Shown: positions 1 through 44,320 of the stretch, piece after piece
How the letters are laid out: the number at the start of each line of letters is the position of its first letter
How positions within the stretch are numbered: position 1 is the stretch's first letter
Made by a program: the position numbers and the translations under genes
The notes under the pieces: model-generated
The model's input: the letters and a program-made list of their open reading frames with translations, nothing else
What the model was told of the DNA's origin: nothing
Databases searched by the model: none
From: Escherichia phage vB_EcoA_fTuEco01
Sequence record: MZ031013.1
Strand: one strand, 5' to 3'
Length of the DNA: 44,320 nt

Positions 1-110
1 TCTCGCCCTCGCCCTCGCCGGATTTCCCCCATATGGGGCCGCGCTGCGGTTGGCTTGGGAATTGGGCTAGGCTGGGCCGATTTCATCGGGTAGGCTGAGG
101 GTTGCCTTGT
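1..110. repeat. Left genome end, terminal-repeat-like region: (CGCCCT)x3 at 3..19 and perfect palindrome CCCCATATGGGG at 27..38
   Basis: Direct tandem CGCCCT x3 and the palindrome are read directly from the sequence. T7 has an analogous TTCCCCCATAGGGGG-type element in its terminal repeat. The extent of the repeat cannot be set because the right end is not in the window. Confidence 0.4.
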
Positions 111-680
111 ACTAGCTTAGTGGTACACAAGGGGAACGCCTAGGAAGCGCTGGGGCACGCCTTAGTATTGGACAAGGTGATTGCCTTAGTGCAACCGCTT
201 AGGGCTTACACAGGCCGTTTTAGGGCCATTCCTGAGCGTTTGACAGGGTGGGCGGGCGTGGGCTATCTGTTCGTTTCGCTCCACTGCGTTACGCTACACT
301 CACCGCGCTTGTGTACCTTAGGTTATTCCTTGATGGATAGCTTAGGTTAGCCTTAGTGGACTACCTTAGTTAAAGCCTTAGTGCTTAGCTTAGTATCAGC
401 TTAGTAGTGTACCTTAGTCAGACTTAGTGTCTTCTCTTAGTGATTGCACATGCAAGCATGTAAGATGCCATTAGGTCGCGGTCGGTAGACCGCTAAAGAA
501 AGAGAATAGTAATAAGATGCAGTAGGAGGAACACCAGAAACCTAGCCAACCTAGCCTATCCTAGCTCTGTATCTATTGCTTTCCTTAGTCTCACATGTTA
601 GACAACCTATGTTTATCTTAGTAGTTGTGACATGTATCACATAAATAATCTATCTTAGTGAAACTTAGTGTTGACATAGG
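110..680. repeat. Array of more than 15 short (C)CTTAGT(G) repeats at irregular spacing, analogous to the heptamer arrays flanking T7 terminal repeats
   Basis: CTTAGT recurs at about 114, 165, 186, 330-440 (about 10 copies, e.g. gccttagtggactaccttagttaaagccttagtgcttagcttagtatcagcttagtagtgtaccttagtcagacttagtgtcttctcttagtg), 586, 618, 653 and 664. The same motif reappears at the right edge of the window (44049, 44138, 44268). Confidence 0.6.
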
Positions 681-700
681 CAATCAACTGGTATACATTA
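638..700 (+). promoter_or_regulatory. Candidate host sigma70 early promoter: TTGACA (671..676), 17-nt spacer, TACATT (694..699)
   Basis: Perfect -35 hexamer with a 17-nt spacer and a 4/6 -10 hexamer, upstream of the early gene block. No transcript data. Confidence 0.4.
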
Positions 701-829
701 GCAATCACTGAGACGGACCTAGCAAGCTGTCTCAGGTTATAAGCAGGAGAATTGATGCGTAAGCCATAGCTAGTGGATGTAGTCGCATGAAGGCTTGAGT
801 AAGGGGCCGCTTAATACCTTCTTCCTCTG

Positions 830-905
830 GAGACAACGCTTATAACACTGCTCTTTAACAATCTGCTTAGTGTAACCTATGTATGCCGTGGTTAATTACT
901 TATTG
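830..905 (+). promoter_or_regulatory. Early intergenic structured element 1 with conserved core CTCTTTAACAATC (851..863); RNase III-site-like
   Basis: The core is shared with three other early intergenic elements. It also contains tgtaacctatgtatgccgtgg (873..893), which is the near-exact reverse complement of 1644..1663 in element 2. Confidence 0.35.
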
Positions 906-919
906 AATAGGAATTAACT

Positions 920-1015
920 ATGAATTATGAAGAAATGTATGAAGTCTATTTCGACTCATTAGATGAAGGAGAAGAAGCATTATCCTTCGCTGAGTTTGTG
1001 GAGGCCTTATCGTGA
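920..1015 (+). CDS. Hypothetical early protein, 31 aa, acidic
   Basis: ATG at 920; the TGA stop overlaps the GTG start of the next ORF (GTGA). Not in the ORF track because it is under 60 aa. Confidence 0.3.
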   Translation: MNYEEMYEVYFDSLDEGEEALSFAEFVEALS

Positions 1016-1239
1016 AAGTACAGGTAAGGGCTTACAACATGCCAGTTGATGAGATTCAGCACTTTCTAGATAAAGGCTATGATTTATGTAAGATGCGCAC
1101 ACCAGATAACTATGACTACTCACCTAAATATCTGCATTATATTGATCTTAAGATGGGTAAGAAGTTAGTTATTACAGGTACTGCATATAACCGCATTATC
1201 AAAGTTCTTAAAGAGGGTGCTAATCATGACATTAAATAA
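1012..1239 (+). CDS. Hypothetical early protein, 75 aa
   Basis: ORF track entry with a GTG start coupled to the upstream stop. No recognisable motif. Confidence 0.5.
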   Translation: MKVQVRAYNMPVDEIQHFLDKGYDLCKMRTPDNYDYSPKYLHYIDLKMGKKLVITGTAYNRIIKVLKEGANHDIK

Positions 1240-1405
1240 CCGTGAACTGCACGTTCTCTTCACCCTGTTATGTTACATGATTCGTAACAACGAATTACTT
1301 ACAGATGATGAGTTAGCCTTGTATCACCGCTTTCTTAACGAAGGTTGGACCGATATAGTTAATCAATACCGTAACATGATAGATGAGTTGAGGGAGGGTA
1401 AATAA
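1226..1405 (+). CDS. Hypothetical early protein, 59 aa
   Basis: ATG at 1226 preceded by an AAGAGGG RBS at 1211..1217; the track ORF starts at an upstream GTG at 1217. Confidence 0.5.
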   Translation: MTLNNRELHVLFTLLCYMIRNNELLTDDELALYHRFLNEGWTDIVNQYRNMIDELREGK

Positions 1406-1629
1406 TGTATCAACATGAGGTATTCTTTGAATCAGCTAGCGAAGCTATTCGCTTCCGTGATGATATGATGCAAGCTGGTGTAGGCGTTGATGTGTATCAC
1501 TATTTGATAGACTACGACACTGAATATCACCGAGTTACCTTAGTATCTGAGTATGACAACCAAGTCATTACTGAGTATCTAGGTAGTGAAGATTATGATT
1601 ACGATGAAGTAATCACGACAAATCTCTAA
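1405..1629 (+). CDS. Hypothetical early protein, 74 aa, acidic
   Basis: ATG overlaps the upstream stop (TAATG). Rich in Asp/Glu/Tyr. Confidence 0.5.
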   Translation: MYQHEVFFESASEAIRFRDDMMQAGVGVDVYHYLIDYDTEYHRVTLVSEYDNQVITEYLGSEDYDYDEVITTNL

Positions 1630-1637
1630 ATTAACTA

Positions 1638-1666
1638 TTGACAACCACGGCATACAAGGTTACATT
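1638..1666 (+). promoter_or_regulatory. Candidate host sigma70 promoter: TTGACA (1638..1643), 17-nt spacer, TACATT (1661..1666)
   Basis: Same -35/-10 hexamers and spacing as the candidate at 671. Confidence 0.4.
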
Positions 1667-1745
1667 AAGCATCAAGACGGCGACGTCTTTAAACATCCCG
1701 CTCTTTAACAATCGGGCTAGTGCCTTGGTAGGCTAACTACTTACT
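1640..1745 (+). promoter_or_regulatory. Early intergenic structured element 2 with core CTCTTTAACAATC (1701..1713); RNase III-site-like
   Basis: Conserved core plus flanking complementary segments, lying between two early ORFs. Confidence 0.35.
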
Positions 1746-1755
1746 AAGGTGAACT

Positions 1756-1968
1756 ATGAACTACTGCGACATCGCTCACGAATTACGCATGGAACGTGAG
1801 AAACAAGAGAAGCGGATTATCAAGAAGATGGCTGTACTGCTTGCACACTATAAGGCAGACAAACAGCCAACACATGATGAGTTCGTGGACTTCTGTAACA
1901 TGTATCTTAATGTGAGTAAGGCCACTGGTTACAGATGGCTTAAAGCACTGAATGATGGAGAATTGTAG
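1756..1968 (+). CDS. Hypothetical early protein, 70 aa, possible small DNA-binding protein
   Basis: ORF track entry; the C-terminal segment VSKATGYRWLKAL looks helix-turn-helix-like. Weak. Confidence 0.45.
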   Translation: MNYCDIAHELRMEREKQEKRIIKKMAVLLAHYKADKQPTHDEFVDFCNMYLNVSKATGYRWLKALNDGEL

Positions 1969-1971
1969 CAA

Positions 1972-2060
1972 TAAGCCAGCTTAATAGCTGGCCTATCAAG
2001 GCACTAACCTAGCCCTTTAACAATCTGGTTTGTGTCTTGATAGGCTTACTAACAGAAAGG
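1972..2060 (+). promoter_or_regulatory. Early intergenic structured element 3 with core CCCTTTAACAATC (2013..2025)
   Basis: Hairpin gccagc-ttaata-gctggc at 1975..1992; arms cctatcaaggcac (1992..2004) and gtgtcttgatagg (2032..2044) are complementary and enclose the core. Confidence 0.4.
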
Positions 2061-2069
2061 TAAATTATC

Positions 2070-2237
2070 ATGGAAACTTTAATCGTTACCACTACAATCA
2101 ACGGCGTAAGTATCAGCATAACTAAGTATTCTTCCGAAGAGTATGAAGTGAATCACGGAATAGCTGCTATGGTGTATGACAACTTGGCAGATGCCGTGGA
2201 GCATTGGATACAGTCATGTAAGGCTGCAATTAAGTAG
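2070..2237 (+). CDS. Hypothetical early protein, 55 aa
   Basis: ATG at 2070 with upstream AGAAAGG; stop TAG at 2235..2237. Under 60 aa, so not in the track. Confidence 0.4.
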   Translation: METLIVTTTINGVSISITKYSSEEYEVNHGIAAMVYDNLADAVEHWIQSCKAAIK

Positions 2238-2244
2238 GAAAGAT

Positions 2245-2360
2245 AAGGCTGGCACTAGCCAGCCTATCAAGGCACAAGCCACGCTCTTTAACAATATGGG
2301 TAGTCGCTTCTTAGTCTGGATAGGTTAAACCTAGGAGATTCTCTTGAGTCTCCTATAATG
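2245..2360 (+). promoter_or_regulatory. Early intergenic structured element 4 with core CTCTTTAACAATA (2284..2296), a further hairpin at 2334..2353 and a perfect TATAAT at 2354..2359
   Basis: Hairpin ggctgg-cact-agccagcc at 2250..2267; arms cctatcaagg and ctggatagg are near-complementary; ggagattc-tctt-gagtctcc forms a second hairpin. Confidence 0.35.
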
Positions 2361-2391
2361 TAACCTAACTAACTAAATGAGGATTAATAAC

Positions 2392-2748
2392 ATGGCTATG
2401 TCTAATAAGACTTACTCTCAGGTTTACAACACCGCTCATGCTGCATTAGTTGAACGTATCTGGGATGATGCTATTGATTGTATCGATAACGCACATGATG
2501 CAATCCATGAGGTGGCGGATAGTGCTGTACCAATCTATTATGCTGACATCTTCTCGGTGATGGCCAGTGAAGGCATCGACCACTTCTTCGAGGATTCTGG
2601 CTTAATGCCAGACACTAAGGATGTGACGGTCGTACTACAAGCCCGTATTTATGAACAACTCACCATTGATTTATGGGAACGTGTTCAAGATATGATTGAT
2701 GCGTACATCGATTCCGCTGAGGATTCAGAAGAAGAGGAGGAAGAATAA
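2392..2748 (+). CDS. ocr: Ocr-like DNA-mimic anti-restriction protein (T7 gene 0.3 homologue), 118 aa
   Basis: The translation MAMSNKTY...[15 protein letters not shown]...[13 protein letters not shown]...[15 protein letters not shown]...EDSEEEEEE matches T7 Ocr as I recall it, nearly residue for residue in the conserved blocks, including the acidic C-terminus. Start moved to the ATG at 2392 to match T7 MAMSN. Confidence 0.85.
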
Positions 2749-2750
2749 AG

Positions 2751-2867
2751 ATGGAAAGGCAATATAACTTCATCTTCTCAGACGGTGTAACCCTGAAATG
2801 TTCCTTACGATTTGCGCAGATTCGTGAGGAAGTACTAGGAACTACATACAAGCCATTTAGCTGACAC
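2751..2867 (+). CDS. Hypothetical early protein, 38 aa
   Basis: ATG at 2751 immediately after the ocr stop, with AGGAGGAAG inside the ocr 3' end acting as an RBS. Confidence 0.3.
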
Positions 2868-2875
2868 TATAAGAG
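2855..2875 (+). promoter_or_regulatory. Degenerate phage-type promoter (ATTTAGCTGACACTATAAGAG)
   Basis: Matches the SP6-type core GACACTATA with a deviant +1 region. It is the most upstream phage-promoter-like site. Confidence 0.35.
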
Positions 2876-2940
2876 AAGGCTTAACAAGGCGTTGCTACGG
2901 TAGCGCCTGATTAAACTTTCACTTACTAGGAGTTAAGATT

Positions 2941-3168
2941 ATGGATTTAGATAGCATCATTATGGCATTTGCTCTTATTGGCTTAAGCTGGTGCTCCTAT
3001 CACCTTTACCGTGAGTTCTTATTTGATAAAGCTAAACGCAAACTAAGAAAGGAAGGCGGTAATTACCTTTGTATAAGAGGTGGCTTAGTCGAATACATTG
3101 CACCTAACGGCATGGAGTGCGCCATTAACAAAGATGCATTTATAGAGACGTGGCATTACATCAAGTAG
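2941..3168 (+). CDS. Hypothetical small membrane protein, 75 aa
   Basis: N-terminal hydrophobic segment IIMAFALIGLSWCSY; GGAG RBS upstream. Confidence 0.5.
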   Translation: MDLDSIIMAFALIGLSWCSYHLYREFLFDKAKRKLRKEGGNYLCIRGGLVEYIAPNGMECAINKDAFIETWHYIK

Positions 3169-3232
3169 CTAGCCTATAGCCTACCTGTGTGGGCTATGTG
3201 ATATTTACTTACCACTATATAAGGTGACTATT

Positions 3233-4117
3233 ATGACTACTGAAAACACCCTCCTGTCTGTCCGCGAAGCTGCAACCGCTGAGATTAAGCAGCATTTGGA
3301 TAATATCGGCACTTCTTACATCAAAGTAGGTGCTTGTCTGAATGAGTTACGCGGAGACTTCGAAGGTCAAAAAGAGTTCTTAGCCTATGTTGAAGCAGAG
3401 TTCGGCATCAAGAAAGCACAATGCTACAAGCTGATGAGTGTAGCCCGTGTCTTTGAAGGTGACGAACGATTCAAAGGCGTGGCTATGCGTGTAATGCTGG
3501 CGCTTGTTCCTTTCGCTGATGAGAGTATCATCATGGAGAAGGCCGCAGAACTTGCCGCAGAGGGCAAGCTGGACACTAACGCCGTAAACGCCCTAATTGA
3601 GTCTAAGAAAGAGCCAAAGGCCGAGACGGTACAATCTAAGGCTGAGCCAGTAAAACCGCAGGAGAACGCGGCTGAGGCCGCAGAATCACAGGAAACGCAA
3701 GCGCCGCAGGTAGTGCCGCCAATGAGTGAGCCGGACACCGACGAATCCGCACCGTGGGAGGGCGAAAGCAAGCCGGAAGCACCTAAGGCTGCGCCTCTGG
3801 ACAACACTGCTAACACAGAGAACGCCGCCATGGCTGGCCTGTTGGCACAAATTAAGGCACTGACTGAGCAATTACAGGCGGCTAACGACCGCATCGCAGC
3901 TCTAACCAGTGCACGTGAAAGCAAGAAGGCAGCCGCGCCTATGCTCCCACAATTCAAATCCAAATGTTTCTATGCTCGCTTGGGTTTGAGTGCTGAGGAG
4001 GCAGAGAAGAAAACAGCAGTGAACAAGGCACGCCGCGAACTGGTTAAACTGGGATACGGTGAAGGCCATGAGGCATGGCCCTTAATCTCTGAGGCAGTAG
4101 AAGAATTAACTAAGTAA
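3233..4117 (+). CDS. Hypothetical early protein, 294 aa, with a low-complexity Ala/Glu/Pro/Lys-rich linker and a C-terminal coiled-coil
   Basis: ATG at 3233 preceded by AAGGTGA. It sits at the position of T7 gene 0.7 but has no kinase motifs that I can see. Confidence 0.55.
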   Translation: MTTENTLLSVREAATAEIKQHLDNIGTSYIKVGACLNELRGDFEGQKEFLAYVEAEFGIKKAQCYKLMSVARVFEGDERFKGVAMRVMLALVPFADESIIMEKAAELAAEGKLDTNAVNALIESKKEPKAETVQSKAEPVKPQENAAEAAESQETQAPQVVPPMSEPDTDESAPWEGESKPEAPKAAPLDNTANTENAAMAGLLAQIKALTEQLQAANDRIAALTSARESKKAAAPMLPQFKSKCFYARLGLSAEEAEKKTAVNKARRELVKLGYGEGHEAWPLISEAVEELTK

Positions 4118-4180
4118 CCTTATCGGTGGCATCTTCTTAGGTGTCACCTATTAAGGTTTCTTTCACTAGGAGTAAACAAG

Positions 4181-6808
4181 ATGCAAGACCTACACGCTAT
4201 TCAACTTCAACTTGAAGAAGAAATGTTTAACGGCGGTATCCGTCGCTTTGAAGCGGACCAACAACGCCAGATTGCATCCGGTAATGAATCAGACACGGCA
4301 TGGAATCGCCGTTTATTGTCCGAGTTAATCGCGCCAATGGCTGAAGGTATTCAGGCATACAAGGAAGAGTATGAAGGTAAAAGAGGCCGTGCACCGCGTG
4401 CATTAGCTTTCATTAACTGCGTAGAAAACGAAGTGGCAGCATATATCACGATGAAAATCGTTATGGATATGCTGAATACAGACGTTACCTTACAAGCAAT
4501 CGCTATGAATGTAGCGGACCGCATCGAAGACCAAGTACGTTTTAGCAAGCTGGAAGGTCACGCAGCTAAGTACTTTGAGAAAGTGAAGAAGTCGCTTAAG
4601 GCTAGCAAGACTAAATCTTATCGTCATGCGCACAACGTAGCGGTAGTAGCTGAGAAATCTGTTGCTGACCGTGACGCGGATTTCTCCCGTTGGGAGGCAT
4701 GGCCTAAAGATACCTTGCTACAAATCGGTATGACCTTGCTAGAAATACTGGAAAATAGTGTATTCTTCAATGGTCAGCCTGTCTTTCTTCGCACCTTGCG
4801 CACTAATGGTGGCAAGCATGGCGTTTACTACTTACAGACCAGTGAACACGTAGGGGAATGGATTACAGCATTTAAAGAACATGTAGCGCAACTTAGCCCG
4901 GCTTATGCACCTTGCGTTATACCTCCGCGTCCGTGGGTTTCTCCTTTTAATGGCGGTTTTCACACTGAGAAGGTAGCAAGTCGTGTGCGTCTTGTTAAAG
5001 GCAGCCGTGAACACGTCCGCAAGCTGACCAAAAAGCAAATGCCAGCGGTTTACAAGGCTGTTAACGCTTTGCAGGCGACTAAATGGCAGGTTAACAAGGA
5101 AGTTTTACAGGTTGTTGAGGACGTAATACGGCTTGATTTAGGCTATGGCGTACCTTCCTTCAAACCACTCATCGACCGCGAGAACAAGCCAGCTAATCCG
5201 GTGCCGTTAGAGTTCCAGCACCTGCGAGGCCGTGAACTGAAAGAAATGTTAACACCGGAACAATGGCAAGCCTTCATCAACTGGAAAGGTGAATGCACCA
5301 AGCTGTATACCGCTGAGACTAAGCGCGGCAGCAAATCGGCGGCGACCGTCCGCATGGTAGGGCAGGCCCGTAAATACAGCCAATTTGACGCAATATACTT
5401 CGTGTATGCTCTGGACAGCCGCAGCCGCGTCTACGCGCAATCTAGCACGCTCTCTCCGCAATCAAACGACTTAGGCAAGGCATTGCTCCGTTTTACCGAA
5501 GGGCAGCGTCTTGATAGCGCTGAGGCGCTTAAGTGGTTTTTGGTGAACGGGGCTAATAACTGGGGTTGGGATAAGAAAACTTTTGACGTGCGCACCGCTA
5601 ACGTGCTGGATAGTGAATTTCAAGACATGTGCCGCGACATTGCAGCGGATCCGCTGACCTTCACTCAATGGGTAAATGCCGACTCCCCTTACGGCTTCCT
5701 TGCATGGTGCTTTGAATATGCGCGTTATCTGGATGCACTGGATGAAGGCACGCAAGACCAATTCATGACGCACCTCCCAGTCCATCAAGATGGTAGTTGT
5801 TCTGGTATCCAGCACTACAGTGCTATGCTACGCGATGCAGTAGGTGCGAAAGCGGTAAACCTTAAGCCCTCTGACTCACCTCAAGATATTTATGGTGCCG
5901 TTGCGCAGGTAGTAATTCAGAAGAATTATGCATACATGAATGCAGAGGATGCGGAAACCTTCACTTCTGGCAGCGTGACTTTAACAGGTGCAGAACTTCG
6001 TAGCATGGCTAGTGCGTGGGATATGATAGGAATCACTCGCGGCCTGACCAAAAAGCCTGTAATGACACTACCTTATGGCAGCACACGTCTAACCTGCCGT
6101 GAATCAGTGATTGATTATATCGTTGATTTGGAAGAAAAAGAGGCCCAACGGGCTATTGCGGAAGGGCGTACCGCCAATCCTGTACATCCTTTTGATAATG
6201 ACCGCAAAGACAGCCTGACACCTAGCGCAGCTTATAACTATATGACAGCTTTAATCTGGCCTTCTATTTCGGAAGTGGTTAAAGCTCCTATAGTGGCAAT
6301 GAAAATGATTCGTCAGCTTGCACGTTTCGCAGCTAAAAGAAACGAAGGCTTAGAATATCCCTTACCAACTGGCTTCATCTTGCAACAAAAGATAATGGCT
6401 ACCGATATGCTCCGCGTATCCACTTGCTTGATGGGTGAAATCAAGATGAGTCTCCAGATTGAAACAGATGTAGTTGATGAAACGGCAATGATGGGTGCGG
6501 CTGCTCCTAACTTCGTCCATGGTCACGATGCTAGCCACCTGATTCTGACTGTATGTGACCTAGTGGATAAAGGTATTACATCCATTGCAGTCATCCATGA
6601 TTCTTTCGGTACTCATGCAGGACGTACCGCAGACCTGCGGGATAGCTTAAGGGAAGAAATGGTTAAGATGTATCAAAACCATAATGCCCTGCAAAACCTG
6701 CTAGATGTGCACGAAGAGCGTTGGTTAGTAGACACCGGAATCCAAGTACCAGAGCAAGGAGAGTTTGACCTTAACGAAATCTTAGTTTCAGACTATTGTT
6801 TCGCATAA
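4181..6808 (+). CDS. Single-subunit DNA-directed RNA polymerase (T7 gene 1-like), 875 aa
   Basis: [22 protein letters not shown] and the C-terminal ILVSDYCFA correspond to T7 RNAP motifs ([22 protein letters not shown], ...FAFA). Size is close to SP6 RNAP. Confidence 0.95.
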
Positions 6809-6816
6809 TATTAATA

Positions 6817-6845
6817 GGCCATTCCTTAGGGAGTGGCCTTTTTCT
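6817..6845 (+). terminator. Rho-independent terminator after the RNAP gene
   Basis: ggccattcc-ttag-ggagtggcc stem (one G-U pair) followed by TTTTTCTTT. Confidence 0.65.
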
Positions 6846-6882
6846 TTACCTACTACCTGTAACATTTCATTAACATAAAAGT

Positions 6883-6898
6883 GTCTCACATGTGAGAC
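6883..6898. repeat. Conserved perfect palindrome GTCTCACATGTGAGAC, copy 1
   Basis: 16-bp perfect inverted repeat read from the sequence; it ends 2 nt before the promoter at 6901. Confidence 0.8.
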
Positions 6899-6900
6899 TT

Positions 6901-6921
6901 ATTTACCGGACACTATAGGAT
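6901..6921 (+). promoter_or_regulatory. Phage RNAP promoter (ATTTACCGGACACTATAGGAT)
   Basis: Match to the window consensus ATTTACyGGACACTATAGAAG (SP6-type). Confidence 0.75.
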
Positions 6922-6924
6922 AGC

Positions 6925-7065
6925 CGTCGGAGACGGGAAAGAAAGGGAAGATAAAGGATATAAAGGAAGTAATAGGTATTAAAGGTTATATAGGTTATCT
7001 AGGAATACCTAGGAATACCTATTACCTTCTTCCTTCCTCTTATTACCACTTAGAGGAAGGGCAGA
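6925..7065. other. Purine-rich / pyrimidine-rich AT-rich block with internal inverted repeat and tandem TAGGAATACC x2; candidate primary replication origin
   Basis: gggaaagaaagggaagataaaggatataaaggaagtaataggtatt ... aggaatacctaggaatacctattaccttcttccttcctcttattacc; the two halves are near reverse complements. The block is flanked by two phage promoters, as in the T7 primary origin downstream of gene 1. Confidence 0.45.
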
Positions 7066-7073
7066 CCTAGGTT

Positions 7074-7089
7074 GTCTCACATGTGAGAC
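7074..7089. repeat. Conserved palindrome GTCTCACATGTGAGAC, copy 2
   Basis: Perfect 16-bp palindrome, 5 nt upstream of the promoter at 7095. Confidence 0.8.
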
Positions 7090-7094
7090 TTCGT

Positions 7095-7115
7095 ATTTAC
7101 CGGACAGTATAGATA
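7095..7115 (+). promoter_or_regulatory. Phage RNAP promoter variant (ATTTACCGGACAGTATAGATA)
   Basis: Consensus match with C to G at -7 and a deviant initiating region. Confidence 0.6.
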
Positions 7116-7142
7116 AGATTAACTCACTTTGGAGATTTAACC

Positions 7143-7271
7143 ATGCGTAACTTTGAGAAGATGGCCCGTAAAGCTAACCGTTTTGACATAGAAGAAGGGC
7201 AGAAGAAAGGCAAGAAGCTGAATAAGCCTGTCCGTGACCGTACATCTAAACGCGCAGCGTGGGAGTTCTAA
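7143..7271 (+). CDS. Hypothetical small basic protein, 42 aa
   Basis: ATG at 7143, basic composition (MRNFEKMARKANRF...). Under 60 aa, so not in the track. Confidence 0.4.
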   Translation: MRNFEKMARKANRFDIEEGQKKGKKLNKPVRDRTSKRAAWEF

Positions 7272-7274
7272 GTT

Positions 7275-9263
7275 ATGGCTATTATTCAGAATGTACCGTG
7301 TCCTGCTTGCCAAAAGAACGGACATGATATTACTGGCAATCATTTAATGATCTTTGACGACGGGGCAGGATACTGTAACCGTGGTCACTTCCATGATAAC
7401 GGTAAACCTTATTACCACAAGCCAGGGGGTGGCATCGAGATAACCGAATTGCCTATTACTGGCAATATCAAATATACACCTTCTCAATTCAAAGAAATGG
7501 AGAAGGAAGGGAAGGTAAGCGACCCTAAGTTGCGCGCCATCGCACTTGGTGGTATGCGTATGAAAGACCGTTGGGAGGTTATGAATGAGCAAGAAAGGGC
7601 AGACCAAGAAGCAGAGTGGAAACTTGATGTTGAATGGTTCCTCACGCTTAAGCGTAAGAATCTTGTTTCCCGACACATTCGCGGCGACATTTGCGCATTG
7701 TATGATGTACGTGTCGGACACGATGAAGATGGTAGAGTCTCACGGCATTACTATCCACGCTTCGAGAAAGGTGAGCTAGTAGGCGCTAAGTGTCGCACAT
7801 TACCTAAAGACTTTAAGTTTGGTCATTTAGGTAAACTCTTTGGTATGCAAGATCTTTTCGGTATGAATACTTTGTCTCACGTGTTAGACAAGGGAAGACG
7901 AAAGGATTGCTTGCTTATTGTAGGTGGTGAACTTGATGCACTAGCAGCACAGCAAATGCTCCTTGATTCTGCCAAGGGTACTAAGTGGGAAGGCCAGCCT
8001 TACCATGTATGGTCTGTCAATAAAGGTGAGTCTTGCCTTGAAGAGATAGTACAGAACCGTGAACACATCGCCCAATTTAAGAAGATTATATGGGGTTTTG
8101 ATGGCGACGAGGTGGGGCAGAAGCAGAATCAGCAAGCGGCTCGCCTGTTTCCTGGCAAATCCTATATCCTTGAATACCCTTCTGGTTGCAAAGATGCTAA
8201 CAAGGCATTGATGGCTGGCAAGGCTAAAGAGTTTGTTGATGCTTGGTTTAATGCCAAGTCATCTGATGAAGTCTTTGGTAGCCAGATTAAATCTATCGCA
8301 TCTCAAAGGGATAAGCTCAAGGCTGCACGTCCAGAGCAAGGACTATCATGGCCTTGGCCTAAGCTGAACAAGGTAACGCTAGGTATTCGTAAGAACCAGC
8401 TTATCATTGTAGGTGCAGGTTCTGGTGTAGGTAAGACTGAGTTCCTCCGCGAAGTGGTTAAACATCTCATTGAAGAGCACGGTGAATCTGTAGGCATCAT
8501 TTCTACAGAAGACCCGATGGTCAAGGTGTCCCGTGCTTTTATCGGTAAGTGGATTGATAAGCGCATTGAGTTACCGCCAACCAATGACCCGAAAGAAGAC
8601 GGATACCGTGAGGTGTTCGACTACACCGAGGAAGAAGCTAACGCTGCCATTGATTATGTGGCTGATACAGGAAAGCTATTTGTGGCTGACCTAGAAGGCG
8701 ACTATTCTATGGAGAAGGTAGAGCAAACTTGCCTAGAGTTTGAGGCTATGGGCATTTCTAATATCATCATTGATAACTTAACGGGGATTAAATTAGATGA
8801 GCGTGCTTTTGGTGGGAAGGTTGGTGCACTTGATGAATGCGTCAAACGAATTGGTACTATCAAAGACCGACATGCGGTTACGATTTTCCTTGTCTCTCAC
8901 CTTACACGTCCTCCGGCAAACCGTACCCAACACGAAGAAGGTGGCGAAGTTATCCTTTCTGACTTCCGAGGCTCAGGCGCTATCGGATTCTGGGCATCTT
9001 ACGCCTTGGGGATTGAGCGTAATACAAGAGCTGAAACGCTTGATGAAAGGACTACCACGTACATCTCGTGTGTCAAAGACCGCGATCAAGGTATCTACAC
9101 TGGAACCAAGGTCATGCTTAAGGGTGACATTCAAACCGGACGTTTAATGGAACCACAAGCTAGAACAAGGTCATTTGATACAGGTGAAACAAGGCAGCAA
9201 GAGGTGCCTGATTTACCGGACACTATAGAAGAGACAACCTTTGACGATGAACAGGAGTTTTAA
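7275..9263 (+). CDS. DNA primase/helicase (T7 gene 4-like), 662 aa
   Basis: N-terminal zinc ribbon CPACQ...CNRGH; Walker A GAGSGVGKTEF; acidic C-terminus DDEQEF ending in Phe, as in T7 gp4 (...TDF). Confidence 0.95.
   Translation: MAIIQNVPCPACQKNGHDITGNHLMIFDDGAGYCNRGHFHDNGKPYYHKPGGGIEITELPITGNIKYTPSQFKEMEKEGKVSDPKLRAIALGGMRMKDRWEVMNEQERADQEAEWKLDVEWFLTLKRKNLVSRHIRGDICALYDVRVGHDEDGRVSRHYYPRFEKGELVGAKCRTLPKDFKFGHLGKLFGMQDLFGMNTLSHVLDKGRRKDCLLIVGGELDALAAQQMLLDSAKGTKWEGQPYHVWSVNKGESCLEEIVQNREHIAQFKKIIWGFDGDEVGQKQNQQAARLFPGKSYILEYPSGCKDANKALMAGKAKEFVDAWFNAKSSDEVFGSQIKSIASQRDKLKAARPEQGLSWPWPKLNKVTLGIRKNQLIIVGAGSGVGKTEFLREVVKHLIEEHGESVGIISTEDPMVKVSRAFIGKWIDKRIELPPTNDPKEDGYREVFDYTEEEANAAIDYVADTGKLFVADLEGDYSMEKVEQTCLEFEAMGISNIIIDNLTGIKLDERAFGGKVGALDECVKRIGTIKDRHAVTIFLVSHLTRPPANRTQHEEGGEVILSDFRGSGAIGFWASYALGIERNTRAETLDERTTTYISCVKDRDQGIYTGTKVMLKGDIQTGRLMEPQARTRSFDTGETRQQEVPDLPDTIEETTFDDEQEF
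9211..9231 (+). promoter_or_regulatory. Phage RNAP promoter embedded in the 3' end of the primase/helicase gene
   Basis: ATTTACCGGACACTATAGAAG is a perfect consensus; in frame it encodes LPDTIEE. Confidence 0.7.
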
Positions 9264-9424
9264 TGGAAATTATTAAACCAGTATTGAATATCGGTATTGA
9301 AATCCTATTCATGCTTGTGATCGCAGATTATGCTGCACGATATGGATTCAAGAAAGCTGTGAAACTTATCGTTGCATCTGGTTTTATGATGTCAATGTTC
9401 TTTATTGTAACACGCCTTATCTAG
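9263..9424 (+). CDS. Hypothetical small membrane protein, 53 aa, two hydrophobic segments
   Basis: TAATG stop-start overlap with the helicase gene; ILFMLVIADYA and SGFMMSMFFIV hydrophobic stretches. Confidence 0.45.
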   Translation: MEIIKPVLNIGIEILFMLVIADYAARYGFKKAVKLIVASGFMMSMFFIVTRLI

Positions 9425-9437
9425 TGTATTTATCAGG

Positions 9438-9461
9438 GCTTGTCTCACATGTGAGACAGGC
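9438..9461. repeat. Conserved palindrome (gcttGTCTCACATGTGAGACaggc), copy 3, extended stem followed by a T-rich run
   Basis: Core 9442..9457 is perfect; the flanks extend the stem to about 10 bp; followed by TCTTATT. Terminator-like. Confidence 0.7.
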
Positions 9462-9496
9462 TCTTATTAAGTACATTAAATAACTGGAGATTGATT

Positions 9497-10180
9497 ATGT
9501 ATAAATTAGTATTGAATGCAGGTGATTATGTTCGTAACATCAATGCAACCTCACGTAGATATCGTTGCCGTGGTACTGTGACTAATGTAAGTGAAAACAG
9601 CTACTATGTAGAGTACAGTAATGGTATTAGACAGGCTTATCAAAAGGAATCAGCACATAACTACCTTGAGAAGATTGGAGAGGTAAGCAATCAATGTAAG
9701 TGCGTACACGATGAGATTTGCGATAAGTGTGCCCGCCAGATGCATAAAATGCTATTATACCCTCTTCGCTATGGTGCTGGCATTCAAACCTTAGCAGAGG
9801 CATATGGCAAAGGTAAGACTACACTTAATAAAGATCGCCGCAATGTAATCACTGGTAAGACTCAAAGTGAAATGATTAAGCAGTGTGGCACTGCACTAGG
9901 TGTTACGCAGTTTAACACTCGTGCTCTTGGTAAATCCACAGGACAAGCTATGGTAAAGATTGGCGAAGCCATGATGCATCCAAATGTACCTGTGCGAATC
10001 ATGGATGTTGACCATGCAATCACAGAACACGGTACACCACGACGTGTAGCTAATAAGCATTTTGCCGACACTATAGAAGGTGTTATCCGTAAGCAAGGGT
10101 TGAAAGGTCTTCACCTCTTGAATGGTGAAGAATTACTGTATCTCCCTATTGTTACTGAAGAAACCTACGTGAATATTTAA
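9497..10180 (+). CDS. Hypothetical protein, 227 aa, Cys-cluster (CKCVHDEICDKC), possible zinc-binding / DNA-binding
   Basis: ATG at 9497 with GGAGA upstream (the track starts at a TTG at 9491). An embedded promoter-like core lies at 10058..10079. Confidence 0.55.
   Translation: MYKLVLNAGDYVRNINATSRRYRCRGTVTNVSENSYYVEYSNGIRQAYQKESAHNYLEKIGEVSNQCKCVHDEICDKCARQMHKMLLYPLRYGAGIQTLAEAYGKGKTTLNKDRRNVITGKTQSEMIKQCGTALGVTQFNTRALGKSTGQAMVKIGEAMMHPNVPVRIMDVDHAITEHGTPRRVANKHFADTIEGVIRKQGLKGLHLLNGEELLYLPIVTEETYVNI
10058..10079 (+). promoter_or_regulatory. Weak phage-type promoter embedded in coding sequence (TTTTGCCGACACTATAGAAGG)
   Basis: Core CGACACTATAGAAG is conserved, the upstream AT-rich recognition region is degenerate; in frame it encodes ADTIEG. 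Confidence 0.35.
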
Positions 10181-10190
10181 GGAGTTAATC

Positions 10191-10406
10191 GTGACTAAAG
10201 TTCTAATTTATAAACAACGAGGTCTTAAGGCTTATGCTATTGTAGCACCAAATGGTGTTAAAAAAGTAAGTTGTAAGCCTCTTGCAATAAAAGGTGCAGG
10301 TATGTCTGCTAACTTCCAATTGCAACTTTTTGGCAATTTCACAGAAGCGCAATTCCGCAATAAACATGAAGTTATTGGTTCTTTTATGGTGAAACATGCA
10401 GAATAA
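10191..10406 (+). CDS. Hypothetical protein, 71 aa
   Basis: GTG start 7 nt after an AAGGAG RBS. Confidence 0.5.
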   Translation: MTKVLIYKQRGLKAYAIVAPNGVKKVSCKPLAIKGAGMSANFQLQLFGNFTEAQFRNKHEVIGSFMVKHAE

Positions 10407-10605
10407 ACACAGCCTTAAGATGTTTGATGGTCACGAAGACCTGCAAGCACACATCACTAACCAAGCCTTCCTGTTTGCACAGTTAACTATGGCTGAAGCA
10501 AAGAAGAATAGCCTGACACGCGAGCAGGTTATCAAGGAGGCTACTTGGGAGCCACACCAAGGTAAATATATGGGCCATAAATTAACTGTAACACGCAGTC
10601 GATAA
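10396..10605 (+). CDS. Hypothetical protein, 69 aa
   Basis: ORF track entry; overlaps the upstream gene by 11 nt. Confidence 0.45.
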   Translation: MQNKHSLKMFDGHEDLQAHITNQAFLFAQLTMAEAKKNSLTREQVIKEATWEPHQGKYMGHKLTVTRSR

Positions 10606-10611
10606 GTCAAG

Positions 10612-10635
10612 GGTTGTCTCACACGTGAGACAGCC
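10612..10635. repeat. Conserved palindrome variant (ggttGTCTCACACGTGAGACagcc), copy 4
   Basis: Stem arms gtctca and tgagac are conserved, with a CACG centre variant. Confidence 0.65.
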
Positions 10636-10662
10636 TTTCATCATGTTGATTGGAGGTGCATT

Positions 10663-10770
10663 ATGCCACGTGATTATGATTCTGATTGGGACTACTATGA
10701 CTCAATGAATCCAAAACCCGAACGTTCAGATGATTACTACGAAACAGAGGCAATGTATGAAGATTACTGA
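10663..10770 (+). CDS. Hypothetical small acidic protein, 35 aa (MPRDYDSDWDYYDSM...)
   Basis: ATG at 10663 with a GGAGGTG RBS. Under 60 aa. Confidence 0.35.
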   Translation: MPRDYDSDWDYYDSMNPKPERSDDYYETEAMYEDY

Positions 10771-13303
10771 TTGGAAGAAGGAGGCAAAAGGCCGTATCCT
10801 AGTAATGGATGCGGAGGCTAAAGGTCTGCTTGATGCCATCCGATATGGACACCGCGAAGATGTGCATATCATTTGCTGCATGGACTTGCTTACTACTGAG
10901 GAGTTCCTCTTCTTTGACCCATATGAGATGCGTGACCCTGAAGCAAGGGAGCGCCTGAAGGAATGGGAAGGGCATCAAGATGGTGACTTGGTTGATGGTG
11001 TTAACTTCCTGAAGCACTGTGAAGCTATCGTGTCACAGAACTTCCTAGGATATGACGGTCTTCTCTTTGAGAAAGCATTCCCTGCTATCTGGAAAGGTTT
11101 TAACTATACCGAGAGGCGAGGCAAGGGCAGACTCCGCGCTGACCTGTGTCCTGTGCGAGTCATGGACACGCTGGTGATGAGTCGCCTGTTAAACCCCGAT
11201 AGGCGCCTCCCTCCGCAAGCATACGCCAAAGGTATGGGTAACGTCGCCCCTCACTCAATTGAGGCGCACGGCATTCGTATAGGCCGTTATAAGCCGGAGA
11301 ACGAGGATTGGTCTAAACTAACTGACCACATGGTACATCGTGTACGCGAGGACGTGGCGATAGGCCGTGACCTATTCCTCTGGCTATTTAACGGAGAATG
11401 GACGGAGCACAAACGCCGTGGCGTGAATAAACGCACTGGCCTAGGTATTGAGACAGCCTTCCACATGGAGTCCATTGTGGCGCTGGAGATGAGCCGTCAG
11501 GCCGAGCGTGGATTCCGTCTGGATATAGATAAAGCATTAGCACGATGCGAGGAATTGGACGCTAAGATTGATGAGACAGTCGCAGCGTTCCGTCCGCACA
11601 TGCCTATGCGTATCAAGTCTAAACCTTTTAAACCGGAAGAAAAGAATGAAGTATGCCAACGCGCAAATGAGTATGGAGCTAGCAACAATATACCTACTGT
11701 TCTTGACCCCTCTCACTTTCTTCACGCAGAGAGACGAGGGGATCGCAAGACAGTATGGAGTGTCACTACTAAGTCTGGTGATTGGTCGGCTAGCGTCAAG
11801 AAAGACTTTCCTCACCTTAGAGGAAACCGTAATGACACGCCAAGCATCAAGTGGATTGGCGCTTACTCGCCTGTTACTTTCGAAGAAATTCCCTTGGGTA
11901 ACAGGGATACAGTTAAGCAAGTGCTCTATGATTATGGATGGAAAGGTGTTGAATTTAACGATACCGAGCAAGCGCATCTCGATGAGCATGGCGTATTACC
12001 CAAGCCTTGGAGTGGGAAGATAAATGAAAAGTCCCTTACTTTATGGCAAGAGAGAGCCGCACGTGAAGGTAAAACAGTCCCTGATTGGTGCTTGGGTATC
12101 GCTGCATGGTACATACTCGTATCCCGTCGTGGTCAGATCCTCAACCGTGGTGACGTTGAAGCCTTCGACCAGAAGGGGGTGTGGCCTTCGCAAGCTGGTA
12201 TACGAAAGTGTCGCGGCCTTGTACCTGTAGCATTTAACAAGGAGTTAGGAATCAATGCGCAGCAATACTACGAAAGGTACGGATGCTGGCCTACGTCAGA
12301 CAAGGATGACGGAGAATGGCGTGTGCCAGCTATTGCTATTAGTATTGGAACTTCTACGTTCCGTATGCGTCATCGTAACGTGGTTAATATTCCTGCCCGT
12401 GGTTTGTATCCTTTACGTGATTTATTCATAGCCGGTAAAGGTAAGCTAATCCTTGGTTGTGATGGTGCTGGTCTTGAACTACGTGTCCTGTCTCACTTCA
12501 TGAATGACCCTGAATATCAAGATATTGTACTGCATGGTGACATTCACACCCATAATCAAATGAAGGCTGGTCTTCCTAAGCGTGACATGGCGAAGACATT
12601 TATATATGCCTTCCTATATGGGTCTGGTATAGCTAACCTTGCAGCAGTATGTGGTGTTACTGAGGAAGAAATGGAGGAAGTTGTGGCAAGATTTGAGGTT
12701 GAACTACCATCTCTTGCACGTCTTCGTGAGAATGTTATCGCACAAGGTAACAAGTTTGGCTACCTACAAGCACCTGATGGTCATTGGGGTCGCATCCGTA
12801 TGTCTGGTGGTGAACTTAAAGAGCACACTATGCTTAACGTACTACTACAGATGACTGGTTCTCTGTGTATGAAATACGCATTGGTCAGAGCGTTTGCAGT
12901 GATGCGCAAGGAAGGTGTGGCCTTAGATAGCATGGGAAACCCTTGCGGTATAGCTAACGTGCACGATGAAATCCAGATGGAAGTCCCTGAAGATGAGGTC
13001 TTGTATCTCAACTACGACTTGCCTTTCACCTTAGAAGGGTTCGAAACAGAGAAGGCTGCTGTGAAAGCAGTGTTCGATGCAGAGGAGAAACGTGTTCATG
13101 TAGATTCTGAAGGACGTATGTGGTCTGCTGCAAATCTCGTTAGCGTTGATGCTGATGCTGGTGTACTTCATTGCCAGCGTCGCTATCACCGTGCAGGGCA
13201 TATCATTGCCGACGCAATGACTTGGGCGGGTCAGTATCTGAAGATGCGTTGTCCGATGGCAGGTGAGTATAAGATTGGTGCAAGTTGGAAGGAAACACAC
13301 TGA
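10757..13303 (+). CDS. DNA polymerase, family A (T7 gene 5-like), about 848 aa
   Basis: 3'-5' exonuclease motif (ILVMDAEAKG), pol motif A (DGAGLELRVLSHF), motif B (KTFIYAFLYGSG) and motif C (VHDEIQMEV). Start chosen at ATG 10757 (MKITDW); the track starts upstream at 10730. Confidence 0.93.
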   Translation: MKITDWKKEAKGRILVMDAEAKGLLDAIRYGHREDVHIICCMDLLTTEEFLFFDPYEMRDPEARERLKEWEGHQDGDLVDGVNFLKHCEAIVSQNFLGYDGLLFEKAFPAIWKGFNYTERRGKGRLRADLCPVRVMDTLVMSRLLNPDRRLPPQAYAKGMGNVAPHSIEAHGIRIGRYKPENEDWSKLTDHMVHRVREDVAIGRDLFLWLFNGEWTEHKRRGVNKRTGLGIETAFHMESIVALEMSRQAERGFRLDIDKALARCEELDAKIDETVAAFRPHMPMRIKSKPFKPEEKNEVCQRANEYGASNNIPTVLDPSHFLHAERRGDRKTVWSVTTKSGDWSASVKKDFPHLRGNRNDTPSIKWIGAYSPVTFEEIPLGNRDTVKQVLYDYGWKGVEFNDTEQAHLDEHGVLPKPWSGKINEKSLTLWQERAAREGKTVPDWCLGIAAWYILVSRRGQILNRGDVEAFDQKGVWPSQAGIRKCRGLVPVAFNKELGINAQQYYERYGCWPTSDKDDGEWRVPAIAISIGTSTFRMRHRNVVNIPARGLYPLRDLFIAGKGKLILGCDGAGLELRVLSHFMNDPEYQDIVLHGDIHTHNQMKAGLPKRDMAKTFIYAFLYGSGIANLAAVCGVTEEEMEEVVARFEVELPSLARLRENVIAQGNKFGYLQAPDGHWGRIRMSGGELKEHTMLNVLLQMTGSLCMKYALVRAFAVMRKEGVALDSMGNPCGIANVHDEIQMEVPEDEVLYLNYDLPFTLEGFETEKAAVKAVFDAEEKRVHVDSEGRMWSAANLVSVDADAGVLHCQRRYHRAGHIIADAMTWAGQYLKMRCPMAGEYKIGASWKETH

Positions 13304-13420
13304 TGGACAGGTTTGATATTGTTTGCCTATTCTCCACCTTCTTTCTTATATTCCTTATGCTTGCTTGCTATGGAAGTATGCGATTAGATATACCTGATGA
13401 AGAGGAGGGTTACGATTGAT
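13304..13420 (+). CDS. Hypothetical hydrophobic peptide, 38 aa
   Basis: TGATG overlap with the polymerase stop; FSTFFLIFLMLACY transmembrane-like segment. Confidence 0.3.
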
Positions 13421-13517
13421 GCAGGCATCTTTTATTATTCTTGGAGTCATATTATTTATGGTAGTATTCTGGGCTTTCTCTGGCATTGACCCAGATTGTG
13501 ATGGTAACTACGACTGA
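13419..13517 (+). CDS. Hypothetical hydrophobic peptide, 32 aa
   Basis: TGATG overlap with the previous ORF; IILGVILFMVVFWAF transmembrane-like segment. Confidence 0.3.
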   Translation: MQASFIILGVILFMVVFWAFSGIDPDCDGNYD

Positions 13518-13585
13518 GTTATACTCAAGGTCACTTACGAGTGGCCTTTATGAATAACTTATTCCTACTTATTTTGTCTAACATG

Positions 13586-13606
13586 ATTTACTGGACACTA
13601 TAGAAG
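13586..13606 (+). promoter_or_regulatory. Phage RNAP promoter (ATTTACTGGACACTATAGAAG)
   Basis: Perfect consensus. Confidence 0.8.
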
Positions 13607-13607
13607 G

Positions 13608-13672
13608 AAAGCCTAGGTAATCTAGGTTTATAAGGTAGTATAGGTAATTAAGTAAATATAGGAGATATAAAT
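13608..13672. repeat. AT-rich TAGGTWA-repeat block downstream of a promoter
   Basis: gcctaggtaatctaggtttataaggtagtataggtaattaagtaaatataggagat; similar blocks occur at 6961..7020 and 38650..38702. Confidence 0.5.
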
Positions 13673-14050
13673 ATGTCTATGGTAACTACTCTGGTATTCG
13701 TGGCTCAATACTTTCGTGGTCTTGCTAATAAGTTCAAGTCCAAGGCTATCAAAGCTATTGAGGCTCGCATCGAAGCAGTACAGGCAGAGCAAGTTAAAGT
13801 TGAAGAACATCGTAGTTCTCAAATGATTGACTGTCATAACCGCTACTATGCATCTCGTGATGAACTAAATGCACGTCAAGTCAAAGAGGTAGAAGATATG
13901 CTGGCACGTCACCAGCAAGAGCGTGACAGCCTGAAAGCTGAATTTGAAGAGAACAAGGCATCAATTGCCCTTGTAAATCAAGCTGCATCTGACAGCCTGA
14001 AGAAAGAGATTGTTATGCTGGAAATAGAACTGGACAACTTGACTAAATAA
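13673..14050 (+). CDS. Hypothetical coiled-coil protein, 125 aa
   Basis: Strong T7 gene-10-like RBS (ataggagatataaatATG); heptad-like charged sequence. Confidence 0.6.
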   Translation: MSMVTTLVFVAQYFRGLANKFKSKAIKAIEARIEAVQAEQVKVEEHRSSQMIDCHNRYYASRDELNARQVKEVEDMLARHQQERDSLKAEFEENKASIALVNQAASDSLKKEIVMLEIELDNLTK

Positions 14051-14056
14051 GGAGTT

Positions 14057-14356
14057 ATGATGGAAGAAGTGATTCAAGCTAAACATGTAGGTATCATCTT
14101 TCGTGATCTAGAGCAGCGTAAAGTTGCAGGTCACACTCGTCTGGCTAAAGAAGACGATACAGCAATCACTACTGTGGAACAAGCAGATGCCTATCGTGGT
14201 CCAGAGTTTACTCAAGGTGAAACTTGTCATCAATTGAGCCTTTCGCTTTGTGACACTATGGCTAGTGTAAATGTACAAGAGGTTGAAGATGGTGAATGTG
14301 TTAGTTATGTCTACCCTCTCGATACTATTGCACGTATTAAGGTAGTTCATAAGTAA
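14057..14356 (+). CDS. Hypothetical protein, about 98-99 aa
   Basis: AAGGAG RBS; ATG at 14057 or 14060. Confidence 0.55.
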   Translation: MMEEVIQAKHVGIIFRDLEQRKVAGHTRLAKEDDTAITTVEQADAYRGPEFTQGETCHQLSLSLCDTMASVNVQEVEDGECVSYVYPLDTIARIKVVHK

Positions 14357-14375
14357 TTACTGGACACTATAGAAC
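14355..14375 (+). promoter_or_regulatory. Phage RNAP promoter (AATTACTGGACACTATAGAAC)
   Basis: Consensus match; overlaps the stop codon of the upstream ORF. Confidence 0.7.
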
Positions 14376-14433
14376 AATAGGTCGGCTTAGTTCGGCCTAT
14401 GATTGTGTAGTGTAACAATAGGAGACTAAATAA

Positions 14434-15240
14434 ATGGCACGTGGTGATTTTGATTTTGGTGCTCAGGTTACTAAAGCTGAAGGTAAAGTATTTAAGAACC
14501 CTGAAGTTGGTGATCATGAAGCAGTAATCTCTGGCATCATTCATGTTGGTTCCTTCCAAGATATCTTTAAGAAAGGTAATACCACTGAAGTTAAGAAGCC
14601 AGCAAACTTTGTTCTTGTTAAAATTACCCTGATGGGCGACGATGACAAGAATGAAGATGATTCTCGCATGGAACAGTGGATGGCTGTGCCCTTGAAGTCT
14701 GGTGACAAGGCAACTCTTACTAAGTTCCTGAATGCAGTGGACCCTAAAGAATTGCTGGGTGGCTTCGATGATTTCATCGGTGAATGTCTGACTGCAACTA
14801 TGGTTGGCTCTGGTGATAAGAATGACGATGGCTCATTCAAGTATGTTAACTGGAAAGGATTTGGTGGTATGCCTGACAAGCTGAAGAAACTGGTCATTGC
14901 TCAGGTAGAAGAGGAAGGTCTGTCTATGACAGGTCATATCACCTTCGACAAGCTGACCAAAGAAATCCTTGATGACATCCCAGCTAACTTGGTACGTCAA
15001 TACTTCCTGAACGAGACACCTCGTGGTAAGAACCTGTCTGTTGCTGGCTCTCACGTAGAAGCTATTATCAAAGCTGCTCGTGAAGAAGACCCTGAATGGA
15101 AGAAGGCTAAGAAGAAAGACGAGGAAGATGCTACCCCAGCTAATCGTAAATCTCTGGATACTGGTGAGCCTGTTCCACAGGAAGTACCTGAAGCAGAAGA
15201 TACTCCTGCACCGGAGATGGATGAGGACGCGGAATATTAA
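14434..15240 (+). CDS. Putative ssDNA-binding protein (T7 gp2.5-like role), 268 aa, acidic C-terminal tail ending in Tyr
   Basis: Highly expressed codon usage and a C-terminal acidic tail ...EMDEDAEY resembling the T7 gp2.5 tail (...DEDGDF), in the replication module. Functional assignment is by analogy only. Confidence 0.4.
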   Translation: MARGDFDFGAQVTKAEGKVFKNPEVGDHEAVISGIIHVGSFQDIFKKGNTTEVKKPANFVLVKITLMGDDDKNEDDSRMEQWMAVPLKSGDKATLTKFLNAVDPKELLGGFDDFIGECLTATMVGSGDKNDDGSFKYVNWKGFGGMPDKLKKLVIAQVEEEGLSMTGHITFDKLTKEILDDIPANLVRQYFLNETPRGKNLSVAGSHVEAIIKAAREEDPEWKKAKKKDEEDATPANRKSLDTGEPVPQEVPEAEDTPAPEMDEDAEY

Positions 15241-15249
15241 GGAGAACGG

Positions 15250-15468
15250 ATGAAAGTACAAATCGTAACTCTGCATTGCAAGAAAGGAATCACCACACTT
15301 GGCGGCAATACTTTTCACTCCTTCTCTGAAGGGGAGACATACGCCGACCTTCACTATATCTGGCGTGACGGGCAGCACGTGGTGAACTACAGCGACCCTG
15401 CGACTGGTAAACGCCACGGCGTGTCGCTTCCGGCGCATGACATTGCTCAGGTGAACACAGTTTTATAA
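15250..15468 (+). CDS. Hypothetical protein, 72 aa
   Basis: ORF track entry with a GGAGAACGG RBS. Confidence 0.5.
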   Translation: MKVQIVTLHCKKGITTLGGNTFHSFSEGETYADLHYIWRDGQHVVNYSDPATGKRHGVSLPAHDIAQVNTVL

Positions 15469-15469
15469 A

Positions 15470-15485
15470 GTCTCACGTGTGAGAC
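15470..15485. repeat. Conserved palindrome variant GTCTCACGTGTGAGAC, copy 5
   Basis: Arms are conserved with a CGTG centre; 15 nt upstream of the promoter at 15501. Confidence 0.7.
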
Positions 15486-15500
15486 AAATCGGTGTCCGGT

Positions 15501-15523
15501 ATTTACTGGACACTATAGAAGAG
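15501..15523 (+). promoter_or_regulatory. Phage RNAP promoter (ATTTACTGGACACTATAGAAGAG)
   Basis: Perfect consensus. Confidence 0.8.
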
Positions 15524-15573
15524 AAGAATTTTAATCGGCGATAATGCCATAACCAACAAAAGGAGAATTTAAT

Positions 15574-15945
15574 ATGTTCAAGATTGAAACTATCGTAAAC
15601 CGTGTTGTTAAAGGTGCTACTCTGGTATCCGTTGAGTCTTTCATTATCGTCGATGAAGCTGATCAACTGGTAGCTGGTACTAAGGCTTACGATACCCGTG
15701 AAGAAGCTCAGGCTAAGATTGACAGCATGGGTAACTTCGCTGCTGGTCTGGAGTTTGCTCGTGCTTGCTTCCCTGAGCAGGCTGACAAAGCCCAGATCGG
15801 TAAGGCTAACATCGTAGCTGAATATCTGGATTGGATTGCTGCTGGTAAACCAGTGAAAGAAGTTAAAGCTGCTGAAGAAGCTGAAGCTCCGGCAGTAGAA
15901 GTGTCTGCACCGGAAGCTCCGGTTAGCGAAGAGGAAGAGTTTTGA
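15574..15945 (+). CDS. Hypothetical abundant protein, 123 aa, acidic C-terminal tail ending in Phe (...SEEEEF)
   Basis: AAGGAG RBS, codon usage typical of highly expressed genes, and a strong terminator downstream. Tail resembles the replisome-docking tails of T7 gp2.5 and gp4. Confidence 0.55.
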   Translation: MFKIETIVNRVVKGATLVSVESFIIVDEADQLVAGTKAYDTREEAQAKIDSMGNFAAGLEFARACFPEQADKAQIGKANIVAEYLDWIAAGKPVKEVKAAEEAEAPAVEVSAPEAPVSEEEEF

Positions 15946-16003
15946 TAATAGCAGGTGTAGCCTCTGTTAGTCCTAGTTGACTATCACGCTCACCTCATCT
16001 AAT

Positions 16004-16037
16004 GCCCTGTCTGCCTTAGTGTAGGCAGGGTCTTTTG
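16004..16037 (+). terminator. Rho-independent terminator
   Basis: gccctgtctgcc / ggcaggg stem of about 8 bp (one G-U pair) followed by TCTTTTG. Confidence 0.55.
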
Positions 16038-16062
16038 CGTAATAGTTATTGGAGAATGAATT

Positions 16063-16335
16063 ATGCCGACTATTGAATCTCGAATTGAACTGGACATTAG
16101 CTACAATGCAATCACCAGACAGTATATTGGGGTTGCCTATGATTACAAAACTGGTGAGAAGCTAGTGGAGGTGAGACAATGGGATGACTATTGGTTAAGA
16201 CAGAACCTCCATGATGCGGTGTCCTCCTTCTTGAAGGAGTGGCCTACATGCGACCAAACTTCGACTTCGGAGCTACAGTATCGGAAGACAATAACCTCAT
16301 CCTGTGGCCAACTGAAGGTAATCGAATCGCTTTAA
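16063..16335 (+). CDS. Hypothetical protein, 90 aa; its 3' end overlaps the exonuclease gene in another frame
   Basis: ATG at 16063 with a GGAGAATG RBS. The roughly 88-nt overlap with the next gene makes the true 3' end uncertain. Confidence 0.35.
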   Translation: MPTIESRIELDISYNAITRQYIGVAYDYKTGEKLVEVRQWDDYWLRQNLHDAVSSFLKEWPTCDQTSTSELQYRKTITSSCGQLKVIESL

Positions 16336-17273
16336 TAGATGCTGATATGTTACCCTACATCGTAGGTTATACAATCAGTGACATGACTTATTTACGAGCC
16401 ACAACTCGTGTTAAGTCAGGACAAGTCCCATCAATCAAAGATACACCTGAGTGTAAGCAAGCATGTGACCGTGTGAACTCCTTGCTTAACTCTTGGGTGT
16501 ATGCAGCAGAGTGTGATGCAGCTAAGCTATTCATGACGAAATCAGAAGCTAACTTCCGTGTCCGCCTAGCATTCACAAAGCCTTATAAGGGTCAACGTAA
16601 GACCGAGAAGCCTCCGTTCTTCTATGAATTGCGAGAGCATCTCTTAGAGGTTCACGGTGCAATCTTGGCAGATGGTGAGGAAGCTGATGACCTCATGAGC
16701 ATCGCACAATGGGATAGCCACCGCCGCTTCCAGCAAGATACAGGTAACGAGTTCGCTATCGGTAGTCCAGAGCATAAAGCATTCTCTGATACTTGCATCG
16801 TTTCCTTAGATAAGGATTTGATGATTGTTCCCGGTTGGCATCTACAGCCGGGTCAAGAGAAGAAGTGGGTAGAGCCTATGGGCTGGCTTGAGCTACGCCG
16901 TAAGGCTAATGGGCAAGTCAAAGATCTAAAAGGTGCTGGCCTCATGTTCCACTATGCACAGATGATTATCGGTGATGATATTGATAACTATGCTGGCATA
17001 CCAGGTCGTGGTGCTAAATATGCCTATGATCTTCTCAAAGATTGTAAGACAGAGAAAGAGTTGTACATGGCAGTGCTGGGTGCTTACAAGGCTAAGTTCG
17101 GGCATGGACAAGTTAAAATTAAGAATTACCGAGGTGGTTATCGTATCGGCAAAGCCTTTGACCTAATGCTTGAGTGTGGTCGCTTAGCTCACATGGCAAG
17201 ATTCAAGGGTGATATATGGCGAGCCGATAAGAACCCAATCTTGTGGGGAGATGAAGGATGGCTACAAAGTTAA
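16248..17273 (+). CDS. 5'-3' exonuclease, FEN/T7 gene 6-like, 341 aa
   Basis: N-terminal IALIDADMLPYIVGY parallels T7 gp6 GILVMDGDWLVFQAM; acidic-cluster pattern and position between polymerase and resolvase. ATG at 16248 lies 8 nt after AAGGAG. Confidence 0.75.
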   Translation: MRPNFDFGATVSEDNNLILWPTEGNRIALIDADMLPYIVGYTISDMTYLRATTRVKSGQVPSIKDTPECKQACDRVNSLLNSWVYAAECDAAKLFMTKSEANFRVRLAFTKPYKGQRKTEKPPFFYELREHLLEVHGAILADGEEADDLMSIAQWDSHRRFQQDTGNEFAIGSPEHKAFSDTCIVSLDKDLMIVPGWHLQPGQEKKWVEPMGWLELRRKANGQVKDLKGAGLMFHYAQMIIGDDIDNYAGIPGRGAKYAYDLLKDCKTEKELYMAVLGAYKAKFGHGQVKIKNYRGGYRIGKAFDLMLECGRLAHMARFKGDIWRADKNPILWGDEGWLQS

Positions 17274-17671
17274 AAGCATCTGAAGTTGCTGCTTATAAGA
17301 AAGAGTTGCTAGAGAAGCAGGGCTGGAAATGTCCTATTTGTGGAGCACCTCTTAAAGCAGTAGCCGAGATTAACCGAGTACTAGACCATTGCCATCGCAG
17401 AGGTTACTGTAGAGCAGTACTCTGTCGTGGGTGCAATGGCGGTATCGGGAAGATAGAAAACCTAGTAAAGACTTATTGTAAGGCTGGGGATAATGAGTAT
17501 TTCATTATCAAGACATTGCGAAACATTGCAGATTATCTAGACTTACATAGTAAGCCTCAGACTGATAAGATTTATCATAAACATCAAACGGAGGCAGAGA
17601 AGCGCGAGGCTAAGAACCGTAAGGCACGCCTTGCTTATGCAAGAAAGAAGAAGGAGGTTAAAGTTGGGTAA
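17258..17671 (+). CDS. Endonuclease VII-type Holliday-junction resolvase, 137 aa
   Basis: CPICG...LDHCH...GYCRAVLCRGCNGG matches the zinc-binding / His-containing core of T4 endonuclease VII (C.IC...LDHDH...G.VRGLLC..CN) as I recall it. Confidence 0.7.
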   Translation: MATKLKASEVAAYKKELLEKQGWKCPICGAPLKAVAEINRVLDHCHRRGYCRAVLCRGCNGGIGKIENLVKTYCKAGDNEYFIIKTLRNIADYLDLHSKPQTDKIYHKHQTEAEKREAKNRKARLAYARKKKEVKVG

Positions 17672-18671
17672 GCTCCGCAGCTTGTACAAAGACTCCGAGG
17701 TACTTGATGCAATCGAGCAAGCTACCGACGAGAAAGGTAATGTTAACTACAATGAGATGGCACGTGTATTATCGTGTCATCCTGTGGGTAAGAAGATTAC
17801 CCGCCAGTTGGCTCGATACTGGCATGGTCAATTCAAGAAGACCAAGAAGAATGGTGATTACTACCAGACTCTTCTGCAAGAGGATAAGCGTATCAAAGAA
17901 GAGCGTAAGCTCAGGACTCCTGACCGCTATGAGGATTTGGCTATTGTACCACTGCCTGACTCGCCTCATCGAAGTGTACTGGTAATTCCTGACACTCATG
18001 CACCTTACGAGCACCCAGATACATTAGAGTTTCTGGCAGCGGTGGCAGCACGTTACCGTCCAGACACTGTAGTTCATCTTGGTGATGAGGCAGATAAACA
18101 TGCCTTATCGTTCCACGATTCAGACCCCAATCTTGATAGTGCTGGCATGGAGTTAGAGAAGGCCCGTGTCTTTATGCATAAATTACACAAGATGTTTCCT
18201 GTGATGCGCCTGTGTCATTCTAATCACGGCTCTATGCACTTCCGTAAGGCAAGCACCAAAGGTATTCCTGTACAATATCTGCGTACCTATCGTGAAGTCT
18301 TCTTCCCGCATGGGGGTGGCGACCAGTGGGATTGGCAGCATACACACGTTCTTGAGTTGCCGAATGGTGAACAGGTTGCATTTAAGCATCAACCCGCAGG
18401 CTCAGTCTTAGCAGATGCAGCGCATGAGCGCATGAACTTAGTGTGCGGTCACTTGCATGGTAAGATGTCTGTGGAGTATGCACGTAATACACATGAACAG
18501 TATTGGGCTGTGCAGGGCGGCTGTTTGATTGATGAGTCATCTCGTGCATTTGCCTATGGTCGTGAGTCCAAATACAAGCCAGCATTAGGTTGTGTGGTTA
18601 TTCTGGAGGGTGTGCCGCACATTGTCCCGATGCAGACCAATAATGACAATCGCTGGATTGGTAAAATTTAG
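17664..18671 (+). CDS. Calcineurin-like metallophosphoesterase with an N-terminal extension of about 100 aa, about 335 aa
   Basis: Motifs in order: IPDTHAP (D-x-H), HLGDEADK (G-D-x-x-D), CHSNHG (G-N-H-like), CGHLHG (G-H-x-H). TTG start at 17664 lies 6 nt after AAGGAGG; the track starts at 17631. Confidence 0.7.
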   Translation: MGKLRSLYKDSEVLDAIEQATDEKGNVNYNEMARVLSCHPVGKKITRQLARYWHGQFKKTKKNGDYYQTLLQEDKRIKEERKLRTPDRYEDLAIVPLPDSPHRSVLVIPDTHAPYEHPDTLEFLAAVAARYRPDTVVHLGDEADKHALSFHDSDPNLDSAGMELEKARVFMHKLHKMFPVMRLCHSNHGSMHFRKASTKGIPVQYLRTYREVFFPHGGGDQWDWQHTHVLELPNGEQVAFKHQPAGSVLADAAHERMNLVCGHLHGKMSVEYARNTHEQYWAVQGGCLIDESSRAFAYGRESKYKPALGCVVILEGVPHIVPMQTNNDNRWIGKI

Positions 18672-18686
18672 TTGACACTATAGAAC
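18666..18686 (+). promoter_or_regulatory. Phage RNAP promoter variant (ATTTAGTTGACACTATAGAAC)
   Basis: Consensus match with variation in the -12 to -9 region; overlaps the stop of the upstream gene. Confidence 0.65.
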
Positions 18687-18739
18687 AAGGGGTAGGTATT
18701 AGCTTGCCCTTGATTGTATAGTGAATGGAGGAATTAATT

Positions 18740-19210
18740 ATGTCAAAGATTTATATTGGCGAATACGTCGTACGCCGTGCAGCTTACCGAGATGCCATCT
18801 GGAATAAACTGTGTGAAAGCCTAGACAAGAAACCAGATGGGGTATTCAAAGTATCCCGTGCAGAACCTAATTATAACTCTATCATGTTAGAAGGTGTTGA
18901 GAAGCGCGAATGGTATGCACCTTACTTCAAGGTTGTTGACTCATTGCAAGGTGAAGACCCTAGCACGTTGGACAACAATATGGTTACTAAGCCTAAGCAC
19001 TACGAGTTCTTCGATGGGGTAGAGGCAATCACTATCATTGCTCGTAGTATGACCGAGAAGCAATTTGCTGGATATTGCATGGGTAATGCTTTGAAGTATC
19101 GTCTGCGTGCAGGTAAGAAATTCAATACTGAAGAAGACCTGAAGAAAGCAGACTACTATAAAGAGTTATTCCAGAAACATCGTCACGAATGTATTGATGA
19201 GGATATTTGA
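18740..19210 (+). CDS. Hypothetical protein, about 156 aa, possibly DUF3310-like
   Basis: ATG at 18740 after a GGAGG RBS; HYEFFDGVEAITII...GNALKYRLRAGKK resembles a phage-associated motif I recall only loosely. Confidence 0.5.
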   Translation: MSKIYIGEYVVRRAAYRDAIWNKLCESLDKKPDGVFKVSRAEPNYNSIMLEGVEKREWYAPYFKVVDSLQGEDPSTLDNNMVTKPKHYEFFDGVEAITIIARSMTEKQFAGYCMGNALKYRLRAGKKFNTEEDLKKADYYKELFQKHRHECIDEDI

Positions 19211-19211
19211 T

Positions 19212-19328
19212 ATGACTTGTCCTAATTGTGGAAGTGAAGAAACAGAACATGTAGTTATGTCAGATACTTATCATTTCTATTTCTGTCATAACTGCGACAC
19301 TACCATTGAAGAGGAAGAAGCTGTATGA
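19212..19328 (+). CDS. Small zinc-ribbon protein, 38 aa (CPNCG ... CHNCD)
   Basis: Two CxxC pairs spaced for a zinc ribbon; ATGA overlap with the ligase start. Confidence 0.4.
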   Translation: MTCPNCGSEETEHVVMSDTYHFYFCHNCDTTIEEEEAV

Positions 19329-20272
19329 ATATCTTTGAGTTCCTAGGTCTTCCAGAAGATCACCGCAATCACCCATTCATGCTAGTGAAACATCGCGGTG
19401 AAGTCCCTGAGAAGAAACTTACTTTTCCCTGTTATGCACAGGTGAAACGAGATGGTATCTTTTCTGCTGTTGTTGTTCGCACTGATGGTGTCGTTGGCAT
19501 TTTTGGTCGCACTGGTAAGAAACTGGCAAACACTGAAGTCCTCGAACAAACATTTGCTACCTTTCCGGTTGGCATTTATCTTGGTGAGCTTCAGTCTATG
19601 GCCGTTGATATCTACCTTGAAGCTCTATCAGGGGTGGTAAATCCTAATCGTACAGAGCCGCTTGACTTTATAGGCCAGCAGATTAAAGACAAACTGTATA
19701 TCGACTTCTTCGATATGTTAACCATTAAGGCATTCCATGATGGATTCACTGATGTTTCTTATCTCAAACGTTACGATGCTTTACATCGTCGCATCGGCAC
19801 TCATCTTAGCGGGTACAACGCTATCCTTCCTATTACTCCTTGCCATAATGAGCGAGAAGTTGAAGCGTTTGCGCAAGAGCAAATAGATGCAGGCCGAGAG
19901 GGTGCTGTGTTTAAGCTGGACTGTGATTATGAAGCAGGCCACAAAGGTTATCGTCAGACTAAAGAAGTTCGTAAGGTAACTTATGACCTTACTTGTATTG
20001 GCTTTGAAGAAGGCAAGGGTAAATACAAAGGTAAGGTAGCTAACCTCATTTTCAAATGGAAAGGAGGCAAGACAATCAAAGCTATGTTAGGTAAAGGGTG
20101 GACTCATGCAGATGCAGAACAGATGTTCCACGATATTAAACATGGCGGGCGATTGAATGTCATTGGTAAAATCTTTGAAGTAAAAGGTCTTCAGGATTCA
20201 AGCAAGGGCAACATTCGTCTGCCCAAAGCGGGAGAATTAAGACATGACAAAGATGAACCAGATTTCTTTTGA
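19325..20272 (+). CDS. ATP-dependent DNA ligase (T7 gene 1.3-like), 315 aa
   Basis: Nucleotidyltransferase motif I (AQVKRDG, cf. T7 EIKYDG) and an EGAVFK motif IV-like block; size is typical of minimal phage ligases. Confidence 0.8.
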   Translation: MNIFEFLGLPEDHRNHPFMLVKHRGEVPEKKLTFPCYAQVKRDGIFSAVVVRTDGVVGIFGRTGKKLANTEVLEQTFATFPVGIYLGELQSMAVDIYLEALSGVVNPNRTEPLDFIGQQIKDKLYIDFFDMLTIKAFHDGFTDVSYLKRYDALHRRIGTHLSGYNAILPITPCHNEREVEAFAQEQIDAGREGAVFKLDCDYEAGHKGYRQTKEVRKVTYDLTCIGFEEGKGKYKGKVANLIFKWKGGKTIKAMLGKGWTHADAEQMFHDIKHGGRLNVIGKIFEVKGLQDSSKGNIRLPKAGELRHDKDEPDFF

Positions 20273-20459
20273 TTCCATGAAGGCAACTCGTGCCGTTGAG
20301 GTGGCAGAGGCTATCTTTGAAACTCTATCTTGTGGCATGGAAGTGCCATATACTTTACTGGCTGATGCAGAAGAACTTGGTCTTTCTGTAGAAGCTATCC
20401 AAGAGAAGGTTGAAGAACTCTATGGTACAGACGAAGAAGAAACCGACTATTTCATTTGA
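20244..20459 (+). CDS. Hypothetical acidic protein, 71 aa
   Basis: GGGAGA RBS before ATG 20244; overlaps the ligase 3' end. Confidence 0.45.
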   Translation: MTKMNQISFDSMKATRAVEVAEAIFETLSCGMEVPYTLLADAEELGLSVEAIQEKVEELYGTDEEETDYFI

Positions 20460-20592
20460 GGGTATGGAGATGCTTGAGATGATTCTCAAGCCTTCTTCTC
20501 CGAAGGTGACTAAGACTCACGAAGAATTAATCGTAGATGAAGTGAAGCGTTACATTATGGATTGTGTTAGAGCACAACTGGTGGTCCAATGA
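20410..20592 (+). CDS. Hypothetical protein, up to 60 aa, start uncertain
   Basis: ORF track entry; several in-frame ATGs, none with a strong RBS. Confidence 0.35.
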   Translation: MKNSMVQTKKKPTISFEGMEMLEMILKPSSPKVTKTHEELIVDEVKRYIMDCVRAQLVVQ

Positions 20593-21050
20593 TACGTCCA
20601 GCTTCATTCCTAGATATTCCTGAGATTATAAACCTTGGGAATAAATATGTGGAAGAGGAAGTCAAGGTTGTAGCCCACCACTCAGCCTCATGGAATGCAG
20701 AACAAAGCGCACATAACCTTTGTGCATCTCTTAGTAGAGAAGATTTATTCCTATGGGTTGCTGTAGATGAAGGGCAGATTGTAGGTTTTCTGTGGGCTGG
20801 CTATCACGAGTTGGCCCCTTGGACACCTGTAAGAGTTGCATCTGACATTCTCTTTTATATTGTACCAGAGAAGCGAGGGACACTGCTCGGTATGCGCCTC
20901 ATCAAAGCCTTGAAGCAATGGGCTAATGGTAGTGGGTGTTCCGAGGTACGCCTGTCTATCGCTTCTGGTATTAATGAAGAACGTGTCGGACGTATGTATA
21001 AGCGACTTGGCTTTGAACAGTTTGGCACTGTGTATAACCTGAAGTTCTAA
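20589..21050 (+). CDS. GNAT-family N-acetyltransferase, 153 aa
   Basis: Acetyl-CoA-binding motif A pattern VPEKRGTLLGMRLIKAL (R-G-x-x-x-G) and typical length; ATGA overlap with the upstream ORF. Confidence 0.65.
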   Translation: MIRPASFLDIPEIINLGNKYVEEEVKVVAHHSASWNAEQSAHNLCASLSREDLFLWVAVDEGQIVGFLWAGYHELAPWTPVRVASDILFYIVPEKRGTLLGMRLIKALKQWANGSGCSEVRLSIASGINEERVGRMYKRLGFEQFGTVYNLKF

Positions 21051-21059
21051 GGAGATCAC

Positions 21060-21269
21060 ATGGGTATTGTAAAGAAAGCATTTAAGGCTGTCGGTCTTGC
21101 TCAAGATGCACCGCGTATTGAAGCCAAGGTTCCTGCTCAGCAGCTTGAGCGTAAGCCTGAGACTGAAGCTGAAGATATACAGATTGGTGCAGGTGGTGAT
21201 GATGCGACTGCATCTGCAAAAGGTAAGCGCGGGCTTGTCCGTCCGGTAGCTTCTAGCTTGAAGGTGTAA
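21060..21269 (+). CDS. Hypothetical Gly/Ala-rich small protein, 69 aa, possibly a T7 gp6.7-like virion protein
   Basis: Position immediately upstream of the portal gene and composition similar to T7 gp6.7; by analogy only. Confidence 0.4.
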   Translation: MGIVKKAFKAVGLAQDAPRIEAKVPAQQLERKPETEAEDIQIGAGGDDATASAKGKRGLVRPVASSLKV

Positions 21270-21270
21270 T

Positions 21271-22821
21271 ATGAAACAGAGCACAGATTTGGAGTATGGA
21301 GGTAAGCGGTCTAAGATACCTAAGCTATGGGAGAAGTTCTCCACTAAACGTAGCTCTTTCCTTGATAGGGCGAAGCATTACTCCAAATTAACCTTGCCCT
21401 ATCTGATGAATGACAAAGGTGATAACGAGACTTCGCAGAACGGATGGCAAGGTGTAGGTGCTCAGGCAACTAACCACCTAGCCAACAAGCTAGCGCAAGT
21501 GCTATTCCCTGCACAGCGCTCCTTCTTCCGTGTAGACCTAACTGCACAAGGTGAGAAGATTCTTAATCAGCGTGGCCTGAAGAAGACAGAGCTAGCTACT
21601 ATCTTTGCTCAAGTGGAAACACGGGCAATGAAAGAGTTAGAGCAACGTCAATTCCGGCCTGCTGTAGTAGAAGCATTCAAGCATCTTATTGTTGCTGGTA
21701 GCTGTATGCTATACAAGCCAAGCAAAGGTGCAATCAGTGCAATCCCAATGCATCACTATGTAGTTAATCGTGACACTAATGGCGACCTGTTAGACATTAT
21801 CTTACTGCAAGAAAAATCCTTGCGTACATTTGACCCTGCTACACGTGCTGTAGTAGAGGTTGGCTTGAAAGGTAAGAAATGCAAGGAAGATGACAGCATT
21901 AAGCTGTACACTCATGCTAAGTACCTTGGTGATGGATTTTGGGAACTCAAGCAATCTGCCGATGATATCCCTGTGGGTAAGGTGAGTAAAATCAAATCAG
22001 AAAAGTTACCATTCATCCCACTGACTTGGAAGCGAAGCTATGGTGAGGATTGGGGTCGCCCTCTTGCAGAGGATTACTCTGGTGATTTATTCGTTATCCA
22101 ATTCTTATCTGAAGCAGTTGCCCGTGGTGCTGCACTGATGGCAGATATCAAGTACCTGATTCGTCCGGGTGCTCAGACTGATGTTGACCACTTTGTTAAC
22201 TCTGGCACTGGTGAAGTTGTCACTGGTGTAGAAGAAGATATCCATATTGTACAGTTAGGTAAGTACGCAGACCTCACACCTATTAGCGCGGTCCTAGAGG
22301 TGTACACTCGCCGTATCGGTGTCGTCTTCATGATGGAGACAATGACACGCCGTGATGCCGAACGTGTTACTGCTGTAGAAATCCAGCGAGATGCGTTAGA
22401 GATTGAGCAGAACATGGGCGGTGTATATTCCCTCTTTGCTACTACTATGCAATCGCCAGTAGCGATGTGGGGTCTGCTGGAGGCAGGTGATTCATTCACA
22501 AGTGACCTAGTTGACCCTGTGATTATCACAGGCATTGAAGCATTAGGGCGCATGGCTGAACTGGATAAGCTGGCAAACTTCGCTCAGTACATGTCACTGC
22601 CTTTGCAATGGCCTGAGCCTGTCCTAGCTGCTGTGAAGTGGCCTGATTACATGGATTGGGTACGTGGTCAAATCTCTGCTGAACTGCCATTCCTTAAATC
22701 GACTGAAGAGATGGAGCAAGAACAGGAAGCGCAGATGCAAGCACAGCAAGCACAGATGCTTGAAGAAGGTGTGGCTAAGGCCATTCCGGGTGTAATTCAA
22801 CAAGAACTTAAGGAGGCGTAA
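21271..22821 (+). CDS. Portal (head-tail connector) protein, 516 aa
   Basis: Size and position at the head of the structural module, followed by an acidic scaffold gene and the capsid gene (T7 gene 8/9/10 order). Assignment rests on synteny and size. Confidence 0.85.
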   Translation: MKQSTDLEYGGKRSKIPKLWEKFSTKRSSFLDRAKHYSKLTLPYLMNDKGDNETSQNGWQGVGAQATNHLANKLAQVLFPAQRSFFRVDLTAQGEKILNQRGLKKTELATIFAQVETRAMKELEQRQFRPAVVEAFKHLIVAGSCMLYKPSKGAISAIPMHHYVVNRDTNGDLLDIILLQEKSLRTFDPATRAVVEVGLKGKKCKEDDSIKLYTHAKYLGDGFWELKQSADDIPVGKVSKIKSEKLPFIPLTWKRSYGEDWGRPLAEDYSGDLFVIQFLSEAVARGAALMADIKYLIRPGAQTDVDHFVNSGTGEVVTGVEEDIHIVQLGKYADLTPISAVLEVYTRRIGVVFMMETMTRRDAERVTAVEIQRDALEIEQNMGGVYSLFATTMQSPVAMWGLLEAGDSFTSDLVDPVIITGIEALGRMAELDKLANFAQYMSLPLQWPEPVLAAVKWPDYMDWVRGQISAELPFLKSTEEMEQEQEAQMQAQQAQMLEEGVAKAIPGVIQQELKEA

Positions 22822-23741
22822 TGTCTTTCTCATTTACTGAACCGTCAACCACTCATCCTATTGCTGAAGACAATCCGGTAGAAACCAAGGAGGTATCAAC
22901 TGATGCTACTACTAATGATGTTCATGCTGATACTAGCACTGATGTACAAGATGACAATGCTAGTACACAACCTGCTGAAGACACCAGAGGAGAAACTTCT
23001 GGACAGCCTTCAGAAGCAAGAGACAATGACGGAGAGAATGGTGAATCTAAGCCAGATGATACCACGACCGACACTGAGGAAGTGCAATACTTCTTCGGAG
23101 AATATGAAGTAACAGTAGATATACCACAGGATGTTACTGATAGCCTTAGAGAGAAAGGTATTGATGCTAAGCAGGTTGCCAAGGAATTCTATGCCAAAGA
23201 TGGCAAGTTTGAATTGTCCGATGCAACCAAGCAGAAGCTGTATGATGCCTTTGGCAAGTTTGCAGTAGACGCCTACTTGTCTGGCCTGAAAGCGCAGAAT
23301 GAAGCCTTCTTCCTGAAGGAAGCCAATGCTGCAAAGGAACTTGAAGCAGCTAACACTCAGCGCTTCTCTGATGTTTCTAAGGAAGTTGGTGGCGAAGAAG
23401 GTTGGTCCCGTCTTGAGGCGTGGGCGCTGGAAGCGCTGTCAGATGACGAACTCACGGCATTCAATGCGGTGATGGAGTCTGGCAACCAGTACCTTCAGCA
23501 ATACGCTGTGCGCGAACTGGAGAGCCGCCGTAAGGCCGCACAAGGTGATGACAAGCCAAACCTGATTGAGCCAACTGCACCTGCTGCCGCATCGGAAGAC
23601 AACGGCCCACTTTCTCGTGAGCAATACATCCGTGAGATGATGACTCTCAGTACCCGCTTTGGTAATGATAAGAAGGCGGCAGCAGAATATCAGGCTAAGC
23701 TGGATGCACGTCGCCGTGCGGGTATGGCTCGCGGATTGTAA
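22821..23741 (+). CDS. Capsid assembly (scaffolding) protein, 306 aa
   Basis: Strongly acidic, low-complexity N-terminal half and helical C-terminal half; TAATG overlap with the portal gene; position matches T7 gene 9. Confidence 0.7.
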   Translation: MSFSFTEPSTTHPIAEDNPVETKEVSTDATTNDVHADTSTDVQDDNASTQPAEDTRGETSGQPSEARDNDGENGESKPDDTTTDTEEVQYFFGEYEVTVDIPQDVTDSLREKGIDAKQVAKEFYAKDGKFELSDATKQKLYDAFGKFAVDAYLSGLKAQNEAFFLKEANAAKELEAANTQRFSDVSKEVGGEEGWSRLEAWALEALSDDELTAFNAVMESGNQYLQQYAVRELESRRKAAQGDDKPNLIEPTAPAAASEDNGPLSREQYIREMMTLSTRFGNDKKAAAEYQAKLDARRRAGMARGL

Positions 23742-23747
23742 TTAAGT

Positions 23748-23768
23748 ATTTACTGGACACTATAGAAG
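23748..23768 (+). promoter_or_regulatory. Phage RNAP promoter upstream of the major capsid gene
   Basis: ATTTACTGGACACTATAGAAG, perfect consensus. Confidence 0.85.
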
Positions 23769-23812
23769 GGAGAAACACCTCCCTAAATTATCAATTTGAT
23801 TTATAAGGAGAT
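23768..23812 (+). promoter_or_regulatory. Capsid mRNA leader: 5' stem-loop GGGAG-aaacac-CTCCC (23768..23783) plus strong SD TAAGGAGAT
   Basis: Hairpin begins at the transcript 5' end, followed by an AT-rich spacer and AAGGAG 10 nt before the ATG. Same architecture as the T7 gene 10 leader. Confidence 0.6.
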
Positions 23813-23820
23813 CATAATAC

Positions 23821-25032
23821 ATGTCTACACCGAATACTCTGACTAACGTTGCTGTATCCGCATCCGGTGAGGTTGACAGCCTTCTTATTGAGAAGTTTAA
23901 CGGTAAGGTTAATGAGCAGTACCTGAAAGGCGAGAACATTCTTTCCTATTTTGATGTACAGACTGTAACGGGTACAAACACGGTTAGCAATAAATACTTA
24001 GGTGAGACTGAATTGCAGGTGTTAGCACCGGGTCAGTCTCCTAATGCTACACCAACTCAGGCAGATAAAAACCAGTTGGTAATTGATACCACTGTTATTG
24101 CCCGTAACACTGTGGCACACATCCATGATGTGCAGGGTGACATTGATAGCCTGAAACCTAAGCTGGCAATGAACCAAGCCAAACAACTGAAACGTCTGGA
24201 AGACCAGATGGCAATCCAGCAGATGCTGTTGGGTGGCATTGCTAACACCAAAGACAAGCGCAATAAGCCACGTGTAAAAGGCCACGGCTTCTCTATCAAC
24301 GTCAACATTACTGAAAGCGAAGCACTTTCTAACCCACAGTATGTTATGGCTGCTGTTGAGTATGCTCTGGAACAACAGCTTGAGCAGGAAGTAGACATCT
24401 CTGATGTAGCTATCCTGATGCCGTGGAAGTTCTTCAATGCGCTGCGTGATGCAGACCGTATCGTAGATAAGACTTACACCATTAGCCAGTCAGGTAGCAC
24501 GGTACAAGGGTTCGTATTGTCTTCTTACAATTGCCCTGTTATCCCGTCTAACCGTTTCCCTTCTTTTGCACAGGGTGCATCTCACCACCTGTTATCTAAC
24601 GCAGATAACGGATATCGCTATGACCCGACAGCAGAGATGAATGGTGCAGTTGCTGTACTGTTTACAGCGGATGCACTGCTGGTTGGTCGCACCATTGATG
24701 TAACTGGTGATATCTTCTATGAGAAGAAAGAGAAGACTTACTACATCGATACCTTTATGGCAGAAGGTGCAATCCCTGACCGTTGGGAAGCTGTGTCTGT
24801 GGTCACAACTAAACGCAACACCACAACTGGTGCTGTTGATGCAGGTGCAGGTGCAGGCACTGACCACGCTACTGTCCTATCTCGTGCACAGCGTAAGGCG
24901 GTGTATGTCAAGAGCGCTAACCCGGCAGGTGCTGCCGCTGCTGCTAGCTTGTCTGCTGAAGACTTGGTTGCTGCTGTACGTGCAGTGATGGCTAATGACA
25001 TTAAGCCGACTGCAATGAAACCTACTGAGTAA
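23821..25032 (+). CDS. Major capsid protein, 403 aa
   Basis: Strongest promoter/leader/RBS combination in the window, optimal codon usage, a terminator immediately downstream, and position after the scaffold gene. Confidence 0.85.
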   Translation: MSTPNTLTNVAVSASGEVDSLLIEKFNGKVNEQYLKGENILSYFDVQTVTGTNTVSNKYLGETELQVLAPGQSPNATPTQADKNQLVIDTTVIARNTVAHIHDVQGDIDSLKPKLAMNQAKQLKRLEDQMAIQQMLLGGIANTKDKRNKPRVKGHGFSINVNITESEALSNPQYVMAAVEYALEQQLEQEVDISDVAILMPWKFFNALRDADRIVDKTYTISQSGSTVQGFVLSSYNCPVIPSNRFPSFAQGASHHLLSNADNGYRYDPTAEMNGAVAVLFTADALLVGRTIDVTGDIFYEKKEKTYYIDTFMAEGAIPDRWEAVSVVTTKRNTTTGAVDAGAGAGTDHATVLSRAQRKAVYVKSANPAGAAAAASLSAEDLVAAVRAVMANDIKPTAMKPTE

Positions 25033-25040
25033 TACCTATG

Positions 25041-25075
25041 CCCTATCTACCTTGCGTAGGTAGGGTTCTTTTTGT
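25041..25075 (+). terminator. Rho-independent terminator after the capsid gene (T-phi analogue)
   Basis: ccctatctac-cttgc-gtaggtaggg forms a 10-bp stem followed by TTCTTTTT. Confidence 0.75.
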
Positions 25076-25086
25076 TAGGAGGATTC

Positions 25087-25824
25087 ATGCCTGTAATTAG
25101 ACAAACCAGTAAAGTAGGACATATGATGGAAGATGTGGCCTTCCAGATTATTGATAGTAAGCTGGAAGCGGTAAACTTGTGTATGCGAGCTATTGGTCGT
25201 GAGGGTGTGGATTCTCTCGACTCAGGTGACTTGGACGCAGAAGACGCAAGCAAGATGATTGACATCGTATCCCAGCGGTTTCAGTACAACAAAGGAGGTG
25301 GCTGGTGGTTCAATCGTGAACCAAACTGGCAGATTGCACCTGATACCAATGGTGAAGTCAATCTGCCTAACAACTGCCTAGCAGTATTGCAGTGTTATGC
25401 TTTAGGTGAGAAGAAAGTACCCATGACTATGCGAGCAGGTAAGCTCTACTCTACATGGAGTCATACCTTTGATATGCGTAAGCATGTGAATGCTAATGGT
25501 ATGATTCGTCTTACCTTACTCACCTTACTTCCATATGAGCATCTACCTACTAGTGTAATGCAGGCTATTGCCTATCAAGCTGCTGTAGAGTTTATTGTGT
25601 CTAAGGATGCAGATCAGACTAAGCTAGCCACTGCACAGCAGATTGCCACTCAACTTCTTATGGATGTGCAATCCGAACAAATGTCACAAAAGCGACTGAA
25701 TATGCTTGTGCATAACCCTACGCAGCGTCAGTTCGGCATTATGGCGGGTGGTTCTCAGAATGTACCTGCTTACTCTCATTCACCATATGATAGTTGGGCA
25801 CTTCGTCCGTGGGAGGATCGTTAA
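25087..25824 (+). CDS. Tail tubular protein A (T7 gene 11-like), 245 aa
   Basis: AGGAGG RBS 4 nt before ATG 25087; synteny capsid - tubular A - tubular B. Confidence 0.75.
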   Translation: MPVIRQTSKVGHMMEDVAFQIIDSKLEAVNLCMRAIGREGVDSLDSGDLDAEDASKMIDIVSQRFQYNKGGGWWFNREPNWQIAPDTNGEVNLPNNCLAVLQCYALGEKKVPMTMRAGKLYSTWSHTFDMRKHVNANGMIRLTLLTLLPYEHLPTSVMQAIAYQAAVEFIVSKDADQTKLATAQQIATQLLMDVQSEQMSQKRLNMLVHNPTQRQFGIMAGGSQNVPAYSHSPYDSWALRPWEDR

Positions 25825-28226
25825 TGGAAGTACAAGGTTCATTAGGGAGGCAAATCCAAGGGATTAGCCAGCAACCTCCAGCGGTACGTCTTGATGGTCA
25901 ATGTACGACTATGGTGAACATGGTCCCTGATGTAGTGAATGGGACTCAATCCCGCATGGGTACAACTCACATTGCTAAGCTCTTGGATGAAGGTACAGAT
26001 AATATGGCAACGCACCATTATCGCAGGGGTGAGGGGGATGAAGAGTATTTCTTCACCTTAAAGAAAGGGCAAGTGCCAGAGATATTTGATAAGCATGGAC
26101 GCAAGTGCAATGTCATCTCTCAAGATGCACCTATGACCTACCTTTCTGAAGTTGTTAACCCTAGGGAAGATGTGCAATTCATGACTATAGCTGATGTTAC
26201 TTTTATGCTTAACCGTAGGAAAGTGGTTAAAGTTAGTAATAGGAAGTCACCTAAAGTTGGAGATAAAGCCATTGTGTTTTGTGCATATGGTCAATACGGT
26301 ACATCTTATTCTATCATAATTAATGGAACTACAGCTGCTAGTTTTAAAACACCAGATGGGGGAAGTGCAGAACATGTTGAACAAATACGAACGGAACGTA
26401 TCACTTCTGAATTGTACTCCAAGTTGCAGCAATGGAGTGGTGTGAATGACTATGAAATACAAAGAGATGGTACGAGCATATTTATAGAGAGACGCGATGG
26501 TAAAAGTTTCACAGTAACAACTACCGATGGTGCAAAAGGTAAGGACTTAGTGGCTATCAAGAATAAAGTTAGCTCTACTGACCTACTCCCTTCTCGTGCG
26601 CCTGCTGGTTATAAAGTACAAGTGTGGCCTACTGGCAGCAAACCTGAGTCTCGTTACTGGCTGCAAGCTGAGCCTAAAGAGGGAAACCTTGTGTCTTGGA
26701 AAGAAACAATAGCTGCTGATGTATTACTTGGGTTTGATAAAGGCACAATGCCTTACATTATTGAACGTACAGGTATTATTGACGGTATAGCTCAATTCAA
26801 GTTAAGACAAGGTGATTGGGAAGATCGTAAAGTAGGGGACGACTTGACTAACCCTATGCCCTCTTTTATTGATGAGGAAGTGCCCCAGACAATAGGTGGG
26901 ATGTTCATGGTACAGAACCGTCTATGCTTTACAGCAGGCGAAGCGGTTATTGCTTCTCGTACATCATACTTCTTCGATTTCTTTCGTTATACGGTTATCT
27001 CTGCACTGGCAACTGACCCATTTGATATTTTCTCAGATGCGAGTGAAGTTTATCAATTGAAACACGCAGTAACCTTAGATGGCGCTACCGTGTTATTCTC
27101 TGATAAGTCACAATTCATTTTGCCAGGAGATAAACCGCTAGAGAAATCCAACGCCTTACTCAAGCCTGTCACAACATTTGAAGTTAACAATAAAGTGAAG
27201 CCAGTGGTAACTGGTGAATCGGTAATGTTTGCCACTAATGATGGTTCTTACTCTGGTGTACGAGAGTTCTATACAGACTCTTATAGTGACACTAAGAAGG
27301 CACAAGCAATCACAAGTCATGTGAATAAACTCATCGAAGGTAACATTATCAACATGGCAGCAAGTACCAATGTCAACCGATTGCTTGTCACTACTGATAA
27401 GTATCGTAACATAATTTATTGCTATGATTGGTTATGGCAAGGTACAGACCGTGTACAATCAGCATGGCATGTATGGGAGTGGCCTATGGGTACAAAGGTG
27501 CGAGGTATGTTTTATTCTGGTGAATTACTTTATCTACTCCTTGAGCGAGGCGATGGCGTCTATCTGGAGAAGATGGACATGGGTGATGCACTAACCTATG
27601 GTTTGAATGACCGCATCAGAATGGATAGGCAAGCAGAGTTGATCTTCAAGCATTTTAAAGCAGAAGATGAATGGATATCTGAACCACTTCCTTGGACTCC
27701 TACTAACCCAGAACTTTTGGATTGCATCTTAATAGAAGGGTGGGATTCATATATTGGAGGTTCTTTCCTGTTCAAATATAACCCTAGTGATAACACCTTG
27801 TCTACAACCTTTGACATGCATGATGATAACCACGTAAAAGCGAAGGTTATTGTTGGTCAGATTTACCCTCAAGAGTTTGAACCTACACCTGTAGTTATCA
27901 GAGATAGGCAAGATCGTGTATCCTATATTGATGTACCTGTTGTGGGGTTGGTTCACCTTAATCTTGATATGTATCCTGATTTCTCTGTGGAAGTTAAGAA
28001 TGTGAAGAGTGGTAAAGTACGCAGGGTGCTAGCGTCAAACCGTATAGGTGGTGCTCTCAACAACACAGTAGGTTATGTTGAACCAAGGGAGGGTGTCTTC
28101 AGATTCCCACTGAGGGCTAAGAGTACGGATGCTGTTTATCGTATTATTGTAGAATCACCTCATACATTCCAGCTTCGCGATATTGAGTGGGAAGGGAGCT
28201 ACAATCCAACCAAAAGGAGGGTCTAA
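25824..28226 (+). CDS. Tail tubular protein B (T7 gene 12-like), 800 aa
   Basis: TAATG overlap with the upstream gene and GGGAGG RBS; size matches T7 gp12 (794 aa). Confidence 0.75.
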   Translation: MEVQGSLGRQIQGISQQPPAVRLDGQCTTMVNMVPDVVNGTQSRMGTTHIAKLLDEGTDNMATHHYRRGEGDEEYFFTLKKGQVPEIFDKHGRKCNVISQDAPMTYLSEVVNPREDVQFMTIADVTFMLNRRKVVKVSNRKSPKVGDKAIVFCAYGQYGTSYSIIINGTTAASFKTPDGGSAEHVEQIRTERITSELYSKLQQWSGVNDYEIQRDGTSIFIERRDGKSFTVTTTDGAKGKDLVAIKNKVSSTDLLPSRAPAGYKVQVWPTGSKPESRYWLQAEPKEGNLVSWKETIAADVLLGFDKGTMPYIIERTGIIDGIAQFKLRQGDWEDRKVGDDLTNPMPSFIDEEVPQTIGGMFMVQNRLCFTAGEAVIASRTSYFFDFFRYTVISALATDPFDIFSDASEVYQLKHAVTLDGATVLFSDKSQFILPGDKPLEKSNALLKPVTTFEVNNKVKPVVTGESVMFATNDGSYSGVREFYTDSYSDTKKAQAITSHVNKLIEGNIINMAASTNVNRLLVTTDKYRNIIYCYDWLWQGTDRVQSAWHVWEWPMGTKVRGMFYSGELLYLLLERGDGVYLEKMDMGDALTYGLNDRIRMDRQAELIFKHFKAEDEWISEPLPWTPTNPELLDCILIEGWDSYIGGSFLFKYNPSDNTLSTTFDMHDDNHVKAKVIVGQIYPQEFEPTPVVIRDRQDRVSYIDVPVVGLVHLNLDMYPDFSVEVKNVKSGKVRRVLASNRIGGALNNTVGYVEPREGVFRFPLRAKSTDAVYRIIVESPHTFQLRDIEWEGSYNPTKRRV

Positions 28227-28948
28227 TGGCTATAGGTTCAGCCGTTATGGCTGGTATGTCTTCTATTGGTAGCATGTTTGCAGGCAGTGGTGCAGCAGCC
28301 GCTGCTGGAGGTGCTGCCGCAGGTGGCGGAGGTTTGCTAGGTTCACTAGGTGGATTCCTAAGTGGCTCTACTGCTGGTTTCTCTAATGCTGGCCTTCTTG
28401 GTGCTGGCCTTCAAGGGTTAGGCTTGATTGGTGATCTATTTGGTGGAAGTGATGAAGCCAAGGCGATGAAGAAAGCACAAGAAGAGCAATGGCGGCAGCA
28501 GCTTATTGCTACACAAGAGGCGTACAAGACAGTGGCAGACGCAGAACGTTCTGCTGCTAAACAATATCATGCAGATGCAATCAGTAATCAGGCTTCACTG
28601 CTACAGCAGCGAGCACAGGTTGCATTACTTGCTGGGGCTACTGGTACTGGTGGTAATTCTGTGTCCTCTATGCTTAATGACTTAGCAGCAGATGGCGGCA
28701 GGAACCAGAGTACCATCATTGATAACTATGAGAATCAGAAGATTAATTTCACCAACCAACTTAAGTCTATCCAACGTGGTGGTCAGATGCAGATGCGTGA
28801 GTTTAAGAAGCCTTCTGCTATGAGTACCTTGGTTCAAGGTATTCCAAGTCTGGCATCTGCCTATGTAACTGGTAGTAAGTCTGGCAAGGCATTGGGTAAA
28901 GCCTTAACTGATTCTCGTACATATTCATCTGGAACAAGAGGTATTTAA
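28226..28948 (+). CDS. Internal virion protein with Gly-rich hydrophobic N-terminus (T7 gp14-like), 240 aa
   Basis: TAATG overlap; N-terminal AGMSSIGSMFAGSGAAAAAGGAAAGGGGLLGSLGGFLSG is membrane-inserting-like; position in the internal-core gene block. Confidence 0.65.
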   Translation: MAIGSAVMAGMSSIGSMFAGSGAAAAAGGAAAGGGGLLGSLGGFLSGSTAGFSNAGLLGAGLQGLGLIGDLFGGSDEAKAMKKAQEEQWRQQLIATQEAYKTVADAERSAAKQYHADAISNQASLLQQRAQVALLAGATGTGGNSVSSMLNDLAADGGRNQSTIIDNYENQKINFTNQLKSIQRGGQMQMREFKKPSAMSTLVQGIPSLASAYVTGSKSGKALGKALTDSRTYSSGTRGI

Positions 28949-31896
28949 TGGCAATTGAGCGACAAGCAGTACAAGGTCTGCCACAAGTGCAGGCCACTTC
29001 TCCTAATGTCATGACCTTTGCACCTCAACAAGTGGGAGGTGTGGAGGCTGGCGTGGCTTCTACCTCCGGTAGTAGGTTTATCGAAGACCTTATTCGTGCA
29101 GCAAGCAGCGTGGCTGATGTTACCACTGGTATCCTTAATCAGAAGATTGAGGAAGATAAGGTTGTTCAAATGGAACGGGCATATAACGGATTAATGCCTT
29201 CTGAGGATGCAACTCGTGGTGGCGCTCGTGCTAACATGCTTGTCAAAGCTCAACTGCTAGCTAATGATGAAGCAGCACGAATGAAAGACATGGCTACTCG
29301 TTTCCAAGGAACGGATGACGAATGGACACAACTTATGGTTGACTCTCGTAATGAGATGCAGAATAAGCTGTTCCGGCAATACCCTGAGTTGCAAGGTGAC
29401 AAAGATACTATGCGTATGGTCACTAATGTCTTCCAAGAACAGCAGCCTCAGATTTGGGCTACACGAACCCAGCATAAACTTGACCGTGAACAAGCCGACC
29501 GTGAGGATACCTTTGACGGGCGAGTGGCTTCTACTTGGGACTCTAATATTGACCATGAAGCCTCTGGCTATGCTTTACAGGAACGAATCCGCGAAGGTCT
29601 GACTCAAGGATTACTACCTGAACAGATGCACAAGAAGTTAGTCCAGCGGGCAATTTCACTTGCACAAGGTGGTGATGTTAGCATGGCTGAAGCCCTGAAG
29701 TATGTGAAGGACGATAAGGGCGTTTCTGTTTATGCTAAGAATCCACAGCTTATCACAGCCATCACTAGTGGTAATGCAGTTTGGGCTAGGAATAATGTAG
29801 CTGATGTAACTCGTATGTCTTTCGAAGTTAAAGAATCATACCTTGCAGGTGATTTAACTGATGAAGAATTGTTGGAACGAGCACAGCACATTAATAATCT
29901 GACAGGTAACTCTGTCTTCTCTAATCCAGAACTAGAGGCACTGATGCGCCAACGGGCTAAGCAGAATGCAGAGCTAGGTGCAATGCAGGATATGCGACGT
30001 GAGCTTTACTCCGACCGCCTGACTGGCTTCCAAGGTAAGACTGATAAAGAGAAGAAGGCTTACATTGATGTTATCAAACAGGATAGCCAACTTTATGCAG
30101 ACCAGCAAATCAAACAACGTGGCTTGGACCCTTACAGTCAAGAGGCTGAAGCTATTCGTGGTGCAGTGGAAGTGCAGCGCCTGCAATTCATGAACTCCAA
30201 AGGTTTAGTGGATGATACCTTTGAATCTCGTATCAAGGCTATGGAATCCATGCTATCACCTGAGCACTTTGCTAAAGGTGAACCACAGGAGTTAATGACC
30301 ATTCGTCAGTTGTGGGAGCAGTTACCTGAAGAAAGTCGAGGTGTCTTCGGTGACACTGTGAACGGTTATATGGATAACTACAATACTGCATTACAAATGG
30401 GAGAGACACCTTTGCAGGCTGCAAGGTTTGCCCGTGAAGCACAGCAGAAATTCTCTCGTACTGAGAAGGAAACCAAGAAGTTCAACTCCGCTATTGGAGA
30501 TGCACTGGATGAGGTATCTGGTGCTGGCTGGTTTGATGGTAAAACCGAGGTGTCAGACTTAGGTAAAGCTATTGCGGAAGAAGAGTTACGAGCTAAGGCC
30601 AATATGTTGTGGTCTAGCGGTATGCGTAACATGGATTCTATCAAGAAGGCTTTAATCACTTGGGGCAATAAACGCTACACTCAATCAGAGGATGCAAAGA
30701 CTTCCGGTGGCTATTTCATTAAAGGTGATTACACTTCTGCATCTGATATGCTTATGTCAGTTGGGAAAGGTGTAAACCCTACCGATGTCCCTCTGGCGCT
30801 TGGTAGGTATGTAGAAACACAGATGCCAGAATTGAAGAAGGAGCTTCAAGAGTGGGAAACTAAGGATGATGTGTACATTGATTACAATGAACAGAAAGGA
30901 ACTTTTGTGATTCGTGCTGGTGCAGCAGGTCGCCCTCTTTCTGGAGTAATCCCTGTAACTTCTTTGGATACCACTTCACTACTGGATTCTGCCTATCAGA
31001 AGAAAGTAGAAGAACGAGATAAAGGCGAGTATGTTCCTCCCTATCGTACAGATATCGGTGCACAAGAACCAATGCCAGCTAAGCCAACTGCCAAAGATAT
31101 TGGTAAATTAGGATTAGCTAACTTCCTCATGTCTTCTGCTTTTGCTTCTGGTGAGAATCTACCTTCTAACTTCGAGATTAACTATCGAGGCAATATGAAA
31201 CAATTCTATGACAAGCTAGCTATGGATGAGAATAAAGATAAAGTTGGCTTTAATAAGGCAACTGGAACCTTTACTCCATATAAAGACGCTCACGGTGAGT
31301 CTATCGGTTACGGTCATTTCTTAACGGAAGAAGAGAAGCGAGACGGGTATATTAAGATTGGCGATGAACTAGTTCCCTATCGAGGGTCTATGTCTCAGCT
31401 TACAGAGAGTAAGGCTCGCGCTCTTATGGAGCAAGATGCTAGGAAGCATGTGCCTCCTACTCGTGACTGGAAGATTCCGTTTGACCAGATGCATCCTGCA
31501 CAGCAACGTGGCTTGATGGATTTAACCTACAATTTAGGTAAAGGTGGAATCCAGAACTCACCGCGTGCTCTTGCTGCATTCAAAGCTGGTAAACTTACGG
31601 AAGGCTTTATCGAAATGCTGGGTACTGCATCAAGTGAAGGTAAACGTATTCCGGGCCTACTGAAGCGACGCGCTGAGGCATACAATATGGCAGCTGCTGG
31701 TGGTGTACCTAAGATCACAGAAGTGGAGACTAGGGAAGATGGCTCTATGTGGGTTAAGTTTGGTGGACCTATGCCAGCAGGCTCTGTTTCTGCGTGGACG
31801 CATAAACGTATTGGAGCCGATGGCTGGTATCAGGTTTATGAGGCTGCACCTACCAAGTTAGCTAAAGACTCTAAGGTAGGTAAAGTTAAATTGTAG
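28948..31896 (+). CDS. Internal virion protein with a C-terminal lysozyme-like (T4 lysozyme / GH24-type) domain, 982 aa
   Basis: The C-terminal region YKDAHGESIGYGHFL...QRGLMDLTYNLGKGG...GKRIPGLLKRRAEAY parallels T4 lysozyme blocks (YKDTEGYYTIGIGH..., ALINMVFQMGETG..., RAKRVITTF) as I recall them. Confidence 0.7.
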   Translation: MAIERQAVQGLPQVQATSPNVMTFAPQQVGGVEAGVASTSGSRFIEDLIRAASSVADVTTGILNQKIEEDKVVQMERAYNGLMPSEDATRGGARANMLVKAQLLANDEAARMKDMATRFQGTDDEWTQLMVDSRNEMQNKLFRQYPELQGDKDTMRMVTNVFQEQQPQIWATRTQHKLDREQADREDTFDGRVASTWDSNIDHEASGYALQERIREGLTQGLLPEQMHKKLVQRAISLAQGGDVSMAEALKYVKDDKGVSVYAKNPQLITAITSGNAVWARNNVADVTRMSFEVKESYLAGDLTDEELLERAQHINNLTGNSVFSNPELEALMRQRAKQNAELGAMQDMRRELYSDRLTGFQGKTDKEKKAYIDVIKQDSQLYADQQIKQRGLDPYSQEAEAIRGAVEVQRLQFMNSKGLVDDTFESRIKAMESMLSPEHFAKGEPQELMTIRQLWEQLPEESRGVFGDTVNGYMDNYNTALQMGETPLQAARFAREAQQKFSRTEKETKKFNSAIGDALDEVSGAGWFDGKTEVSDLGKAIAEEELRAKANMLWSSGMRNMDSIKKALITWGNKRYTQSEDAKTSGGYFIKGDYTSASDMLMSVGKGVNPTDVPLALGRYVETQMPELKKELQEWETKDDVYIDYNEQKGTFVIRAGAAGRPLSGVIPVTSLDTTSLLDSAYQKKVEERDKGEYVPPYRTDIGAQEPMPAKPTAKDIGKLGLANFLMSSAFASGENLPSNFEINYRGNMKQFYDKLAMDENKDKVGFNKATGTFTPYKDAHGESIGYGHFLTEEEKRDGYIKIGDELVPYRGSMSQLTESKARALMEQDARKHVPPTRDWKIPFDQMHPAQQRGLMDLTYNLGKGGIQNSPRALAAFKAGKLTEGFIEMLGTASSEGKRIPGLLKRRAEAYNMAAAGGVPKITEVETREDGSMWVKFGGPMPAGSVSAWTHKRIGADGWYQVYEAAPTKLAKDSKVGKVKL

Positions 31897-31910
31897 TACC
31901 TAACTCAAGG

Positions 31911-31932
31911 CTTGTCTCACATGTGAGACAGG
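31911..31932. repeat. Conserved palindrome (cttGTCTCACATGTGAGACagg), copy 6, followed by TCTTTA
   Basis: Perfect 16-bp core at 31914..31929, lying between two internal virion protein genes. Confidence 0.7.
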
Positions 31933-31960
31933 TCTTTATGATAGGCACTATGGAGGAACT

Positions 31961-34900
31961 ATGGAACAAGATATTAAGACTAATTGGGCTGGATATGTCC
32001 AGTCTACTCCTGAGCCGTTTTCTATTGAGGCGGCTCCGGTATCGGCTCCTACGATACGCCAGCGTAATGAGTTACAAGAGCAAGTTCTTGAAGCCAAAGC
32101 TGATGCGGACATCTTAGGTGCTGTAGGTGCTGCCTTCCAGAATGAATGGTTGGCATTCGGAGGTAAGCGATGGTATGACCGTGCCACTGCTGATTTCACA
32201 CCCCAACCTGACTTTGAAATCCAACCAGAGCAACGTGAAGCTCTTCGCTTCAAATACGGAACGGATATGATGCAGACAATCACTGAGGGTGTTCGTTCTG
32301 AGGATGAATTAAACTTCCGTATTCAGAATGCTGATGAAGACCTTGAGCGCAATAAGCGCATTGCTCAGGCTGGATGGGCTGGCTCTGTGGCAACGATTGG
32401 CGCTGCTGTGCTTGACCCAGTGGGTTGGGTTGCCTCTATCCCAACTGGCGGTGCAGCCAAAGTCGGCCTCGTAGGTCGTGCCGTGCGTGGAGCTATCGCC
32501 GCTGGCGTGAGCAATGCCGCTATTGAATCCGTGTTAGTACAAGGCGACATGACTCGTGATTTAGATGACATTATGGTAGCACTAGGCTCCGGTATGGCTA
32601 TGGGTGGCGTTATTGGCGCTGTAGCGCGTGGTAGGGCCACTAAGCTCAGTGAGCAAGGAGATGACAGGGCTGCGAGTGTTGTGCGCAGTGCAGACGCAGG
32701 GGACCGCTATGTGCGTGCTGTTGCTGATGACAGTATCGGTGCGATGCGTGTTAAGGGTGAAGAGGTACTCACTGAGGGTGCATTTGATATCTCTAGCAAA
32801 GGTGAAGATTTGCTGAAAACCCTACAGCGGGAAGGTAATGCAATTGATATGACACCTCGCCGCTGGGCCGGAACTATGTCTGCCCTTGGGACTGTCGTGC
32901 ACTCCTCTCAGGATGCTAGTGTTCGTGGCCTCGGTGCTCGCCTGTTTGAGTCTCCGCAAGGTTTAGGTATGCAAAAGGCATCTGCCAGTCTTATGCAGAA
33001 TACCAACTTGAATCGACTGAAGTCTGCTGATATGAACCGTTTCAATGACGGGTTTGACTTATGGCTCAAAGAGAATAATATCAATCCAGTTGCAGGCCAT
33101 ACTAACTCTCACTATGTGCAACAATATAATGAGAAGGTATGGGAAGCTGTACGCATCGGTATGGATGAGTCTACGCCTAAGTCTATCCGTATGGCAGCAG
33201 AGGGACAGCAAGCTATGTATCGTGAAGCATTAGCATTACGTCAACGCTCTGGTGAAGCTGGGTTTGAAAAGGTTAAAGCAGATGATAAGTACATGCCTGA
33301 TATTTTTGACAGTATGAAGGCTCGTCGTCAATTTGGTATGCACGATAAGGAGGACATCATTGAGCTATTCTCTCGTGCATACCAGAATGGTTCTCGTAAG
33401 GTTCCAAAGGAAGTGGCTGATGAGATTGCACGTGCACAAGTAAACCGTGTTGTGGATGCTACTCTGACAGGACGTATGAGTTTCGAAAAGGCTATGTCTG
33501 GTCAGACTAAAGCAGAGTATGAAGCAATAATGCGCAAGGCAGGCTTCAGTGATGAAGAAATTGAAAAGATGGTAGAAGCTCTGGATAATAAAGAAACCAG
33601 AGATAATATCTCTAACCGAGCTAAGATGAGTTTAGGCTTAGATGTTACTCAAGAGTACAATGGCATTCGTATGCGTGACTTTATGAATACTAACGTGGAA
33701 GAGTTAACAGATAACTACATGAAGGAAGCGGCAGGTGGTGCTGCCTTGGCTCGTCAAGGTTTCTCTACCTATCAGGCTGCACTTAATGCAATTGACCTTG
33801 TAGAGCGAAATGCACGAAATGCAGCTAAAGATACAAAAGCACACGCACAATTCGAAGCAGAGTCTGCTAAGATTCGTCAATCAGAGCCTGATTACAAGAA
33901 GGCACAAGCGAAGATTGAAGAGTTAAAGAAGCGACTTAAATTGAAAGAGAAAGACGAAGCAGCGGGTCTGGCTATTGATGAGGAAATCCGTCAGATGCGA
34001 GAAGGGCTTCGCTTGATTATGGGTAAATCTATCGATGCAGACCCACAGGCTTTATCTACTAAAATGCTGCGTCGTGGTCGTGACATTACAGGTGTACTTC
34101 GCTTAGGTCAGATGGGCTTCGCACAGCTAGGTGAACTTGCTAACTTCATGGGTGAGTTTGGTATTGCTGCAACCACTATAGCTTTAGGTAAGCAATTCCG
34201 CTTTACATCTAAGGCTTTGCGGAGCGGTGATGGCTTCTTCCGAGATAAGAACTTGGCAGAAGTAGAGAGGATGGTAGGTTACATTGGTGAGGATAACTGG
34301 CTAACAACCAAGGGTGCACGTCCAGATGAGTTTGGTGATGTAACCACAGTAAGAGGGATGATGGCTCACTTTGACCAATCCATGAACTCAATACGTCGTG
34401 CTCAGACCAACCTATCACTCTTCCGCATGGCACAGGGTTCTCTGGAGCGAATGACCAATAGGCAAATAGCTTTGTCTTTCATTGACCACCTTGAAGGCAA
34501 GAAGATTATTCCTCAGAAGAAACTGGAGGAACTTGGTCTTACTCAGGAGTTCATGACTAATCTACAGAAGCACTATGATGCTAACTCTAAAGGTTCTGGC
34601 TTGCTTGGCTTTGATACAATGCCTTATGCCATGGGTGAAACTTTAGCTAATGCTATTCGTCGTAAGTCAGGTCTAATTATCCAACGTAACTTCATTGGTG
34701 ATGAAGGTATCTGGATGAACAAAGCACTAGGTAAGACATTTGCACAGCTTAAGTCATTCTCTCTTGTATCTGGTGAGAAGCAATTTGGTCGAGGGATTCG
34801 CCACGATAAAATTGGTCTTGCTAAGAAGACAGCTTACGGGTTTGCTTTGGGTTCAATAGTGTATGCGGCAAAAGCCTATGTGAACTCTATTGGGCGAGAA

Positions 34901-35269
34901 GACCAAGATGAATATTTGGAAGAGAAGTTATCGCCTAAAGGGTTGGCCTTTGGTGCAATGGGTATGATGAGTACAACTGCTGTATTTAGTCTAGGTGGAG
35001 ATTTCTTAGGTGGCCTAGGTGTTCTACCTTCTGAGTTAGTACAATCCCGTTATGAGGCTGGCTTTCAGACTAAGGGTTTGATAGACCAAATACCACTAGT
35101 AGGTGTTGGTCAAGATGCATATCGTTTAGCAGATTCTATAACTAAATATGCAGAGGGTGATACAGAAGGTGTAGATGTGGCACGTAGGGCTTTACGCTTA
35201 GTGCCTCTAACTAATGTAATAGGAATCCAGAACGCATTGCGTTATGGCTTAGATGAACTGGAGGATTGA
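31961..35269 (+). CDS. Internal virion protein, largest core/ejection protein (T7 gp16-like role), 1102 aa
   Basis: GGAGGA RBS; size and position; no lytic transglycosylase motif recognised in it. Confidence 0.7.
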   Translation: MEQDIKTNWAGYVQSTPEPFSIEAAPVSAPTIRQRNELQEQVLEAKADADILGAVGAAFQNEWLAFGGKRWYDRATADFTPQPDFEIQPEQREALRFKYGTDMMQTITEGVRSEDELNFRIQNADEDLERNKRIAQAGWAGSVATIGAAVLDPVGWVASIPTGGAAKVGLVGRAVRGAIAAGVSNAAIESVLVQGDMTRDLDDIMVALGSGMAMGGVIGAVARGRATKLSEQGDDRAASVVRSADAGDRYVRAVADDSIGAMRVKGEEVLTEGAFDISSKGEDLLKTLQREGNAIDMTPRRWAGTMSALGTVVHSSQDASVRGLGARLFESPQGLGMQKASASLMQNTNLNRLKSADMNRFNDGFDLWLKENNINPVAGHTNSHYVQQYNEKVWEAVRIGMDESTPKSIRMAAEGQQAMYREALALRQRSGEAGFEKVKADDKYMPDIFDSMKARRQFGMHDKEDIIELFSRAYQNGSRKVPKEVADEIARAQVNRVVDATLTGRMSFEKAMSGQTKAEYEAIMRKAGFSDEEIEKMVEALDNKETRDNISNRAKMSLGLDVTQEYNGIRMRDFMNTNVEELTDNYMKEAAGGAALARQGFSTYQAALNAIDLVERNARNAAKDTKAHAQFEAESAKIRQSEPDYKKAQAKIEELKKRLKLKEKDEAAGLAIDEEIRQMREGLRLIMGKSIDADPQALSTKMLRRGRDITGVLRLGQMGFAQLGELANFMGEFGIAATTIALGKQFRFTSKALRSGDGFFRDKNLAEVERMVGYIGEDNWLTTKGARPDEFGDVTTVRGMMAHFDQSMNSIRRAQTNLSLFRMAQGSLERMTNRQIALSFIDHLEGKKIIPQKKLEELGLTQEFMTNLQKHYDANSKGSGLLGFDTMPYAMGETLANAIRRKSGLIIQRNFIGDEGIWMNKALGKTFAQLKSFSLVSGEKQFGRGIRHDKIGLAKKTAYGFALGSIVYAAKAYVNSIGREDQDEYLEEKLSPKGLAFGAMGMMSTTAVFSLGGDFLGGLGVLPSELVQSRYEAGFQTKGLIDQIPLVGVGQDAYRLADSITKYAEGDTEGVDVARRALRLVPLTNVIGIQNALRYGLDELED

Positions 35270-36231
35270 TGAGTTATACTTTCACAGAACATATAGCCAA
35301 CGGTACGCAAGTAACCTATCCCTTTAGATTTGCTGGCAGGGATAAAGGCTATCTTCGTGCCTCAGATGTGATAGTGGAATCTCTTCAAGGTAACACTTGG
35401 ATTGAGGTTACATCTGGCTGGCAATTAACTGGTACGCATCAAATCACTTTTGATGTAGCACCTGTTGCAGGTTTGAAGTTCCGTATTCGAAGGGAAGTAC
35501 AAAAGGAATATCCATACGCTGAGTTTGACCGTGGTGTTACCTTGGATATGAAGTCTTTAAATGGCTCTTTCATTCATATACTGGAGATTACACAGGAGTT
35601 ACTTGATGGGTTTTATCCAGAAGGATACTTCATTAAGCAGAATGTAAGCTGGGGCGGCAATAAGATTACTGACCTAGCTGATGGTGAGAATCCAAAAGAT
35701 GCAGTAAATAAATCACAGCTAGATGCTATCGACAAGAAGCATACTGATTGGAACTCTGCACAAGATATAGAGATTGCTGGTATTAAGAGAGGAATGGTGT
35801 CTGGTGTATCTCATCGCACTATTCCTTGGTATATGGTCGCCTCCGGTGGAGAGCAAATCATTCGACCACCTTACTCATTTGATGATGCTATGGTGTTTAT
35901 AAACGGTGTATTCCAGCATGAACTAGCAGGTGCAGTATCAGTGGGGTATGATGTTATAACCCTGTCCGAGCCATTACAGGCTGGGGATGAAGTTTATGTG
36001 CTTATCGGTAGTCGCTTAACCCCACCTACAAGTGCGGATACTATCCTCTTTACACAAGCAGTGAGTGAAGGTACACAATCTATCGACATTGTAACGGCTT
36101 TCCAACGTCTTGATGTATACTTGGATGGCCTGTATCAACCTAATAATGCTTATGAAATCGTAGGGTCTACTATCACTTTCAGTGAGCCATTACCTGAGTG
36201 TGTCGTAAGTATGAAGCTACAACTAGTGTAA
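35269..36231 (+). CDS. Tail-fiber-like adaptor protein (homologous to the N-terminal tail-attachment domain of T7 gp17), 320 aa
   Basis: TGATG overlap; pattern ...GGNKITDLADGENPKDAVNKSQL resembles T7 gp17 ...RIVNLANAVDDRDAVPFGQL. Too short to be a full fibre, so probably anchors the tailspikes. Confidence 0.65.
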   Translation: MSYTFTEHIANGTQVTYPFRFAGRDKGYLRASDVIVESLQGNTWIEVTSGWQLTGTHQITFDVAPVAGLKFRIRREVQKEYPYAEFDRGVTLDMKSLNGSFIHILEITQELLDGFYPEGYFIKQNVSWGGNKITDLADGENPKDAVNKSQLDAIDKKHTDWNSAQDIEIAGIKRGMVSGVSHRTIPWYMVASGGEQIIRPPYSFDDAMVFINGVFQHELAGAVSVGYDVITLSEPLQAGDEVYVLIGSRLTPPTSADTILFTQAVSEGTQSIDIVTAFQRLDVYLDGLYQPNNAYEIVGSTITFSEPLPECVVSMKLQLV

Positions 36232-36240
36232 GGAGGTGAG

Positions 36241-36435
36241 ATGATTAACTCCGAACTGGTAGATAGTGGTGTGAAGCTGGCGCCACCTGCATTAGTATCA
36301 GGTGGGTACTTCCTCGGTATCAGTTGGGATAATTGGGTGTTAATAGCAACATTCATTTATACCGTGTTGCAAATTGGAGACTGGTTTTATACCAAGATTA
36401 AACTATGGAGGAGGAGCCGTGAGCGTACACAATAA
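36241..36435 (+). CDS. Holin-like small membrane protein, 64 aa
   Basis: AAGGAGGTG RBS; hydrophobic WVLIATFIYTVLQIGDWFY segment and highly basic C-terminus KIKLWRRSRERTQ; position equivalent to T7 gene 17.5. Confidence 0.5.
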   Translation: MINSELVDSGVKLAPPALVSGGYFLGISWDNWVLIATFIYTVLQIGDWFYTKIKLWRRSRERTQ

Positions 36436-36718
36436 ACATGCAGCTACGGAAGACGAGGTTGGCATTCTACATGGTGCTATTACCAAAATCTTTAATAAGA
36501 AAGCACAGGCAATACTGGACACTATAGAAGAAGACCCAGATGCAGCACTGCATTTAGTCTCTGGTAAAGACATTGGAGCTATGTGTAAGTGGGTTCTTGA
36601 TAATGGTATTACCGCTACACCCGCTGCACAGCAGGAGGAGTCCAAGCTATCTAAGCGCCTCAAGGCTATCCGAGAGGCATCAAGTGGCAAGATTATTCAA
36701 TTCACTAAGGAGGATTGA
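36419..36718 (+). CDS. Putative terminase small subunit, 99 aa
   Basis: GTG start 5 nt after GGAGGAGG; lies immediately upstream of, and is translationally coupled (TGATG) to, the large terminase gene. Confidence 0.45.
   Translation: MSVHNKHAATEDEVGILHGAITKIFNKKAQAILDTIEEDPDAALHLVSGKDIGAMCKWVLDNGITATPAAQQEESKLSKRLKAIREASSGKIIQFTKED
36510..36530 (+). promoter_or_regulatory. Phage RNAP promoter embedded in the putative small terminase gene
   Basis: CAATACTGGACACTATAGAAG; in frame it encodes ILDTIEE. Confidence 0.6.
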
Positions 36719-38616
36719 TGGCTAAGGCAAGAGAATCACAAGCGGAGGCTCTTGCCAGATGGGAGATGCTACAGGAGTTACAGCAGACCTTTCCTTACAC
36801 AGCGGAAGGTTTGCTTCTCTTTGCAGACACAGTTATTCATAACTTAATTGCAGGCAACCCTCATCTGATTCGTATGCAGGCTGATATCTTGAAGTTCCTA
36901 TTCTACGGACACAAGTATCGCCTCATCGAAGCGCCTCGTGGTATCGCTAAGACAACACTATCAGCAATCTATACAGTATTCCGTATCATTCATGAACCGC
37001 ATAAGCGTATCATGGTTGTATCCCAAAACGCCAAGCGAGCAGAGGAAATCGCAGGTTGGGTAGTTAAAATCTTCCGGGGCTTAGACTTTCTTGAGTTTAT
37101 GCTGCCGGATATCTACGCTGGGGACCGTGCATCCGTTAAGGCGTTTGAGATTCATTACACCCTACGTGGTAGTGATAAGTCTCCTTCTGTATCCTGTTAC
37201 TCAATCGAAGCAGGTATGCAGGGTGCTCGTGCTGATATTATTCTAGCGGATGACGTAGAGTCGATGCAGAATGCTCGTACGGCAGCGGGCCGTGCCTTGC
37301 TTGAGGAACTGACTAAGGAGTTTGAATCTATCAACCAGTTTGGGGACATCATTTACCTTGGTACACCTCAGAACGTAAACTCTATCTATAACAACCTACC
37401 TGCTCGTGGTTACTCTGTTCGTATCTGGACTGCGCGTTACCCTTCAGTAGAGCAAGAGCAATGTTATGGCGACTTCCTTGCACCTATGATTGTTCAAGAT
37501 ATGAAGGACAACCCAGCACTTCGCTCAGGGTACGGGTTGGATGGTAATAGTGGTGCACCTTGTGCCCCTGAAATGTATGATGATGAAGTCCTGATTGAGA
37601 AGGAAATCTCTCAGGGTGCTGCTAAGTTCCAGCTTCAGTTCATGCTTAACACTCGCATGATGGATGCTGACAGATACCCATTACGCCTGAACAATCTAAT
37701 CTTCACCTCGTTTGGTACAGAGGAAGTCCCTGTGATGCCTACGTGGAGTAATGATTCCATAAACATCATTGGTGATGCACCTAAGTATGGTAACAAGCCT
37801 ACGGATTTCATGTACAGACCTGTAGCTCGCCCATACGAATGGGGTGCTGTCTCCCGCAAGATTATGTATATTGACCCTGCGGGTGGTGGTAAGAACGGAG
37901 ATGAGACGGGTGTAGCCATCGTATTCCTGCACGGCACATTCATTTATGTGTATCAGTGCTTTGGTGTACCTGGCGGATACCGAGAGTCGTCCCTGAATCG
38001 CATTGTGCAGGCCGCAAAGCAGGCGGGTGTTAAAGAGGTATTCATTGAGAAGAACTTTGGTCATGGCGCGTTTGAGGCGGTAATTAAGCCGTACTTTGAA
38101 CGAGAGTGGCCTGTAACTCTGGAAGAGGATTACGCCACCGGACAGAAAGAGTTGCGTATCATTGAGACGCTGGAGCCGCTCATGGCAGCCCATAGGCTTA
38201 TCTTCAATGCAGAGATGGTGAAGTCAGACTTTGAGTCGGTACAGCACTATCCGCTTGAACTACGCATGTCCTACAGTCTTTTCAATCAAATGTCGAACAT
38301 AACGATTGAGAAGAACAGCCTCCGGCACGATGACCGCCTAGACGCCCTGTATGGCGCTATACGGCAATTAACTTCTCAGATAGACTATGACGAGGTTACA
38401 CGGATTAATCGCCTCAGAGCGCAGGAGATGCGCGATTACATCCATGCTATGAATACACCTCATCTACGCAGGGCAATGCTATATGGAGATTACGGTACTG
38501 AGCGAAGAGTGACCAACACTTCCGTAGCGATGCAGCAGCGAGTTTACGGGCAGAACTACCGAAATAAATCGGCAAGCAGAAATACACTTTCTGCAAGGAT
38601 TTCAAGGACTTATTAA
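36718..38616 (+). CDS. Terminase large subunit (T7 gene 19-like), 632 aa
   Basis: Walker A-like APRGIAKTT, a Walker B-like hydrophobic stretch followed by DD (ADIILADDVES), and a C-terminal nuclease region; AAGGAGG RBS. Confidence 0.9.
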   Translation: MAKARESQAEALARWEMLQELQQTFPYTAEGLLLFADTVIHNLIAGNPHLIRMQADILKFLFYGHKYRLIEAPRGIAKTTLSAIYTVFRIIHEPHKRIMVVSQNAKRAEEIAGWVVKIFRGLDFLEFMLPDIYAGDRASVKAFEIHYTLRGSDKSPSVSCYSIEAGMQGARADIILADDVESMQNARTAAGRALLEELTKEFESINQFGDIIYLGTPQNVNSIYNNLPARGYSVRIWTARYPSVEQEQCYGDFLAPMIVQDMKDNPALRSGYGLDGNSGAPCAPEMYDDEVLIEKEISQGAAKFQLQFMLNTRMMDADRYPLRLNNLIFTSFGTEEVPVMPTWSNDSINIIGDAPKYGNKPTDFMYRPVARPYEWGAVSRKIMYIDPAGGGKNGDETGVAIVFLHGTFIYVYQCFGVPGGYRESSLNRIVQAAKQAGVKEVFIEKNFGHGAFEAVIKPYFEREWPVTLEEDYATGQKELRIIETLEPLMAAHRLIFNAEMVKSDFESVQHYPLELRMSYSLFNQMSNITIEKNSLRHDDRLDALYGAIRQLTSQIDYDEVTRINRLRAQEMRDYIHAMNTPHLRRAMLYGDYGTERRVTNTSVAMQQRVYGQNYRNKSASRNTLSARISRTY

Positions 38617-38636
38617 TTACTGGACACTATAGAAGG
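38614..38636 (+). promoter_or_regulatory. Phage RNAP promoter (AATTACTGGACACTATAGAAGG)
   Basis: Consensus match overlapping the terminase stop. Confidence 0.75.
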
Positions 38637-38649
38637 AAGGCCCAGATAA

Positions 38650-38702
38650 TAAGAGAAAATAATAGGTAATATATAGGTTAACCTAGGTTATATAGGTATG
38701 CC
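38650..38702. repeat. AT-rich TAGGTWA-repeat block downstream of a promoter
   Basis: aataggtaatatataggttaacctaggttatataggtatgcc; the same motif family as at 6961..7020 and 13608..13672. Confidence 0.5.
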
Positions 38703-38709
38703 TTAGTAT

Positions 38710-38729
38710 GGGTGTACTCCTGTACACCC
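38710..38729 (+). promoter_or_regulatory. Perfect hairpin GGGTGTAC-tcct-GTACACCC in the leader of the paralogue cluster
   Basis: 8-bp perfect stem with a 4-nt loop, read directly from the sequence. Confidence 0.45.
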
Positions 38730-38773
38730 TATTCCTTACTACCTTACTATATTTACATAATAGGAGAGAGACA

Positions 38774-39049
38774 ATGGCTAATGATTATAGTAGTCAACCA
38801 TTAACAGGTAAGTCTAAGAGAAAGCAGGTACAACCTGTAAGTGAAGAACTAATGCTTCCGGTAATCCCAAAAGAGGCAGCTAGTAAGAAAAGCAATGTTA
38901 TTAATGATGCCACCAAATCAGGTAAACAGAAAGGGGCCATGGTATGCCTTGAAGTGGACGGTGCATGGCAGATTGCTATCGCTGTTGATGGCAAAGAAGA
39001 CTCAGAGTGGAAGTTAGTGACAAGGGAACCCACTGTTACCCCAGTTTAA
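38774..39049 (+). CDS. Hypothetical protein P1, 91 aa, first of three tandem paralogues
   Basis: TAGGAGAGAG RBS; shares the ...SGKQ.GAMV...IA.A..G.E...W... core with the next two ORFs. Confidence 0.6.
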   Translation: MANDYSSQPLTGKSKRKQVQPVSEELMLPVIPKEAASKKSNVINDATKSGKQKGAMVCLEVDGAWQIAIAVDGKEDSEWKLVTREPTVTPV

Positions 39050-39067
39050 GAGAAGGAGGAAGATTAC

Positions 39068-39355
39068 ATGGCTAAATATGGTACTACAGGTTCTGTTACG
39101 GGTCAGGCTTTTCGAGTGAAAGCAGTACAAACTATTGCAACGGCAATTCCTATGCCTGTTGTTGCTGAAGAAGACCTTAAGAAGAAAGATCATCCTATCA
39201 ACATCAAATATTTATCAGGTAAACAGAGAGGTGCAATGGTTGTTATTTCGAGAGCGGACACAACCGTGCATATTGCTGTTGCACGTGGTAGTGAGCCCAC
39301 CGACGTTTGGGATGTAACTGCTATGGACCCCATTGCTGTTACACCAGGGGAGTGA
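39068..39355 (+). CDS. Hypothetical protein P2, 95 aa, second tandem paralogue
   Basis: GAAGGAGGA RBS; KYLSGKQRGAMVVISRADTTVHIAVARGSEPTDVWDV aligns with P1 and P3. Confidence 0.6.
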   Translation: MAKYGTTGSVTGQAFRVKAVQTIATAIPMPVVAEEDLKKKDHPINIKYLSGKQRGAMVVISRADTTVHIAVARGSEPTDVWDVTAMDPIAVTPGE

Positions 39356-39362
39356 TATTATC

Positions 39363-40040
39363 GTGTTAGGTATTACAGGACAACGAAGTGTAAGTCATCA
39401 AGCTAAGGTTGCCACGGAAGTGGCTCCTATCGTTGATATCTCAGATGTGTCTGACGTTAACTCTTATCTAAACCAAAAGTACCTATCAGGCAAACAGGAA
39501 GGGTATACTGTTATGACTAAGAAAGGTTCACGTTATTCATTGTATGCTGCAACAGGTTCTAAGCCAGAAGATAAGTGGTTGCCTTTAGAGCAAGCAACCC
39601 TACCTGATTCGAGTGCATTAGAGCTAATTGACACCATCGATGTTGAAGTTGCAAGTGCAAGCGACACAGTAGAGGTTAATGTAACCAAAGAGAGGACTGT
39701 GTGCATCCAGACTCCTATGAAGGACTTAGCAGGTGATACAGTTTACCGGCAAGAATTGACTGCCAACATTAACCTTACCATTAATGAAAACGGAAGCCCA
39801 AGCGATACGGTTAAATTAAACATATCAATTCCTAATTTGCCAGGAACATCTAGTGGGTCTTACTATACAGTTGACAATGTGCTGTGTACTTCTTTTGGAG
39901 ACGACAGTCCTGTTATTGCCAATATAGATGTCGATAAGGCTACCACTAACTTGATTGCTGTTACACTTCGTAAAGAGACGGCAACAGATATTAGGCTGTC
40001 TCTTGTAATTAGGTGGTCAATGCCAGTGGAGGTTGTATAA
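39363..40040 (+). CDS. Hypothetical protein P3, about 225 aa, third paralogue with a C-terminal extension carrying internal DTVEVNVT / DTVKLNIS repeats
   Basis: N-terminal 90 aa align with P1/P2 (LGITGQ...KYLSGKQEGYTVM...AATGSKPEDKW). GTG start at 39363 is inferred; the track starts at an upstream TTG. Confidence 0.55.
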   Translation: MLGITGQRSVSHQAKVATEVAPIVDISDVSDVNSYLNQKYLSGKQEGYTVMTKKGSRYSLYAATGSKPEDKWLPLEQATLPDSSALELIDTIDVEVASASDTVEVNVTKERTVCIQTPMKDLAGDTVYRQELTANINLTINENGSPSDTVKLNISIPNLPGTSSGSYYTVDNVLCTSFGDDSPVIANIDVDKATTNLIAVTLRKETATDIRLSLVIRWSMPVEVV

Positions 40041-40384
40041 TGCTTAACAAATACTTCAAGCGTAAAGAGCTTGCTTGCCGTTGTGGGTGCGGTACATCCA
40101 CTGTTGATGCTGAATTACTACAGGTAGTCACAGATGTGCGTGAGCACTTTGGTTCCCCTGTAGTTATCACTTCTGGGCATCGCTGTGCTAAGCACAATGC
40201 TAATGTAGGAGGAGCTAAGAACTCCATGCATCTTACTGGTAAGGCTGCTGACATTAAGGTACGAGGCATCTTACCTTCTGATGTACATAAGTATCTTACT
40301 GATAAGTACCAAGGCAAGTATGGTATTGGTAAGTATACCTCCTTTACTCATATTGATGTACGTGACGGGTGTGCACGATGGTAG
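40040..40384 (+). CDS. Endolysin, peptidase M15-type zinc peptidoglycan peptidase, 114 aa
   Basis: SGHRCAKHNANVGGAKNSMHLTGKAADI matches the M15 motifs (S-x-H-R ... G-G-x-x-x-S-x-H ... A-x-D). TAATG overlap; GGAGGT RBS. Confidence 0.7.
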   Translation: MLNKYFKRKELACRCGCGTSTVDAELLQVVTDVREHFGSPVVITSGHRCAKHNANVGGAKNSMHLTGKAADIKVRGILPSDVHKYLTDKYQGKYGIGKYTSFTHIDVRDGCARW

Positions 40385-40492
40385 GTTGTGTTGCATGGTG
40401 TGAACGCATGGTTGCTAAGGCTTCAGAGGAAGGCAACTATGAAGATTGGCAGAACTACTCAACTTTATTAGCTCAATGGAAAGGGAGATGCA

Positions 40493-40642
40493 ATGAAAAA
40501 GCTGTTCAAATCTAAGAAGGTTGTAGGTGCACTAGTTGCATTGGCAATTGCTCTTGTTTCTGTAGGTCTTGGTGTAGACCTTGGCTCTGGCACGGAATCC
40601 TCTGTGACAGATGTGGTCTGCCAAGTGATCACCTGTGAATAA
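40493..40642 (+). CDS. Small membrane protein, 49 aa, in the lysis cassette (holin/antiholin or lysis regulator candidate)
   Basis: AAGGGAGA RBS; basic N-terminus MKKLFKSKK followed by the hydrophobic VVGALVALAIALVSVGLGV. Under 60 aa, so absent from the track. Confidence 0.4.
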   Translation: MKKLFKSKKVVGALVALAIALVSVGLGVDLGSGTESSVTDVVCQVITCE

Positions 40643-40856
40643 GTTTCTAGAAGTGCTGGCAGGTCTTATTGGCCTGCTTGTCTCTGCTAAGAAGAAACAA
40701 GAAGAGAAGGAGGCACAAAGTGAAGCGAATCATGCTAGCGACAACCCTGCTGATTGGTTCGCTGATCATTTCAGGGTGTCAGACGGCGTTACCAGAGAAT
40801 CCAAAGGTGAAGCCTCTGAAGCCGACGCTTACGGCAGTCTACGAGGTGGACGATAA
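40635..40856 (+). CDS. Putative i-spanin (Rz-like), 73 aa
   Basis: N-terminal transmembrane segment FLEVLAGLIGLLVSA followed by a charged periplasmic region; contains the start of the overlapping lipoprotein ORF. Confidence 0.5.
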   Translation: MNKFLEVLAGLIGLLVSAKKKQEEKEAQSEANHASDNPADWFADHFRVSDGVTRESKGEASEADAYGSLRGGR

Positions 40857-40929
40857 AGTCTGCTTCAGTAAGCCTGACGCTACAAAATTAGGTCTGTACA
40901 TTCTCTCGCTAGAACGCGGGTATAATTAA
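40732..40929 (+). CDS. Putative o-spanin (Rz1-like lipoprotein), 65 aa, overlapping the i-spanin in the +1 frame
   Basis: Signal peptide MLATTLLIGSLIISGC with lipobox LIISG|C, followed by a Pro-rich mature region (PENPKVKPLKPT). Confidence 0.6.
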   Translation: MLATTLLIGSLIISGCQTALPENPKVKPLKPTLTAVYEVDDKVCFSKPDATKLGLYILSLERGYN

Positions 40930-40968
40930 TACATAGTTTTATGTATCAGTGTCTTACGATTTACTGGA

Positions 40969-40989
40969 CACTATAGAAGAGATAAGATA
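40969..40989 (+). promoter_or_regulatory. Phage RNAP promoter upstream of the tailspike genes
   Basis: ATTTACTGGACACTATAGAAG, perfect consensus. Confidence 0.8.
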
Positions 40990-41060
40990 GTGCCGTTCTT
41001 TTGAGCGGCCTATTACTAGCCAATCTTCATAGGGAGGATTGGGAAGTAATAGGAGAGTAT

Positions 41061-41396
41061 ATGACTAAGTTAACTAAACCCAAGACAACTGGCTTACTAC
41101 ATAGAGATACTGTACTAGCTACATTATTGGATAATTTACTATCTAAAAGGCGTGTTACATTTGAAGGTGTAGTTCCAAGTGAAGATACTAAAATTGAGAT
41201 AGAAGTACCTGCAACAGGAGATTTAGATTCTTCGTGGGCATCACTTGTATCATTAAGTACACCTACACTTTGTACAGCTTGGATTACTAAAGTGTCAGAT
41301 ACTAGATTAGAAGTACATGTGTTCCATACAGCACAAGTTGAAATAGACATAGATGTAGATGTTTACATTCTAGGTAAACACATTGTCAGTGCGTAA
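41061..41396 (+). CDS. 111-aa protein, candidate remnant or N-terminal adaptor-binding module of a second tailspike
   Basis: TAGGAGAG RBS before ATG 41061 (the track starts upstream at 41001). A 111-aa ORF at this position upstream of the endosialidase gene is what I recall for phage K1E, where K1-5 carries a full lyase gene. Confidence 0.5.
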   Translation: MTKLTKPKTTGLLHRDTVLATLLDNLLSKRRVTFEGVVPSEDTKIEIEVPATGDLDSSWASLVSLSTPTLCTAWITKVSDTRLEVHVFHTAQVEIDIDVDVYILGKHIVSA

Positions 41397-41463
41397 GCAC
41401 TGCTTTTCGCGCAACTTTTCTTAAAGGTTATCATGATGGTAGCCTTTCAGAAAAGGAGGTTAC

Positions 41464-43899
41464 ATGATTCAAAGACTAGGTTCTTCATTAGTTAAATTCA
41501 AGAGTAAAATAGCAGGTGCAATCTGGCGTAACTTGGATGACAAGCTCACCGAGGTTGTATCGCTTAAAGATTTTGGAGCCAAAGGTGATGGTAAGACAAA
41601 CGACCAAGATGCAGTAAATGCAGCGATGGCTTCAGGTAAGAGAATTGACGGTGCTGGTGCTACTTACAAAGTATCATCTTTACCTGATATGGAGCGATTC
41701 TATAACACCCGCTTCGTATGGGAACGTTTAGCAGGTCAACCTCTTTACTATGTGAGTAAAGGTTTTATCAATGGTGAACTATATAAAATCACGGATAACC
41801 CTTATTACAATGCTTGGCCTCAAGACAAAGCGTTTGTATATGAGAACGTGATATATGCACCTTACATGGGTAGTGACCGTCATGGTGTTAGTCGTCTGCA
41901 TGTATCATGGGTTAAGTCTGGTGACGATGGTCAAACATGGTCTACTCCAGAGTGGTTAACTGATCTGCATCCAGATTACCCTACAGTGAACTATCATTGT
42001 ATGAGTATGGGTGTATGTCGCAACCGTCTGTTTGCCATGATTGAAACACGTACTTTAGCCAAGAACGCACTAACCAATTGTGCATTGTGGGATCGTCCTA
42101 TGTCTCGTAGTCTGCATCTTACTGGTGGTATCACTAAGGCTGCAAATCAGCGTTATGCAACAATCCATGTACCTGATCACGGATTATTCGTGGGCGATTT
42201 TGTTAACTTCTCTAATTCTGCGGTAACAGGTGTAACTGGTGATATGAAAGTTGCAACAGTTATAGATAAGGACAACTTCACGGTTCTTACAGCCAATCAG
42301 CAGACCTCTGATTTGAACAATGCTGGAAAGAATTGGCACATGGGTACTTCCTTCCATAAGTCTCCATGGCGTAAGACAGATCTTGGCCTGATACCTCGTG
42401 TTACTGAAGTTCATAGCTTTGCTACTATTGATAACAATGGCTTTGTTATGGGTTATCACCAAGGCGACGTAGCTCCACGCGAAGTTGGTCTTTTCTACTT
42501 CCCTGATGCTTTTAACAATCCATCTAATTATGTTCGTCGTCAGATACCCTCTGAGTACGAACCGGATGCGGCAGAGCCATGCATCAAGTACTATGACGGT
42601 GTGTTATACCTTATCACTCGTGGTACTCGTGGTGACAGTCTTGGAAGCTCTTTGCATCGCAGTAGAGATATAGGTCAAACTTGGGAGTCACTAAGATTTC
42701 CACATAATGTGCATCATACTACTTTACCGTTTGCTAAGGTAGGAGATGATCTTATTATGTTTGGTTCAGAACGTGCAGAAAATGAATGGGAAGCAGGTGC
42801 ACCTGATGATCGTTACAAGGCATCTTACCCCCGCACCTTCTATGCACGATTGAATGTAAACAAGTGGAGTGCAGATGACATTGAATGGGTTAACATCACA
42901 GACCAAATCTATCAGGGTGACATTGTTAACTCCAGTGTAGGTGTAGGTTCGGTGGTAGTTAAAGACAGTTACATTTACTATATCTTTGGTGGTGAAAACC
43001 ATTTCAACCCAATGACTTATGGTGACAACAAAGATAAAGACCCATTTATTGGACATGGACACCCTACTGATATATACTGCTATAAGATGCAGATTGCAAA
43101 TGACAGTCGTGTATCTCGTAAGTTTACATATGGTGCAACTCCAGGTCAGGCTATACCTACCTTCATGGGTACTGATGGTATTCGTACTATCCCTGCTCCA
43201 CTTCACTTATCAGGAGAGGTAGTTGCCGCAGATATGACTGTCGAACATCTTACCCTGAAGGCAAGTACAAGTGCTAATATTCGCTCAGAGATGCTGATGG
43301 AAGGTGAATATGGGTTCATTGGTAAGACTATACCAACGGATAACCCAACCGCACAACGTGTTATCATCTCGGGTGGAGAAGGTACAGCAGCAGATAAAGG
43401 TGCTCAGATTACCCTACATGGAGCAGGTTCTAGTACTTCTAGACGCGCAGTGTATAATGCCAATGAGCACTTGTTCCAAAGTGGGGCTATCATGCCATAC
43501 AACGATAACCTGTACCCTGCTGGCGGTCCTCATAATAGATTCACCACTATCCATCTTACAAGTGACCCTATTATTACATCGGATGCCACTCATAAGTATG
43601 GCTCACAAGGTATTGATGAGAGTGTACTAAAGGCATGGGGTAAGGTTGCCTTCAAGCAGTACAAGTTGATTGGCGAGATGTCTCGTGGTGTGCATCACAC
43701 TCACTTTGGTGTATTGGCACAAGACATTGTAGCTGCTTTTGCATCCGAAGGGTTAGATGCAATCGACTTCGGCATTGTCTCCTTCGAAGAAGGTCAGTTT
43801 GGTGTTAGATATAGTGAAATCTTAATCTTGGAGGCTGCTTATACTCGCTATCGTTTAGACAAGTTAGAGGAGATGTATGCCACTAATAAAAGCAGTTAA
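41464..43899 (+). CDS. Tailspike endo-N-acetylneuraminidase (endosialidase) with C-terminal intramolecular chaperone domain, 811 aa
   Basis: Two sialidase Asp-box motifs (SGDDGQTW and SRDIGQTW), a C-terminal region typical of self-cleaving tailspike chaperone domains, AAAGGAGG RBS, and a length of 811 aa that matches K1E/K1-5 endosialidases as I recall them. Confidence 0.8.
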   Translation: MIQRLGSSLVKFKSKIAGAIWRNLDDKLTEVVSLKDFGAKGDGKTNDQDAVNAAMASGKRIDGAGATYKVSSLPDMERFYNTRFVWERLAGQPLYYVSKGFINGELYKITDNPYYNAWPQDKAFVYENVIYAPYMGSDRHGVSRLHVSWVKSGDDGQTWSTPEWLTDLHPDYPTVNYHCMSMGVCRNRLFAMIETRTLAKNALTNCALWDRPMSRSLHLTGGITKAANQRYATIHVPDHGLFVGDFVNFSNSAVTGVTGDMKVATVIDKDNFTVLTANQQTSDLNNAGKNWHMGTSFHKSPWRKTDLGLIPRVTEVHSFATIDNNGFVMGYHQGDVAPREVGLFYFPDAFNNPSNYVRRQIPSEYEPDAAEPCIKYYDGVLYLITRGTRGDSLGSSLHRSRDIGQTWESLRFPHNVHHTTLPFAKVGDDLIMFGSERAENEWEAGAPDDRYKASYPRTFYARLNVNKWSADDIEWVNITDQIYQGDIVNSSVGVGSVVVKDSYIYYIFGGENHFNPMTYGDNKDKDPFIGHGHPTDIYCYKMQIANDSRVSRKFTYGATPGQAIPTFMGTDGIRTIPAPLHLSGEVVAADMTVEHLTLKASTSANIRSEMLMEGEYGFIGKTIPTDNPTAQRVIISGGEGTAADKGAQITLHGAGSSTSRRAVYNANEHLFQSGAIMPYNDNLYPAGGPHNRFTTIHLTSDPIITSDATHKYGSQGIDESVLKAWGKVAFKQYKLIGEMSRGVHHTHFGVLAQDIVAAFASEGLDAIDFGIVSFEEGQFGVRYSEILILEAAYTRYRLDKLEEMYATNKSS

Positions 43900-44026
43900 G
43901 CAAGCGGCTGTACGCCAGAACACAGAAGAACTTATTCAATCAGGACGTGACCATAAGCAGGCTTATGCCATTGCTAAGGATGTACAACGTCGTGCCATGA
44001 AGAAACCTTCTGCATCTTCTGCGTAA
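43877..44026 (+). CDS. Hypothetical small basic protein, 49 aa (T7 gene 19.5-like position)
   Basis: AGGAG RBS inside the 3' end of the tailspike gene; ATG at 43877 in the +1 frame; the last gene before the right-end repeats. Confidence 0.3.
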   Translation: MPLIKAVKQAAVRQNTEELIQSGRDHKQAYAIAKDVQRRAMKKPSASSA

Positions 44027-44164
44027 GCAGGTTAATATCTTAGTGTACACAAGGGCAGACCTATGATAGCTCACAGCACACCTATGAGTGCCGCTCTGGA
44101 GTCTATGACTTGTCCCCTGACTATCTAGGTTTGCTCTTAGTGTGTGTTTCAAAAGGAGGTATGT

Positions 44165-44254
44165 ATGCTGTATATAATGGCTGGTAGCTTATGGGTAATC
44201 ATGGCTTTCTTCTTTATAGCATGGTTATTAGGTTGGAGGCCAAGATGTTCATAG
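44165..44254 (+). CDS. Hypothetical hydrophobic peptide, 29 aa
   Basis: AAAAGGAGGT RBS 5 nt upstream; a single hydrophobic segment. Confidence 0.25.
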   Translation: MLYIMAGSLWVIMAFFFIAWLLGWRPRCS

Positions 44255-44320
44255 GGCGCACCTTAGTGTTGTACAAGGATTAACCAAAGTCAAAATTTTG
44301 ATATAGGCGTGTGTGAGGTG

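Follow-up and report, generated by a model that had tools for sequence, protein, structure and literature searches.

A unit-length genome of a K1-specific, SP6-like phage with one copy of its predicted terminal repeat, conserved end boxes and a phased CTTAGT array that may serve the processing of concatemer junctions

The stretch of DNA analysed here (44,320 nt, hereafter the window) encodes both subunits of a T7-type terminase, contains about twelve SP6-type phage promoters (ATTTACTGGACACTATAGAAG) and carries an 811-aa ORF (41464-43899) that aligns with regions annotated as endosialidase tailspike in relatives. Genes and phage promoters lie as follows:

36374..36718, + strand: small terminase subunit (Pfam PF11123 DNA_Packaging_2, E = 5e-16)
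36715..38616, + strand: large terminase subunit of the T7 gp19 type (Pfam Terminase-T7_RNaseH-like, E = 1.6e-35)
6898-6923, 7092-7117, 9208-9246, 13583-13621, 14352-14390, 15498-15536: SP6-type phage promoters
18668-18696, 23745-23783, 36507-36545, 38612-38650, 40956-40994: further SP6-type phage promoters

The genes syntenic with the small terminase in K1E and mutPK1A2 carry the annotation small terminase, and the large subunit shares 35% identity with T7 gp19 over 563 aa (E = 3e-99). In the outermost 2.8 kb on each side of the window we saw no SP6-type promoter. A 16-bp palindrome, GTCTCACATGTGAGAC, is present in eight copies with 0-2 mismatches; three of these stand 0-15 nt upstream of SP6-type phage promoters, and the copy at 588-603 (GTCTCACATGTTAGAC) lies among outlying copies of the short motif described below. 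K1E, KAW1A4500, mutPK1A2 and K1-5 have syntenic copies; neither SP6 nor T7 has any. The element may serve a dimeric regulator as its operator or form a terminator-like hairpin.

588-603, 6883-6898, 7074-7089, 7874-7889, 9442-9457, 10616-10631, 15470-15485, 31914-31929: copies of the palindrome GTCTCACATGTGAGAC

The left 900 nt are 88-97% identical to those of Vectrevirus phages (the K1E/K1-5 group of the Autographiviridae, Molineuxvirinae), and the best matches of the right 24 kb are KAW1A4500 (95.6%, over 99% of the 24 kb) and K1E (94.4%). Vectrevirus isolates are 95-97% identical to the window at the nucleotide level, and the window shares with the type members, besides this identity, their synteny, the SP6-type promoters and an endosialidase tailspike ORF at the right end. 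A phage record more than 97% identical, including the window's own record or a contig with both repeats, was sought and not found, nor was an identical copy of its endosialidase in the records searched; contigs encoding identical small proteins proved to be relatives, at 96-99% identity to the window. Since no identical record was retrieved, the window is, as judged by sequence comparison, an additional isolate within a known group, the K1-capsule-specific vectreviruses (SP6-like Autographiviridae).

Both ends of the window are occupied by short conserved boxes and by repeated copies of the motif CTTAGT:

1..21, + strand: left terminus box, TCT + (CTCGCC)x3 + GG; 17/21 columns invariant from SP6 to the window
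26..38: C-run + ATA(T)G box; CCCCATA invariant in the SP6 group; contains the palindrome CCCCATATGGGG
1..265, + strand: predicted left copy of the direct terminal repeat (DTR); both boundary boxes present, right copy outside the window
116, 161, 185, 198 (116..202), + strand: CTTAG copies inside the repeat; 3-4 at matching positions in Vectrevirus relatives
240..276, + strand: inner boundary box, TTGACAGGGTG...GTGGGCTA/TCTGTTCGTTT, the slash marking the boundary; 30/37 columns invariant
317, 341, 352, 365, 377, 384, 389, 400, 413, 423, 436, + strand: phased array of 11 CTTAG(T/G/C)
584, 617, 654, 664 (584..699), + strand: further CTTAGT copies, interleaved with sigma-70-like early promoters
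627-656 and 671-699, + strand: sigma-70-like early promoters
44039-44045, 44136-44142, 44262-44268, + strand: CTTAGTG copies, 282, 185 and 59 nt before the end of the window
44282..44320, + strand: junction box AACCAAAGTCAAAATTTTGATATAGGCGTGTGTGAGGTG; nearly invariant from SP6 to the window, the sequence upstream of it not

An alignment of seven left ends, ranging from SP6 to the window, was scored for invariant columns. Both the terminus (1-21) and the inner boundary (240-276) are 81% invariant, against 0% in the first part of the repeat interior (39-127) and 34% in the second (128-239), which is the pattern of site-specific rather than headful cutting. The region around the C-run (22-38) reaches 59%, with CCCCATA fully invariant. 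Within the terminus box, Tandem Repeats Finder (TRF) detects a 6-nt period repeated three times at 2-19. The repeat as a whole has a G+C content of 60%, versus 45% for the genome.

The preliminary description of this DNA had drawn attention to a dense CTTAGT array at the left end, and the counts bear it out. CTTAGT occurs 53 times on the two strands of the window, compared with 28 ± 5 in shuffled sequences, and the excess is located entirely at the ends. Positions 1-680 hold 15 copies on the + strand and none on the - strand; the 43-kb interior holds 11 on the + strand, giving a Poisson expectation of 0.17 per 680 nt, and three more fall within the last 282 nt. Among all 6-mers, counted without bias in the left 750 nt, CTTAGT ranks first. 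When the variants CTTAGG and CTTAGC are included, 1-680 contains 19 copies of CTTAG, with a strand bias of 19:0. The cores of the dense array span 317-441 (317..447 with the closing GATTGCA), beginning 52 nt past the repeat; the CTTAGT copies inside it are spaced by 10-13 nt (mean about 12), and TRF reports a degenerate tandem repeat of period 24 at 314-394.

That CTTAGTG recurs at the right end had also been proposed; the recurrence stands, although the interval given for it, 44049..44275, is about 10 nt off, the copies starting at 44039, 44136 and 44262. Three copies in the last 282 nt compare with four in the whole interior (P ~3e-6). Most or all SP6-group relatives keep the first two, and a subset keeps the third. 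The motif is thus distributed unevenly around the repeat, with 11 copies in 131 nt on the left and three dispersed over 282 nt on the right, all of them on the + strand. Some CTTAGTG copies (103-132, 44039-44055, 44262-44279) are accompanied by a second shared word, giving CTTAGTG(G)TACACAAGG and CTTAGTGTTGTACAAGG. Around 103-132 these words form an imperfect inverted repeat, CCTTGTAC...GTACACAAGG, whose fold is weakly better than that of shuffled sequences (z = -1.27). A coding origin of the repeats was considered and rejected, there being no credible ORF before 920. An Rfam search of 1-3000 at permissive thresholds gave chance-level matches only, and a search of full-text literature for the CTTAGT motif or for the cis requirements of T7/T3 packaging, whose scope did not extend to the SP6 genome and T7 packaging papers, returned nothing specific.

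The main rival to a packaging role is one in early transcription, in which the CTTAGT copies would be operators or upstream elements of the host-RNA-polymerase promoters that drive genome entry and the early genes. The copies at 584, 617, 654 and 664 do interleave with the sigma-70-like sites at 627-656 and 671-699, that at 664 abuts a TTGACA -35 hexamer, and in all relatives a ribosome-binding site follows closely on the CTTAGTG at 44136. The nearest promoter-like site, however, is 180-300 nt downstream of the dense array (317-447), and the repeat itself and the far right end hold further copies, such that the motif surrounds the concatemer junction; the T7 array has the same placement next to its repeat. 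We therefore regard a transcriptional role as rather unlikely.

Two other elements of the early region deserve mention. Three tandem copies of AACCTAGCC (539-565; TRF score 40) separate the CTTAGT array from the early promoters. A box, GCTCTTTAACAATCTG, is repeated between the small early genes, at 843-873, 1693-1723, 2005-2035 and 2276-2306; SP6 has it at 659, 929 and 1539 and T7 at 816, in the interval from promoter A3 to gene 0.3 where the RNase III site R0.3 of T7 lies. RNase III probably processes the early mRNA at these boxes.

The palindrome noted earlier near the left terminus, CCCCATATGGGG, is a perfect 12-bp palindrome that occurs once in the window, at 27-38. Palindromes of this size, whose arms of only 6 nt escaped the inverted-repeat scan, were located by script; the window has 13 perfect ones, compared with 11.6 ± 3.7 in shuffled sequences, which is chance level. 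The left-end cut lies between two of the 13 (27-38 and 44290-44301), both of them conserved in the SP6 group; this placement is unlikely to have arisen by chance. The second, TCAAAATTTTGA, is AT-rich and perfect, lies 19 nt before the left-end cut inside the box at 44282-44320, and is conserved from SP6 to the window.

One could envisage that CCCCATATGGGG works as a hairpin or cruciform in end processing, for example in a hairpin-primed duplication of the repeat: it is perfectly palindromic and 26 nt from the end, T7 has C5-ATA-G5 in the same place, and the other palindrome is found 19 nt away on the opposite side of the left-end cut. Against this, the predicted DNA hairpin at 27-38 (-4.5 kcal/mol) is no better than those of shuffled sequences, z being 0.13 for this palindrome and -0.26 for the other, so that neither has extra stability, and 12-bp palindromes are at chance level genome-wide. 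Moreover, a box consisting of a C-run and ATAG lies equally far from the end in T7 (26-38), SP6, Era103, K1F, T3 and gh-1, but its right arm lacks complementarity in T3 (CCCCATAGCCCC, also written CCCCCCCCATAGCCCC) and K1F (CCCCATAGGCCC), where the left half is kept, and SP6 and K1-5 have the version CCCCATAGGGTG. A hairpin function consequently seems improbable. Since the symmetry is not conserved and the hairpin is not stable, the box is better read as a recognition sequence, and what is conserved appears to be the sequence C4-8ATAG about 26 nt from the left end, not its two-fold symmetry.

Conservation of a different kind marks the array. Its copies stand +52, +76, +87, +100, +112, +124, +135, +148, +158 and +171 from the end of the repeat, and among seven SP6-group genomes these offsets are kept in all Vectrevirus members examined and nearly kept in SP6; the outlying copies at about +320, +353 and +390 are likewise kept in relatives. 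Within 341-447, the CTTAG cores are 84% invariant, compared with 46% for the spacers (Fisher p = 4.6e-5). Cores that stay invariant while spacers drift, at positions that are kept, indicate selection on the CTTAGT words and their positions and not on the whole stretch. This contrast suggests recognition by a sequence-specific protein. A neutral remnant left in a non-coding leader by tandem duplication or slipped replication would account for the degenerate period-24 repeat that TRF sees in this non-coding region, but it predicts equal substitution in cores and spacers, contrary to what SP6, K1-5 and K1E display, and it sits poorly with copy positions conserved across genera relative to the repeat end and with the 19:0 strand bias; such an origin is very improbable.

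It had been observed that the window ends without a copy of its left-end sequence and that the right terminal repeat is missing, from which it was concluded that the length of the repeat could not be set. The observation is correct. We detected no direct repeat between the two ends, exact prefix/suffix matches included, and no copy of the left-end sequence at the right end, so that only one copy is present. The length, in contrast, can be set by homology because both boundaries of the repeat are conserved boxes. Short exact DTRs of SP6, K1-5, K1E and their relatives are already known from database records and the literature, and in six relatives deposited with both ends they measure 174-288 bp (mutPK1A2, 286; K1E, 288; KAW1A4500, 267; Mt1B1_P10, 267; K1-5, 234; SP6, 174), the T7 repeat being 160 bp. 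All six begin with (TC)TCGCCCTCGCC, in SP6 in the form TCTCTCGGCCTCGG, and in all six, each with both copies, the repeat ends with GTGGGCTA and is followed by TCTGTTCGTTT (the boundary is also written GTGGGCTA/TCTGTTCG). The window opens with TCTCGCCCTCGCCCTCGCCGG, and GTGGGCTA/TCTGTTCGTTT occurs in it once, at 258-265/266. By homology with relatives, rather than from its own ends, the DTR of the window is placed at 1-265 (±2), and the right-end cut is predicted between 265 and 266. Deposited left ends differ by 1-2 nt (TCGCC in K1-5, CTCGCC in mutPK1A2, TCTCGCC in K1E) although the junction sequences are the same, hence the uncertainty of about 2 nt in the length (263-265).

At the other end, the final 39 nt, AACCAAAGTCAAAATTTTGATATAGGCGTGTGTGAGGTG, are identical, down to the final base, to the box that adjoins the right repeat of KAW1A4500. 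The same box is directly followed by TCTCGCCCTCGCC in twelve permuted assemblies of relatives (PhiNW-E1, one IMG/VR contig and ten Logan/ENA contigs), which contain a single repeat copy at ...GTGTGAGGTG/TCTCGCCCTCGCC (also written ...GTGTGAGGTG/TCTCGCCC...), a single-copy junction being the outcome of either a collapsed DTR or concatemer reads, which cannot be told apart there. When the end of the window is joined to its start, the join is collinear with one of these assemblies (contig L016/L021) over 3 kb at 97.9%. As unique sequence ends with the junction box and the missing right repeat would come next, the left-end cut site is expected after base 44320. With termini that match those of relatives and the junction assemblies, the window would start at the physical left end and stop one base before the right repeat. 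A motif common to both cut sites was sought by local alignment of their contexts and rejected, the alignment being not significant in the window (p ~0.5) and marginal elsewhere (SP6, 0.036; T7, 0.012); for want of a significant common motif we make no claim of a single recognition sequence.

That the window is instead complete as it stands, with an arbitrary start and either no terminal repeat or permuted headful ends, is hardly tenable even though no repeat is visible in it and many relatives in databases were deposited permuted: its two ends agree, base for base, with the recorded termini of K1E, KAW1A4500 and SP6, the repeat boundary boxes are conserved, the terminase is of the T7 type, a 179-bp DTR has been demonstrated by Bal31 digestion and run-off sequencing in an SP6-like phage (PMC4837284), and permuted records reflect the behaviour of short-read assemblers, which often drop one DTR copy, the records then being re-oriented to a curated start (PMC10438801).

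The missing copy is a matter of assembly or deposition and not of biology; the record of ACG-C91 has the same one-copy layout. Taking all evidence together, we estimate at roughly 0.85 the probability that the window is a complete unit-length genome with one copy of the DTR and conserved end elements; the end architecture is supported by the data, and the role of the array is what we infer. The virion DNA is predicted to be about 44,585 bp long (44,320 + 265), and the genome may be annotated as such, with a 265-bp DTR at 1-265 and again after 44320; the record is to be handled as complete and not as truncated. Correct ends are useful for genome rebooting and synthesis, for phagemids carrying packaging signals and for comparative work.

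How the ends might be processed can be outlined from what is known of T7 and T3. The concatemers of these phages have one repeat per junction, and the repeat is duplicated during processing. Their terminase generates left ends by cutting at the boundary between right unique sequence and repeat, and right ends by cutting at the boundary between repeat and left unique sequence. Packaging of the T7 type runs from right to left, such that the left end is packaged last and ejected first. By family resemblance, replication of the present phage would yield head-to-tail concatemers that share one repeat per junction; its T7-type terminase would cut at two fixed sites, 44320/1 for left ends and 265/266 for right ends, and the repeat would be duplicated during this processing. 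The boxes at 1-21, 26-38, 240-276 and 44282-44320 are the putative recognition elements of the cut sites, and the small terminase is a candidate for the trans-acting partner of these cis elements.

The CTTAGT array (317-447; outlying copies extend around the repeat from -282 to +669), in one orientation and with a phase of about 12 nt, could act as a multi-site protein platform, and the junction-processing protein that binds it would most likely be the small terminase subunit. Lying on the non-packaged side of the right-end cut, the array would not be a simple initiation site like lambda cosB; a signal that precedes the terminal left-end cut would be a better fit, since a translocating terminase would encounter the array shortly before reaching the repeat and that cut. 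That the small terminase or a different junction protein uses the array as a multi-site platform, which prepares or positions end cutting, is a tentative proposal to which we give somewhat less than even odds. Marginally more tentative is the wider idea that its motif turns over between lineages of the Autographiviridae, its position by the repeat being kept, and that the platform signals the terminase to stop and to make the left-end cut. If true, this would provide a function for the short-repeat arrays noted beside the T7 terminal repeat since 1983. The invariant cores set among drifting spacers offer a clean target for footprinting and scrambling, in a phage group that is used in therapy of K1 E. 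coli.

The closest comparison is with the SP6 group itself. The end boxes and array offsets of the vectreviruses K1E, K1-5, mutPK1A2, KAW1A4500 and Mt1B1_P10 and of SP6 (Zindervirus) are orthologous to those of the window, as are gene order and terminase; the interior of the repeat, on the other hand, varies by indels, with DTRs of 174-288 bp as against the 265 bp predicted for the window. In more distant systems, lambda cosB and cosQ and SPP1 pacL and pacR are arrays of short boxes situated by a fixed terminase cut and are thought to organise an oligomeric small terminase. They bear no sequence relation to the putative CTTAGT platform, and cosB differs from it further in that the CTTAGT array is on the non-packaged side of the nearest cut.

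Within the Autographiviridae, T3, K1F, K11, gh-1 and Era103 follow the same end plan, each with its own commonest short word; the top motifs of Era103, gh-1 and K11 differ from both the CCTAAAG of T7 and the CTTAGT of the SP6 group. Some terminal sequences are nonetheless shared, namely the TCTC start in the window, T7, T3, K1F and K11, and CTATCTGT at the inner boundary of the repeat in the window, T7, T3, K11 and gh-1. The layout of the T7 ends has been known since its genome paper, and Dunn and Studier reportedly named the arrays that flank the terminal repetition SRL and SRR in 1983. The T7 record displays a TCTC terminus, CCCCCATAGGGGG at 26-38 and ...GTGTCCCT/ATCTGTT at the inner boundary, and after the repeat it has CCTAAAG at +16, +29, +54, +67, +80, +134, +147 and +173, all on the same strand and frequently spaced by 13 nt. 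A looser CCTAAAG set precedes the right repeat of T7, where the window has a sparser set of CTTAGTG. T7 (Studiervirinae) and the window (Molineuxvirinae) differ in the motif itself and have no alignable nucleotide similarity outside the short boxes; T7 moreover has phiOL and phiOR near its two ends, whereas SP6-type promoters were not seen near those of the window. The resemblance to T7 that had been suggested for the left end is nevertheless well founded, as it extends to TCTC, the C-run and ATAG box, CTATCTGT, an array in one orientation with 12-13 nt spacing shortly after the repeat, and a homologous, T7-type terminase, and the array is in both phages followed by host promoters and then by the GCTCTTTAACAATCTG box before the first gene. 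Involvement of such arrays in concatemer processing, as ascribed to T7, may apply to the window by analogy, and the CTTAGT array would then be the functional counterpart of the CCTAAAG arrays of T7.

Follow-up and report, generated by a model that had tools for sequence, protein, structure and literature searches.

The early region of Escherichia phage vB_EcoA_fTuEco01, a Vectrevirus (K1E/K1-5/SP6-like podovirus), is laid out in the manner of an rRNA operon: a boxA, the 5' strand of a long helix, a cargo of genes and the 3' strand of that helix follow one another, and the order is then repeated (Table 1). The window, by which we mean the whole stretch of DNA analyzed (44,320 nucleotides of record MZ031013.1), contains four copies of the repeated core, and judged by its sequence this core is the host rRNA-type boxA, the loading site of NusB/NusE in rrn antitermination. 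Reasoning by analogy, we think it probable that the early operon mimics an rrn operon, with boxA recruiting Nus factors and the helices serving as probable RNase III substrates whose cleavage would free the individual cassette mRNAs.

Table 1. Signals, helix strands, hairpins and genes of the early region (positions are those of the window)
Feature	Position	Strand	Remarks
Main sigma-70-type early promoter candidate (TTGACA, 17 nt, TACATT)	671..699	+	10/12 consensus match
Element 1 boxA, GCTCTTTAACAAT	850..862	+	Exact consensus match; 13/13 identical to rrnB leader boxA
Arm A, 5' strand of helix 1	864..893	+	Begins 1 nt past boxA; 29 bp, -48.1 kcal/mol
Cassette A cargo, four small ORFs	920-1015, 1012-1239, 1217-1405, 1405-1629 (920..1629)	+	PHROG families without named function
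Second sigma-70-like promoter, predicted	TTGACA 1638-1643, TACATT 1661-1666	+	10/12; overlaps arm A'
Arm A', 3' strand of helix 1	1643..1671	+	Pairs with 864-893
Small hairpin AAGACG-GCGA-CGTCTT	1674..1689	+	10 nt 5' of element 2 boxA; in local and global fold
Element 2 boxA, GCTCTTTAACAAT	1700..1712	+	Exact consensus match
Arm B (variant B1), 5' strand of helix 2	1715..1739	+	-42.7 kcal/mol
Cassette B cargo 1, 70-aa ORF	1756..1968	+	PHROG family without named function
GC hairpin GCCAGCT/AGCTGGC	1975..1992	+	Directly 5' of arm B'; predicted
Arm B', 3' strand of helix 2, core GCCTATCAAGGCAC	1985..2009	+	Alternatively 5' arm of element 3 local hairpin
Element 3 boxA variant, GCCCTTTAACAAT	2012..2024	+	One mismatch to consensus
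Arm B (variant B2), 5' strand of helix 3	2027..2045	+	-42.0 kcal/mol; alternatively 3' arm of element 3 hairpin
Cassette B cargo 2, 55-aa ORF	2070..2237	+	PHROG family without named function
GC hairpin GGCTGGC-ACTA-GCCAGCC	2247..2264	+	5' of second arm B'; predicted
Second arm B', 3' strand of helix 3	2256..2280	+	Pairs with 2027-2045
Element 4 boxA, GCTCTTTAACAAT	2283..2295	+	Exact consensus match; last in array
Local bipartite hairpin	2317..2371	+	Lower stem, internal loop, 10-bp upper stem; z = -3.0 alone
ocr-like anti-restriction gene	2392..2748	+	phrog_2568, E = 4.9e-49; annotated in relatives

A preliminary description of this DNA had listed shared intergenic cores at 851, 1701, 2013 and 2284, and all four are present: the shorter core CTCTTTAACAAT is exact at 851, 1701 and 2284, and the copy at 2013 reads CCCTTTAACAAT, with one mismatch. 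Extended by one base, three of the copies match exactly the gammaproteobacterial boxA consensus GYTCTTTAANA (PMC5725501); K1E has the consensus base at the site of element 3. Elements 1, 2, and 4 are the sole exact consensus matches on either strand of the whole 44-kb window, where 0.21 would be expected by chance, and three or more were reached in none of 100 shuffles. The 13-mer GCTCTTTAACAAT is identical to the leader boxA of E. coli K-12 rrnB, whose spacer boxA is GCTCTTTAAAAAT, and to the one boxA of T7 (813-825). All four copies lie between genes on the + strand. The remark in the preliminary description that the primary sequence is shared more strongly than structure would need was well founded, and an rrn boxA as the core explains this strong conservation. 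Among related loci, conservation even reaches 3 to 4 nt past the published consensus (AAT.TGG).

The array is located 3' of the best sigma-70-like promoters and 5' of the first phage-promoter-like site at 2857, and the later regions of the window contain no boxA. Such confinement to the early region fits a signal that is read by the host polymerase only; evidence against the engagement of Nus factors by T7 RNA polymerase has been noted (PMC5725501). By consensus match only, the promoter candidate upstream of element 1 is joint best on the + strand of positions 1-7200, and the transcript carrying elements 1 to 4 would start from it. A minus-strand promoter-like match at 2349-2368 is not kept in SP6-type relatives and was treated as coincidence. 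Like the boxA copies, the early ORFs are all on the + strand; the first gene past the array is the ocr-like gene, and PHROG annotation identified neither a transposase nor an integrase in the early region. The RefSeq entries of K1E, K1-5, SP6, and T7 carry no RNA features at the boxA/arm sites. Likewise, a permissive Rfam scan of positions 1-8000 left the elements unmatched, with only chance miRNA-type matches to a hairpin at 2864-2935.

The helices follow a single rule: the sequence flanking a boxA on its 3' side pairs with that flanking the following boxA on its 5' side, spanning the intervening gene cassette. We compared the 3' flank of each element with the whole window in an unbiased scan, and for elements 1, 2, and 3 the best partner was the segment just 5' of the next boxA, that is, 1621-1695 for arm A (z = -7.4), 1966-2025 for arm B1 (z = -5.1), and 2236-2295 for arm B2 (z = -6.5). 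The second-best partner of element 2, at 28846-28905, is a scattered chance match within coding sequence. No long-range partner emerged from the window scan for the 3' flank of the element 4 boxA, nor was one found for that of the T7 boxA. Helix 1, with 29 bp including one G-U pair and with one bulged base, is also present in the global MFE fold of 780-2400. Part of it had been described earlier as a reverse complementarity between 873..893 and 1644..1663 with one mismatch; the complementarity is real and extends further, and what interrupts it is a 1-nt indel and not a mismatch. Helices 2 and 3 comprise about 21 bp and about 19 to 21 bp, respectively. In all three helices, the 5' strands begin 1 to 3 nt after the first three boxA copies, and the 3' strands lie just past the stop codon that ends each cassette's last gene, directly before the next boxA. 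Long RNA duplexes of 19 to 30 bp are plausible RNase III substrates; at 19 to 21 bp, the B helix is close to the lower size limit for this enzyme. In vivo, ribosomes or rival local folds may block long-range pairing, and for element 3 the competing local hairpin has an energy of -35.6 kcal/mol versus about -40 kcal/mol for the long-range alternative.

The bracket rule is obeyed by 38 of the 40 adjacent pairs of elements in 23 related loci, the two pairs without a helix being L012 E1-E2 and PP1 E1-E2. The 40 adjacent pairs have a mean duplex energy of -44.2 kcal/mol, compared with -20.5 for local pairs, -20.4 for non-adjacent pairs, and -17.4 kcal/mol for shuffles. At least four unrelated arm sequences follow the rule: A, B, D (in locus L023), and E (in Pectobacterium phage PP1). 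In SP6 and K1-5 all elements are "hybrids" (B'-boxA-A, A'-boxA-B, A'-boxA-C), which makes local hairpins impossible, and yet the rule is kept. B arms enclose at least seven unrelated cargo genes and hence do not hitchhike with any one gene; families F2 and F3 occur in every A-bracketed cassette.

Selection on pairing was assessed in arm alignments that had been cut around the proposed helices and are therefore biased toward structure. In these alignments, 98.3% of the cells are paired for helix A and 96.8% for helix B, compared with 25 to 44% in slid controls for the two helices. Changes on both sides have occurred at two pairs of helix A and at four of helix B, although many of the 23 loci are closely related, so that these compensatory changes represent few independent events. 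Pairing of the - strand amounts to 94.3% (A) and 90.5% (B), and G-U cells outnumber A-C cells by 33 to 7, meaning that RNA of the + strand pairs better than RNA of the - strand. Measures of pair count and pair type did not differ significantly from shuffles (86/500 and about 100/500). Short inverted repeats that evolve in concert could imitate covariation. Moreover, arms A', D', and E' coincide with a sigma-70-like promoter, and for A' this overlap provides a separate cause for part of the conservation.

The layout has a close counterpart in the E. coli rrn operons. In rrnB, the leader boxA is directly followed by a 5' strand with its partner just past 16S (-57.9), and the flank of the spacer boxA pairs just past 23S (-45.5). 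Host and phage thus share the 13-mer boxA, a helix 5' strand that starts at the 3' end of boxA, a 3' strand just past the cargo, and a fresh boxA ahead of every bracketed unit. The hairpin upstream of element 2 is placed like the rrn boxB, and hairpin-forming sequence is also found 5' of the rrnB leader boxA. The phage helices measure 19 to 30 bp, against 25 to 40 bp and 27 bp reported for rRNA, and the 16S leader-trailer helix needs more than 17 bp (PMC10250234). RNase III cuts leader-trailer helices, whose formation may be aided by the rrn antitermination complex; the rrn helix also has RNase III-independent roles (PMC10250234), and hence a phage helix need not imply cleavage. Unlike rrn, the phage has as cargo translated mRNA cassettes of 0.2 to 0.7 kb and not structural RNA, arranges three successive brackets followed by a terminal local hairpin, uses one 3' strand also as a (predicted) promoter, and has no recognizable boxC, with a weak TGTGT resemblance in arm B2 only. 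Because the cargo consists of small protein-coding ORFs instead of rRNA, we regard the region as rrn-like in its probable working and not as a member of the rrn class.

With T7, the phage shares the boxA (GCTCTTTAACAATCTGG), intercistronic signals within a polycistronic early RNA that in our phage is presumably host-transcribed, and the succession of element 4, the 2317-2371 hairpin and ocr, which corresponds to the T7 boxA, R0.3, and gene 0.3. T7, however, has a single boxA, whereas here one is found at each junction, and T7 processing sites are local hairpins, whereas three of the four junctions here use cassette-spanning helices. The T7 boxA lies 5' of the R0.3 hairpin and outside it, and boxA is the sole sequence common to the phage elements and the T7 sites. 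T7 1-7000 lacks the B-arm core CTTGATAGGC/GCCTATCAAG, which is thereby ruled out as part of a T7 RNase III site; the single match of this core in rrnB, with one mismatch, falls inside 23S. The lambda nutL/N leader resembles the arrangement proposed for the phage in that a boxA-nucleated complex precedes an RNase III-type structured segment and a ribosome-binding site. In lambda, the Nus loop represses translation of the gene that follows (PMC5725501); RNase III relieves this repression, as reportedly described by Wilson et al. in 2002. Unlike lambda, the phage has no N-type boxB 3' of boxA, since the hairpins at 1674-1689, 1975-1992, and 2247-2264 are all on the 5' side, as in rrn, and its boxA is the rrn consensus and not the shorter lambda variant; PHROGs named no N homologue among the early ORFs. 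Consensus boxA in a non-rRNA transcript is also found at CRISPR arrays and in the suhB 5' UTR, where stand-alone boxA recruits Nus factors and counters or modulates Rho termination (PMC5725501). There, boxA is single, promoter proximal, and without bracketing helices, whereas in the phage it is iterated and combined with long-range helices.

By analogy with these systems, Nus factors would load at boxA and render the host polymerase resistant to Rho, and the boxA-proximal 5' strand would stay tethered close to the RNA exit channel. Emergence of the 3' strand would then allow a helix of 19 to 30 bp to form, and cleavage of this helix by RNase III would free a cassette mRNA with paired ends. Lying between boxA and the ribosome-binding site, the cut would also break the boxA tether, for which there would be a rationale: the gene downstream can be translationally repressed by a Nus loop from boxA to polymerase (PMC5725501). 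The next boxA would load the Nus complex anew, until the fourth is reached and the local bipartite hairpin would take over ahead of ocr, T7-style.

The preliminary description had interpreted the region differently, placing each core within about 90 bp of potential bipartite stem, in the manner of T7 RNase III sites. On such a reading, each element is a self-contained local hairpin cut by RNase III like the T7 early sites, and the core is part of the recognition signal. The folding of each element, proposed there as a check, yielded only one convincing local hairpin. This is element 3, where the stem quoted earlier is real: cctatcaaggcac (1991-2009) pairs with gtgtcttgatagg (2027-2045) in a 19-bp hairpin that holds the core within its 17-nt loop (z = -4.5), and K1E element 3 does likewise. 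Element 1 folds locally no better than shuffles (z = +0.2), and element 2 folds weakly (z = -1.4), with predicted helices that leave its two flanks unjoined. The 135-nt region of element 4 reaches z = -5.6, mainly through helices other than a stem around its core, namely the 2247-2264 GC hairpin and the 2317-2371 hairpin. The latter, situated 3' of the element 4 boxA and 5' of the ocr-like gene, is kept in nine relatives with double changes at five pairs. It is T7-like and, together with element 3, accounts for the only self-contained hairpins of ~20 bp with an internal loop. A hairpin such as that of element 3 is, however, expected wherever two B-type cassettes adjoin, local duplexes have on average the energy of non-adjacent controls (-20.5 kcal/mol), the elements of SP6 and K1-5 are all without matching arms, the core of T7 lies outside its R0.3 hairpin, and the core is the rrn boxA. 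The comparative data thus largely refute the local-hairpin model, which we consider very improbable, and local folding of single elements was rejected as a general model; the arms pair mainly between neighboring elements. What stands of the comparison with T7 is the presence of intercistronic signals, and with them of long double-stranded RNA segments as plausible RNase III substrates, in a polycistronic early region presumably transcribed by the host; the core as a boxA and the long-range stems depart from it.

There is also very little to recommend, in our view, the idea that the core is not a Nus site and binds a phage-encoded or other host factor, or is a mere recombination linker, even if its conservation past the consensus would suit this and no phenotype has to our knowledge been reported for the single T7 boxA. 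The identity in 13 of 13 positions with the host rrn leader boxA, the occurrence of the motif in host-appropriate sequence in phages of Escherichia, Salmonella, Pectobacterium, Edwardsiella, and Vibrio, its restriction to the region presumably transcribed by host polymerase, and the ability of boxA by itself to recruit Nus factors at suhB and CRISPR arrays (PMC5725501) all argue against it. Alternatively, boxA may be a true Nus site and the helices real RNA structures with a job other than RNase III processing: pairing between 5' and 3' UTRs might stabilize or insulate mRNAs, shield untranslated RNA from Rho or RNase E, or, together with the Nus loop, set the timing of translation or repress it, as happens at suhB and lambda N. 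We regard this as unlikely because, as is well established, near-perfect duplexes of 29 bp are generally cut by E. coli RNase III and T7 relatives use RNase III on early mRNA, and because repression of early genes seems counterproductive in a lytic phage. The structural evidence is nevertheless the same as for the rrn-type processing that we favor, the rrn leader-trailer helix is essential even apart from RNase III (PMC10250234), and Nus-boxA represses downstream translation despite 100 nt inserted before the ribosome-binding site (PMC5725501), compared with 56 to 109 nt from boxA to start codon in the window. Conceivably, the arms are DNA-level features or by-products, such as terminal inverted repeats or recombination scars of mobile cassettes that use boxA, and have no RNA function. 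This would agree with the succession of direct repeat (boxA), inverted repeat, cargo, inverted repeat, and direct repeat (boxA), with cassette indels between relatives that have a boxA as boundary at either end (there is one B cassette more in the window than in L006), with a cassette order of B then A in SP6 and A then B in K1-5, and with B-type brackets around varied cargo in several phage families. We nonetheless hold it to be quite improbable: compensatory and wobble changes preserve + strand RNA pairing, the diversity of unrelated arm sequences argues against a single recombinase site, arm' and the boxA that follows it are about 2 to 45 nt apart depending on the locus, in contrast to a target-site duplication, no cassette was seen in inverted orientation, the region is without transposase or integrase, and rrnB has the identical layout and is not mobile.

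BoxA/Nus antitermination is textbook knowledge for rRNA operons and lambdoid phages and has only lately been extended to suhB and CRISPR arrays. An array of iterated boxA copies with cassette-spanning helices in translated phage mRNA would, if true, constitute a new use of the rrn design and a natural test system for the Nus complex as an RNA chaperone of long-range helices, in which it could also be tested whether RNase III cleavage resets the Nus complex. It would further explain the processivity of the host polymerase over the first-transcribed region, which is coupled to genome entry in T7-type phages, as well as the mosaicism of early-region genes and where new early genes slot in. A full-text literature search for boxA with T7-like, SP6-like, or virulent phages returned no paper linking them; an earlier mention for SP6 or K1-5 is possible.

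We infer that the units of arm, cargo, and arm', linked by an invariant boxA, act as exchangeable cassettes between phages. They recall the PeSL of T4-type phages, cassettes of an early promoter plus a stem-loop that, according to what Arbiol et al. reportedly described in 2010, are mobile and mediate modular shuffling. In both cases, variable small early ORFs lie between short conserved regulatory sequences, which mark the borders of gene exchange; unlike PeSL, the signals here are boxA and cassette-spanning helices, the phage groups differ, and the exchange mechanism is inferred. More tentatively, and with considerable doubt, the first-expressed region of several virulent families (SP6/K1E-like phages, Vibrio and Edwardsiella podoviruses, and a T5-like siphovirus) may be an rRNA-operon mimic made of portable, boxA-separated cassettes, with Nus-chaperoned helices, RNase III excision, and boxA reloading, and with boxA microhomology serving swaps within and between families in an integron-like fashion. 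If so, cassettes swapped via boxA would bring new early, possibly anti-defense, genes, and for engineering purposes a B-type bracket plus boxA might serve as a portable cassette to express host-transcribed phage genes. The array does not occur throughout the subfamily, as Erwinia phage VyarbaL has a single boxA. The layout recurs in Edwardsiella phage DT115P1 (-51.6) and in Vibrio phage VEN (-55.3 and -48.3), and boxA with arms is likewise present in the terminal repeat of the T5-like Pectobacterium phage My1 and in two uncultivated contigs of ~100 kb.

The core shared by the four intergenic elements of the early region corresponds to the boxA of rRNA operons. The preliminary description had placed CTCTTTAACAAT at four sites; it is exact at 851, 1701, and 2284, and the copy at 2013 reads CCCTTTAACAAT. 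Three copies conform without mismatch to the published boxA consensus, GYTCTTTAANA (3 in the window vs 0.21 expected, a count reached by 0 of 100 shuffles), and in E. coli K-12 the rrnB leader boxA agrees with the 13-mer GCTCTTTAACAAT at all 13 positions. Each of the four copies is intergenic and on the + strand, and neither another exact match in the window nor a boxA in the remainder of the genome was found. Since boxA is the RNA site of NusB/NusE and nucleates the Nus-factor complex on the host RNA polymerase (PMC5725501, PMC10250234), its identity accounts for the earlier remark, which holds, that the primary sequence is stronger than structure would need. In T7, GCTCTTTAACAAT occurs at a single site, 813-825, just upstream of the R0.3 hairpin and gene 0.3. 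The fourth boxA of K1E (L002, AM084415; 2237-2250, GCTCTTTTAACAAT) carries one additional T; either the site is degenerate or the homopolymer was missequenced.

By megablast, window positions 700-2400 matched 85 phage records, headed by coliphages of the K1E/K1-5 type (genus Vectrevirus), which are related to Salmonella phage SP6. The SP6-type RNA polymerase ORF (875 aa) is 100% identical to that of a K1E isolate over its first 300 residues. The elements sit in the left-end early region, where small + strand ORFs are followed by an ocr-like gene. The first phage-promoter-like site lies just after the ocr cassette, and thus every boxA precedes the phage-transcribed region.

Coordinates of features in the window
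Feature	Position	Strand	Remark
boxA 13-mers, elements 1-4	850-862; 1700-1712; 2012-2024; 2283-2295	+	
Arms A/A'	864-893/1643-1671		29 bp, one bulged base
Arms B/B'	1715-1739/1985-2009; 2027-2045/2256-2280		
ORFs within helix A	920-1629	+	four ORFs
Sigma-70-like promoters, two best	671-699; 1638-1666	+	consensus match; all boxA copies described as 3' of them
Promoter-proximal hairpin	1674-1689		
Element 4 hairpin	2317-2371		3' of core, before ocr
ocr-like gene	2392-2748	+	
Intercistronic hairpins	2864-2935; 3175-3198		3' of boxA array
SP6-type RNA polymerase ORF	4181-6808		
GC-rich hairpin and T-run	6816-6839		directly 3' of RNA polymerase gene
SP6-type phage RNA polymerase promoter-like sites (GACACTATAG/A...)	2857-2876; 6903; 9213; 10061; 15503; 18668; 40961		

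The segment said to recur in reverse orientation was borne out and is longer than claimed (arms A/A'); its helix is present in the MFE fold of 780-2400. A repeat finder showed the 3' flank of one element to be complementary to the next element's 5' flank. Likewise, in an unbiased whole-window scan, the 45 nt 3' of elements 1, 2, and 3 paired best with the segment just 5' of the next boxA (z = -7.4, -5.1, and -6.5, respectively), and the 45-nt flank of element 4 had no such long-range partner. The local bipartite stem proposed for each core was found in part: elements 1 and 2 lack it (fold z = +0.2 and -1.4), element 3 forms a 19-bp stem with the core in the loop (z = -4.5), and element 4 has it only as a separate hairpin 3' of the core, which is kept in relatives with compensatory changes. 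A minus-strand phage-promoter-like sequence (TTAGGTTACATTATAGGAGA, 2349-2368) in the 3' half of this hairpin lacks conservation in SP6-type relatives and is likely to be coincidental.

The same adjacency was seen in K1E, K1-5, SP6, and 19 distinct IMG/VR relatives, where 38 of the 40 adjacent pairs were strong, with a mean duplex energy of -44.2 kcal/mol vs -20.5 for local pairs, -20.4 for non-adjacent pairs, and -17.4 for shuffles. The elements run X-boxA-B, B'-boxA-A, A'-boxA-C in SP6 and X-boxA-A, A'-boxA-B, B'-boxA-C in K1-5. A local hairpin is impossible in every element of these two phages, yet all cassettes, that is, the ORFs between neighboring boxA copies, are bracketed by an arm and its complement. 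This is decisive between bracket and local hairpin, and the hairpin of element 3 is simply the outcome of two adjoining B-type cassettes. The local-hairpin RNase III model of the preliminary description, contradicted by these comparative data, is largely refuted.

At least four unrelated arm sequences follow the bracket rule, namely, A, B, D (in relative L023), and E (in Pectobacterium phage PP1). The E arms of PP1 bracket a cassette with cargo gene family F3, elsewhere bracketed by A arms. For B arms, the single genes bracketed number at least seven and are unrelated, so these arms are a generic slot and no passenger of one gene. In unique arm-pair alignments of close relatives, constructed around the proposed helices and containing few independent events, pairing reaches 98.3% over the 30 pairs of helix A and 96.8% over the 19 pairs of helix B, vs 25 to 44% in slid controls, and both sides have changed at two pairs of helix A and at four of helix B; pair-count measures for the helices gave no significance against shuffles. 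Because G-U cells far outnumber A-C cells (33 vs 7), + strand RNA pairs better than - strand RNA (94.3/90.5% for helices A/B), a bias that favors an RNA-level constraint. At 1724-1755 and 2036-2069, and also in L148 and L149, the B core CTTGATAGGC is followed by a leader (TTACTAAC...AAGGT...ATCATG) that contains the ribosome-binding site. In phages of several families, core and leader are conserved 5' of cargo genes unrelated to one another, and together they look like a portable 5' UTR.

The rrn operons provide a parallel. In rrnB, the leader boxA (417-429) is directly followed by a 5' strand (428-472) that pairs with 2106-2149, just 3' of 16S (-57.9 kcal/mol), and the flank of the spacer boxA pairs just 3' of 23S (-45.5). 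Such leader-trailer helices are cleaved by RNase III (PMC10250234), and the antitermination complex is thought to promote their formation via a boxA-polymerase tether (PMC10250234, PMC5725501). This boxA-helix plan occurs three times over in the phage early region, where the cargo consists of mRNA cassettes, and the array ends before ocr as the T7 leader does, with boxA and a local bipartite hairpin. By analogy, Nus factors would load on the host polymerase at boxA, conferring Rho resistance, and the boxA-adjacent 5' strand would be held near the RNA exit channel, the helix forming upon emergence of the 3' strand. RNase III might then cut between boxA and the ribosome-binding site, which would free the cassette mRNA with its ends paired and take away the Nus loop, through which translation of the gene downstream can be repressed (PMC5725501). 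The complex would be reloaded at the next boxA, 2 to 45 nt downstream. As boxA alone is common to every junction, cassettes would be added, lost, or reordered by recombination through it; boxA-to-boxA indels and the differing cassette order of SP6 and K1-5 fit such recombination.

Possibly, the helices do form but function in stability, insulation, or translational control and not as cleavage sites, a reading we consider improbable. A core that makes no use of Nus factors is unlikely given its identity with the host's own boxA. Alternatively, the arms could be a DNA-level feature, namely, inverted repeats belonging to mobile cassettes that are flanked by boxA as a direct repeat. The wobble bias in the RNA sense, the multiple arm sequences, the variable arm'-to-boxA spacing, and the rrnB parallel all speak against this explanation, and we regard it as unlikely.

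None of boxA, Nus antitermination, leader-trailer helices, or T7 RNase III sites is new by itself, and the boxA of T7 was noted long ago. We found no literature linking boxA to SP6-like or other virulent phages in a search that lay outside the original SP6/K1-5 genome papers. Iterated boxA with cassette-spanning helices in translated phage early operons is rated a new variation, not categorically new.

The boxA bracket layout is shared by Edwardsiella phage DT115P1 (-51.6 kcal/mol), Vibrio phage VEN of the Colwellvirinae (two brackets, -55.3 and -48.3 kcal/mol), two uncultivated contigs of about 100 kb, and the terminal repeat of T5-like Pectobacterium phage My1 (L135). In My1, two consecutive brackets (reverse-strand coordinates 5804-6587) sit in the region injected first by T5-like phages; one helix is perfect over 25 bp and has a B-like core (CCTGATAGG), and the other measures ~20 bp. 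The B core (CTTGATAGGC/GCCTATCAAG) recurs across these phage families, and the distal part of the helix covaries. Uncultivated contig L124 (108 kb), which matches nothing in the phage collection, carries three modules (4207, 4531, 5540) of a sigma-70-like promoter, a GCTGA-GAAA-TCAGC hairpin, and boxA, resembling rrn boxB-boxA; 3' of one module, a long-range helix of 25 bp spans 770 nt. Only one boxA is present in T7 and in Erwinia phage VyarbaL. The pattern GCTCTTTAACAATNTG is found in at least 120 IMG/VR viral contigs (L026-L145); among the matches listed, many are T7-sized contigs (39 to 41 kb) with one site at ~750-830, T7-like. From these sequences, an rrn-consensus boxA appears to be common in phage early leaders.

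Arm A' overlaps the second sigma-70-like promoter (TTGACA, 17 nt, TACATT), the hexamers of which are those of the first. The D' and E' arms of relatives (L023 and L025 5' flanks), unrelated to A', contain TTGACA/TTGCAT and TACATT too. Transcripts from this second promoter would be without the 3' strand and start with the promoter-proximal hairpin and boxA, like the promoter, hairpin, and boxA module of rrn. CTTAGT (often CCTTAGT or CTTAGTG) has 15 + strand copies in the first 700 bases (120-680) and a density of 0.32 per kb elsewhere; these copies are possibly a counterpart of the short repeats close to the ends of the T7 genome. Arm A includes CTTAGTG. Of the two intercistronic hairpins, the upstream one shows weak miRNA-family matches on both strands and the other is terminator-like; they may be extra local processing or termination signals. 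By analogy with T7 TE, the GC-rich hairpin and T-run that follow the RNA polymerase gene may be an early terminator.

What the first reader, a model, noticed from the sequence alone, without database searches (positions are those of the whole stretch)
920..4117. Early gene block: Ocr plus about ten small uncharacterised proteins and a 294-aa protein at the T7 kinase position
Ocr (2392..2748) is recognisable, which implies type I restriction-modification (and possibly BREX) pressure on this phage. The neighbouring small ORFs (acidic 74-aa, HTH-like 70-aa, membrane 75-aa) and the 294-aa protein with a long low-complexity linker are the most likely places for host-takeover or further anti-defence functions. 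None has motifs I can assign.
Basis: partly seen in the sequence, partly recalled or inferred. Interest (0 to 1): 0.5.

Follow-up and report, generated by a model that had tools for sequence, protein, structure and literature searches.

The report
Phage early genes; palindrome-reading gp6 protein
This is the already-sequenced early gene block of a K1E/K1-5-type coliphage (Ocr plus orphan small genes), but its 294-aa protein, until now 'hypothetical', looks like a site-specific DNA-binding protein whose reading helix changes in step with a 16-bp palindrome scattered over the phage genome.

Summary
The block is real and is the class I (early) region of a Vectrevirus, 99% identical to published genomes. 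Ocr is confirmed (Pfam E=8e-41). There are eight small ORFs rather than about ten. They are genus-restricted orphans with no assignable function.

The 294-aa protein (K1E/K1-5 gp6, SP6 gp7) is not a kinase analogue. It is conserved in 213 phage records from several Autographiviridae subfamilies. It combines a ParB/KorB-type helix-turn-helix domain (DUF3102-related), a disordered linker, a coiled coil and a J-like domain that lacks the HPD motif.

New here: the genome carries eight copies of GTCTCAC-N2-GTGAGAC, against 0.2 expected by chance. Related phages carry the same element in at least four alleles, one allele per genome. The allele tracks residue 66 of the gp6 recognition helix: K with TC, N/H with CA, R with TA, E with CG at base pairs 4-5. 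This held in about 45 genomes and in two lineages found from the DNA motif alone. T7 has neither gp6 nor the element.

Best reading: gp6 is the sequence-specific reader of these sites. Binding itself is inferred, not shown. Four rrn-type boxA motifs also sit in the early intergenic hairpins.

The parts
627..699 (+). Two sigma-70-type early promoter candidates (GTGACA-18-TATCTT at 627-656; TTGACA-17-TACATT at 671-699). A third, TTGACA-17-TACATT, lies at 1638-1666.
   Evidence: Consensus scan. These are consensus matches only. The position matches the T7 A promoters.
853..862 (+). boxA-like motif 1 (tGCTCTTTAACAATc) in the early leader
   Evidence: CTTTAACAAT occurs 4 times, all in early intergenic DNA, against 0.1 expected. 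The motif is also in the early leaders of K1E, K1-5, SP6, phi-A318, Achelous and T7. Identity to the E. coli rrn boxA is from my own knowledge.
1703..1712 (+). boxA-like motif 2 (cGCTCTTTAACAATc), between the 74-aa and 70-aa ORFs
1993..2043 (+). Long hairpin (CCUAUCAAGGCAC...GUGUCUUGAUAGG) with boxA-like motif 3 (2015-2024) in its apical loop. It is preceded by a GC hairpin at 1975-1992. It looks like an RNase III-type processing signal.
   Evidence: RNA fold -34.7 kcal/mol, z = -5.45, 0 of 200 shuffles fold as well. Aligns with elements 2 and 4.
2286..2295 (+). boxA-like motif 4 (cGCTCTTTAACAATa), upstream of ocr, after the GC hairpin at 2246-2265
920..1015 (+). 31-aa acidic ORF (SP6 gp2-like)
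   Evidence: phrog_2061 E=1.5e-15. 78% identical to SP6 998-1099.
1012..1239 (+). 75-aa basic ORF, unknown function
   Evidence: phrog_19860 E=2.9e-49. Among the compared loci it is found only in KAW1A4500.
1226..1405 (+). 59-aa ORF (K1-5 gp1 / SP6 gp3-like), unknown function
   Evidence: phrog_9275 E=6e-38. 97% identical to K1-5 gp1 and 65% to SP6 gp3.
1405..1629 (+). 74-aa strongly acidic ORF (K1E/K1-5 gp2), unknown function, fast-evolving
   Evidence: pI 4.05. Present in 62 phage records, all Vectrevirus-like. 46 clusters at 66-99% identity, none annotated.
1756..1968 (+). 70-aa ORF (K1E gp2.5) with a C-terminal HTH-like stretch (VSKATGYRWLKAL)
   Evidence: Pfam HTH_23 E=0.011, below cut-off. 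Present in 21 phage records. Only 3 clusters among 5.8 billion proteins.
2070..2237 (+). 55-aa ORF, the weakest gene call in the block
   Evidence: phrog_9374 E=5.6e-4 only. No tblastn match in K1E, K1-5, SP6 or KAW1A4500.
2392..2748 (+). Ocr (DNA-mimic anti-restriction protein)
   Evidence: Pfam PF08684 E=8e-41, 139 bits against a cut-off of 25. phrog_2568. 69% identical to T7 gp0.3 but only 52-61% to K1-5 and K1E Ocr. 29 D/E of 118 residues, pI 4.05.
2751..2864 (+). 37-aa ORF (K1E/K1-5 gp4), always immediately after ocr
   Evidence: phrog_11746 E=2.1e-28. 95-97% identical in K1E and K1-5, and 75% in an unannotated SP6 ORF at 2006-2101.
2855..2872 (+). Phage-RNAP promoter-like sequence ATTTAGCTGACACTATAA inside the early block, upstream of the 75-aa ORF, gp6 and the RNAP gene
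   Evidence: 3 mismatches to this phage's own promoter consensus. It is one of 12 matches in the window against 0.03 expected.
2941..3168 (+). 75-aa ORF (K1E gp5) with a hydrophobic N-terminus, possibly a membrane anchor
   Evidence: phrog_21597 E=2e-55. Present in 31 phage records. Kyte-Doolittle 19-residue maximum of 1.42 at residue 1.
3233..4117 (+). gp6-family protein, 294 aa (K1E/K1-5 gp6, SP6 gp7)
   Evidence: phrog_4571 E=1e-129. 213 phage records. 141 representative clusters at 50% identity. AF2 model built with the alignment has pLDDT 83.
3260..3607 (+). gp6 residues 10-125: ParB/KorB-type HTH DNA-binding domain (DUF3102-related)
3410..3454 (+). gp6 residues 60-74, the predicted recognition helix (KKAQCYKLMSVARVF). 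K66 (3428-3430) and S69 (3437-3439) are the positions that co-vary with the palindrome allele.
3608..3817 (+). gp6 residues 126-195: disordered E/A/P-rich linker
   Evidence: pLDDT 37-58. Composition.
3818..3928 (+). gp6 residues 196-232: long single helix, probably a coiled coil that dimerises the protein
   Evidence: AF2 helix H196-232. Dimerisation is inferred.
3944..4114 (+). gp6 residues 238-294: J-like domain without HPD (the equivalent position reads YGE, within GYGEGH)
588..603 (.). Palindrome site 1, GTCTCACATGTTAGAC (1 mismatch), left end, upstream of the early promoters
6883..6898 (.). Palindrome site 2, GTCTCACATGTGAGAC, at -35 to -20 of the first phage promoter after the RNAP gene and its terminator (6816-6839)
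7074..7089 (.). Palindrome site 3, upstream of the second phage promoter (7095-7112). Sites 2 and 3 flank an AT-rich repeat region at the position of T7's primary origin.
   Evidence: The origin analogy is from my own knowledge of T7.
7874..7889 (.). Palindrome site 4, GTCTCACGTGTTAGAC, inside the primase/helicase ORF (codons SHVLD). Type-B phages have GTCCAACGTGTTGGAC (SNVLD) at the same place. A perfect type-A right arm would create a TGA stop codon in this frame.
   Evidence: Codon reading taken directly from the sequence.
9442..9457 (.). Palindrome site 5, embedded in a hairpin extended by 7 pairs that include G-U, followed by a U-rich tail, after the primase gene
10616..10631 (.). Palindrome site 6 (GTCTCACACGTGAGAC), extended hairpin upstream of the DNA polymerase gene
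15470..15485 (.). Palindrome site 7 (GTCTCACGTGTGAGAC), 16 bp upstream of the phage promoter at 15501-15518
31914..31929 (.). Palindrome site 8, extended hairpin between two large late genes

Best explanation
Positions 920-4117 are the host-RNA-polymerase-transcribed early operon of a K1E/K1-5-type phage.

Transcription probably starts at sigma-70 promoters near 627, 671 and 1638. The transcripts carry four rrn-type boxA motifs inside intergenic hairpins. I infer that these load the Nus factors so that Rho cannot stop the polymerase, and that the hairpins are RNA processing sites.

The operon encodes three kinds of product:
- Ocr, a DNA mimic that blocks type I restriction.
- Eight small proteins restricted to this genus, whose functions remain unassigned.
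- The conserved 294-aa gp6 protein, encoded last, just before the phage RNA polymerase gene.

gp6 is not a kinase substitute. It is a sequence-specific nucleic-acid-binding protein. Two N-terminal ParB/KorB-type HTH heads are held together through a flexible 70-residue linker, a coiled coil and a J-like domain. They read the two half-sites of GTCTCAC-N2-GTGAGAC.

That palindrome occurs eight times on the phage genome. Three copies sit just upstream of phage promoters, two of them flanking the probable replication origin. One copy is at the left end, one is inside the primase gene and three lie in hairpins between genes.

Residue 66 is position 17 of the classical HTH motif, the same position as Gln33 of 434 repressor. 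It appears to read base pairs 4-5 of the half-site.

The most likely role is to mark phage DNA and tune the early-to-middle switch, meaning phage-polymerase transcription and/or replication initiation. The J-like domain would then be the effector or partner-binding module.

What is shown: the domain folds, the existence and statistics of the sites, and the co-variation. What is inferred: binding itself, DNA rather than RNA as the ligand, dimerisation, and the downstream role.
For: Identity of the block: 98.7-99.5% identical to published Vectrevirus genomes; annotation of K1E, K1-5 and SP6. Ocr: Pfam E=8e-41.

boxA: 4 copies against 0.1 expected, all in early intergenic DNA. Also present in the early leaders of six other phages, including T7. 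The hairpin around motif 3 has z = -5.45.

gp6 folds:
- AF2 pLDDT 83.
- DUF3102 in 29 of 90 relatives and DnaJ in 7 of 90.
- J domains are the top profile hits in PDB.

Sites: 8 copies against 0.21 expected.

Co-variation between gp6 and the sites:
- Alleles A (GTCTCAC) and B (GTCCAAC) never occur together in one genome, in 28 loci.
- Residues 66 and 69 separate A from B within an otherwise invariant helix.
- By RNAP identity, Vectrevirus (A) is nested among type-B lineages, and the Erwinia phages (A) are an outgroup. So there were at least two independent switches.
- Colwellvirinae, with only 35-37% identical gp6 but K66, have GTCTCAC-N3-GTGAGAC.
- Shewanella phiY2 (K66) has GTCTCAY..RTGAGAC. 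Marinomonas CB5A has a rewritten helix and GTTCGAGATCTCGAAC.
- Proteus PM116 (N66, K69) is type B. The three R66 phages have GTCTAG..CTAGAC.
- The RNAP columns that separated A from B fail on these added lineages.
- A motif-only scan found two new lineages with several sites. Both encode gp6 with K66, as predicted.

Control: T7 has no gp6 homologue and no copy of the motif.

Sites are kept inside coding sequence, with the allele switch accompanied by an amino-acid change (H/N in primase).

The gene is early and lies next to the RNAP gene in every annotated relative checked.
Against: No binding has been measured. The link rests on correlation, with perhaps 5-6 independent allele changes.

Any RNA hairpin is also a DNA palindrome. 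About 29% of perfect sites (25 of 87) have strand-specific flank pairing with 45 G-U pairs, against 3 sites in the mirror test. So at least some sites work as + strand RNA hairpins. One was annotated as a terminator in phage PM116.

Only 3 of the 12 phage promoters have a site upstream, so gp6 is not a general promoter factor.

The query protein itself does not reach significance for DUF3102 or DnaJ in Pfam. The domain calls rest on relatives and on a predicted structure.

In KorB, base-specific contacts come partly from outside the HTH (my own knowledge), so the mapping of residue 66 to base pairs 4-5 is by analogy with 434 repressor.

Other phage proteins beyond the roughly 10-kb flanks were not screened for co-variation.

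The Ralstonia phage Reminis element is only tentatively the same kind of site.

The J-like domain lacks HPD in 0 of 90 members, so canonical DnaK activation is unlikely and its role is open.
Confidence: 0.6

Rival explanations
1. The palindromes are primarily RNA hairpins in phage transcripts (terminators, pause sites, processing sites or stability elements). Either gp6 reads them as RNA, or they are read by the phage or host RNA machinery. On this view gp6 is an RNA-hairpin-binding regulator such as an antiterminator or processing factor, or it is unrelated to the sites.
For: 25 of 87 perfect sites have at least 6 of 7 extra flank pairs, with 45 G-U pairs on the + strand. Only 3 sites qualify in the mirror (A-C) test. 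The window sites at 9442, 10616 and 31914 are 13-14-bp hairpins followed by U-rich tails. A homologous site in PM116 was annotated as a Rho-independent terminator. In type-B phages the common variant is GTCTAAC, which gives a U-G wobble on the + strand, rather than the mirror variant.
Against: About 70% of sites have no extension. Several lie inside ORFs or directly upstream of promoters, where the downstream transcript would not contain them. All copies switch the same 2 bp per arm together, which a structure-only signal does not need. The fold of the proposed reader is a duplex-DNA-binding HTH of ParB/KorB type. Half-site centres are 9-10 bp apart, as expected for a dimer on B-DNA. The imperfect sites at 588 and 7874 carry a C-U mismatch in mid-stem, which would cripple a 7-bp RNA stem. 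The RNAP residues that could have tracked the allele do not.
Confidence: 0.2
2. gp6 is a host-takeover or anti-defence effector. It might bind host DNA, or titrate or hijack DnaK through the J-like domain. Its correlation with the palindromes would then be phylogenetic coincidence, with some other phage protein reading the sites.
For: The gene is early, next to ocr and at the position of the T7 kinase. The J-like domain suggests a chaperone link. Phage J-domain proteins that target DnaK are known, for example RB43 Rki (my own knowledge). Only proteins within about 10 kb of gp6 were screened as alternative readers.
Against: The gene is conserved in several subfamilies, unlike typical anti-defence cargo. 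No PADLOC or anti-defence family hit. No HPD in 0 of 90 members. The co-variation falls on canonical HTH base-contact positions. It survived out-of-sample tests in distant lineages and in a scan based on the motif alone. It also needs at least two switches within Molineuxvirinae.
Confidence: 0.12
3. The whole block, gp6 included, is dispensable 'junk' early cargo with no conserved mechanism. The small ORFs are over-called.
For: The 55-aa ORF is weakly supported and missing in the closest relative. Several small ORFs occur in only 21-62 records.
Against: Nine of ten ORFs match PHROG families at E<=1.5e-15. Ocr and gp6 are strongly conserved. gp6 domains are modelled at pLDDT above 90.
Confidence: 0.05

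Closest known systems
T7 class I (early) region: gene 0.3 (Ocr) to gene 1
   Same: Same layout. Sigma-70 promoters at the left end, a boxA-like motif in the leader (T7 816-824), intergenic hairpins, ocr, small host-directed proteins, then the phage RNA polymerase gene followed by a terminator.
   Different: Only Ocr is homologous, at 69% identity. No counterparts of T7 0.4, 0.5, 0.6 or 0.7 were found. There are four boxA copies here instead of one. gp6 occupies the slot of the 0.7 kinase but is unrelated to it. T7 has neither gp6 nor the palindrome.
KorB of plasmid RK2 (ParB-family global repressor with 12 palindromic OB operators)
   Different: gp6 lacks the ParB N-terminal CTPase domain and the KorB C-terminal dimerisation domain, and has no detectable sequence similarity. 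It has a linker, a coiled coil and a J-like domain instead. Its promoters are those of a single-subunit phage polymerase. No KorA-like partner is known.
434/lambda-type HTH repressor-operator recognition
   Same: A dimeric HTH reads a two-fold symmetric site with half-sites about one helical turn apart. The specificity-switching residue (gp6 K66) falls at HTH position 17, the position of 434 Gln33, which contacts operator base pairs 4-5 (my own knowledge). The allele difference here is at base pairs 4-5.
   Different: The overall fold is different (ParB-type, about 115 residues). Spacing of both N2 and N3 is tolerated, even within one genome (PM116). There is no lysogeny and no repressor role is evident.
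J-domain proteins (DnaJ PF00226), including viral ones: SV40 large T antigen and phage RB43 Rki
   Same: The C-terminal 57 residues have the J-domain fold and its helix II/III sequence pattern. Like T antigen, the protein combines a J-type domain with a domain that reads short repeated DNA sites near a probable origin.
rrn / lambda nut boxA (NusB-NusE loading site)
   Same: An 11-12-nt match to the rrn boxA GCUCUUUAACAA (my own knowledge), on the transcribed strand, downstream of sigma-70 promoters, repeated between genes.
   Different: No N-like protein or boxB is evident. The motif sits in the apical part of long hairpins that look like RNase III sites. Function was not tested.

Membership tests
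Ocr (Pfam PF08684, DNA mimic anti-restriction) | Sequence match to the family model above the curated threshold | tested here: met
   139 bits against a cut-off of 25, E=8e-41, covering model positions 1-100 of 101. phrog_2568 E=5.7e-49. 69% identical to T7 gp0.3.
Ocr (Pfam PF08684, DNA mimic anti-restriction) | Highly acidic surface that mimics DNA phosphate charges | tested here: met
   29 D/E against 5 K/R in 118 residues, pI 4.05, with a poly-E tail.
Ocr (Pfam PF08684, DNA mimic anti-restriction) | Inhibits type I R-M (and BREX) enzymes | not testable with these tools
   Needs plating on EcoKI/EcoBI/BREX hosts, or binding assays.
T7 gp0.7 protein kinase / host shut-off protein | Ser/Thr kinase domain homology | tested here: not met
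   No kinase family in Pfam, NCBIfam or PDB searches. tblastn of gp6 against the T7 early region finds nothing. The fold is HTH plus J-like.
T7 gp0.7 protein kinase / host shut-off protein | Occupies the slot directly upstream of the RNAP gene as the only large early protein | tested here: inconclusive
   The position matches in this window. But phi-A318 has both a gp6 homologue and an annotated kinase upstream of its RNAP, so the two are not alternatives.
ParB/KorB family | ParB-type HTH DNA-binding domain fold | tested here: met
ParB/KorB family | N-terminal ParB/Srx CTPase domain (the spreading/clamp module) | tested here: not met
   The HTH domain starts at residue 10, so there is no room for it. 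No ParBc hit in Pfam for the query or for the 90 relatives. Longer relatives carry a different helical N-terminal extension.
ParB/KorB family | Cognate palindromic sites (parS/OB-like) on the same replicon | tested here: met
   8 copies against 0.21 expected. The allele co-varies with the recognition helix. Physical binding was not tested.
DUF3102 (Pfam PF11300) | Match to the family model | tested here: inconclusive
   The query gives no hit at E<=0.1. 29 of 90 homologues match, best E=1.5e-7. BFVD DUF3102 proteins match the model at probability 1.0. It is best called DUF3102-related.
J-domain (DnaJ, Pfam PF00226) | J-domain fold (helices I-IV with a helix II/III hairpin) | tested here: met
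J-domain (DnaJ, Pfam PF00226) | Conserved His-Pro-Asp (HPD) motif in the helix II-III loop, required to stimulate the Hsp70 ATPase | tested here: not met
   0 of 90 relatives carry HPD in the last 70 residues. The aligned tripeptide is YGE here, and elsewhere YGR, TAA, NAK, or once NPD. It should be filed as a J-like domain, not a J-domain co-chaperone.
rrn-type boxA antitermination signal | Sequence GCUCUUUAACAA on the transcript | tested here: met
   GCTCTTTAACAAT at 851, 1701 and 2284, and GCCCTTTAACAAT at 2013. The consensus itself is from my own knowledge and was not retrieved from a paper (searches found no spelled-out sequence).
rrn-type boxA antitermination signal | Binds NusB-NusE and suppresses Rho termination of host RNAP | not testable with these tools
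   Needs nusB/nusE mutant hosts, or reporter and termination assays.

The most novel reading that the evidence does not exclude
SP6/K1E-type and Colwellvirinae phages, a large part of the T7 supergroup, carry a previously unrecognised regulatory layer. It consists of a conserved early protein (a DUF3102/ParB-type HTH fused to an HPD-less J-like domain) together with 5-10 dispersed cognate palindromes. Protein and sites co-evolve as a matched pair with a readable one-residue/two-base-pair code. The protein marks phage DNA and controls the hand-over from host to phage polymerase and/or origin firing. That would fill the role played in T7 by proteins these phages lack. It would also be the first functional assignment for a DUF3102-type domain.
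Probability: 0.4. Interest if true: 0.75.

Novelty: new variant of a known kind. Interest (0 to 1): 0.6.

Why it matters
K1E/K1-5/SP6-type phages are used in therapy against capsulated E. coli, Klebsiella and Salmonella, and SP6 polymerase is a standard tool. Yet how these phages run their early-to-middle switch is not understood.

A conserved, early, site-specific DNA-binding protein with its own set of operators would be a new control element in a classic phage family.

The predicted recognition code (residue 66 against base pairs 4-5, with at least four natural alleles) can be tested directly by gel shift and residue swaps. It could supply orthogonal protein-operator pairs for engineering.

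It also cautions against treating every unannotated early gene next to ocr as anti-defence cargo. Here the small ORFs fit that picture, but the large one does not.

Tried and rejected
- Sequence-family searches of all ten ORFs gave only Ocr and sub-threshold noise (Pfam, NCBIfam, PADLOC, PDB by sequence).
- Single-sequence AF2 of gp6 was useless, at pLDDT 52. Foldseek against PDB with the whole two-domain model gave only E>1 hits, although they pointed the right way. The afdb50 library was unavailable.
- Rfam found no known RNA family in 1-7400.
- The kinase-analogue idea was rejected.
- No small ORF has a T7 early-protein homologue.
- Deep homologue searches for the 70-aa and 74-aa ORFs returned only unannotated Vectrevirus proteins, so I propose no function for them.
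- I tested the idea that the palindrome is part of the phage promoter or is read by the phage RNA polymerase. Spacing to promoters varies from 2 to 16 bp, and 5 of 8 sites have no promoter. The two RNAP columns that separated alleles A and B fail on added lineages. Rejected.
- Literature: no open-access paper mentions DUF3102 function, a function for K1E gp6 or SP6 gp7, or the palindrome strings. The SP6 genome paper (PMC374404) is not held, and the K1-5 genome paper was not looked up and was taken to be closed-access. An earlier description of the palindromes or boxA copies there cannot be excluded.
- The boxA consensus could not be retrieved as text from three Nus papers.

Full report
WHAT THE REGION IS. 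The window is a complete-looking 44.3-kb genome of an SP6-like podophage of the genus Vectrevirus (Autographiviridae, Molineuxvirinae). Positions 800-4200 are 98.7-99.5% identical to Escherichia phages vB_EcoM_SHAK7704 and vB_EcoP_KAW1A4500, and 93-95% identical to K1E. An 875-aa single-subunit RNA polymerase gene follows at 4181-6808. So the finding covers the class I early region of a known phage type. All its genes except ocr are annotated 'hypothetical' in K1E, K1-5, SP6 and KAW1A4500.

CHECK OF THE OBSERVATION. Ten + strand ORFs fill 920-4117: eight small ones (31-75 aa), Ocr and a 294-aa protein. Nine match PHROG families at E<=1.5e-15. The 55-aa ORF at 2070-2237 is the weak one, with E=5.6e-4 and no counterpart in the nearest relative.

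Ocr is solid: Pfam PF08684 E=8e-41. It is closer to T7 Ocr (69% identity) than to the Ocr of K1E or K1-5 (52-61%), so ocr alleles are exchanged between phage groups.

The 74-aa protein is acidic (pI 4.05). The 70-aa protein has a sub-threshold HTH_23 match (E=0.011). The 75-aa protein has a moderately hydrophobic N-terminus. The 294-aa protein has a 70-residue linker rich in E, A and P.

THE SMALL ORFS. No library gave a function: Pfam, NCBIfam, PADLOC, or PDB by sequence. None resembles a T7 early protein. Their distribution is narrow and patchy:
- The 74-aa ORF is in 62 phage records.
- The 70-aa ORF is in 21.
- The 75-aa membrane-like ORF is in 31.
All are Vectrevirus-type phages.

Searches of 5.8 billion proteins found only unannotated relatives on contigs of about 44 kb. 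There were 46 clusters at 66-99% identity for the acidic protein and 3 clusters for the HTH-like one.

The 31-, 59- and 37-aa ORFs have SP6 counterparts. The 37-aa ORF always follows ocr directly, including in SP6, where it is not annotated.

That remains a guess, and I assign no function.

CTTTAACAAT occurs four times in the window, against 0.1 expected by chance. All four are on the + strand in early intergenic DNA, at 853, 1703, 2015 and 2286. With flanks they read GCTCTTTAACAAT, which from my own knowledge is the boxA of E. coli rrn operons, the NusB-NusE loading site.

Three of the four lie within related hairpin-rich intergenic elements. The best example is 1993-2043: -34.7 kcal/mol, z = -5.45. 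The same core is present in the early leaders of K1E, K1-5, SP6, phi-A318, Achelous and T7, at T7 position 816 between promoter A3 and gene 0.3.

Sigma-70-type promoters are predicted at 627, 671 and 1638. I infer that host-polymerase early transcription is made Rho-resistant by Nus factors and that the hairpins are RNase III-type processing sites, as in T7. This was not tested and may already be described in the closed-access SP6 and K1-5 genome papers.

THE 294-AA PROTEIN: ANATOMY. It is K1E/K1-5 gp6 and SP6 gp7 (67% identity). Unlike its neighbours it is widely conserved. tblastn finds it in 213 phage records from Escherichia, Klebsiella, Salmonella, Proteus, Erwinia, Pectobacterium, Vibrio, Pseudomonas, Marinomonas, Shewanella and Ralstonia phages, all 43-47 kb. 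There are 141 representative clusters at 50% identity.

In every annotated relative examined, the gene lies in the early region, at most two small genes (or a kinase gene) upstream of the RNA polymerase gene. In Vibrio phage phi-A318 an annotated kinase sits between it and the polymerase gene. So it is not the functional replacement of T7 gp0.7.

With a 90-sequence alignment, AlphaFold2 gives pLDDT 83. There are two confident domains, residues 10-125 and 196-294, joined by a disordered stretch at 126-195.

The N-terminal domain:
- 29 of 90 relatives hit Pfam DUF3102.
- DUF3102 proteins in the viral structure library match the model.

The C-terminal part is a long helix (196-232) followed by a J-domain fold:
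- The family profile's best PDB hit is a J domain (E=0.011), and seven further J domains align to the same segment.
- 7 of 90 relatives hit Pfam DnaJ.
- The catalytic HPD tripeptide is absent in all 90 relatives. The aligned residues are YGE here.

It is therefore a J-like domain, not a bona fide DnaK co-chaperone. There is no ParB CTPase domain either.

THE PALINDROME. A ParB/KorB-type HTH predicts palindromic operators, so I looked for them. GTCTCACATGTGAGAC, allowing up to 2 mismatches, occurs eight times in the window against 0.21 expected. The sites are at 588, 6883, 7074, 7874, 9442, 10616, 15470 and 31914.
- Sites 6883 and 7074 lie at about -35 to -20 of the first two phage promoters downstream of the polymerase gene and its terminator. 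They bracket an AT-rich repeat region at the position of T7's primary origin.
- Site 15470 is 16 bp upstream of another phage promoter.
- Site 588 is upstream of the early promoters.
- Site 7874 is inside the primase gene.
- Sites 9442, 10616 and 31914 are the tips of longer intergenic hairpins.

Only 3 of the 12 phage promoters have a site, so the palindrome is not part of the promoter.

CO-VARIATION TEST. I fetched 29 loci around gp6 homologues from viral contigs and further genomes from GenBank. Every one carries several copies of a 16-17-bp palindrome of the same format at similar positions: the left end, after the polymerase gene, inside the polymerase or primase genes, and after the primase gene.

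The element comes in alleles, and each genome has only one allele:
- Type A, GTCTCAC-N2-GTGAGAC: Vectrevirus and Erwinia phages Era103 and S2.
- Type A with an N3 centre: Vibrio phages phi-A318 and Vp670, and Pseudomonas phage Achelous.
- GTCTCAYGCRTGAGAC: Shewanella phiY2.
- Type B, GTCCAAC-N2/3-GTTGGAC: SP6, many Klebsiella phages, phD2B, PP1, Proteus PM116.
- Type C, GTTCGAGATCTCGAAC: Marinomonas CB5A.
- Type D, GTCTAG-N4-CTAGAC: Klebsiella RCIP0053, Vibrio JSF38, Pseudomonas MR4.

In the gp6 alignment of 14 type-A and 14 type-B genomes, residues 66 and 69 separate the classes within an otherwise invariant helix: KKAQCY-K-LM-S/K against KKAQCY-N/H-LM-N. The other separating columns lie in variable stretches. 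This helix is the second helix of the HTH (AF2 helix 61-74).

The rule then held in lineages not used to derive it:
- K66 in all type-A-arm phages, including those with only 32-37% identical gp6.
- N66 in PM116, which has K69, so residue 66 is the discriminator.
- R66 (with W63) in the three type-D phages.
- A rewritten helix (KSSVSEWCK) in the type-C phage.

By polymerase identity, Vectrevirus (85% to SP6) is nested among type-B lineages. The Erwinia phages (60% to all others) are an outgroup. So protein and sites switched together at least twice within Molineuxvirinae, besides the changes leading to C and D.

Two controls:
- The two polymerase columns that also separated A from B (747 and 824) fail once Colwellvirinae and PM116 are added.
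- T7 has no gp6 homologue and not one copy of GTCNNAC-N2-3-GTNNGAC.

As a blind test I scanned 2.9 million viral contigs for GTCTCACNNGTGAGAC. Of the first 80 stretches examined locally, 12 had two or more sites:
- Six contain a gp6 homologue. Two of these are new distant lineages (L065, L077; 32-34% identity) whose helices read KAQVYKLMK and KAQVYKLMS, that is K66 as predicted.
- Four more are Vectrevirus fragments.
- Two are undetermined.

Residue 66 is position 17 of the classical 20-residue HTH motif (Gly58 is position 9). That is the position of Gln33 in 434 repressor, which contacts operator base pairs 4-5 (my own knowledge). The alleles differ mainly at base pairs 4-5 of the half-site: TC, CA, TA, CG. 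Position 66 is also hypervariable in the wider family, taking K, R, N, H, Q, S or A within a conserved helix.

Selection on the sites is visible inside genes. In primase, type-B phages encode S-N-V-L-D through TCC AAC GTG TTG GAC, while this phage encodes S-H-V-L-D through TCT CAC GTG TTA GAC. The left arm has fully switched. The right arm moved as far as a synonymous change allows, because a perfect type-A arm would create a TGA stop codon.

DNA OR RNA? Any hairpin is also a palindrome, so the ligand is not settled. Of 87 perfect sites in 23 loci, 25 have at least 6 of 7 additional flank pairs when G-U is allowed on the + strand, with 45 G-U pairs. Only 3 qualify when the mirror A-C is allowed instead. 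So a subset certainly also functions as + strand RNA hairpins. One is annotated as a terminator in PM116.

Several points argue against an RNA-only reading:
- About 70% of sites have no extension.
- Some sites are in ORFs or just upstream of promoters.
- The sequence switches in concert in all copies, not merely the structure.
- The half-site spacing is 9-10 bp.
- The mismatched sites 588 and 7874 would have a broken stem.
- The candidate reader has a duplex-DNA-binding fold.

I rate duplex-DNA reading by a gp6 dimer as most likely. The flexible linker would explain tolerance of both N2 and N3 spacing within one genome (PM116).

FUNCTION. What gp6 does once bound is inferred only. The sites cluster in the class II region, around the first phage promoters and the probable origin. 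The gene is expressed just before the polymerase gene. A promoter-like sequence at 2855-2872 could add autoregulated expression. These phages lack homologues of the T7 kinase.

I therefore favour a role in the hand-over from host to phage transcription and/or in origin function, with the J-like domain as the partner-binding module. KorB (a global regulator with dispersed operators) and SV40 T antigen (a J domain plus an origin-binding domain) are the nearest functional analogies. gp6 is a member of neither family.

NOVELTY AND LIMITS. The block as a whole is already known, and Ocr is ordinary. The domain assignment of gp6 and its pairing with a co-evolving palindrome family appear to be new. 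Full-text searches found no function described for DUF3102, no paper on gp6 or gp7 function, and no phage paper containing any of the palindrome strings. The phi-A318 genome paper mentions no palindromes or hairpins and equates gp6 with gene 0.3.

The SP6 genome paper is not in the library, and the K1-5 genome paper was not looked up and was taken to be closed-access, so prior mention of the repeats cannot be excluded. Everything about binding is correlative. A gel shift with a K66N swap would settle it.

Noticed in passing
window 116-669 and 44039-44267: Fifteen + strand copies of CTTAGT lie in the left 670 bp, eight of them at 352-441 spaced 10-13 bp apart. Three more are at the right end. 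The whole window has 53 copies against 28 expected. This looks like the counterpart of the short repeat arrays next to T7's terminal repeats (concatemer junction and packaging region).
   Followed up: partly
window 2392-2748: This phage's Ocr is 69% identical to T7 Ocr but only 52-61% identical to the Ocr of its close relatives K1-5 and K1E. The flanking genes are above 90% identical to those relatives. The ocr gene appears to be exchanged horizontally between phage groups.
   Followed up: partly
window 2855-2872: ATTTAGCTGACACTATAA is a near match to the phage's own (SP6-type) promoter. It lies inside the early block at the end of the 37-aa ORF, upstream of the 75-aa ORF, gp6 and the RNA polymerase gene. 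It may form a positive-feedback promoter for gp6 and the polymerase.
   Followed up: no
window 6920-7070: An AT-rich region with short direct repeats (ggaatacctaggaatacct; aaagg/aagga runs) lies between two phage promoters, each preceded by the palindrome. Related phages have TAGGTATACCTA palindromes at the same place (L025, L029, L031, L034). It is a candidate primary replication origin by analogy with T7.
   Followed up: partly
window 2751-2864; L005 (SP6) 2006-2101: A 37-aa ORF directly follows ocr (stop, 2 nt, ATG) in K1E, K1-5 and this phage. It is 75% conserved in SP6, where it is not annotated. It may be a small partner of Ocr or a translationally coupled gene.
   Followed up: partly
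relatives of gp6: P0129-P0235: Most distant gp6 homologues (340-510 aa) carry an extra N-terminal helical domain of 70-150 residues, with a recurring 'TLK.AK ... (R)TK..F' pattern. Vectrevirus and SP6 lack it. Its function is unknown.
   Followed up: no
L042 (Klebsiella phage RCIP0053) 14439-14610: About 17 tandem copies of the 10-bp unit CTATAGTAAG lie in the region after the RNA polymerase gene, next to three type-D palindromes (14195, 14274, 14718). This is another origin-like repeat array.
   Followed up: no
L040 (Ralstonia phage Reminis) 6637, 10310, 14768, 15003, 17744, 22574: There are six copies of the near-palindrome GTCTCYTATARGAGAC, one of them inverted, in a phage whose gp6 helix reads KAWAFKLMK. 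This may be a fifth allele of the element, or part of that phage's promoters. Unresolved.
   Followed up: partly
L019 12351, L025 12382, L035 4686, L036 13814, L039 5054, L004 5246: Several relatives keep a copy of the palindrome inside the RNA polymerase coding sequence, at the same place in most of them (just upstream of the codons for ...DMCRDIAA...), each in its own allele. This window has lost that copy.
   Followed up: partly
GenBank annotations seen: gp6 homologues are mis-annotated in public records as 'endolysin' or 'andolysin', 'late transcription factor VLTF-4', 'periplasmatic protein' and 'similar to DNA polymerase'. The phi-A318 paper equates gp6 with T7 gene 0.3. None of these is supported.
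   Followed up: yes

Follow-up and report, generated by a model that had tools for sequence, protein, structure and literature searches.

Does the spacer that follows the RNA polymerase gene of Escherichia phage vB_EcoA_fTuEco01 act as an origin of replication, and could it be the primary one? SP6 RNA polymerase comes from the SP6/K1E-type phages, which also serve in phage therapy against K1 E. coli; to our knowledge, none of their replication origins has been mapped experimentally. A literature search likewise returned no mapped origin for the SP6/K1E type, no replication data for any SP6-type phage and no description of phased arrays or co-evolving palindromes such as those reported below, the two primary SP6/K1-5 genome papers lying outside its scope. 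In T7, phi1.1A/phi1.1B are the primary origins, phi6.5 and phiOR also serve as origins, a phage promoter is required, and plasmids carrying T7 origins needed the loss of RNase HI, which according to the authors suggests an R-loop mechanism (PMC8373140). A sequence-only reading of the window, which is MZ031013.1 over its full 44,320 nt and comprises a whole Vectrevirus genome (K1E/K1-5-like), had seen in the spacer a mirror of this arrangement and a candidate primary origin. From our analysis, the chances that the locus acts as an origin at all are evenly balanced, and its being the primary one appears rather doubtful.

Elements between the RNA polymerase gene and the gp1.1 homologue

From the RNA polymerase gene to the gp1.1 homologue, the spacer contains a terminator, a palindrome, the phage promoter P1, a non-coding block of 176 nt, a second palindrome and the phage promoter P2. 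Every element of the sequence-only reading was recovered, displaced by 1-2 nt at most. The terminator, previously placed at 6817-6845, occupies 6816-6845 on the + strand and is present in all relatives. As in intrinsic terminators, a GC-rich hairpin, here with a 10-bp stem at 6816-6839 including six G-C pairs, is followed by a T-run (TTTTTCTTT). The hairpin itself (6816-6843) is a diverged relative of the upper stem of T7 R1.1 (GGAGTGGCCTTTTT), but reads as an early terminator for the host RNA polymerase because it lies upstream of P1 and bears the T-run. In T7 the early terminator TE is found 1.7 kb further on. The R1.1 core (GAGUGGCCUUUAUGA) with its succession of stem, internal loop and stem is partly present at 6831-6843 and fully at 13521-13553, where a near-copy of the T7 hairpin gave an alignment score of 41 versus 28 or less in shuffles. 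An apparent insertion of 220 bp in ULINTec4 turned out to be a poly-T run at the terminator, which leaves the module undisrupted. The terminator is followed by a conserved segment at 6846-6882 (+ strand, TTACCTACTACCTGTAACATTTCATTAACA...), almost unchanged from Vectrevirus to SP6 and Klebsiella phages.

The two palindromes, at 6883-6898 on the P1 side and at 7074-7089 on the P2 side, are perfect 16-nt copies of GTCTCACATGTGAGAC. Both had been noticed before, but they are not specific to the locus: eight copies with at most three mismatches were counted genome-wide versus 0.21 expected. All eight are GTCTCACATGTGAGAC-like, and at the equivalent positions of SP6, including that of the P1-side copy, nine of nine are GTCYAACRTGTTGGAC-like. 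Three palindromes sit 1-14 bp upstream of promoters. At 9442, 10616 and 31914 the stem of the palindrome is longer, includes G-U pairs and has a U-rich tail, and these copies thus look like RNA hairpins. The second palindrome of the spacer is missing in the Proteus phage and in VLCpiA2b.

P1 (6900-6918, + strand, +1 at G6918) and P2 (7094-7112, + strand, +1 at G7112) belong to a set of nine copies of the phage promoter consensus, versus 0 expected by chance. P2, the weakest member of this set, deviates from the consensus (CAGTATAG). Promoters had been called at 6901 and 7095, in agreement with these positions. P1 and P2 are the first phage-polymerase promoters in the genome and have the two lowest scores. 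The non-consensus P2 recurs in the Proteus phage, the SP6 clade and the Klebsiella clade; in L058, where promoter specificity differs, P1 and P2 are altered jointly. No open reading frame of at least 20 aa starts between the two promoters on the + strand, and P1 therefore expresses nothing beyond what P2 does.

Downstream of P2, the + strand gene at 7143-7271 encodes a 42-aa protein 54% identical to T7 gp1.1, and its counterparts in relatives carry the annotation gp1.1-like. By position, the spacer is thus homologous to the one between genes 1 and 1.1 of T7, where phi1.1A and phi1.1B lie. It lies at 15.6% of the genome length, T7 being similar with about 15%, and the primase-helicase gene is also among its neighbours. 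The two-promoter layout is conserved in at least five Molineuxvirinae lineages. The module is kept in Vectrevirus, SP6 and its relatives, Klebsiella Molineuxvirinae, the Proteus phage, VLCpiA2b and, with one promoter, Era103; a metagenome scan added just three usable homologues. Searching the whole window with the Rfam 15 covariance models gave no match at the gathering threshold, and between 6700 and 7300 there were only sub-threshold matches to generic hairpins.

The block between P1 and P2

The block is purine-rich in its first half and pyrimidine-rich in its second, as had been described, with purine contents of 73% over 6919-7003 and 22% over 7014-7050 in a genome of 53%. The most purine-rich 80-nt window of the genome starts at 6915. 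The AT content of the block also exceeds that of the genome (61% over 6919-7070 and 69% over 6940-7030 versus 55%), although the enrichment is moderate rather than extreme. The near-reverse-complement halves correspond to a long inverted repeat at 6963-7031 with arms of 18 nt (6963-6980 and 7014-7031) that are 89% complementary, and which could fold into a hairpin as RNA or into a cruciform as DNA.

The dominant repeat of the block, absent from the sequence-only reading, is a phased array at 6954-7016 on the + strand. Seven TAGGTA-type units of about 9.5 bp ([A/T]AGG[T/A], period 9-10 nt) run along the purine-rich non-template strand and are followed by their pyrimidine complement. Arrays of four or more units number exactly three in the genome. 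Each lies on the + strand and follows a promoter, and across 200 simulated genomes no array had more than three units. The AGG core at 9-10 nt spacing is retained in every lineage.

Transcription from P1 would produce an RNA with several hairpins. Its 5' hairpin (6924-6936, + strand, CCGTC-GGA-GACGG) covaries, since the third pair is G-C, A-U (CrRp3, mutPK1A2) or U-A (VLCpiA2b), and 5' hairpins are visible by eye in the leaders of several further promoters of the same genome. A short hairpin at 7032-7060 on the + strand (CCTTCCTCT ... AGAGGAAGG) has equivalents of different sequence in SP6, L046, VLCpiA2b and Era103. Between them, the inverted repeat gives a long hairpin with a stem of about 17-20 bp. 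Across lineages the block sequences are about 69% identical or unalignable, and a cross-clade RNAalifold analysis of a MAFFT alignment yielded no consensus structure. Because the arms consist of repeats, their pairing register differs between clades, and arm-preserving shuffles were used in place of formal covariation: the long hairpin was more stable than the shuffles in 13 of 13 lineages (z -2.2 to -6.5). The + strand folded better than the - strand in 10 of the 13, and the DNA hairpin of the block is equally good on either strand. Within Vectrevirus the stems are almost invariant, with six wobble-keeping versus six breaking events.

Weak duplexes and the two sister modules

Duplex stability was scanned in 100-bp windows with nearest-neighbour energies. 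The three least stable windows of the genome started at 13598, 6952 and 38599 (least stable first), each directly after a phage promoter, the block after P1 thus being the second least stable. The same scan placed windows of T7 at 383, 18558, 5905 and 39250 in the top four, that is, at phiOL, phi6.5, phi1.1B and phiOR; phiOL, too, is a T7 origin. In SP6 the homologous blocks ranked first, fourth and fifth, and the 13585 locus was the least stable duplex, as it is here.

Both other windows belong to modules on the + strand that resemble the P1 module. The first (13521-13647) consists of the R1.1-like hairpin at 13521-13553, a promoter at 13585-13603 and a five-unit array at 13604-13647. The second (38614-38699) follows the terminase large subunit gene immediately and consists of a promoter and a four-unit phased array. 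Neither array forms a long hairpin. A promoter followed by an unusually unstable duplex is also what characterizes phiOR, phi6.5 and phiOL, and phiOR lies about 100 bp after the same terminase gene. In contrast to T7, whose secondary origins share no recognisable repeat unit, such a unit is common to the modules here, and none of the T7 origins corresponds in position to the 13585 module. PHROGs assigned no function to the genes downstream of the three arrays.

An index comparing RNA:DNA hybrid with duplex stability was the most favourable of the genome for windows of 60-80 nt after P1. In the T7 control phiOR was the only origin marked by this index, which was then kept as supporting inference. 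GC, AT, purine and keto skews were monotonic, without usable origin signal, and the cumulative skews showed no origin-like inflection at the locus; skew in these genomes is dominated by one-directional transcription. After detrending, the GC-skew minimum was found at 7493, near P1 and P2, and the keto-skew minimum at 11850, in the DNA polymerase gene.

The origin reading and its rivals

The analogy with the T7 primary origin is thus borne out in its flanking genes and its melting signature. Two tandem, weak, rightward phage promoters with hairpin-forming sequence between them, a promoter ahead of one of the weakest duplexes in the genome, and an R1.1-type hairpin, diverged here, are common to both phages. 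The analogy is limited by the position of the weak block, which lies between the promoters here and after both in T7. The seven phased units with their inverted complement, and the palindromes ahead of each promoter, have no equivalent at the T7 origin, nor does T7 share the position of the R1.1-like hairpin upstream of P1. Origin activity is proven in T7, whereas the present locus is a candidate from sequence. We consider it an open bet, with equal weight on either side, that the region is the gene 1/gene 1.1 intergenic control region doubling as a transcription-activated origin of the T7 type.

Early transcription by the host polymerase ends at the hairpin terminator, the two phage promoters come next, and P1 fires into an easily melted non-coding block of phased units. 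Under the origin reading, the weak duplex and the purine-rich RNA would help the P1 transcript to stay paired with the pyrimidine template strand, forming an R-loop. This step rests on inference, phiOR being the one T7 origin that the hybrid index picks out. The 3' end of the transcript could then be extended rightward by the phage DNA polymerase, and the displaced purine strand could provide the loading site for the primase-helicase while folding back onto its own pyrimidine complement, which would keep the bubble open. P2 would restart transcription towards the gp1.1 homologue, the primase-helicase and later genes, and the promoters at 13585 and 38614, carrying the same array, would be sister origins. 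SP6 primase reportedly uses 5'-GCA-3'; the K1E and SP6 clades share a GCA at 7061-7063, which L046, L058 and the Klebsiella phages have lost, a trinucleotide of no statistical weight.

Two features of the block argue against an origin. The conserved GG every 9-10 bp is unneeded by a pure unwinding element, and the covarying 5' hairpin, like the long hairpin kept in all 13 lineages tested, is more typical of stable RNAs or mRNA leaders than of short primers. The locus may accordingly be a transcriptional or RNA-level element without special role in replication, an explanation we regard as unlikely, yet the strongest of the rivals: P1 and P2, as first middle promoters, would serve transcription takeover and genome entry, and a structured 5' leader, possibly an RNase III substrate, would stabilise or process the mRNA of gp1.1, primase-helicase and later genes. 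The persistence of the long hairpin despite sequence divergence, the preference for folding of the + strand and the 5' hairpins of other leaders fit this explanation, as does a stem of about 17-20 bp, close to the length required by RNase III (PMC1540722). On the other hand, it leaves unexplained why the same phased arrays, there without long hairpin, follow two other promoters and why the three arrays coincide with the three weakest duplexes. The balance of wobble-keeping and breaking changes, the lack of a cross-clade consensus structure and the DNA hairpin of equal quality on both strands do not favour it either, and it is compatible with an origin role. T7 likewise has an RNA hairpin, R1.1, located between phi1.1A and phi1.1B, and the long hairpin here is of the length of an R1.1-type RNase III substrate; but the block (6919-7070) has no match to the R1.1 core, and its stem is a near-perfect, repeat-derived duplex. 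An identification of the block with R1.1 was dropped, the genuine motif being found outside it, at 13521 and, diverged, at 6816.

A primary origin elsewhere, in the 13585 module after the DNA polymerase gene or inside that gene, with the P1/P2 locus secondary at most, is slightly less probable still. The 13585 promoter is at least as good a candidate as P1 because the near-copy of R1.1 precedes it, which reproduces the T7 order of R1.1, promoter and AT-rich segment, and its block has the weakest 100-bp duplex in this genome as well as in SP6. The keto-skew minimum in the polymerase gene points the same way, and a skew-based suggestion that the SP6 origin lies in the DNA polymerase gene, at gene 14, is attributed to Dobbins 2004 in PMC4837284. 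Against this stand the transcription-dominated, monotonic skews and a GC-skew minimum near P1 and P2; moreover, it is the 6900 locus whose flanking genes are homologous to those of the T7 primary origin. This locus is nevertheless not singled out as primary, because 13585 and 38614 share its signature of promoter and phased array. A protein-binding regulatory array is improbable: units spaced by about one helical turn, with the palindromes, would bind a putative phage or host protein that switches P1 and P2 or initiates replication. The invariant AGG spacing, the palindromes just upstream of three promoters and their concerted change between this phage (eight) and SP6 (nine), as expected for a co-evolving sequence-specific factor, agree with it; but no candidate protein was identified, two relatives do without the second palindrome, three copies look like RNA hairpins, and slippage of 10-bp units can explain the periodicity.

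Equally improbable is a wider proposal, in which arrays and palindromes would be recognised specifically by a system, absent from T7, that controls replication and transcription. A putative dimeric phage factor would bind the palindromes next to P1 and P2, and the arrays would serve for loading in the manner of iterons, marking three origins throughout the Molineuxvirinae. Tandem direct repeats beside an AT-rich, easily melted segment do recall the iteron-type origins of plasmids and phages. The units differ from iterons, however, in being degenerate and of 9-10 bp instead of 17-22 bp, and the arrays in being strand-specific and tied to phage promoters; among the neighbouring genes no Rep-like gene was identified. 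Returning to the transcription-activated origin, the T7 analogy is sharpened to three testable candidates, at 6.95 kb, 13.6 kb and 38.65 kb. If true, the pairing of a phage promoter with the weakest duplex would be a rule that holds for the T7 supergroup as a whole, and the modules could provide minimal origins for SP6-based orthogonal replication systems.

Finally, the arrays may expand and contract through slippage of units of about 10 bp. The tandem TAGGAATACC x2 of the sequence-only reading is present at 7000-7019 (+ strand), at the tip of the long hairpin, but its second 10-bp copy is confined to a sub-lineage, being missing from K1E AM084415, ACG-C91, VEc3 and others; judging from these genomes, the duplication is a recent event. 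Unit turnover is also seen in PSK8, which has an additional unit, and in K44PH129C1, with an AT expansion.

Layout and conservation of the spacer behind the RNA polymerase gene

The window corresponds to a complete Vectrevirus genome of 44,320 bp (K1E/K1-5-like, SP6 supergroup, Autographiviridae: Molineuxvirinae). A query of the 601 bases around the spacer matched 76 phage records, with database identities of 98.7% to Vectrevirus T145P2 and 98.5% to a K1E isolate. The spacer lies between the RNA polymerase gene (4181-6808) and a gp1.1-like ORF of 42 codons (7143-7271), behind which the primase-helicase gene (7275-9263) is found. The sequence-only reading had described a terminator, two palindromes, two promoters and, between the latter, a purine/pyrimidine block with nearly reverse-complementary halves, and all of these elements were recovered. 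A 10-bp hairpin followed by TTTTTCTTT (6816-6839) fits an intrinsic terminator, the perfect palindrome GTCTCACATGTGAGAC occurs at 6883-6898 and 7074-7089, and the phage promoter consensus at 6900-6918 (P1) and 7094-7112 (P2). Matches in the genome to both the promoter consensus (nine versus 0 expected) and the palindrome (eight versus 0.21 expected) are above chance. Purine content is 73% in 6919-7003 and 22% in 7014-7050, compared to 53% for the genome, whose most purine-rich 80-nt window starts at 6915; the inverted-repeat arms (6963-6980 and 7014-7031) are 89% complementary. The tandem 10-bp repeat, two copies of TAGGAATACC at 7000-7019, is present but restricted to a sub-lineage, being missing from K1E AM084415, ACG-C91, VEc3 and others, and the AT-richness ascribed to the block turned out to be a moderate enrichment (61-69% versus 55% for the genome). 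The principal repeat had gone unmentioned: it consists of seven [A/T]AGG[T/A] units with a spacing of 9-10 nt (6954-7016). Its periodicity of ~10 bp probably stems from growth by slippage, since unit turnover is seen as a fresh 10-bp duplication in the window, an extra unit in PSK8 and an AT expansion in K44PH129C1. Between P1 and P2 no ORF of at least 20 codons was found on the + strand, and a search of Rfam matched no family.

The full layout recurs in SP6, SP6-like Salmonella phages, Klebsiella Molineuxvirinae and one Proteus phage, in the order terminator hairpin, conserved spacer, palindrome, P1, 5' hairpin, purine array, pyrimidine arm, short hairpin, (palindrome), P2 and gp1.1-like gene. 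Across relatives sharing it, nucleotide identity drops to ~69% or below detection; among Vectrevirus genomes, the intergenic region is conserved to the same degree as the flanking coding sequence. VLCpiA2b has the same layout from the terminator through P2, the gp1.1-like gene after P2 being missing in its record, and the Erwinia phage Era103 has one intact promoter in the spacer. P1 and P2 have the two lowest scores among the nine consensus promoters of the window, and P2 is off consensus in every clade (CAGTATAG in the window and the Proteus phage, CACTATTG in the SP6 and Klebsiella clades). In a metagenomic variant from IMG/VR (L058), both spacer promoters carry an identical altered specificity region (TGTGTTGC / TATTGTGTTGCACTATAG). 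This joint change is the behaviour expected of real promoters that track their polymerase, implying that the RNA polymerase of this variant would have an altered promoter recognition.

Individual records depart from the layout in detail. Three spacer promoters are present in an SP6-like metagenome contig (L170), with the additional consensus promoter placed after the pyrimidine arm and ahead of the second palindrome. P1 is altered to CACTCTAG in UAB_Phi78 (~6280-6300 of locus L009), and in Era103 (1551-1580 of locus L064) the first promoter copy is truncated with two palindromes retained; at least one intact promoter is always left in these two cases. In VEc3 (1429-1845 of locus L003), the promoter module is undisturbed, but an inserted HNH homing endonuclease gene separates the P2 leader from the gp1.1-like gene; the unannotated record of PhiNW-E1 carries ~420 bp of inserted sequence at this site. 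The T-run behind the terminator hairpin is expanded to 14 T in a metagenome contig (L066) and to ~220 bases, almost exclusively T, in the record of ULINTec4 (180-405 of locus L187), where one annotator's ORF call spans it. A homopolymer artefact of assembly, or else a hypervariable tract, is the probable explanation.

Duplex stability and phased arrays at three promoters

Duplex stability was scanned in 100-bp windows using nearest-neighbour energies (SantaLucia values). The three least stable windows of the genome start at 13598, 6952 and 38599, each within a few tens of bases downstream of the start site of a phage promoter (13585, 6900 and 38614, respectively). As a control, the same procedure was applied to T7, where the four least stable windows (383, 18558, 5905 and 39250) coincide with phiOL, which we take to be an origin, phi6.5, phi1.1B and phiOR. 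None of the remaining twelve T7 promoters approaches these four in instability. Origins cited for T7 comprise phi1.1A/B, phi6.5 and phiOR (PMC8373140). By this melting criterion, which works on T7, the window genome has three origin-like modules, the 6900 locus being one of them. The same scan of SP6 places the homologous blocks at ranks one, four and five.

Runs of at least four phased [A/T]AGG[T/A] units occur in the genome only at the three weak-duplex loci and all on the + strand, with TAGGTA-type arrays at 13604-13647 after promoter 13585 and at 38663-38699 after promoter 38614; none of 200 Markov-simulated genomes had more than three phased units. The equivalent three promoters of SP6 are each followed by the same array. 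Array and weak duplex, hairpin excluded, are the common property of the three modules. The 38614 promoter directly follows the terminase large subunit gene, and in T7 phiOR lies ~100 bp after the counterpart of that gene. Within the 38614 block, a hairpin, GGGTGTAC-TCCT-GTACACCC, occupies the centre, and a pyrimidine-rich tail is also present.

In the mechanism we propose, transcription from P1 would enter the weak duplex and yield a purine-rich RNA. Weak duplex and hybrid-favouring RNA together would favour a persistent R-loop, the 3' end of which could serve as primer for the phage DNA polymerase and the displaced purine strand as loading site for the primase-helicase. In an RNA:DNA hybrid index (Sugimoto values), no stretch of the genome favours a hybrid more than the 60-80 nt downstream of P1, and the three array promoters take the top three places among the nine; SP6 is similar. 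Among the T7 origins the index flags phiOR only and is therefore not counted as validated. Loss of RNase HI was a requirement for T7 ori plasmids and, according to the authors, suggests an R-loop mechanism (PMC8373140).

A possible leader or origin role and candidate primary loci

The block also fits a stable leader or processing site in the P1 transcript. The 5' end of this transcript forms the hairpin CCGUC-GGA-GACGG, whose third pair shows true covariation (G-C in the window, A-U in CrRp3 and mutPK1A2, U-A in VLCpiA2b). A long hairpin formed between the purine and pyrimidine arms is common to all lineages; in 13 of 13 representatives it is more stable than shuffles keeping the arm composition (z −2.2 to −6.5), and in 10 of 13 the + strand is the better-folding one. 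A second, short hairpin of differing sequence lies downstream in all clades. However, DNA folding is equally good for both strands, the stems are nearly invariant within Vectrevirus, where wobble-keeping changes do not exceed breaking ones, and no common structure emerged from a sequence alignment across clades, since the repeat-built arms differ in their pairing register. Moreover, only the P1 block contains the long inverted repeat, with none in the other two arrays. The leader or processing features would be compatible with an origin role too.

The 7143-7271 product (42 aa) is 54% identical to T7 gp1.1, in agreement with the annotation of relatives, and the T7 gene 1/gene 1.1 spacer contains phi1.1A (5848) and phi1.1B (5923). 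Judged by these neighbours, the 6900 locus is the true positional counterpart of that spacer and hence of the T7 primary origin (15.6% of genome length). The terminator hairpin, GGCCATTCC-TTAG-GGAGTGGCC-TTTTT, is related, though diverged, to the upper stem of R1.1, an RNase III site of T7 that lies between phi1.1A and phi1.1B. The R1.1 cleavage products of 47 and 13 nt (PMC4858673) agree with this position. T7 has neither the phased arrays and long inverted repeat nor the co-evolving palindromes of the window. A T7-type promoter-dependent origin or control region, in a variant with features that T7 lacks, is partly supported. The locus agrees with the T7 primary origin in position and melting signature, but two other loci share this signature and the block has structured-leader properties.

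The primary origin could instead reside at the 13585 module or in the DNA polymerase gene. The former is the least stable segment in both the window genome and SP6, and upstream of its promoter a near-copy of R1.1, ACTCAAGGTCACTTACGAGTGGCCTTTATGA (13521-13553), aligns to the T7 site with a score of 41 versus at most 28 in shuffled genomes, folds like it into stem, internal loop and stem, and has an identical copy in SP6 (12233-12262 of L061). SP6-type phages thus appear to carry T7-type RNase III sites, and the elements of the 13585 locus (R1.1, promoter, AT-rich segment) are ordered as in T7. The DNA polymerase gene is a skew-based suggestion for SP6, cited in PMC4837284. The cumulative skews of the window genome rise monotonically with weak detrended minima only, at 7493 (GC) and 11850 (keto), so that skew decides nothing. 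None of the papers covered by our literature search reports that an origin was mapped in an SP6-type phage. To a specialist, an origin in the neighbourhood of the 6900 locus would come as no surprise. From our analysis, we consider the chances evenly balanced that replication starts from this locus, and rather doubtful that it is the primary origin. With the three-module prediction and its calibration on T7, the question can be tested directly.

The palindrome family and minor sites

The 16-nt palindrome is a genome-wide element rather than specific to the 6900 locus, with window copies at 588, 6883, 7074, 7874, 9442, 10616, 15470 and 31914 and SP6 copies at 493, 6093, 6264, 7071, 8547, 9383, 14255, 17752 and 30569. 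All eight window copies are of the GTCTCACATGTGAGAC type and all nine SP6 copies of the GTCYAACRTGTTGGAC type, at equivalent positions, one of them within the primase-helicase coding sequence. Such a concerted change suggests gene conversion between copies or a sequence-specific factor that co-evolves with them. The palindrome sequences were absent from the papers in the searched literature. Three window palindromes precede promoters by 1-14 bp; another three resemble RNA hairpins, having longer stems that include G-U pairs and a U-rich tail.

The copy at 588 belongs to the left-end non-coding region (569-700, 852-990), which includes two of the most AT-rich and least stable segments of the genome; in contrast to T7 phiOL, no phage promoter of at least 12 bits was found there. 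Further minor phage promoters may be present at 36509-36532 and 18665-18688, where promoter-like sites score lower (26.5 and 21.6 bits) than the nine consensus promoters (31.6-40.3 bits).

Follow-up and report, generated by a model that had tools for sequence, protein, structure and literature searches.

We analyzed a 44,320-nucleotide stretch from Escherichia phage vB_EcoA_fTuEco01 (MZ031013.1), hereafter the window, which is the genome of a K1E-like Vectrevirus. A 16-bp palindrome recurs along it, three times next to a phage promoter, and the question is whether the element is read as duplex DNA by a dimeric protein or acts as a family of RNA hairpins, either terminators or RNase III sites.

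Copies of the palindrome in the window

A sequence scan located six perfect-arm copies of GTCTCAC-NN-GTGAGAC, at exactly the coordinates of the initial annotation. The centre is AT in the copies at 6883, 7074, 9442, and 31914, AC at 10616, and GT at 15470. A half-degenerate copy, GTCTCACATGTTAGAC, was also present as annotated, although it spans 588–603 and not 589–604. An eighth copy, GTCTCACGTGTTAGAC, lies at 7874–7889 within the primase/helicase ORF (7275–9263); the listed copies are all intergenic, as had been claimed, but the family is not. The chance expectation for GTCTCACNNGTGAGAC with at most one mismatch is 0.02 per window against the eight copies observed, and none of 100 shuffled windows reached eight. 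The first 35% of the genome holds seven of the eight (binomial p = 0.0035).

Site 1 (588–603), the left-end copy, combines a left arm of the K1E type with a right arm of the ancestral type and is situated 23 nt upstream of a sigma-70-like -35 element at 627 and 67 nt upstream of a TTGACA at 671. Site 2 (6883–6898) is 2 nt upstream of the 23-mer phage promoter ATTTACCGGACACTATAGGATAG (6901–6923, plus strand), site 3 (7074–7089) is 5 nt upstream of the promoter at 7095–7117 (plus strand) and precedes gene 8, the T7 gene 1.1 homologue, and site 7 (15470–15485) is 15 nt upstream of the promoter at 15501–15523 (plus strand) and precedes gene 18. These gaps agree with the 2–15 nt noted previously, and the three promoters are the ones with a nearby copy among the 11 phage promoters of the window. 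Site 4 is the intragenic copy, read as ttG TCT CAC GTG TTA GAC (L S H V L D). Sites 5 (9442–9457, between genes 9.5 and 10), 6 (10616–10631, between gene 11 and the next gene), and 8 (31914–31929, between genes 35 and 36, which encode internal virion proteins) each form the apex of an RNA hairpin. In addition, a lone half-site of the ancestral type, GTCTAACATG (13576–13585, plus strand), directly adjoins the phage promoter at 13586 and may be a decayed site.

Conservation of the sites in related phages

The comparison with SP6, K1E, and K1-5 that the initial annotation had proposed revealed the element at syntenic positions. K1E, K1-5, SP6, and cp4 carry the element at the same eight positions, ZK1, PM85, and Vibrio phage BD1 do so at most of them, and syntenic sites were found in Klebsiella, Proteus, and Vibrio relatives as well. 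The counterparts of site 1 are at 493 in SP6, 722 in cp4, 559 in K1-5, 205 in PM85, 635 in ZK1, and 392 in BD1, and in the relatives this site is 8–31 nt upstream of the first TTGACA. Site 2 corresponds to 6093 in SP6 and 6084 in cp4, site 3 to 6264 and 6246, respectively, and site 7 to 14255 in SP6, 14307 in cp4, 15304 in PM85, and 15038 in BD1.

Each lineage uses one variant of the half-site (GTCTAAC, GTCCAAC, GTTTCAC, GTCTACA, and others) with a centre of 2–4 nt, and the variants are genome-specific and concerted among the copies in at least 50 genomes. 16-mers and 17-mers coexist in single genomes (PM85, L010, L162, and L154); such variation of the centre within a genome is unusual for a dimeric binder of duplex DNA and trivial for a hairpin. 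The hybrid with unmatched arms that forms the primase copy of the window recurs at 588 in the window, at 5754 in L153, and at 3188 in L155. Six of seven hybrid sites in SP6 have the wobble-compatible T.G orientation on the sense strand, whereas those in L148 and ZK1 have the opposite one (C.A). L155, L162, and L163 also carry half-sites ahead of promoters as direct repeats with a spacing of 21–23 bp.

The copies inside coding genes follow the variant of their genome via synonymous codons. The primase copy reads TCT AAC GTG TTA GAC in BD1, TCT..TTG in SP6, TCC..TTG in cp4 and ZK1, and TCT CAC..TTA in the window; its codons track the variant of the genome in K1-5, SP6, cp4, ZK1, and BD1, and the copy is lost in PM85, where the motif is a 17-mer. 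A copy in the RNAP gene reads GTT TCA CGC TGT GAA AC in L162 and GTC TCA CGC TGT GAG AC in L163, both of which encode the peptide VSRCET. In regard to the primase copy of the window, the arm change costs an Asn-to-His substitution as well as base pairing. The A5-to-C change leaves T12 unpaired, and conversion of the right arm to GTGAGAC is blocked, as it would introduce the stop codon TGA; selection therefore acts on the half-site sequence and not on hairpin pairing. The codon tracking and the price paid in the window together indicate that a phage-specific factor recognizes the half-site sequence.

Candidate binding protein

The candidate trans factor is gp6, a 294-residue product of an early gene (3233–4117, plus strand). 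An N-terminal helical DNA-binding domain (approximately residues 1–125) is joined by an acidic and proline-rich linker to a long coiled-coil helix, and the protein ends in a conserved C-terminal domain of small size. The predicted recognition helix, KAQCYKLMSVARVF, covers residues 61–74 (3413–3454, plus strand) and includes K66 (codon 3428–3430), whose identity co-varies with half-site base pair 5. Residue 66 was Lys in 12 of 12 genomes with ...CAC half-sites and Asn or His in 14 of 14 genomes with ...AAC half-sites. It was the sole clean co-varying column within gp6, and no comparable column was observed in RNAP, primase, DNAP, gp16, gp18, or exonuclease. The primase tree implies at least three independent co-switches of the motif and residue 66, including a reversal in the K1E group. 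Contacts of Lys to guanine and of Asn to adenine match the usual recognition preferences.

The N-terminal domain was modeled as a helical bundle with a helix-turn-helix of the ParB/KorB/Noc type, from a shallow alignment of 25 sequences at ≥74% identity and with two of five AF2 models confident. The window gp6 gave no matches to the Pfam ParBc, HTH_ParB, and KorB families, and neither the PDB sequence search nor the profile search returned a match. DUF3102 matched weakly in 4 of 14 gp6 homologues (best E 0.0019, below any secure threshold). The protein does not belong to the ParB CTPases as a whole, as it has no N-terminal ParB/Srx CTP-binding domain; the DNA-binding domain begins at approximately residue 10 and leaves no space for one. 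The 13–16 bp palindromic cognate site expected of a ParB-type protein has its equivalent in the 16-bp element, with its eight copies and the residue-66 covariation. A dimer is suggested by a predicted helix of 44 residues. For the C-terminal domain, a J-domain was considered and rejected on the DnaJ profile and the HPD motif. The half-site of L162, GTTTCAC, is identical to the chromosomal parS half-site.

RNA hairpins at three sites

Strong covariation marks the 24-pair hairpins that form on the sense strand with the copies at 9442, 10616, and 31914 at their tips. In the hairpin at 9422–9478 (plus strand), an internal loop separates an upper stem of 13 bp from a lower stem of 9–11 bp (dG -30 kcal/mol, z = -8.7), and the hairpins at 10596–10652 (-26.7 kcal/mol, z = -4.2) and 31894–31950 (-26.1 kcal/mol, z = -4.3), on the same strand, have the same architecture. 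In the aligned hairpins 95.6% of the cells were paired versus 78% in shuffles (a level reached by none of 500), and 13 pairs carried compensatory changes. The G.T versus A.C asymmetry was 38:2 sites, and the hairpins are plus-strand specific. We found no Rfam family that matches them. Folding thus bore out the extended stems that the initial annotation had described. The three hairpins share the features of T7-type RNase III sites, namely an intercistronic position, the sense strand, a length of about two helical turns, and an internal loop. By analogy with T7, they are probably RNase III-type processing or stabilizing elements, at which RNase III would cleave.

The T-rich tails that had been taken for part of a possible terminator are the 3' side of the internal loop and the lower stem, within which the T-rich stretch pairs; past 6883 and 7074, the T-rich sequence belongs to the AT-rich stretch at the upstream border of the promoter. 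An intrinsic terminator was rejected for the 16-mer family, as no U-run follows the full hairpins and the bare 16-mer forms a stem of only 6 bp (approximately -7 kcal/mol). The actual terminators of this group look different: one is found in the window at 6816–6839, and the SP6 t5 terminator, CCCTATCTACCTTGCGTAGGTAGGGTTCTTTTGTTT, likewise differs from the 16-mer hairpins (PMC11347151).

It is conceivable, though unlikely, that all copies act as RNA hairpins (RNase III sites, mRNA stabilizers, or terminators) and resemble each other through descent or through a hairpin-binding factor. The conserved hairpins at three copies, with their compensatory changes and many G.U pairs, would suit this explanation, a variable centre of 2–4 nt fits easily in a hairpin loop, and the arm changes between lineages are compensatory. 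The RNase III sites of T7 also share sequence and often adjoin promoters. However, for five of the eight copies the fold was no better than that of shuffled sequence: z was +0.2 for site 2, +1.0 for site 3, -0.7 for site 7, and +1.8 and -2.4 for the other two. The copies at 588 and 7874 are conserved with a C.T mismatch in the middle of the stem, and the primase arm changed despite the loss of pairing and of an amino acid. A hairpin family fails to explain the shared 16-mer for these reasons. Furthermore, hybrid sites exist in both orientations, the lone direct-repeat half-sites are unable to pair, the left-end copy is upstream of the first early promoter, and the covariation of gp6 residue 66 is left unexplained. 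A hairpin-level role for the core may nevertheless exist, since three copies form conserved single-strand hairpins.

Proposed function of the sites

Sequence and structure modeling make it likely that the 16-mer is the operator of a phage DNA-binding protein, for which early gp6 (3233–4117) is the best candidate, and that the copies form a candidate site network. On sequence grounds, the network of gp6 and its sites is most likely conserved and co-evolving across all SP6-like phages. Between the two readings of the initial annotation, the dimeric-protein site is thus favored, and the RNA-hairpin reading stands for the three extended copies only. Our literature search, in which the two SP6/K1-5 genome papers were outside coverage, found no earlier description.

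In the proposed mechanism, gp6 would be dimerized by its coiled coil, which a long flexible linker connects to the helix-turn-helix domain, and each helix-turn-helix would read duplex DNA at a single half-site, GTCTCAC(A). The C:G pair at half-site position 5 would be read by Lys66 of the recognition helix; relatives with A:T at this position have Asn (or His) instead. The flexibility of the protein would account for the 2-, 3-, and 4-bp centres and also for the direct-repeat half-sites of distant relatives. Of the eight conserved positions that gp6 would occupy, one immediately precedes the first host-type early promoter, three lie 2–15 bp ahead of phage-RNAP promoters, one falls in the primase gene, and three are between genes. 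The protein would modulate initiation at the adjacent promoters and/or block read-through. Sites 9442, 10616, and 31914 would independently serve as the tips of conserved RNA hairpins, a second layer. We infer binding by gp6, and the regulatory outcome is suggested by position alone; the motif-to-promoter spacing varies from 1 to 16 bp, which counts against the regulatory reading.

A role in replication appears improbable, more so than a hairpin family. The motif would then be a single-stranded DNA hairpin or cruciform that serves as an origin or loading signal and is read by a replisome protein (primase-helicase, acidic-tailed gp16, or gp18). The RNAP gene and gene 8 are separated by two tandem phage promoters, which sites 2 and 3 flank. 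The primary origin of T7 (phi1.1A and phi1.1B) has this layout, and site 1 is at a phiOL-like position. Most sites lie within the DNA-metabolism region, and a palindrome shows the same sequence on both strands. However, no column of primase, DNAP, gp16, or gp18 co-varies with the motif, the mismatched hybrid sites speak against required pairing, and 5'-GCA-3', reportedly the recognition site of the SP6 primase, is absent from the motif. An origin role for gp6-bound sites may be an alternative function of the same protein-operator pair.

Least probable is that there is no trans factor and that the copies are kept alike by gene conversion or template switching among paralogous repeats, or are what remains of a small selfish palindrome or of a nick- or restriction-type site. 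In favor of this, the sites with extended stems are three paralogues of 40–60 bp that are able to recombine, and asymmetric hybrids tend toward one orientation per genome. Against it, the coding copies follow the variant without flanking homology for conversion, the K66/N66 covariation would be a coincidence, and the copies are not mobile, given the synteny that extends from E. coli phages to those of Vibrio and Pseudomonas. Nick-associated motifs exist in other podoviruses, and this class was rejected here because WACTRTGAC is asymmetric and found on one strand only (PMC11780129), whereas the present motif is palindromic.

Comparison with known systems

The three extended copies resemble the T7 RNase III sites (R0.3 to R18.5) in being intercistronic, sense-strand, imperfect hairpins of approximately 24 bp with an internal loop and in the sequence that the paralogues have in common. 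One region is comparable to T7 R1.1 in lying between two promoters after the RNAP gene. Unlike in the T7 sites, the apex of the three copies is an invariant putative protein operator, and the five remaining copies lack the length that RNase III needs.

In regard to gp6, the domain layout, with a helical DNA-binding domain at the N-terminus and a long coiled coil after it, is similar to that of the KfrA-type and DUF3102 alpha-helical DNA-binding proteins found in plasmids and phages. To our knowledge, DUF3102 itself has no known function. KfrA binds inverted repeats (PMC7783346). In contrast to ParB-parS and Noc-NBS, the half-sites here are separated by 2–4 extra central base pairs, the sites are spread over the genome and not clustered at an origin, neither a ParA partner nor a CTPase domain is present, and no role in spreading or segregation can be inferred.

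The linear plasmid-prophage N15 reportedly has dispersed palindromic SopB sites, some of them near promoters. It is similar in being a phage genome with several dispersed palindromic sites for a ParB-family protein, a candidate one in our case. N15 differs in that it is temperate, needs partition, and has a full ParB, SopB, with a SopA partner, whereas SP6-like phages are strictly lytic.

The layout resembles that of KorB and its OB operators in IncP-1 plasmids (RK2/RP4). Unlike KorB, gp6 has no ParB/Srx CTPase N-domain, Pfam KorB/ParB match, or KorA-like partner and is predicted to dimerize via a coiled coil that follows a long linker without order. The replicon here is a phage, which is strictly lytic and uses its own single-subunit RNAP, and the operator has 16 bp, a variable centre, and a putative role in repression. 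The KorB operators are dispersed, some promoter-proximal and others distant or intragenic, and the present sites are arranged likewise, with four of the eight promoter-proximal (588, 6883, 7074, and 15470), one intragenic, and three intercistronic. This likeness makes global control of early and middle transcription the most likely role of the gp6 sites.

Occurrence of the palindrome in the window

The window represents a K1E-like Vectrevirus (Autographiviridae, Molineuxvirinae, SP6 group) and, in the stretch tested, shares 98–99% identity with K1E (KY435490) and ULINTec4. The six perfect-arm copies of the 16-mer GTCTCACNNGTGAGAC claimed in the initial annotation were present at 6883, 7074, 9442, 10616, 15470, and 31914. 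When one mismatch was allowed, the degenerate copy at the left end was also recovered, although at 588–603, one nucleotide away from the position assigned to it. A further one-mismatch copy, which had been overlooked, lies at 7874–7889 within the primase/helicase ORF, and the statement that all copies are intergenic is therefore true of those listed there but not of the whole family. The eight matches with at most one mismatch compare with 0.02 in shuffled sequences, and the first 35% of the genome contains seven of them (p = 0.0035). Lone half-sites in the window (four) were close to chance, with no enrichment. The placement of the motif upstream of three phage promoters (6901, 7095, and 15501) was reproduced, with gaps of 2, 5, and 15 nt; these are three of the 11 recognisable phage promoters in the window.

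The ancestral version of the site is GTCTAACATGTTAGAC. An ancestral-type half-site GTCTAACATG runs straight into the promoter at 13586 at its −17 edge (13576–13608); it appears to be what is left of a ninth site that escaped conversion to the K1E-type (...CAC) sequence.

Variation of the motif among relatives

Copies in K1E and K1-5 were found at the same positions as in the window, and SP6 occupies all eight positions with its own version, GTCTAAC/GTCCAAC..GTTGGAC. The Klebsiella phages cp4 and ZK1 carry GTCCAAC-NN-GTTGGAC; the Proteus phage PM85 has the same arms with a centre of 3 nt at 5 of 6 sites; and the Vibrio phage BD1, the RNAP of which is 52% identical, has GTCTAAC-NN-GTTAGAC nine times within 26 kb. 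A search for relatives of the primase supplied 42 additional loci (primase identity 36–98%), all of which contain their own recurrent palindrome, GTnnnAC-(2–4 nt)-GTnnnAC, in 4–11 copies per 20 kb. Among their variants are GTCTCAC, which forms a 17-mer in Pseudomonas-phage-like genomes, and GTTTCAC, GTCTACA, GTAACAC, GTACTAG, and GTTCGAG. The motif thus has a far greater age and spread than the initial annotation implied.

The two central bases are always purine-pyrimidine, i.e., symmetric on duplex DNA, in the K1E-, SP6-, and BD1-type 16-mers; other lineages have different centres (CC, GG, and TT in locus L154). Both strand orientations are seen among hybrid sites (T.G in SP6; C.A in locus L148 and ZK1). 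K1-5 contains a cp4-type site, GTCCAACGTGTTGGAC, at 9570, the gene 11/12 position, alongside a different downstream gene, and its left-end site at 559 is still ancestral and unconverted (GTCTAACACGTTAGAC). These two sites show mosaicism and incomplete site conversion following a change of specificity.

Another arrangement was observed in three loci of distant relatives, L155 (13785–13830), L162 (9394–9440 and 16222–16270), and L163 (5910–5960 and 14153–14200), where paired half-sites GTCTCACAG or GTTTCACAG form a direct repeat, 21–23 bp apart and immediately 5′ of phage promoters. A short inverted repeat of its own, e.g., CCACCTAGG...CCTAGGTGG, encloses one of the half-sites in its loop.

Copies of the motif within genes

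The copy in the primase gene allows the same codons to be compared between genomes. They read TCT AAC GTG TTA GAC in BD1, TCT AAC GTG TTG GAC in SP6, TCC AAC GTG TTG GAC in cp4 and ZK1, and TCT CAC GTG TTA GAC in the window and K1-5, and the synonymous positions track the variant of each genome. In the window the left arm gained its C at the price of an Asn→His replacement; the right arm kept the old form because GTG TGA GAC would create a stop codon. With the new C, the ancestral hairpin, which was perfect, acquires a C.T mismatch in the middle of its stem. Such a change is as expected under selection for a preferred half-site and is the opposite of that expected under selection for pairing. 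In PM85 the primase site is lost and the peptide S-N-V has become T-A-F; the 17-mer motif of PM85 is not encodable at that place.

A second intragenic site was observed at one conserved position of the RNAP gene in loci L140 (4964), L141 (8364), L146 (4901), and L153 (5754), and also in L008 (5060), L162 (8120), and L163 (4636); it is not present in the window, K1-5, or SP6. The peptide VSRCET is encoded by GTT TCA CGC TGT GAA AC in L162 and by GTC TCA CGC TGT GAG AC in L163, and in L153 the motif occupies the same position in another reading frame. The frame varies by lineage, hence the peptide is VSHVLD or VSRCET. The genic copies are the key evidence that the sequence itself, beyond mere pairing, is read by some factor.

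RNA hairpins at three sites

The copies at 9442, 10616, and 31914 form the tips of longer hairpins (9422–9478, 10596–10652, and 31894–31950), in each of which an internal loop separates an upper stem of 13 bp from a lower stem of 9–11 bp. Their ΔG values are −26 to −30 kcal/mol with z values of −4.2 to −8.7; the fold z values of the five other copies range from +1.8 to −2.4. Across 23 orthologous and paralogous extended sites, 95.6% of cells pair, compared with 78% in shuffles (0 of 500 reached the observed value) and 32–42% with slid partners, and compensatory changes were found at 13 of 24 pairs. To pair on the sense strand, the flanking stems depend on G.T at 38 sites but on A.C at just 2, which indicates that the extended hairpins are RNA, or plus-strand, structures. 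The initial annotation also allowed for terminators; this reading is contradicted by the absence of a U-run downstream of the hairpins and by the different appearance of the genuine terminators of the group. In size, shape, and position the hairpins resemble the RNase III sites of T7, and we regard the three as probable RNA-processing sites. No match to an Rfam family was obtained.

An RNA reading of the motif core itself was first suggested by SP6, in which T4.G13 combinations in six copies hinted at a sense-strand hairpin. The opposite C4.A13 hybrids occur in L148, ZK1, and SP6 (at 493), and the G.U asymmetry, although it holds in the flanks of the three extended copies, is not significant for the core.

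Other proteins and processes considered

All copies within a genome change in concert, which calls for a phage-encoded determinant of specificity. The early and middle proteins common to all motif-bearing genomes are gp6, RNAP, primase-helicase, DNAP, gp16, gp18, exonuclease, and a few others. The small protein gp18 (15574–15945; 123 aa, conserved throughout the clade) adjoins site 7 (15470) and its promoter on their 3′ side and matches the TraR C-terminus weakly (E 0.48), but none of its columns co-varies with the motif; from its acidic ...EEEEF tail, it is more likely a partner of the replisome. Three proteins have an acidic tail that closes with an aromatic residue: gp16 (14434–15240; ...MDEDAEY), gp18 (...VSEEEEF), and the primase-helicase (3′ end of 7275–9263), for which the family consensus is ...EEQEF. 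These tails are similar to those with which T7 gp2.5 and gp4 bind DNA polymerase. The protein gp16 is probably the SSB, and gp18 may be an unrecognised replisome accessory protein.

A primase recognition site was considered because the motif begins with GTC like that of T7; neither the geometry nor the reported SP6 site (GCA) fits. The likeness to the integron attC R-box (RYYYAAC...GTTRRRY) was judged coincidental because the arms of other lineages do not fit, and nick sites were dismissed since the motif from tf and Rembedalsseter is asymmetric and comes from another phage family.

gp6 as the candidate binding protein

The early protein gp6 (3233–4117, + strand; 294 aa, phrog_4571) is "hypothetical" throughout the inspected records, none of which annotates its function or the motif. 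It begins with a helical N-terminal domain, which is followed by an acidic/proline-rich linker, a predicted helix of 44 residues, and a small conserved C-terminal domain; weak matches to DUF3102 were found in 4 of 14 homologues. An AlphaFold2 model of residues 1–130 reached a pLDDT of 85, from a shallow alignment and with 2 of 5 models confident. The top Foldseek hits of this model were ParB, Spo0J, Noc DBD-NBS (TM 0.64/0.70), and KorB, with non-significant E-values.

Residue 66 in the predicted recognition helix (KAQCY-K66-LMSVARVF) is Lys in 12 of 12 genomes with the ...CAC half-site (K1E group, Era103-like, Pseudomonas-phage-like, L163, and L162). In all 14 ...AAC genomes it is Asn (cp4, ZK1, PM85, BD1, and their relatives) or His (SP6), and it is Arg or Glu where the arms are quite different. 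It is the only column in gp6 that separates the classes cleanly, and no such column was found in RNAP, primase, DNAP, gp16, gp18, or exonuclease. Lys with the G of C:G and Asn with A are textbook recognition preferences. In the primase tree the K1E group is nested within the Asn/AAC clade, and residue and base must therefore have switched together at least three times independently. Horizontal transfer of the gp6 gene into the K1E group was rejected, as no window protein is nearer to its Era103-like than to its cp4/SP6 homologue. The GTTTCAC half-site of one lineage is identical to the chromosomal parS half-site, with 2–3 bp inserted at the dyad.

The C-terminal domain of gp6 (3935–4117) is its most conserved part, with the pattern APMLPQFKSxCxYARLGLSxEEAxxKxxVxKAFRELVKLGYGxGHEA. 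It recalls helices I and II of the J-domain, but GHE replaces HPD, and the DnaJ profile did not match it; the domain may serve to bind a partner.

Prophage-like IMG/VR contigs of one family (L056, L059, L080, and L085–L088) carry GTCTAACATGTTAGAC in the precise interval that separates a −35 (TTGACA) from a −10 (TATAAT), and a half-site GTCCAACAT is located just upstream. At a distance of 2–3 kb they encode a gp6-like protein, which matches the gp6 profile at E 4e-7 to 3e-5. They may be an independent case of the same protein-operator family, working as a classical repressor. In regards to unrelated IMG/VR contigs, L025, L057, L058, L106, and L068/L073 contain GTCTAAC-(CG/CA/TG/AG)-GTTAGAC at 3–6 copies per ~13 kb, with centres that are mostly pyrimidine-purine, unlike those of the SP6 group; the contig stretches compared have no similarity to window proteins and no gp6 relative. 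Multi-copy GTCTAAC-CCGG-type palindromes also occur in unrelated viral contigs, again with no gp6 relative in the stretches compared.

Layout of the sites and proposed role

One site lies by an early promoter, three abut phage promoters, one or two are within genes, and three are between genes. Site 1 (588) is located shortly 5′ of the first host-type early promoter, 23 nt before a sigma-70-like −35 and 67 nt before the TTGACA at 671; the left-end site precedes TTGACA by 8–31 nt in cp4, L141, L154, L155, L162, and L163. The closest likeness to this layout is the KorB-OB network of IncP plasmids, and on that basis we favour a global role of gp6 and its sites in early and middle transcription.

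A role of the same pair in replication is possible because sites 2 (6883) and 3 (7074) are arranged as in the primary replication origin of T7, the phi1.1A/R1.1/phi1.1B/gene 1.1 region. The window at 6816–7271 mirrors this region in the order RNAP gene, strong terminator (6816–6839), site 2, promoter, hairpin-rich spacer, site 3, promoter, and gene 8, for which Pfam gives a hit (E 3e-14) to Phage_1_1, the family of T7 gene 1.1.

The promoter at 15501 itself contributes to an inverted repeat, GGTGTCCGGT / ACTGGACAC (15489–15514), in which promoter positions −14 to −5 pair with the spacer downstream of site 7. A similar repeat is found in cp4 (aaattcggtgtccgcgATTTAGGGGACAC), and pairing is poorer in SP6 (aaatctgtgtctcttATTTAGGGGACAC).

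Significance and comparison with known systems

We tentatively propose, as a reading somewhat short of probable, that all SP6-like phages, from those of E. coli K1 to Vibrio and Pseudomonas relatives, carry a KorB-like master regulator, or organiser of the genome, that has so far gone unrecognised. This would be an early ParB-fold protein without a CTPase domain, with 8–11 cognate operators per genome. Its specificity would have been repeatedly re-programmed through one residue of the recognition helix, Lys reading C:G and Asn reading A:T, with every operator following and the RNAP and primase copies dictating codons and even amino acids. If this is true, and if the protein shuts off early transcription by the host RNAP and adjusts the middle promoters, it would take the place of the T7-style regulators that this group lacks.

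SP6 and K1E/K1-5 serve as models and in phage therapy, and the RNAP of SP6 is in standard laboratory use. If the proposal is right, an unknown regulator and its full set of binding sites have been identified in this well-known group. The system would be an unusually clean natural case of protein-DNA co-evolution, with a one residue-one base rule and at least three independent switches, in which genic operators constrain protein sequence. In phages that are strictly lytic, ParB-fold DNA-binding domains would be seen to manage without a CTPase clamp. The natural series of operators and repressors would be portable, would adjoin SP6-type promoters while being orthogonal to them, and could provide potentially orthogonal operator-protein pairs beside phage-RNAP promoters for synthetic biology. 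The three probable RNA-processing sites are flagged for engineers of these genomes.

Neither the exact motif sequence and its variants nor any link of Molineuxvirinae with ParB, KorB, or palindromes was found in the literature within reach of the search; the original SP6/K1-5 genome papers lay outside it, and an earlier mention of the repeats there is possible. A ParB-fold protein with dispersed palindromic operators is a known kind of system. What appears to be new here is the strictly lytic T7-supergroup host, the lack of a CTPase domain, the flexible predicted dimer, the one-residue code, and the placement of operators in reading frames.
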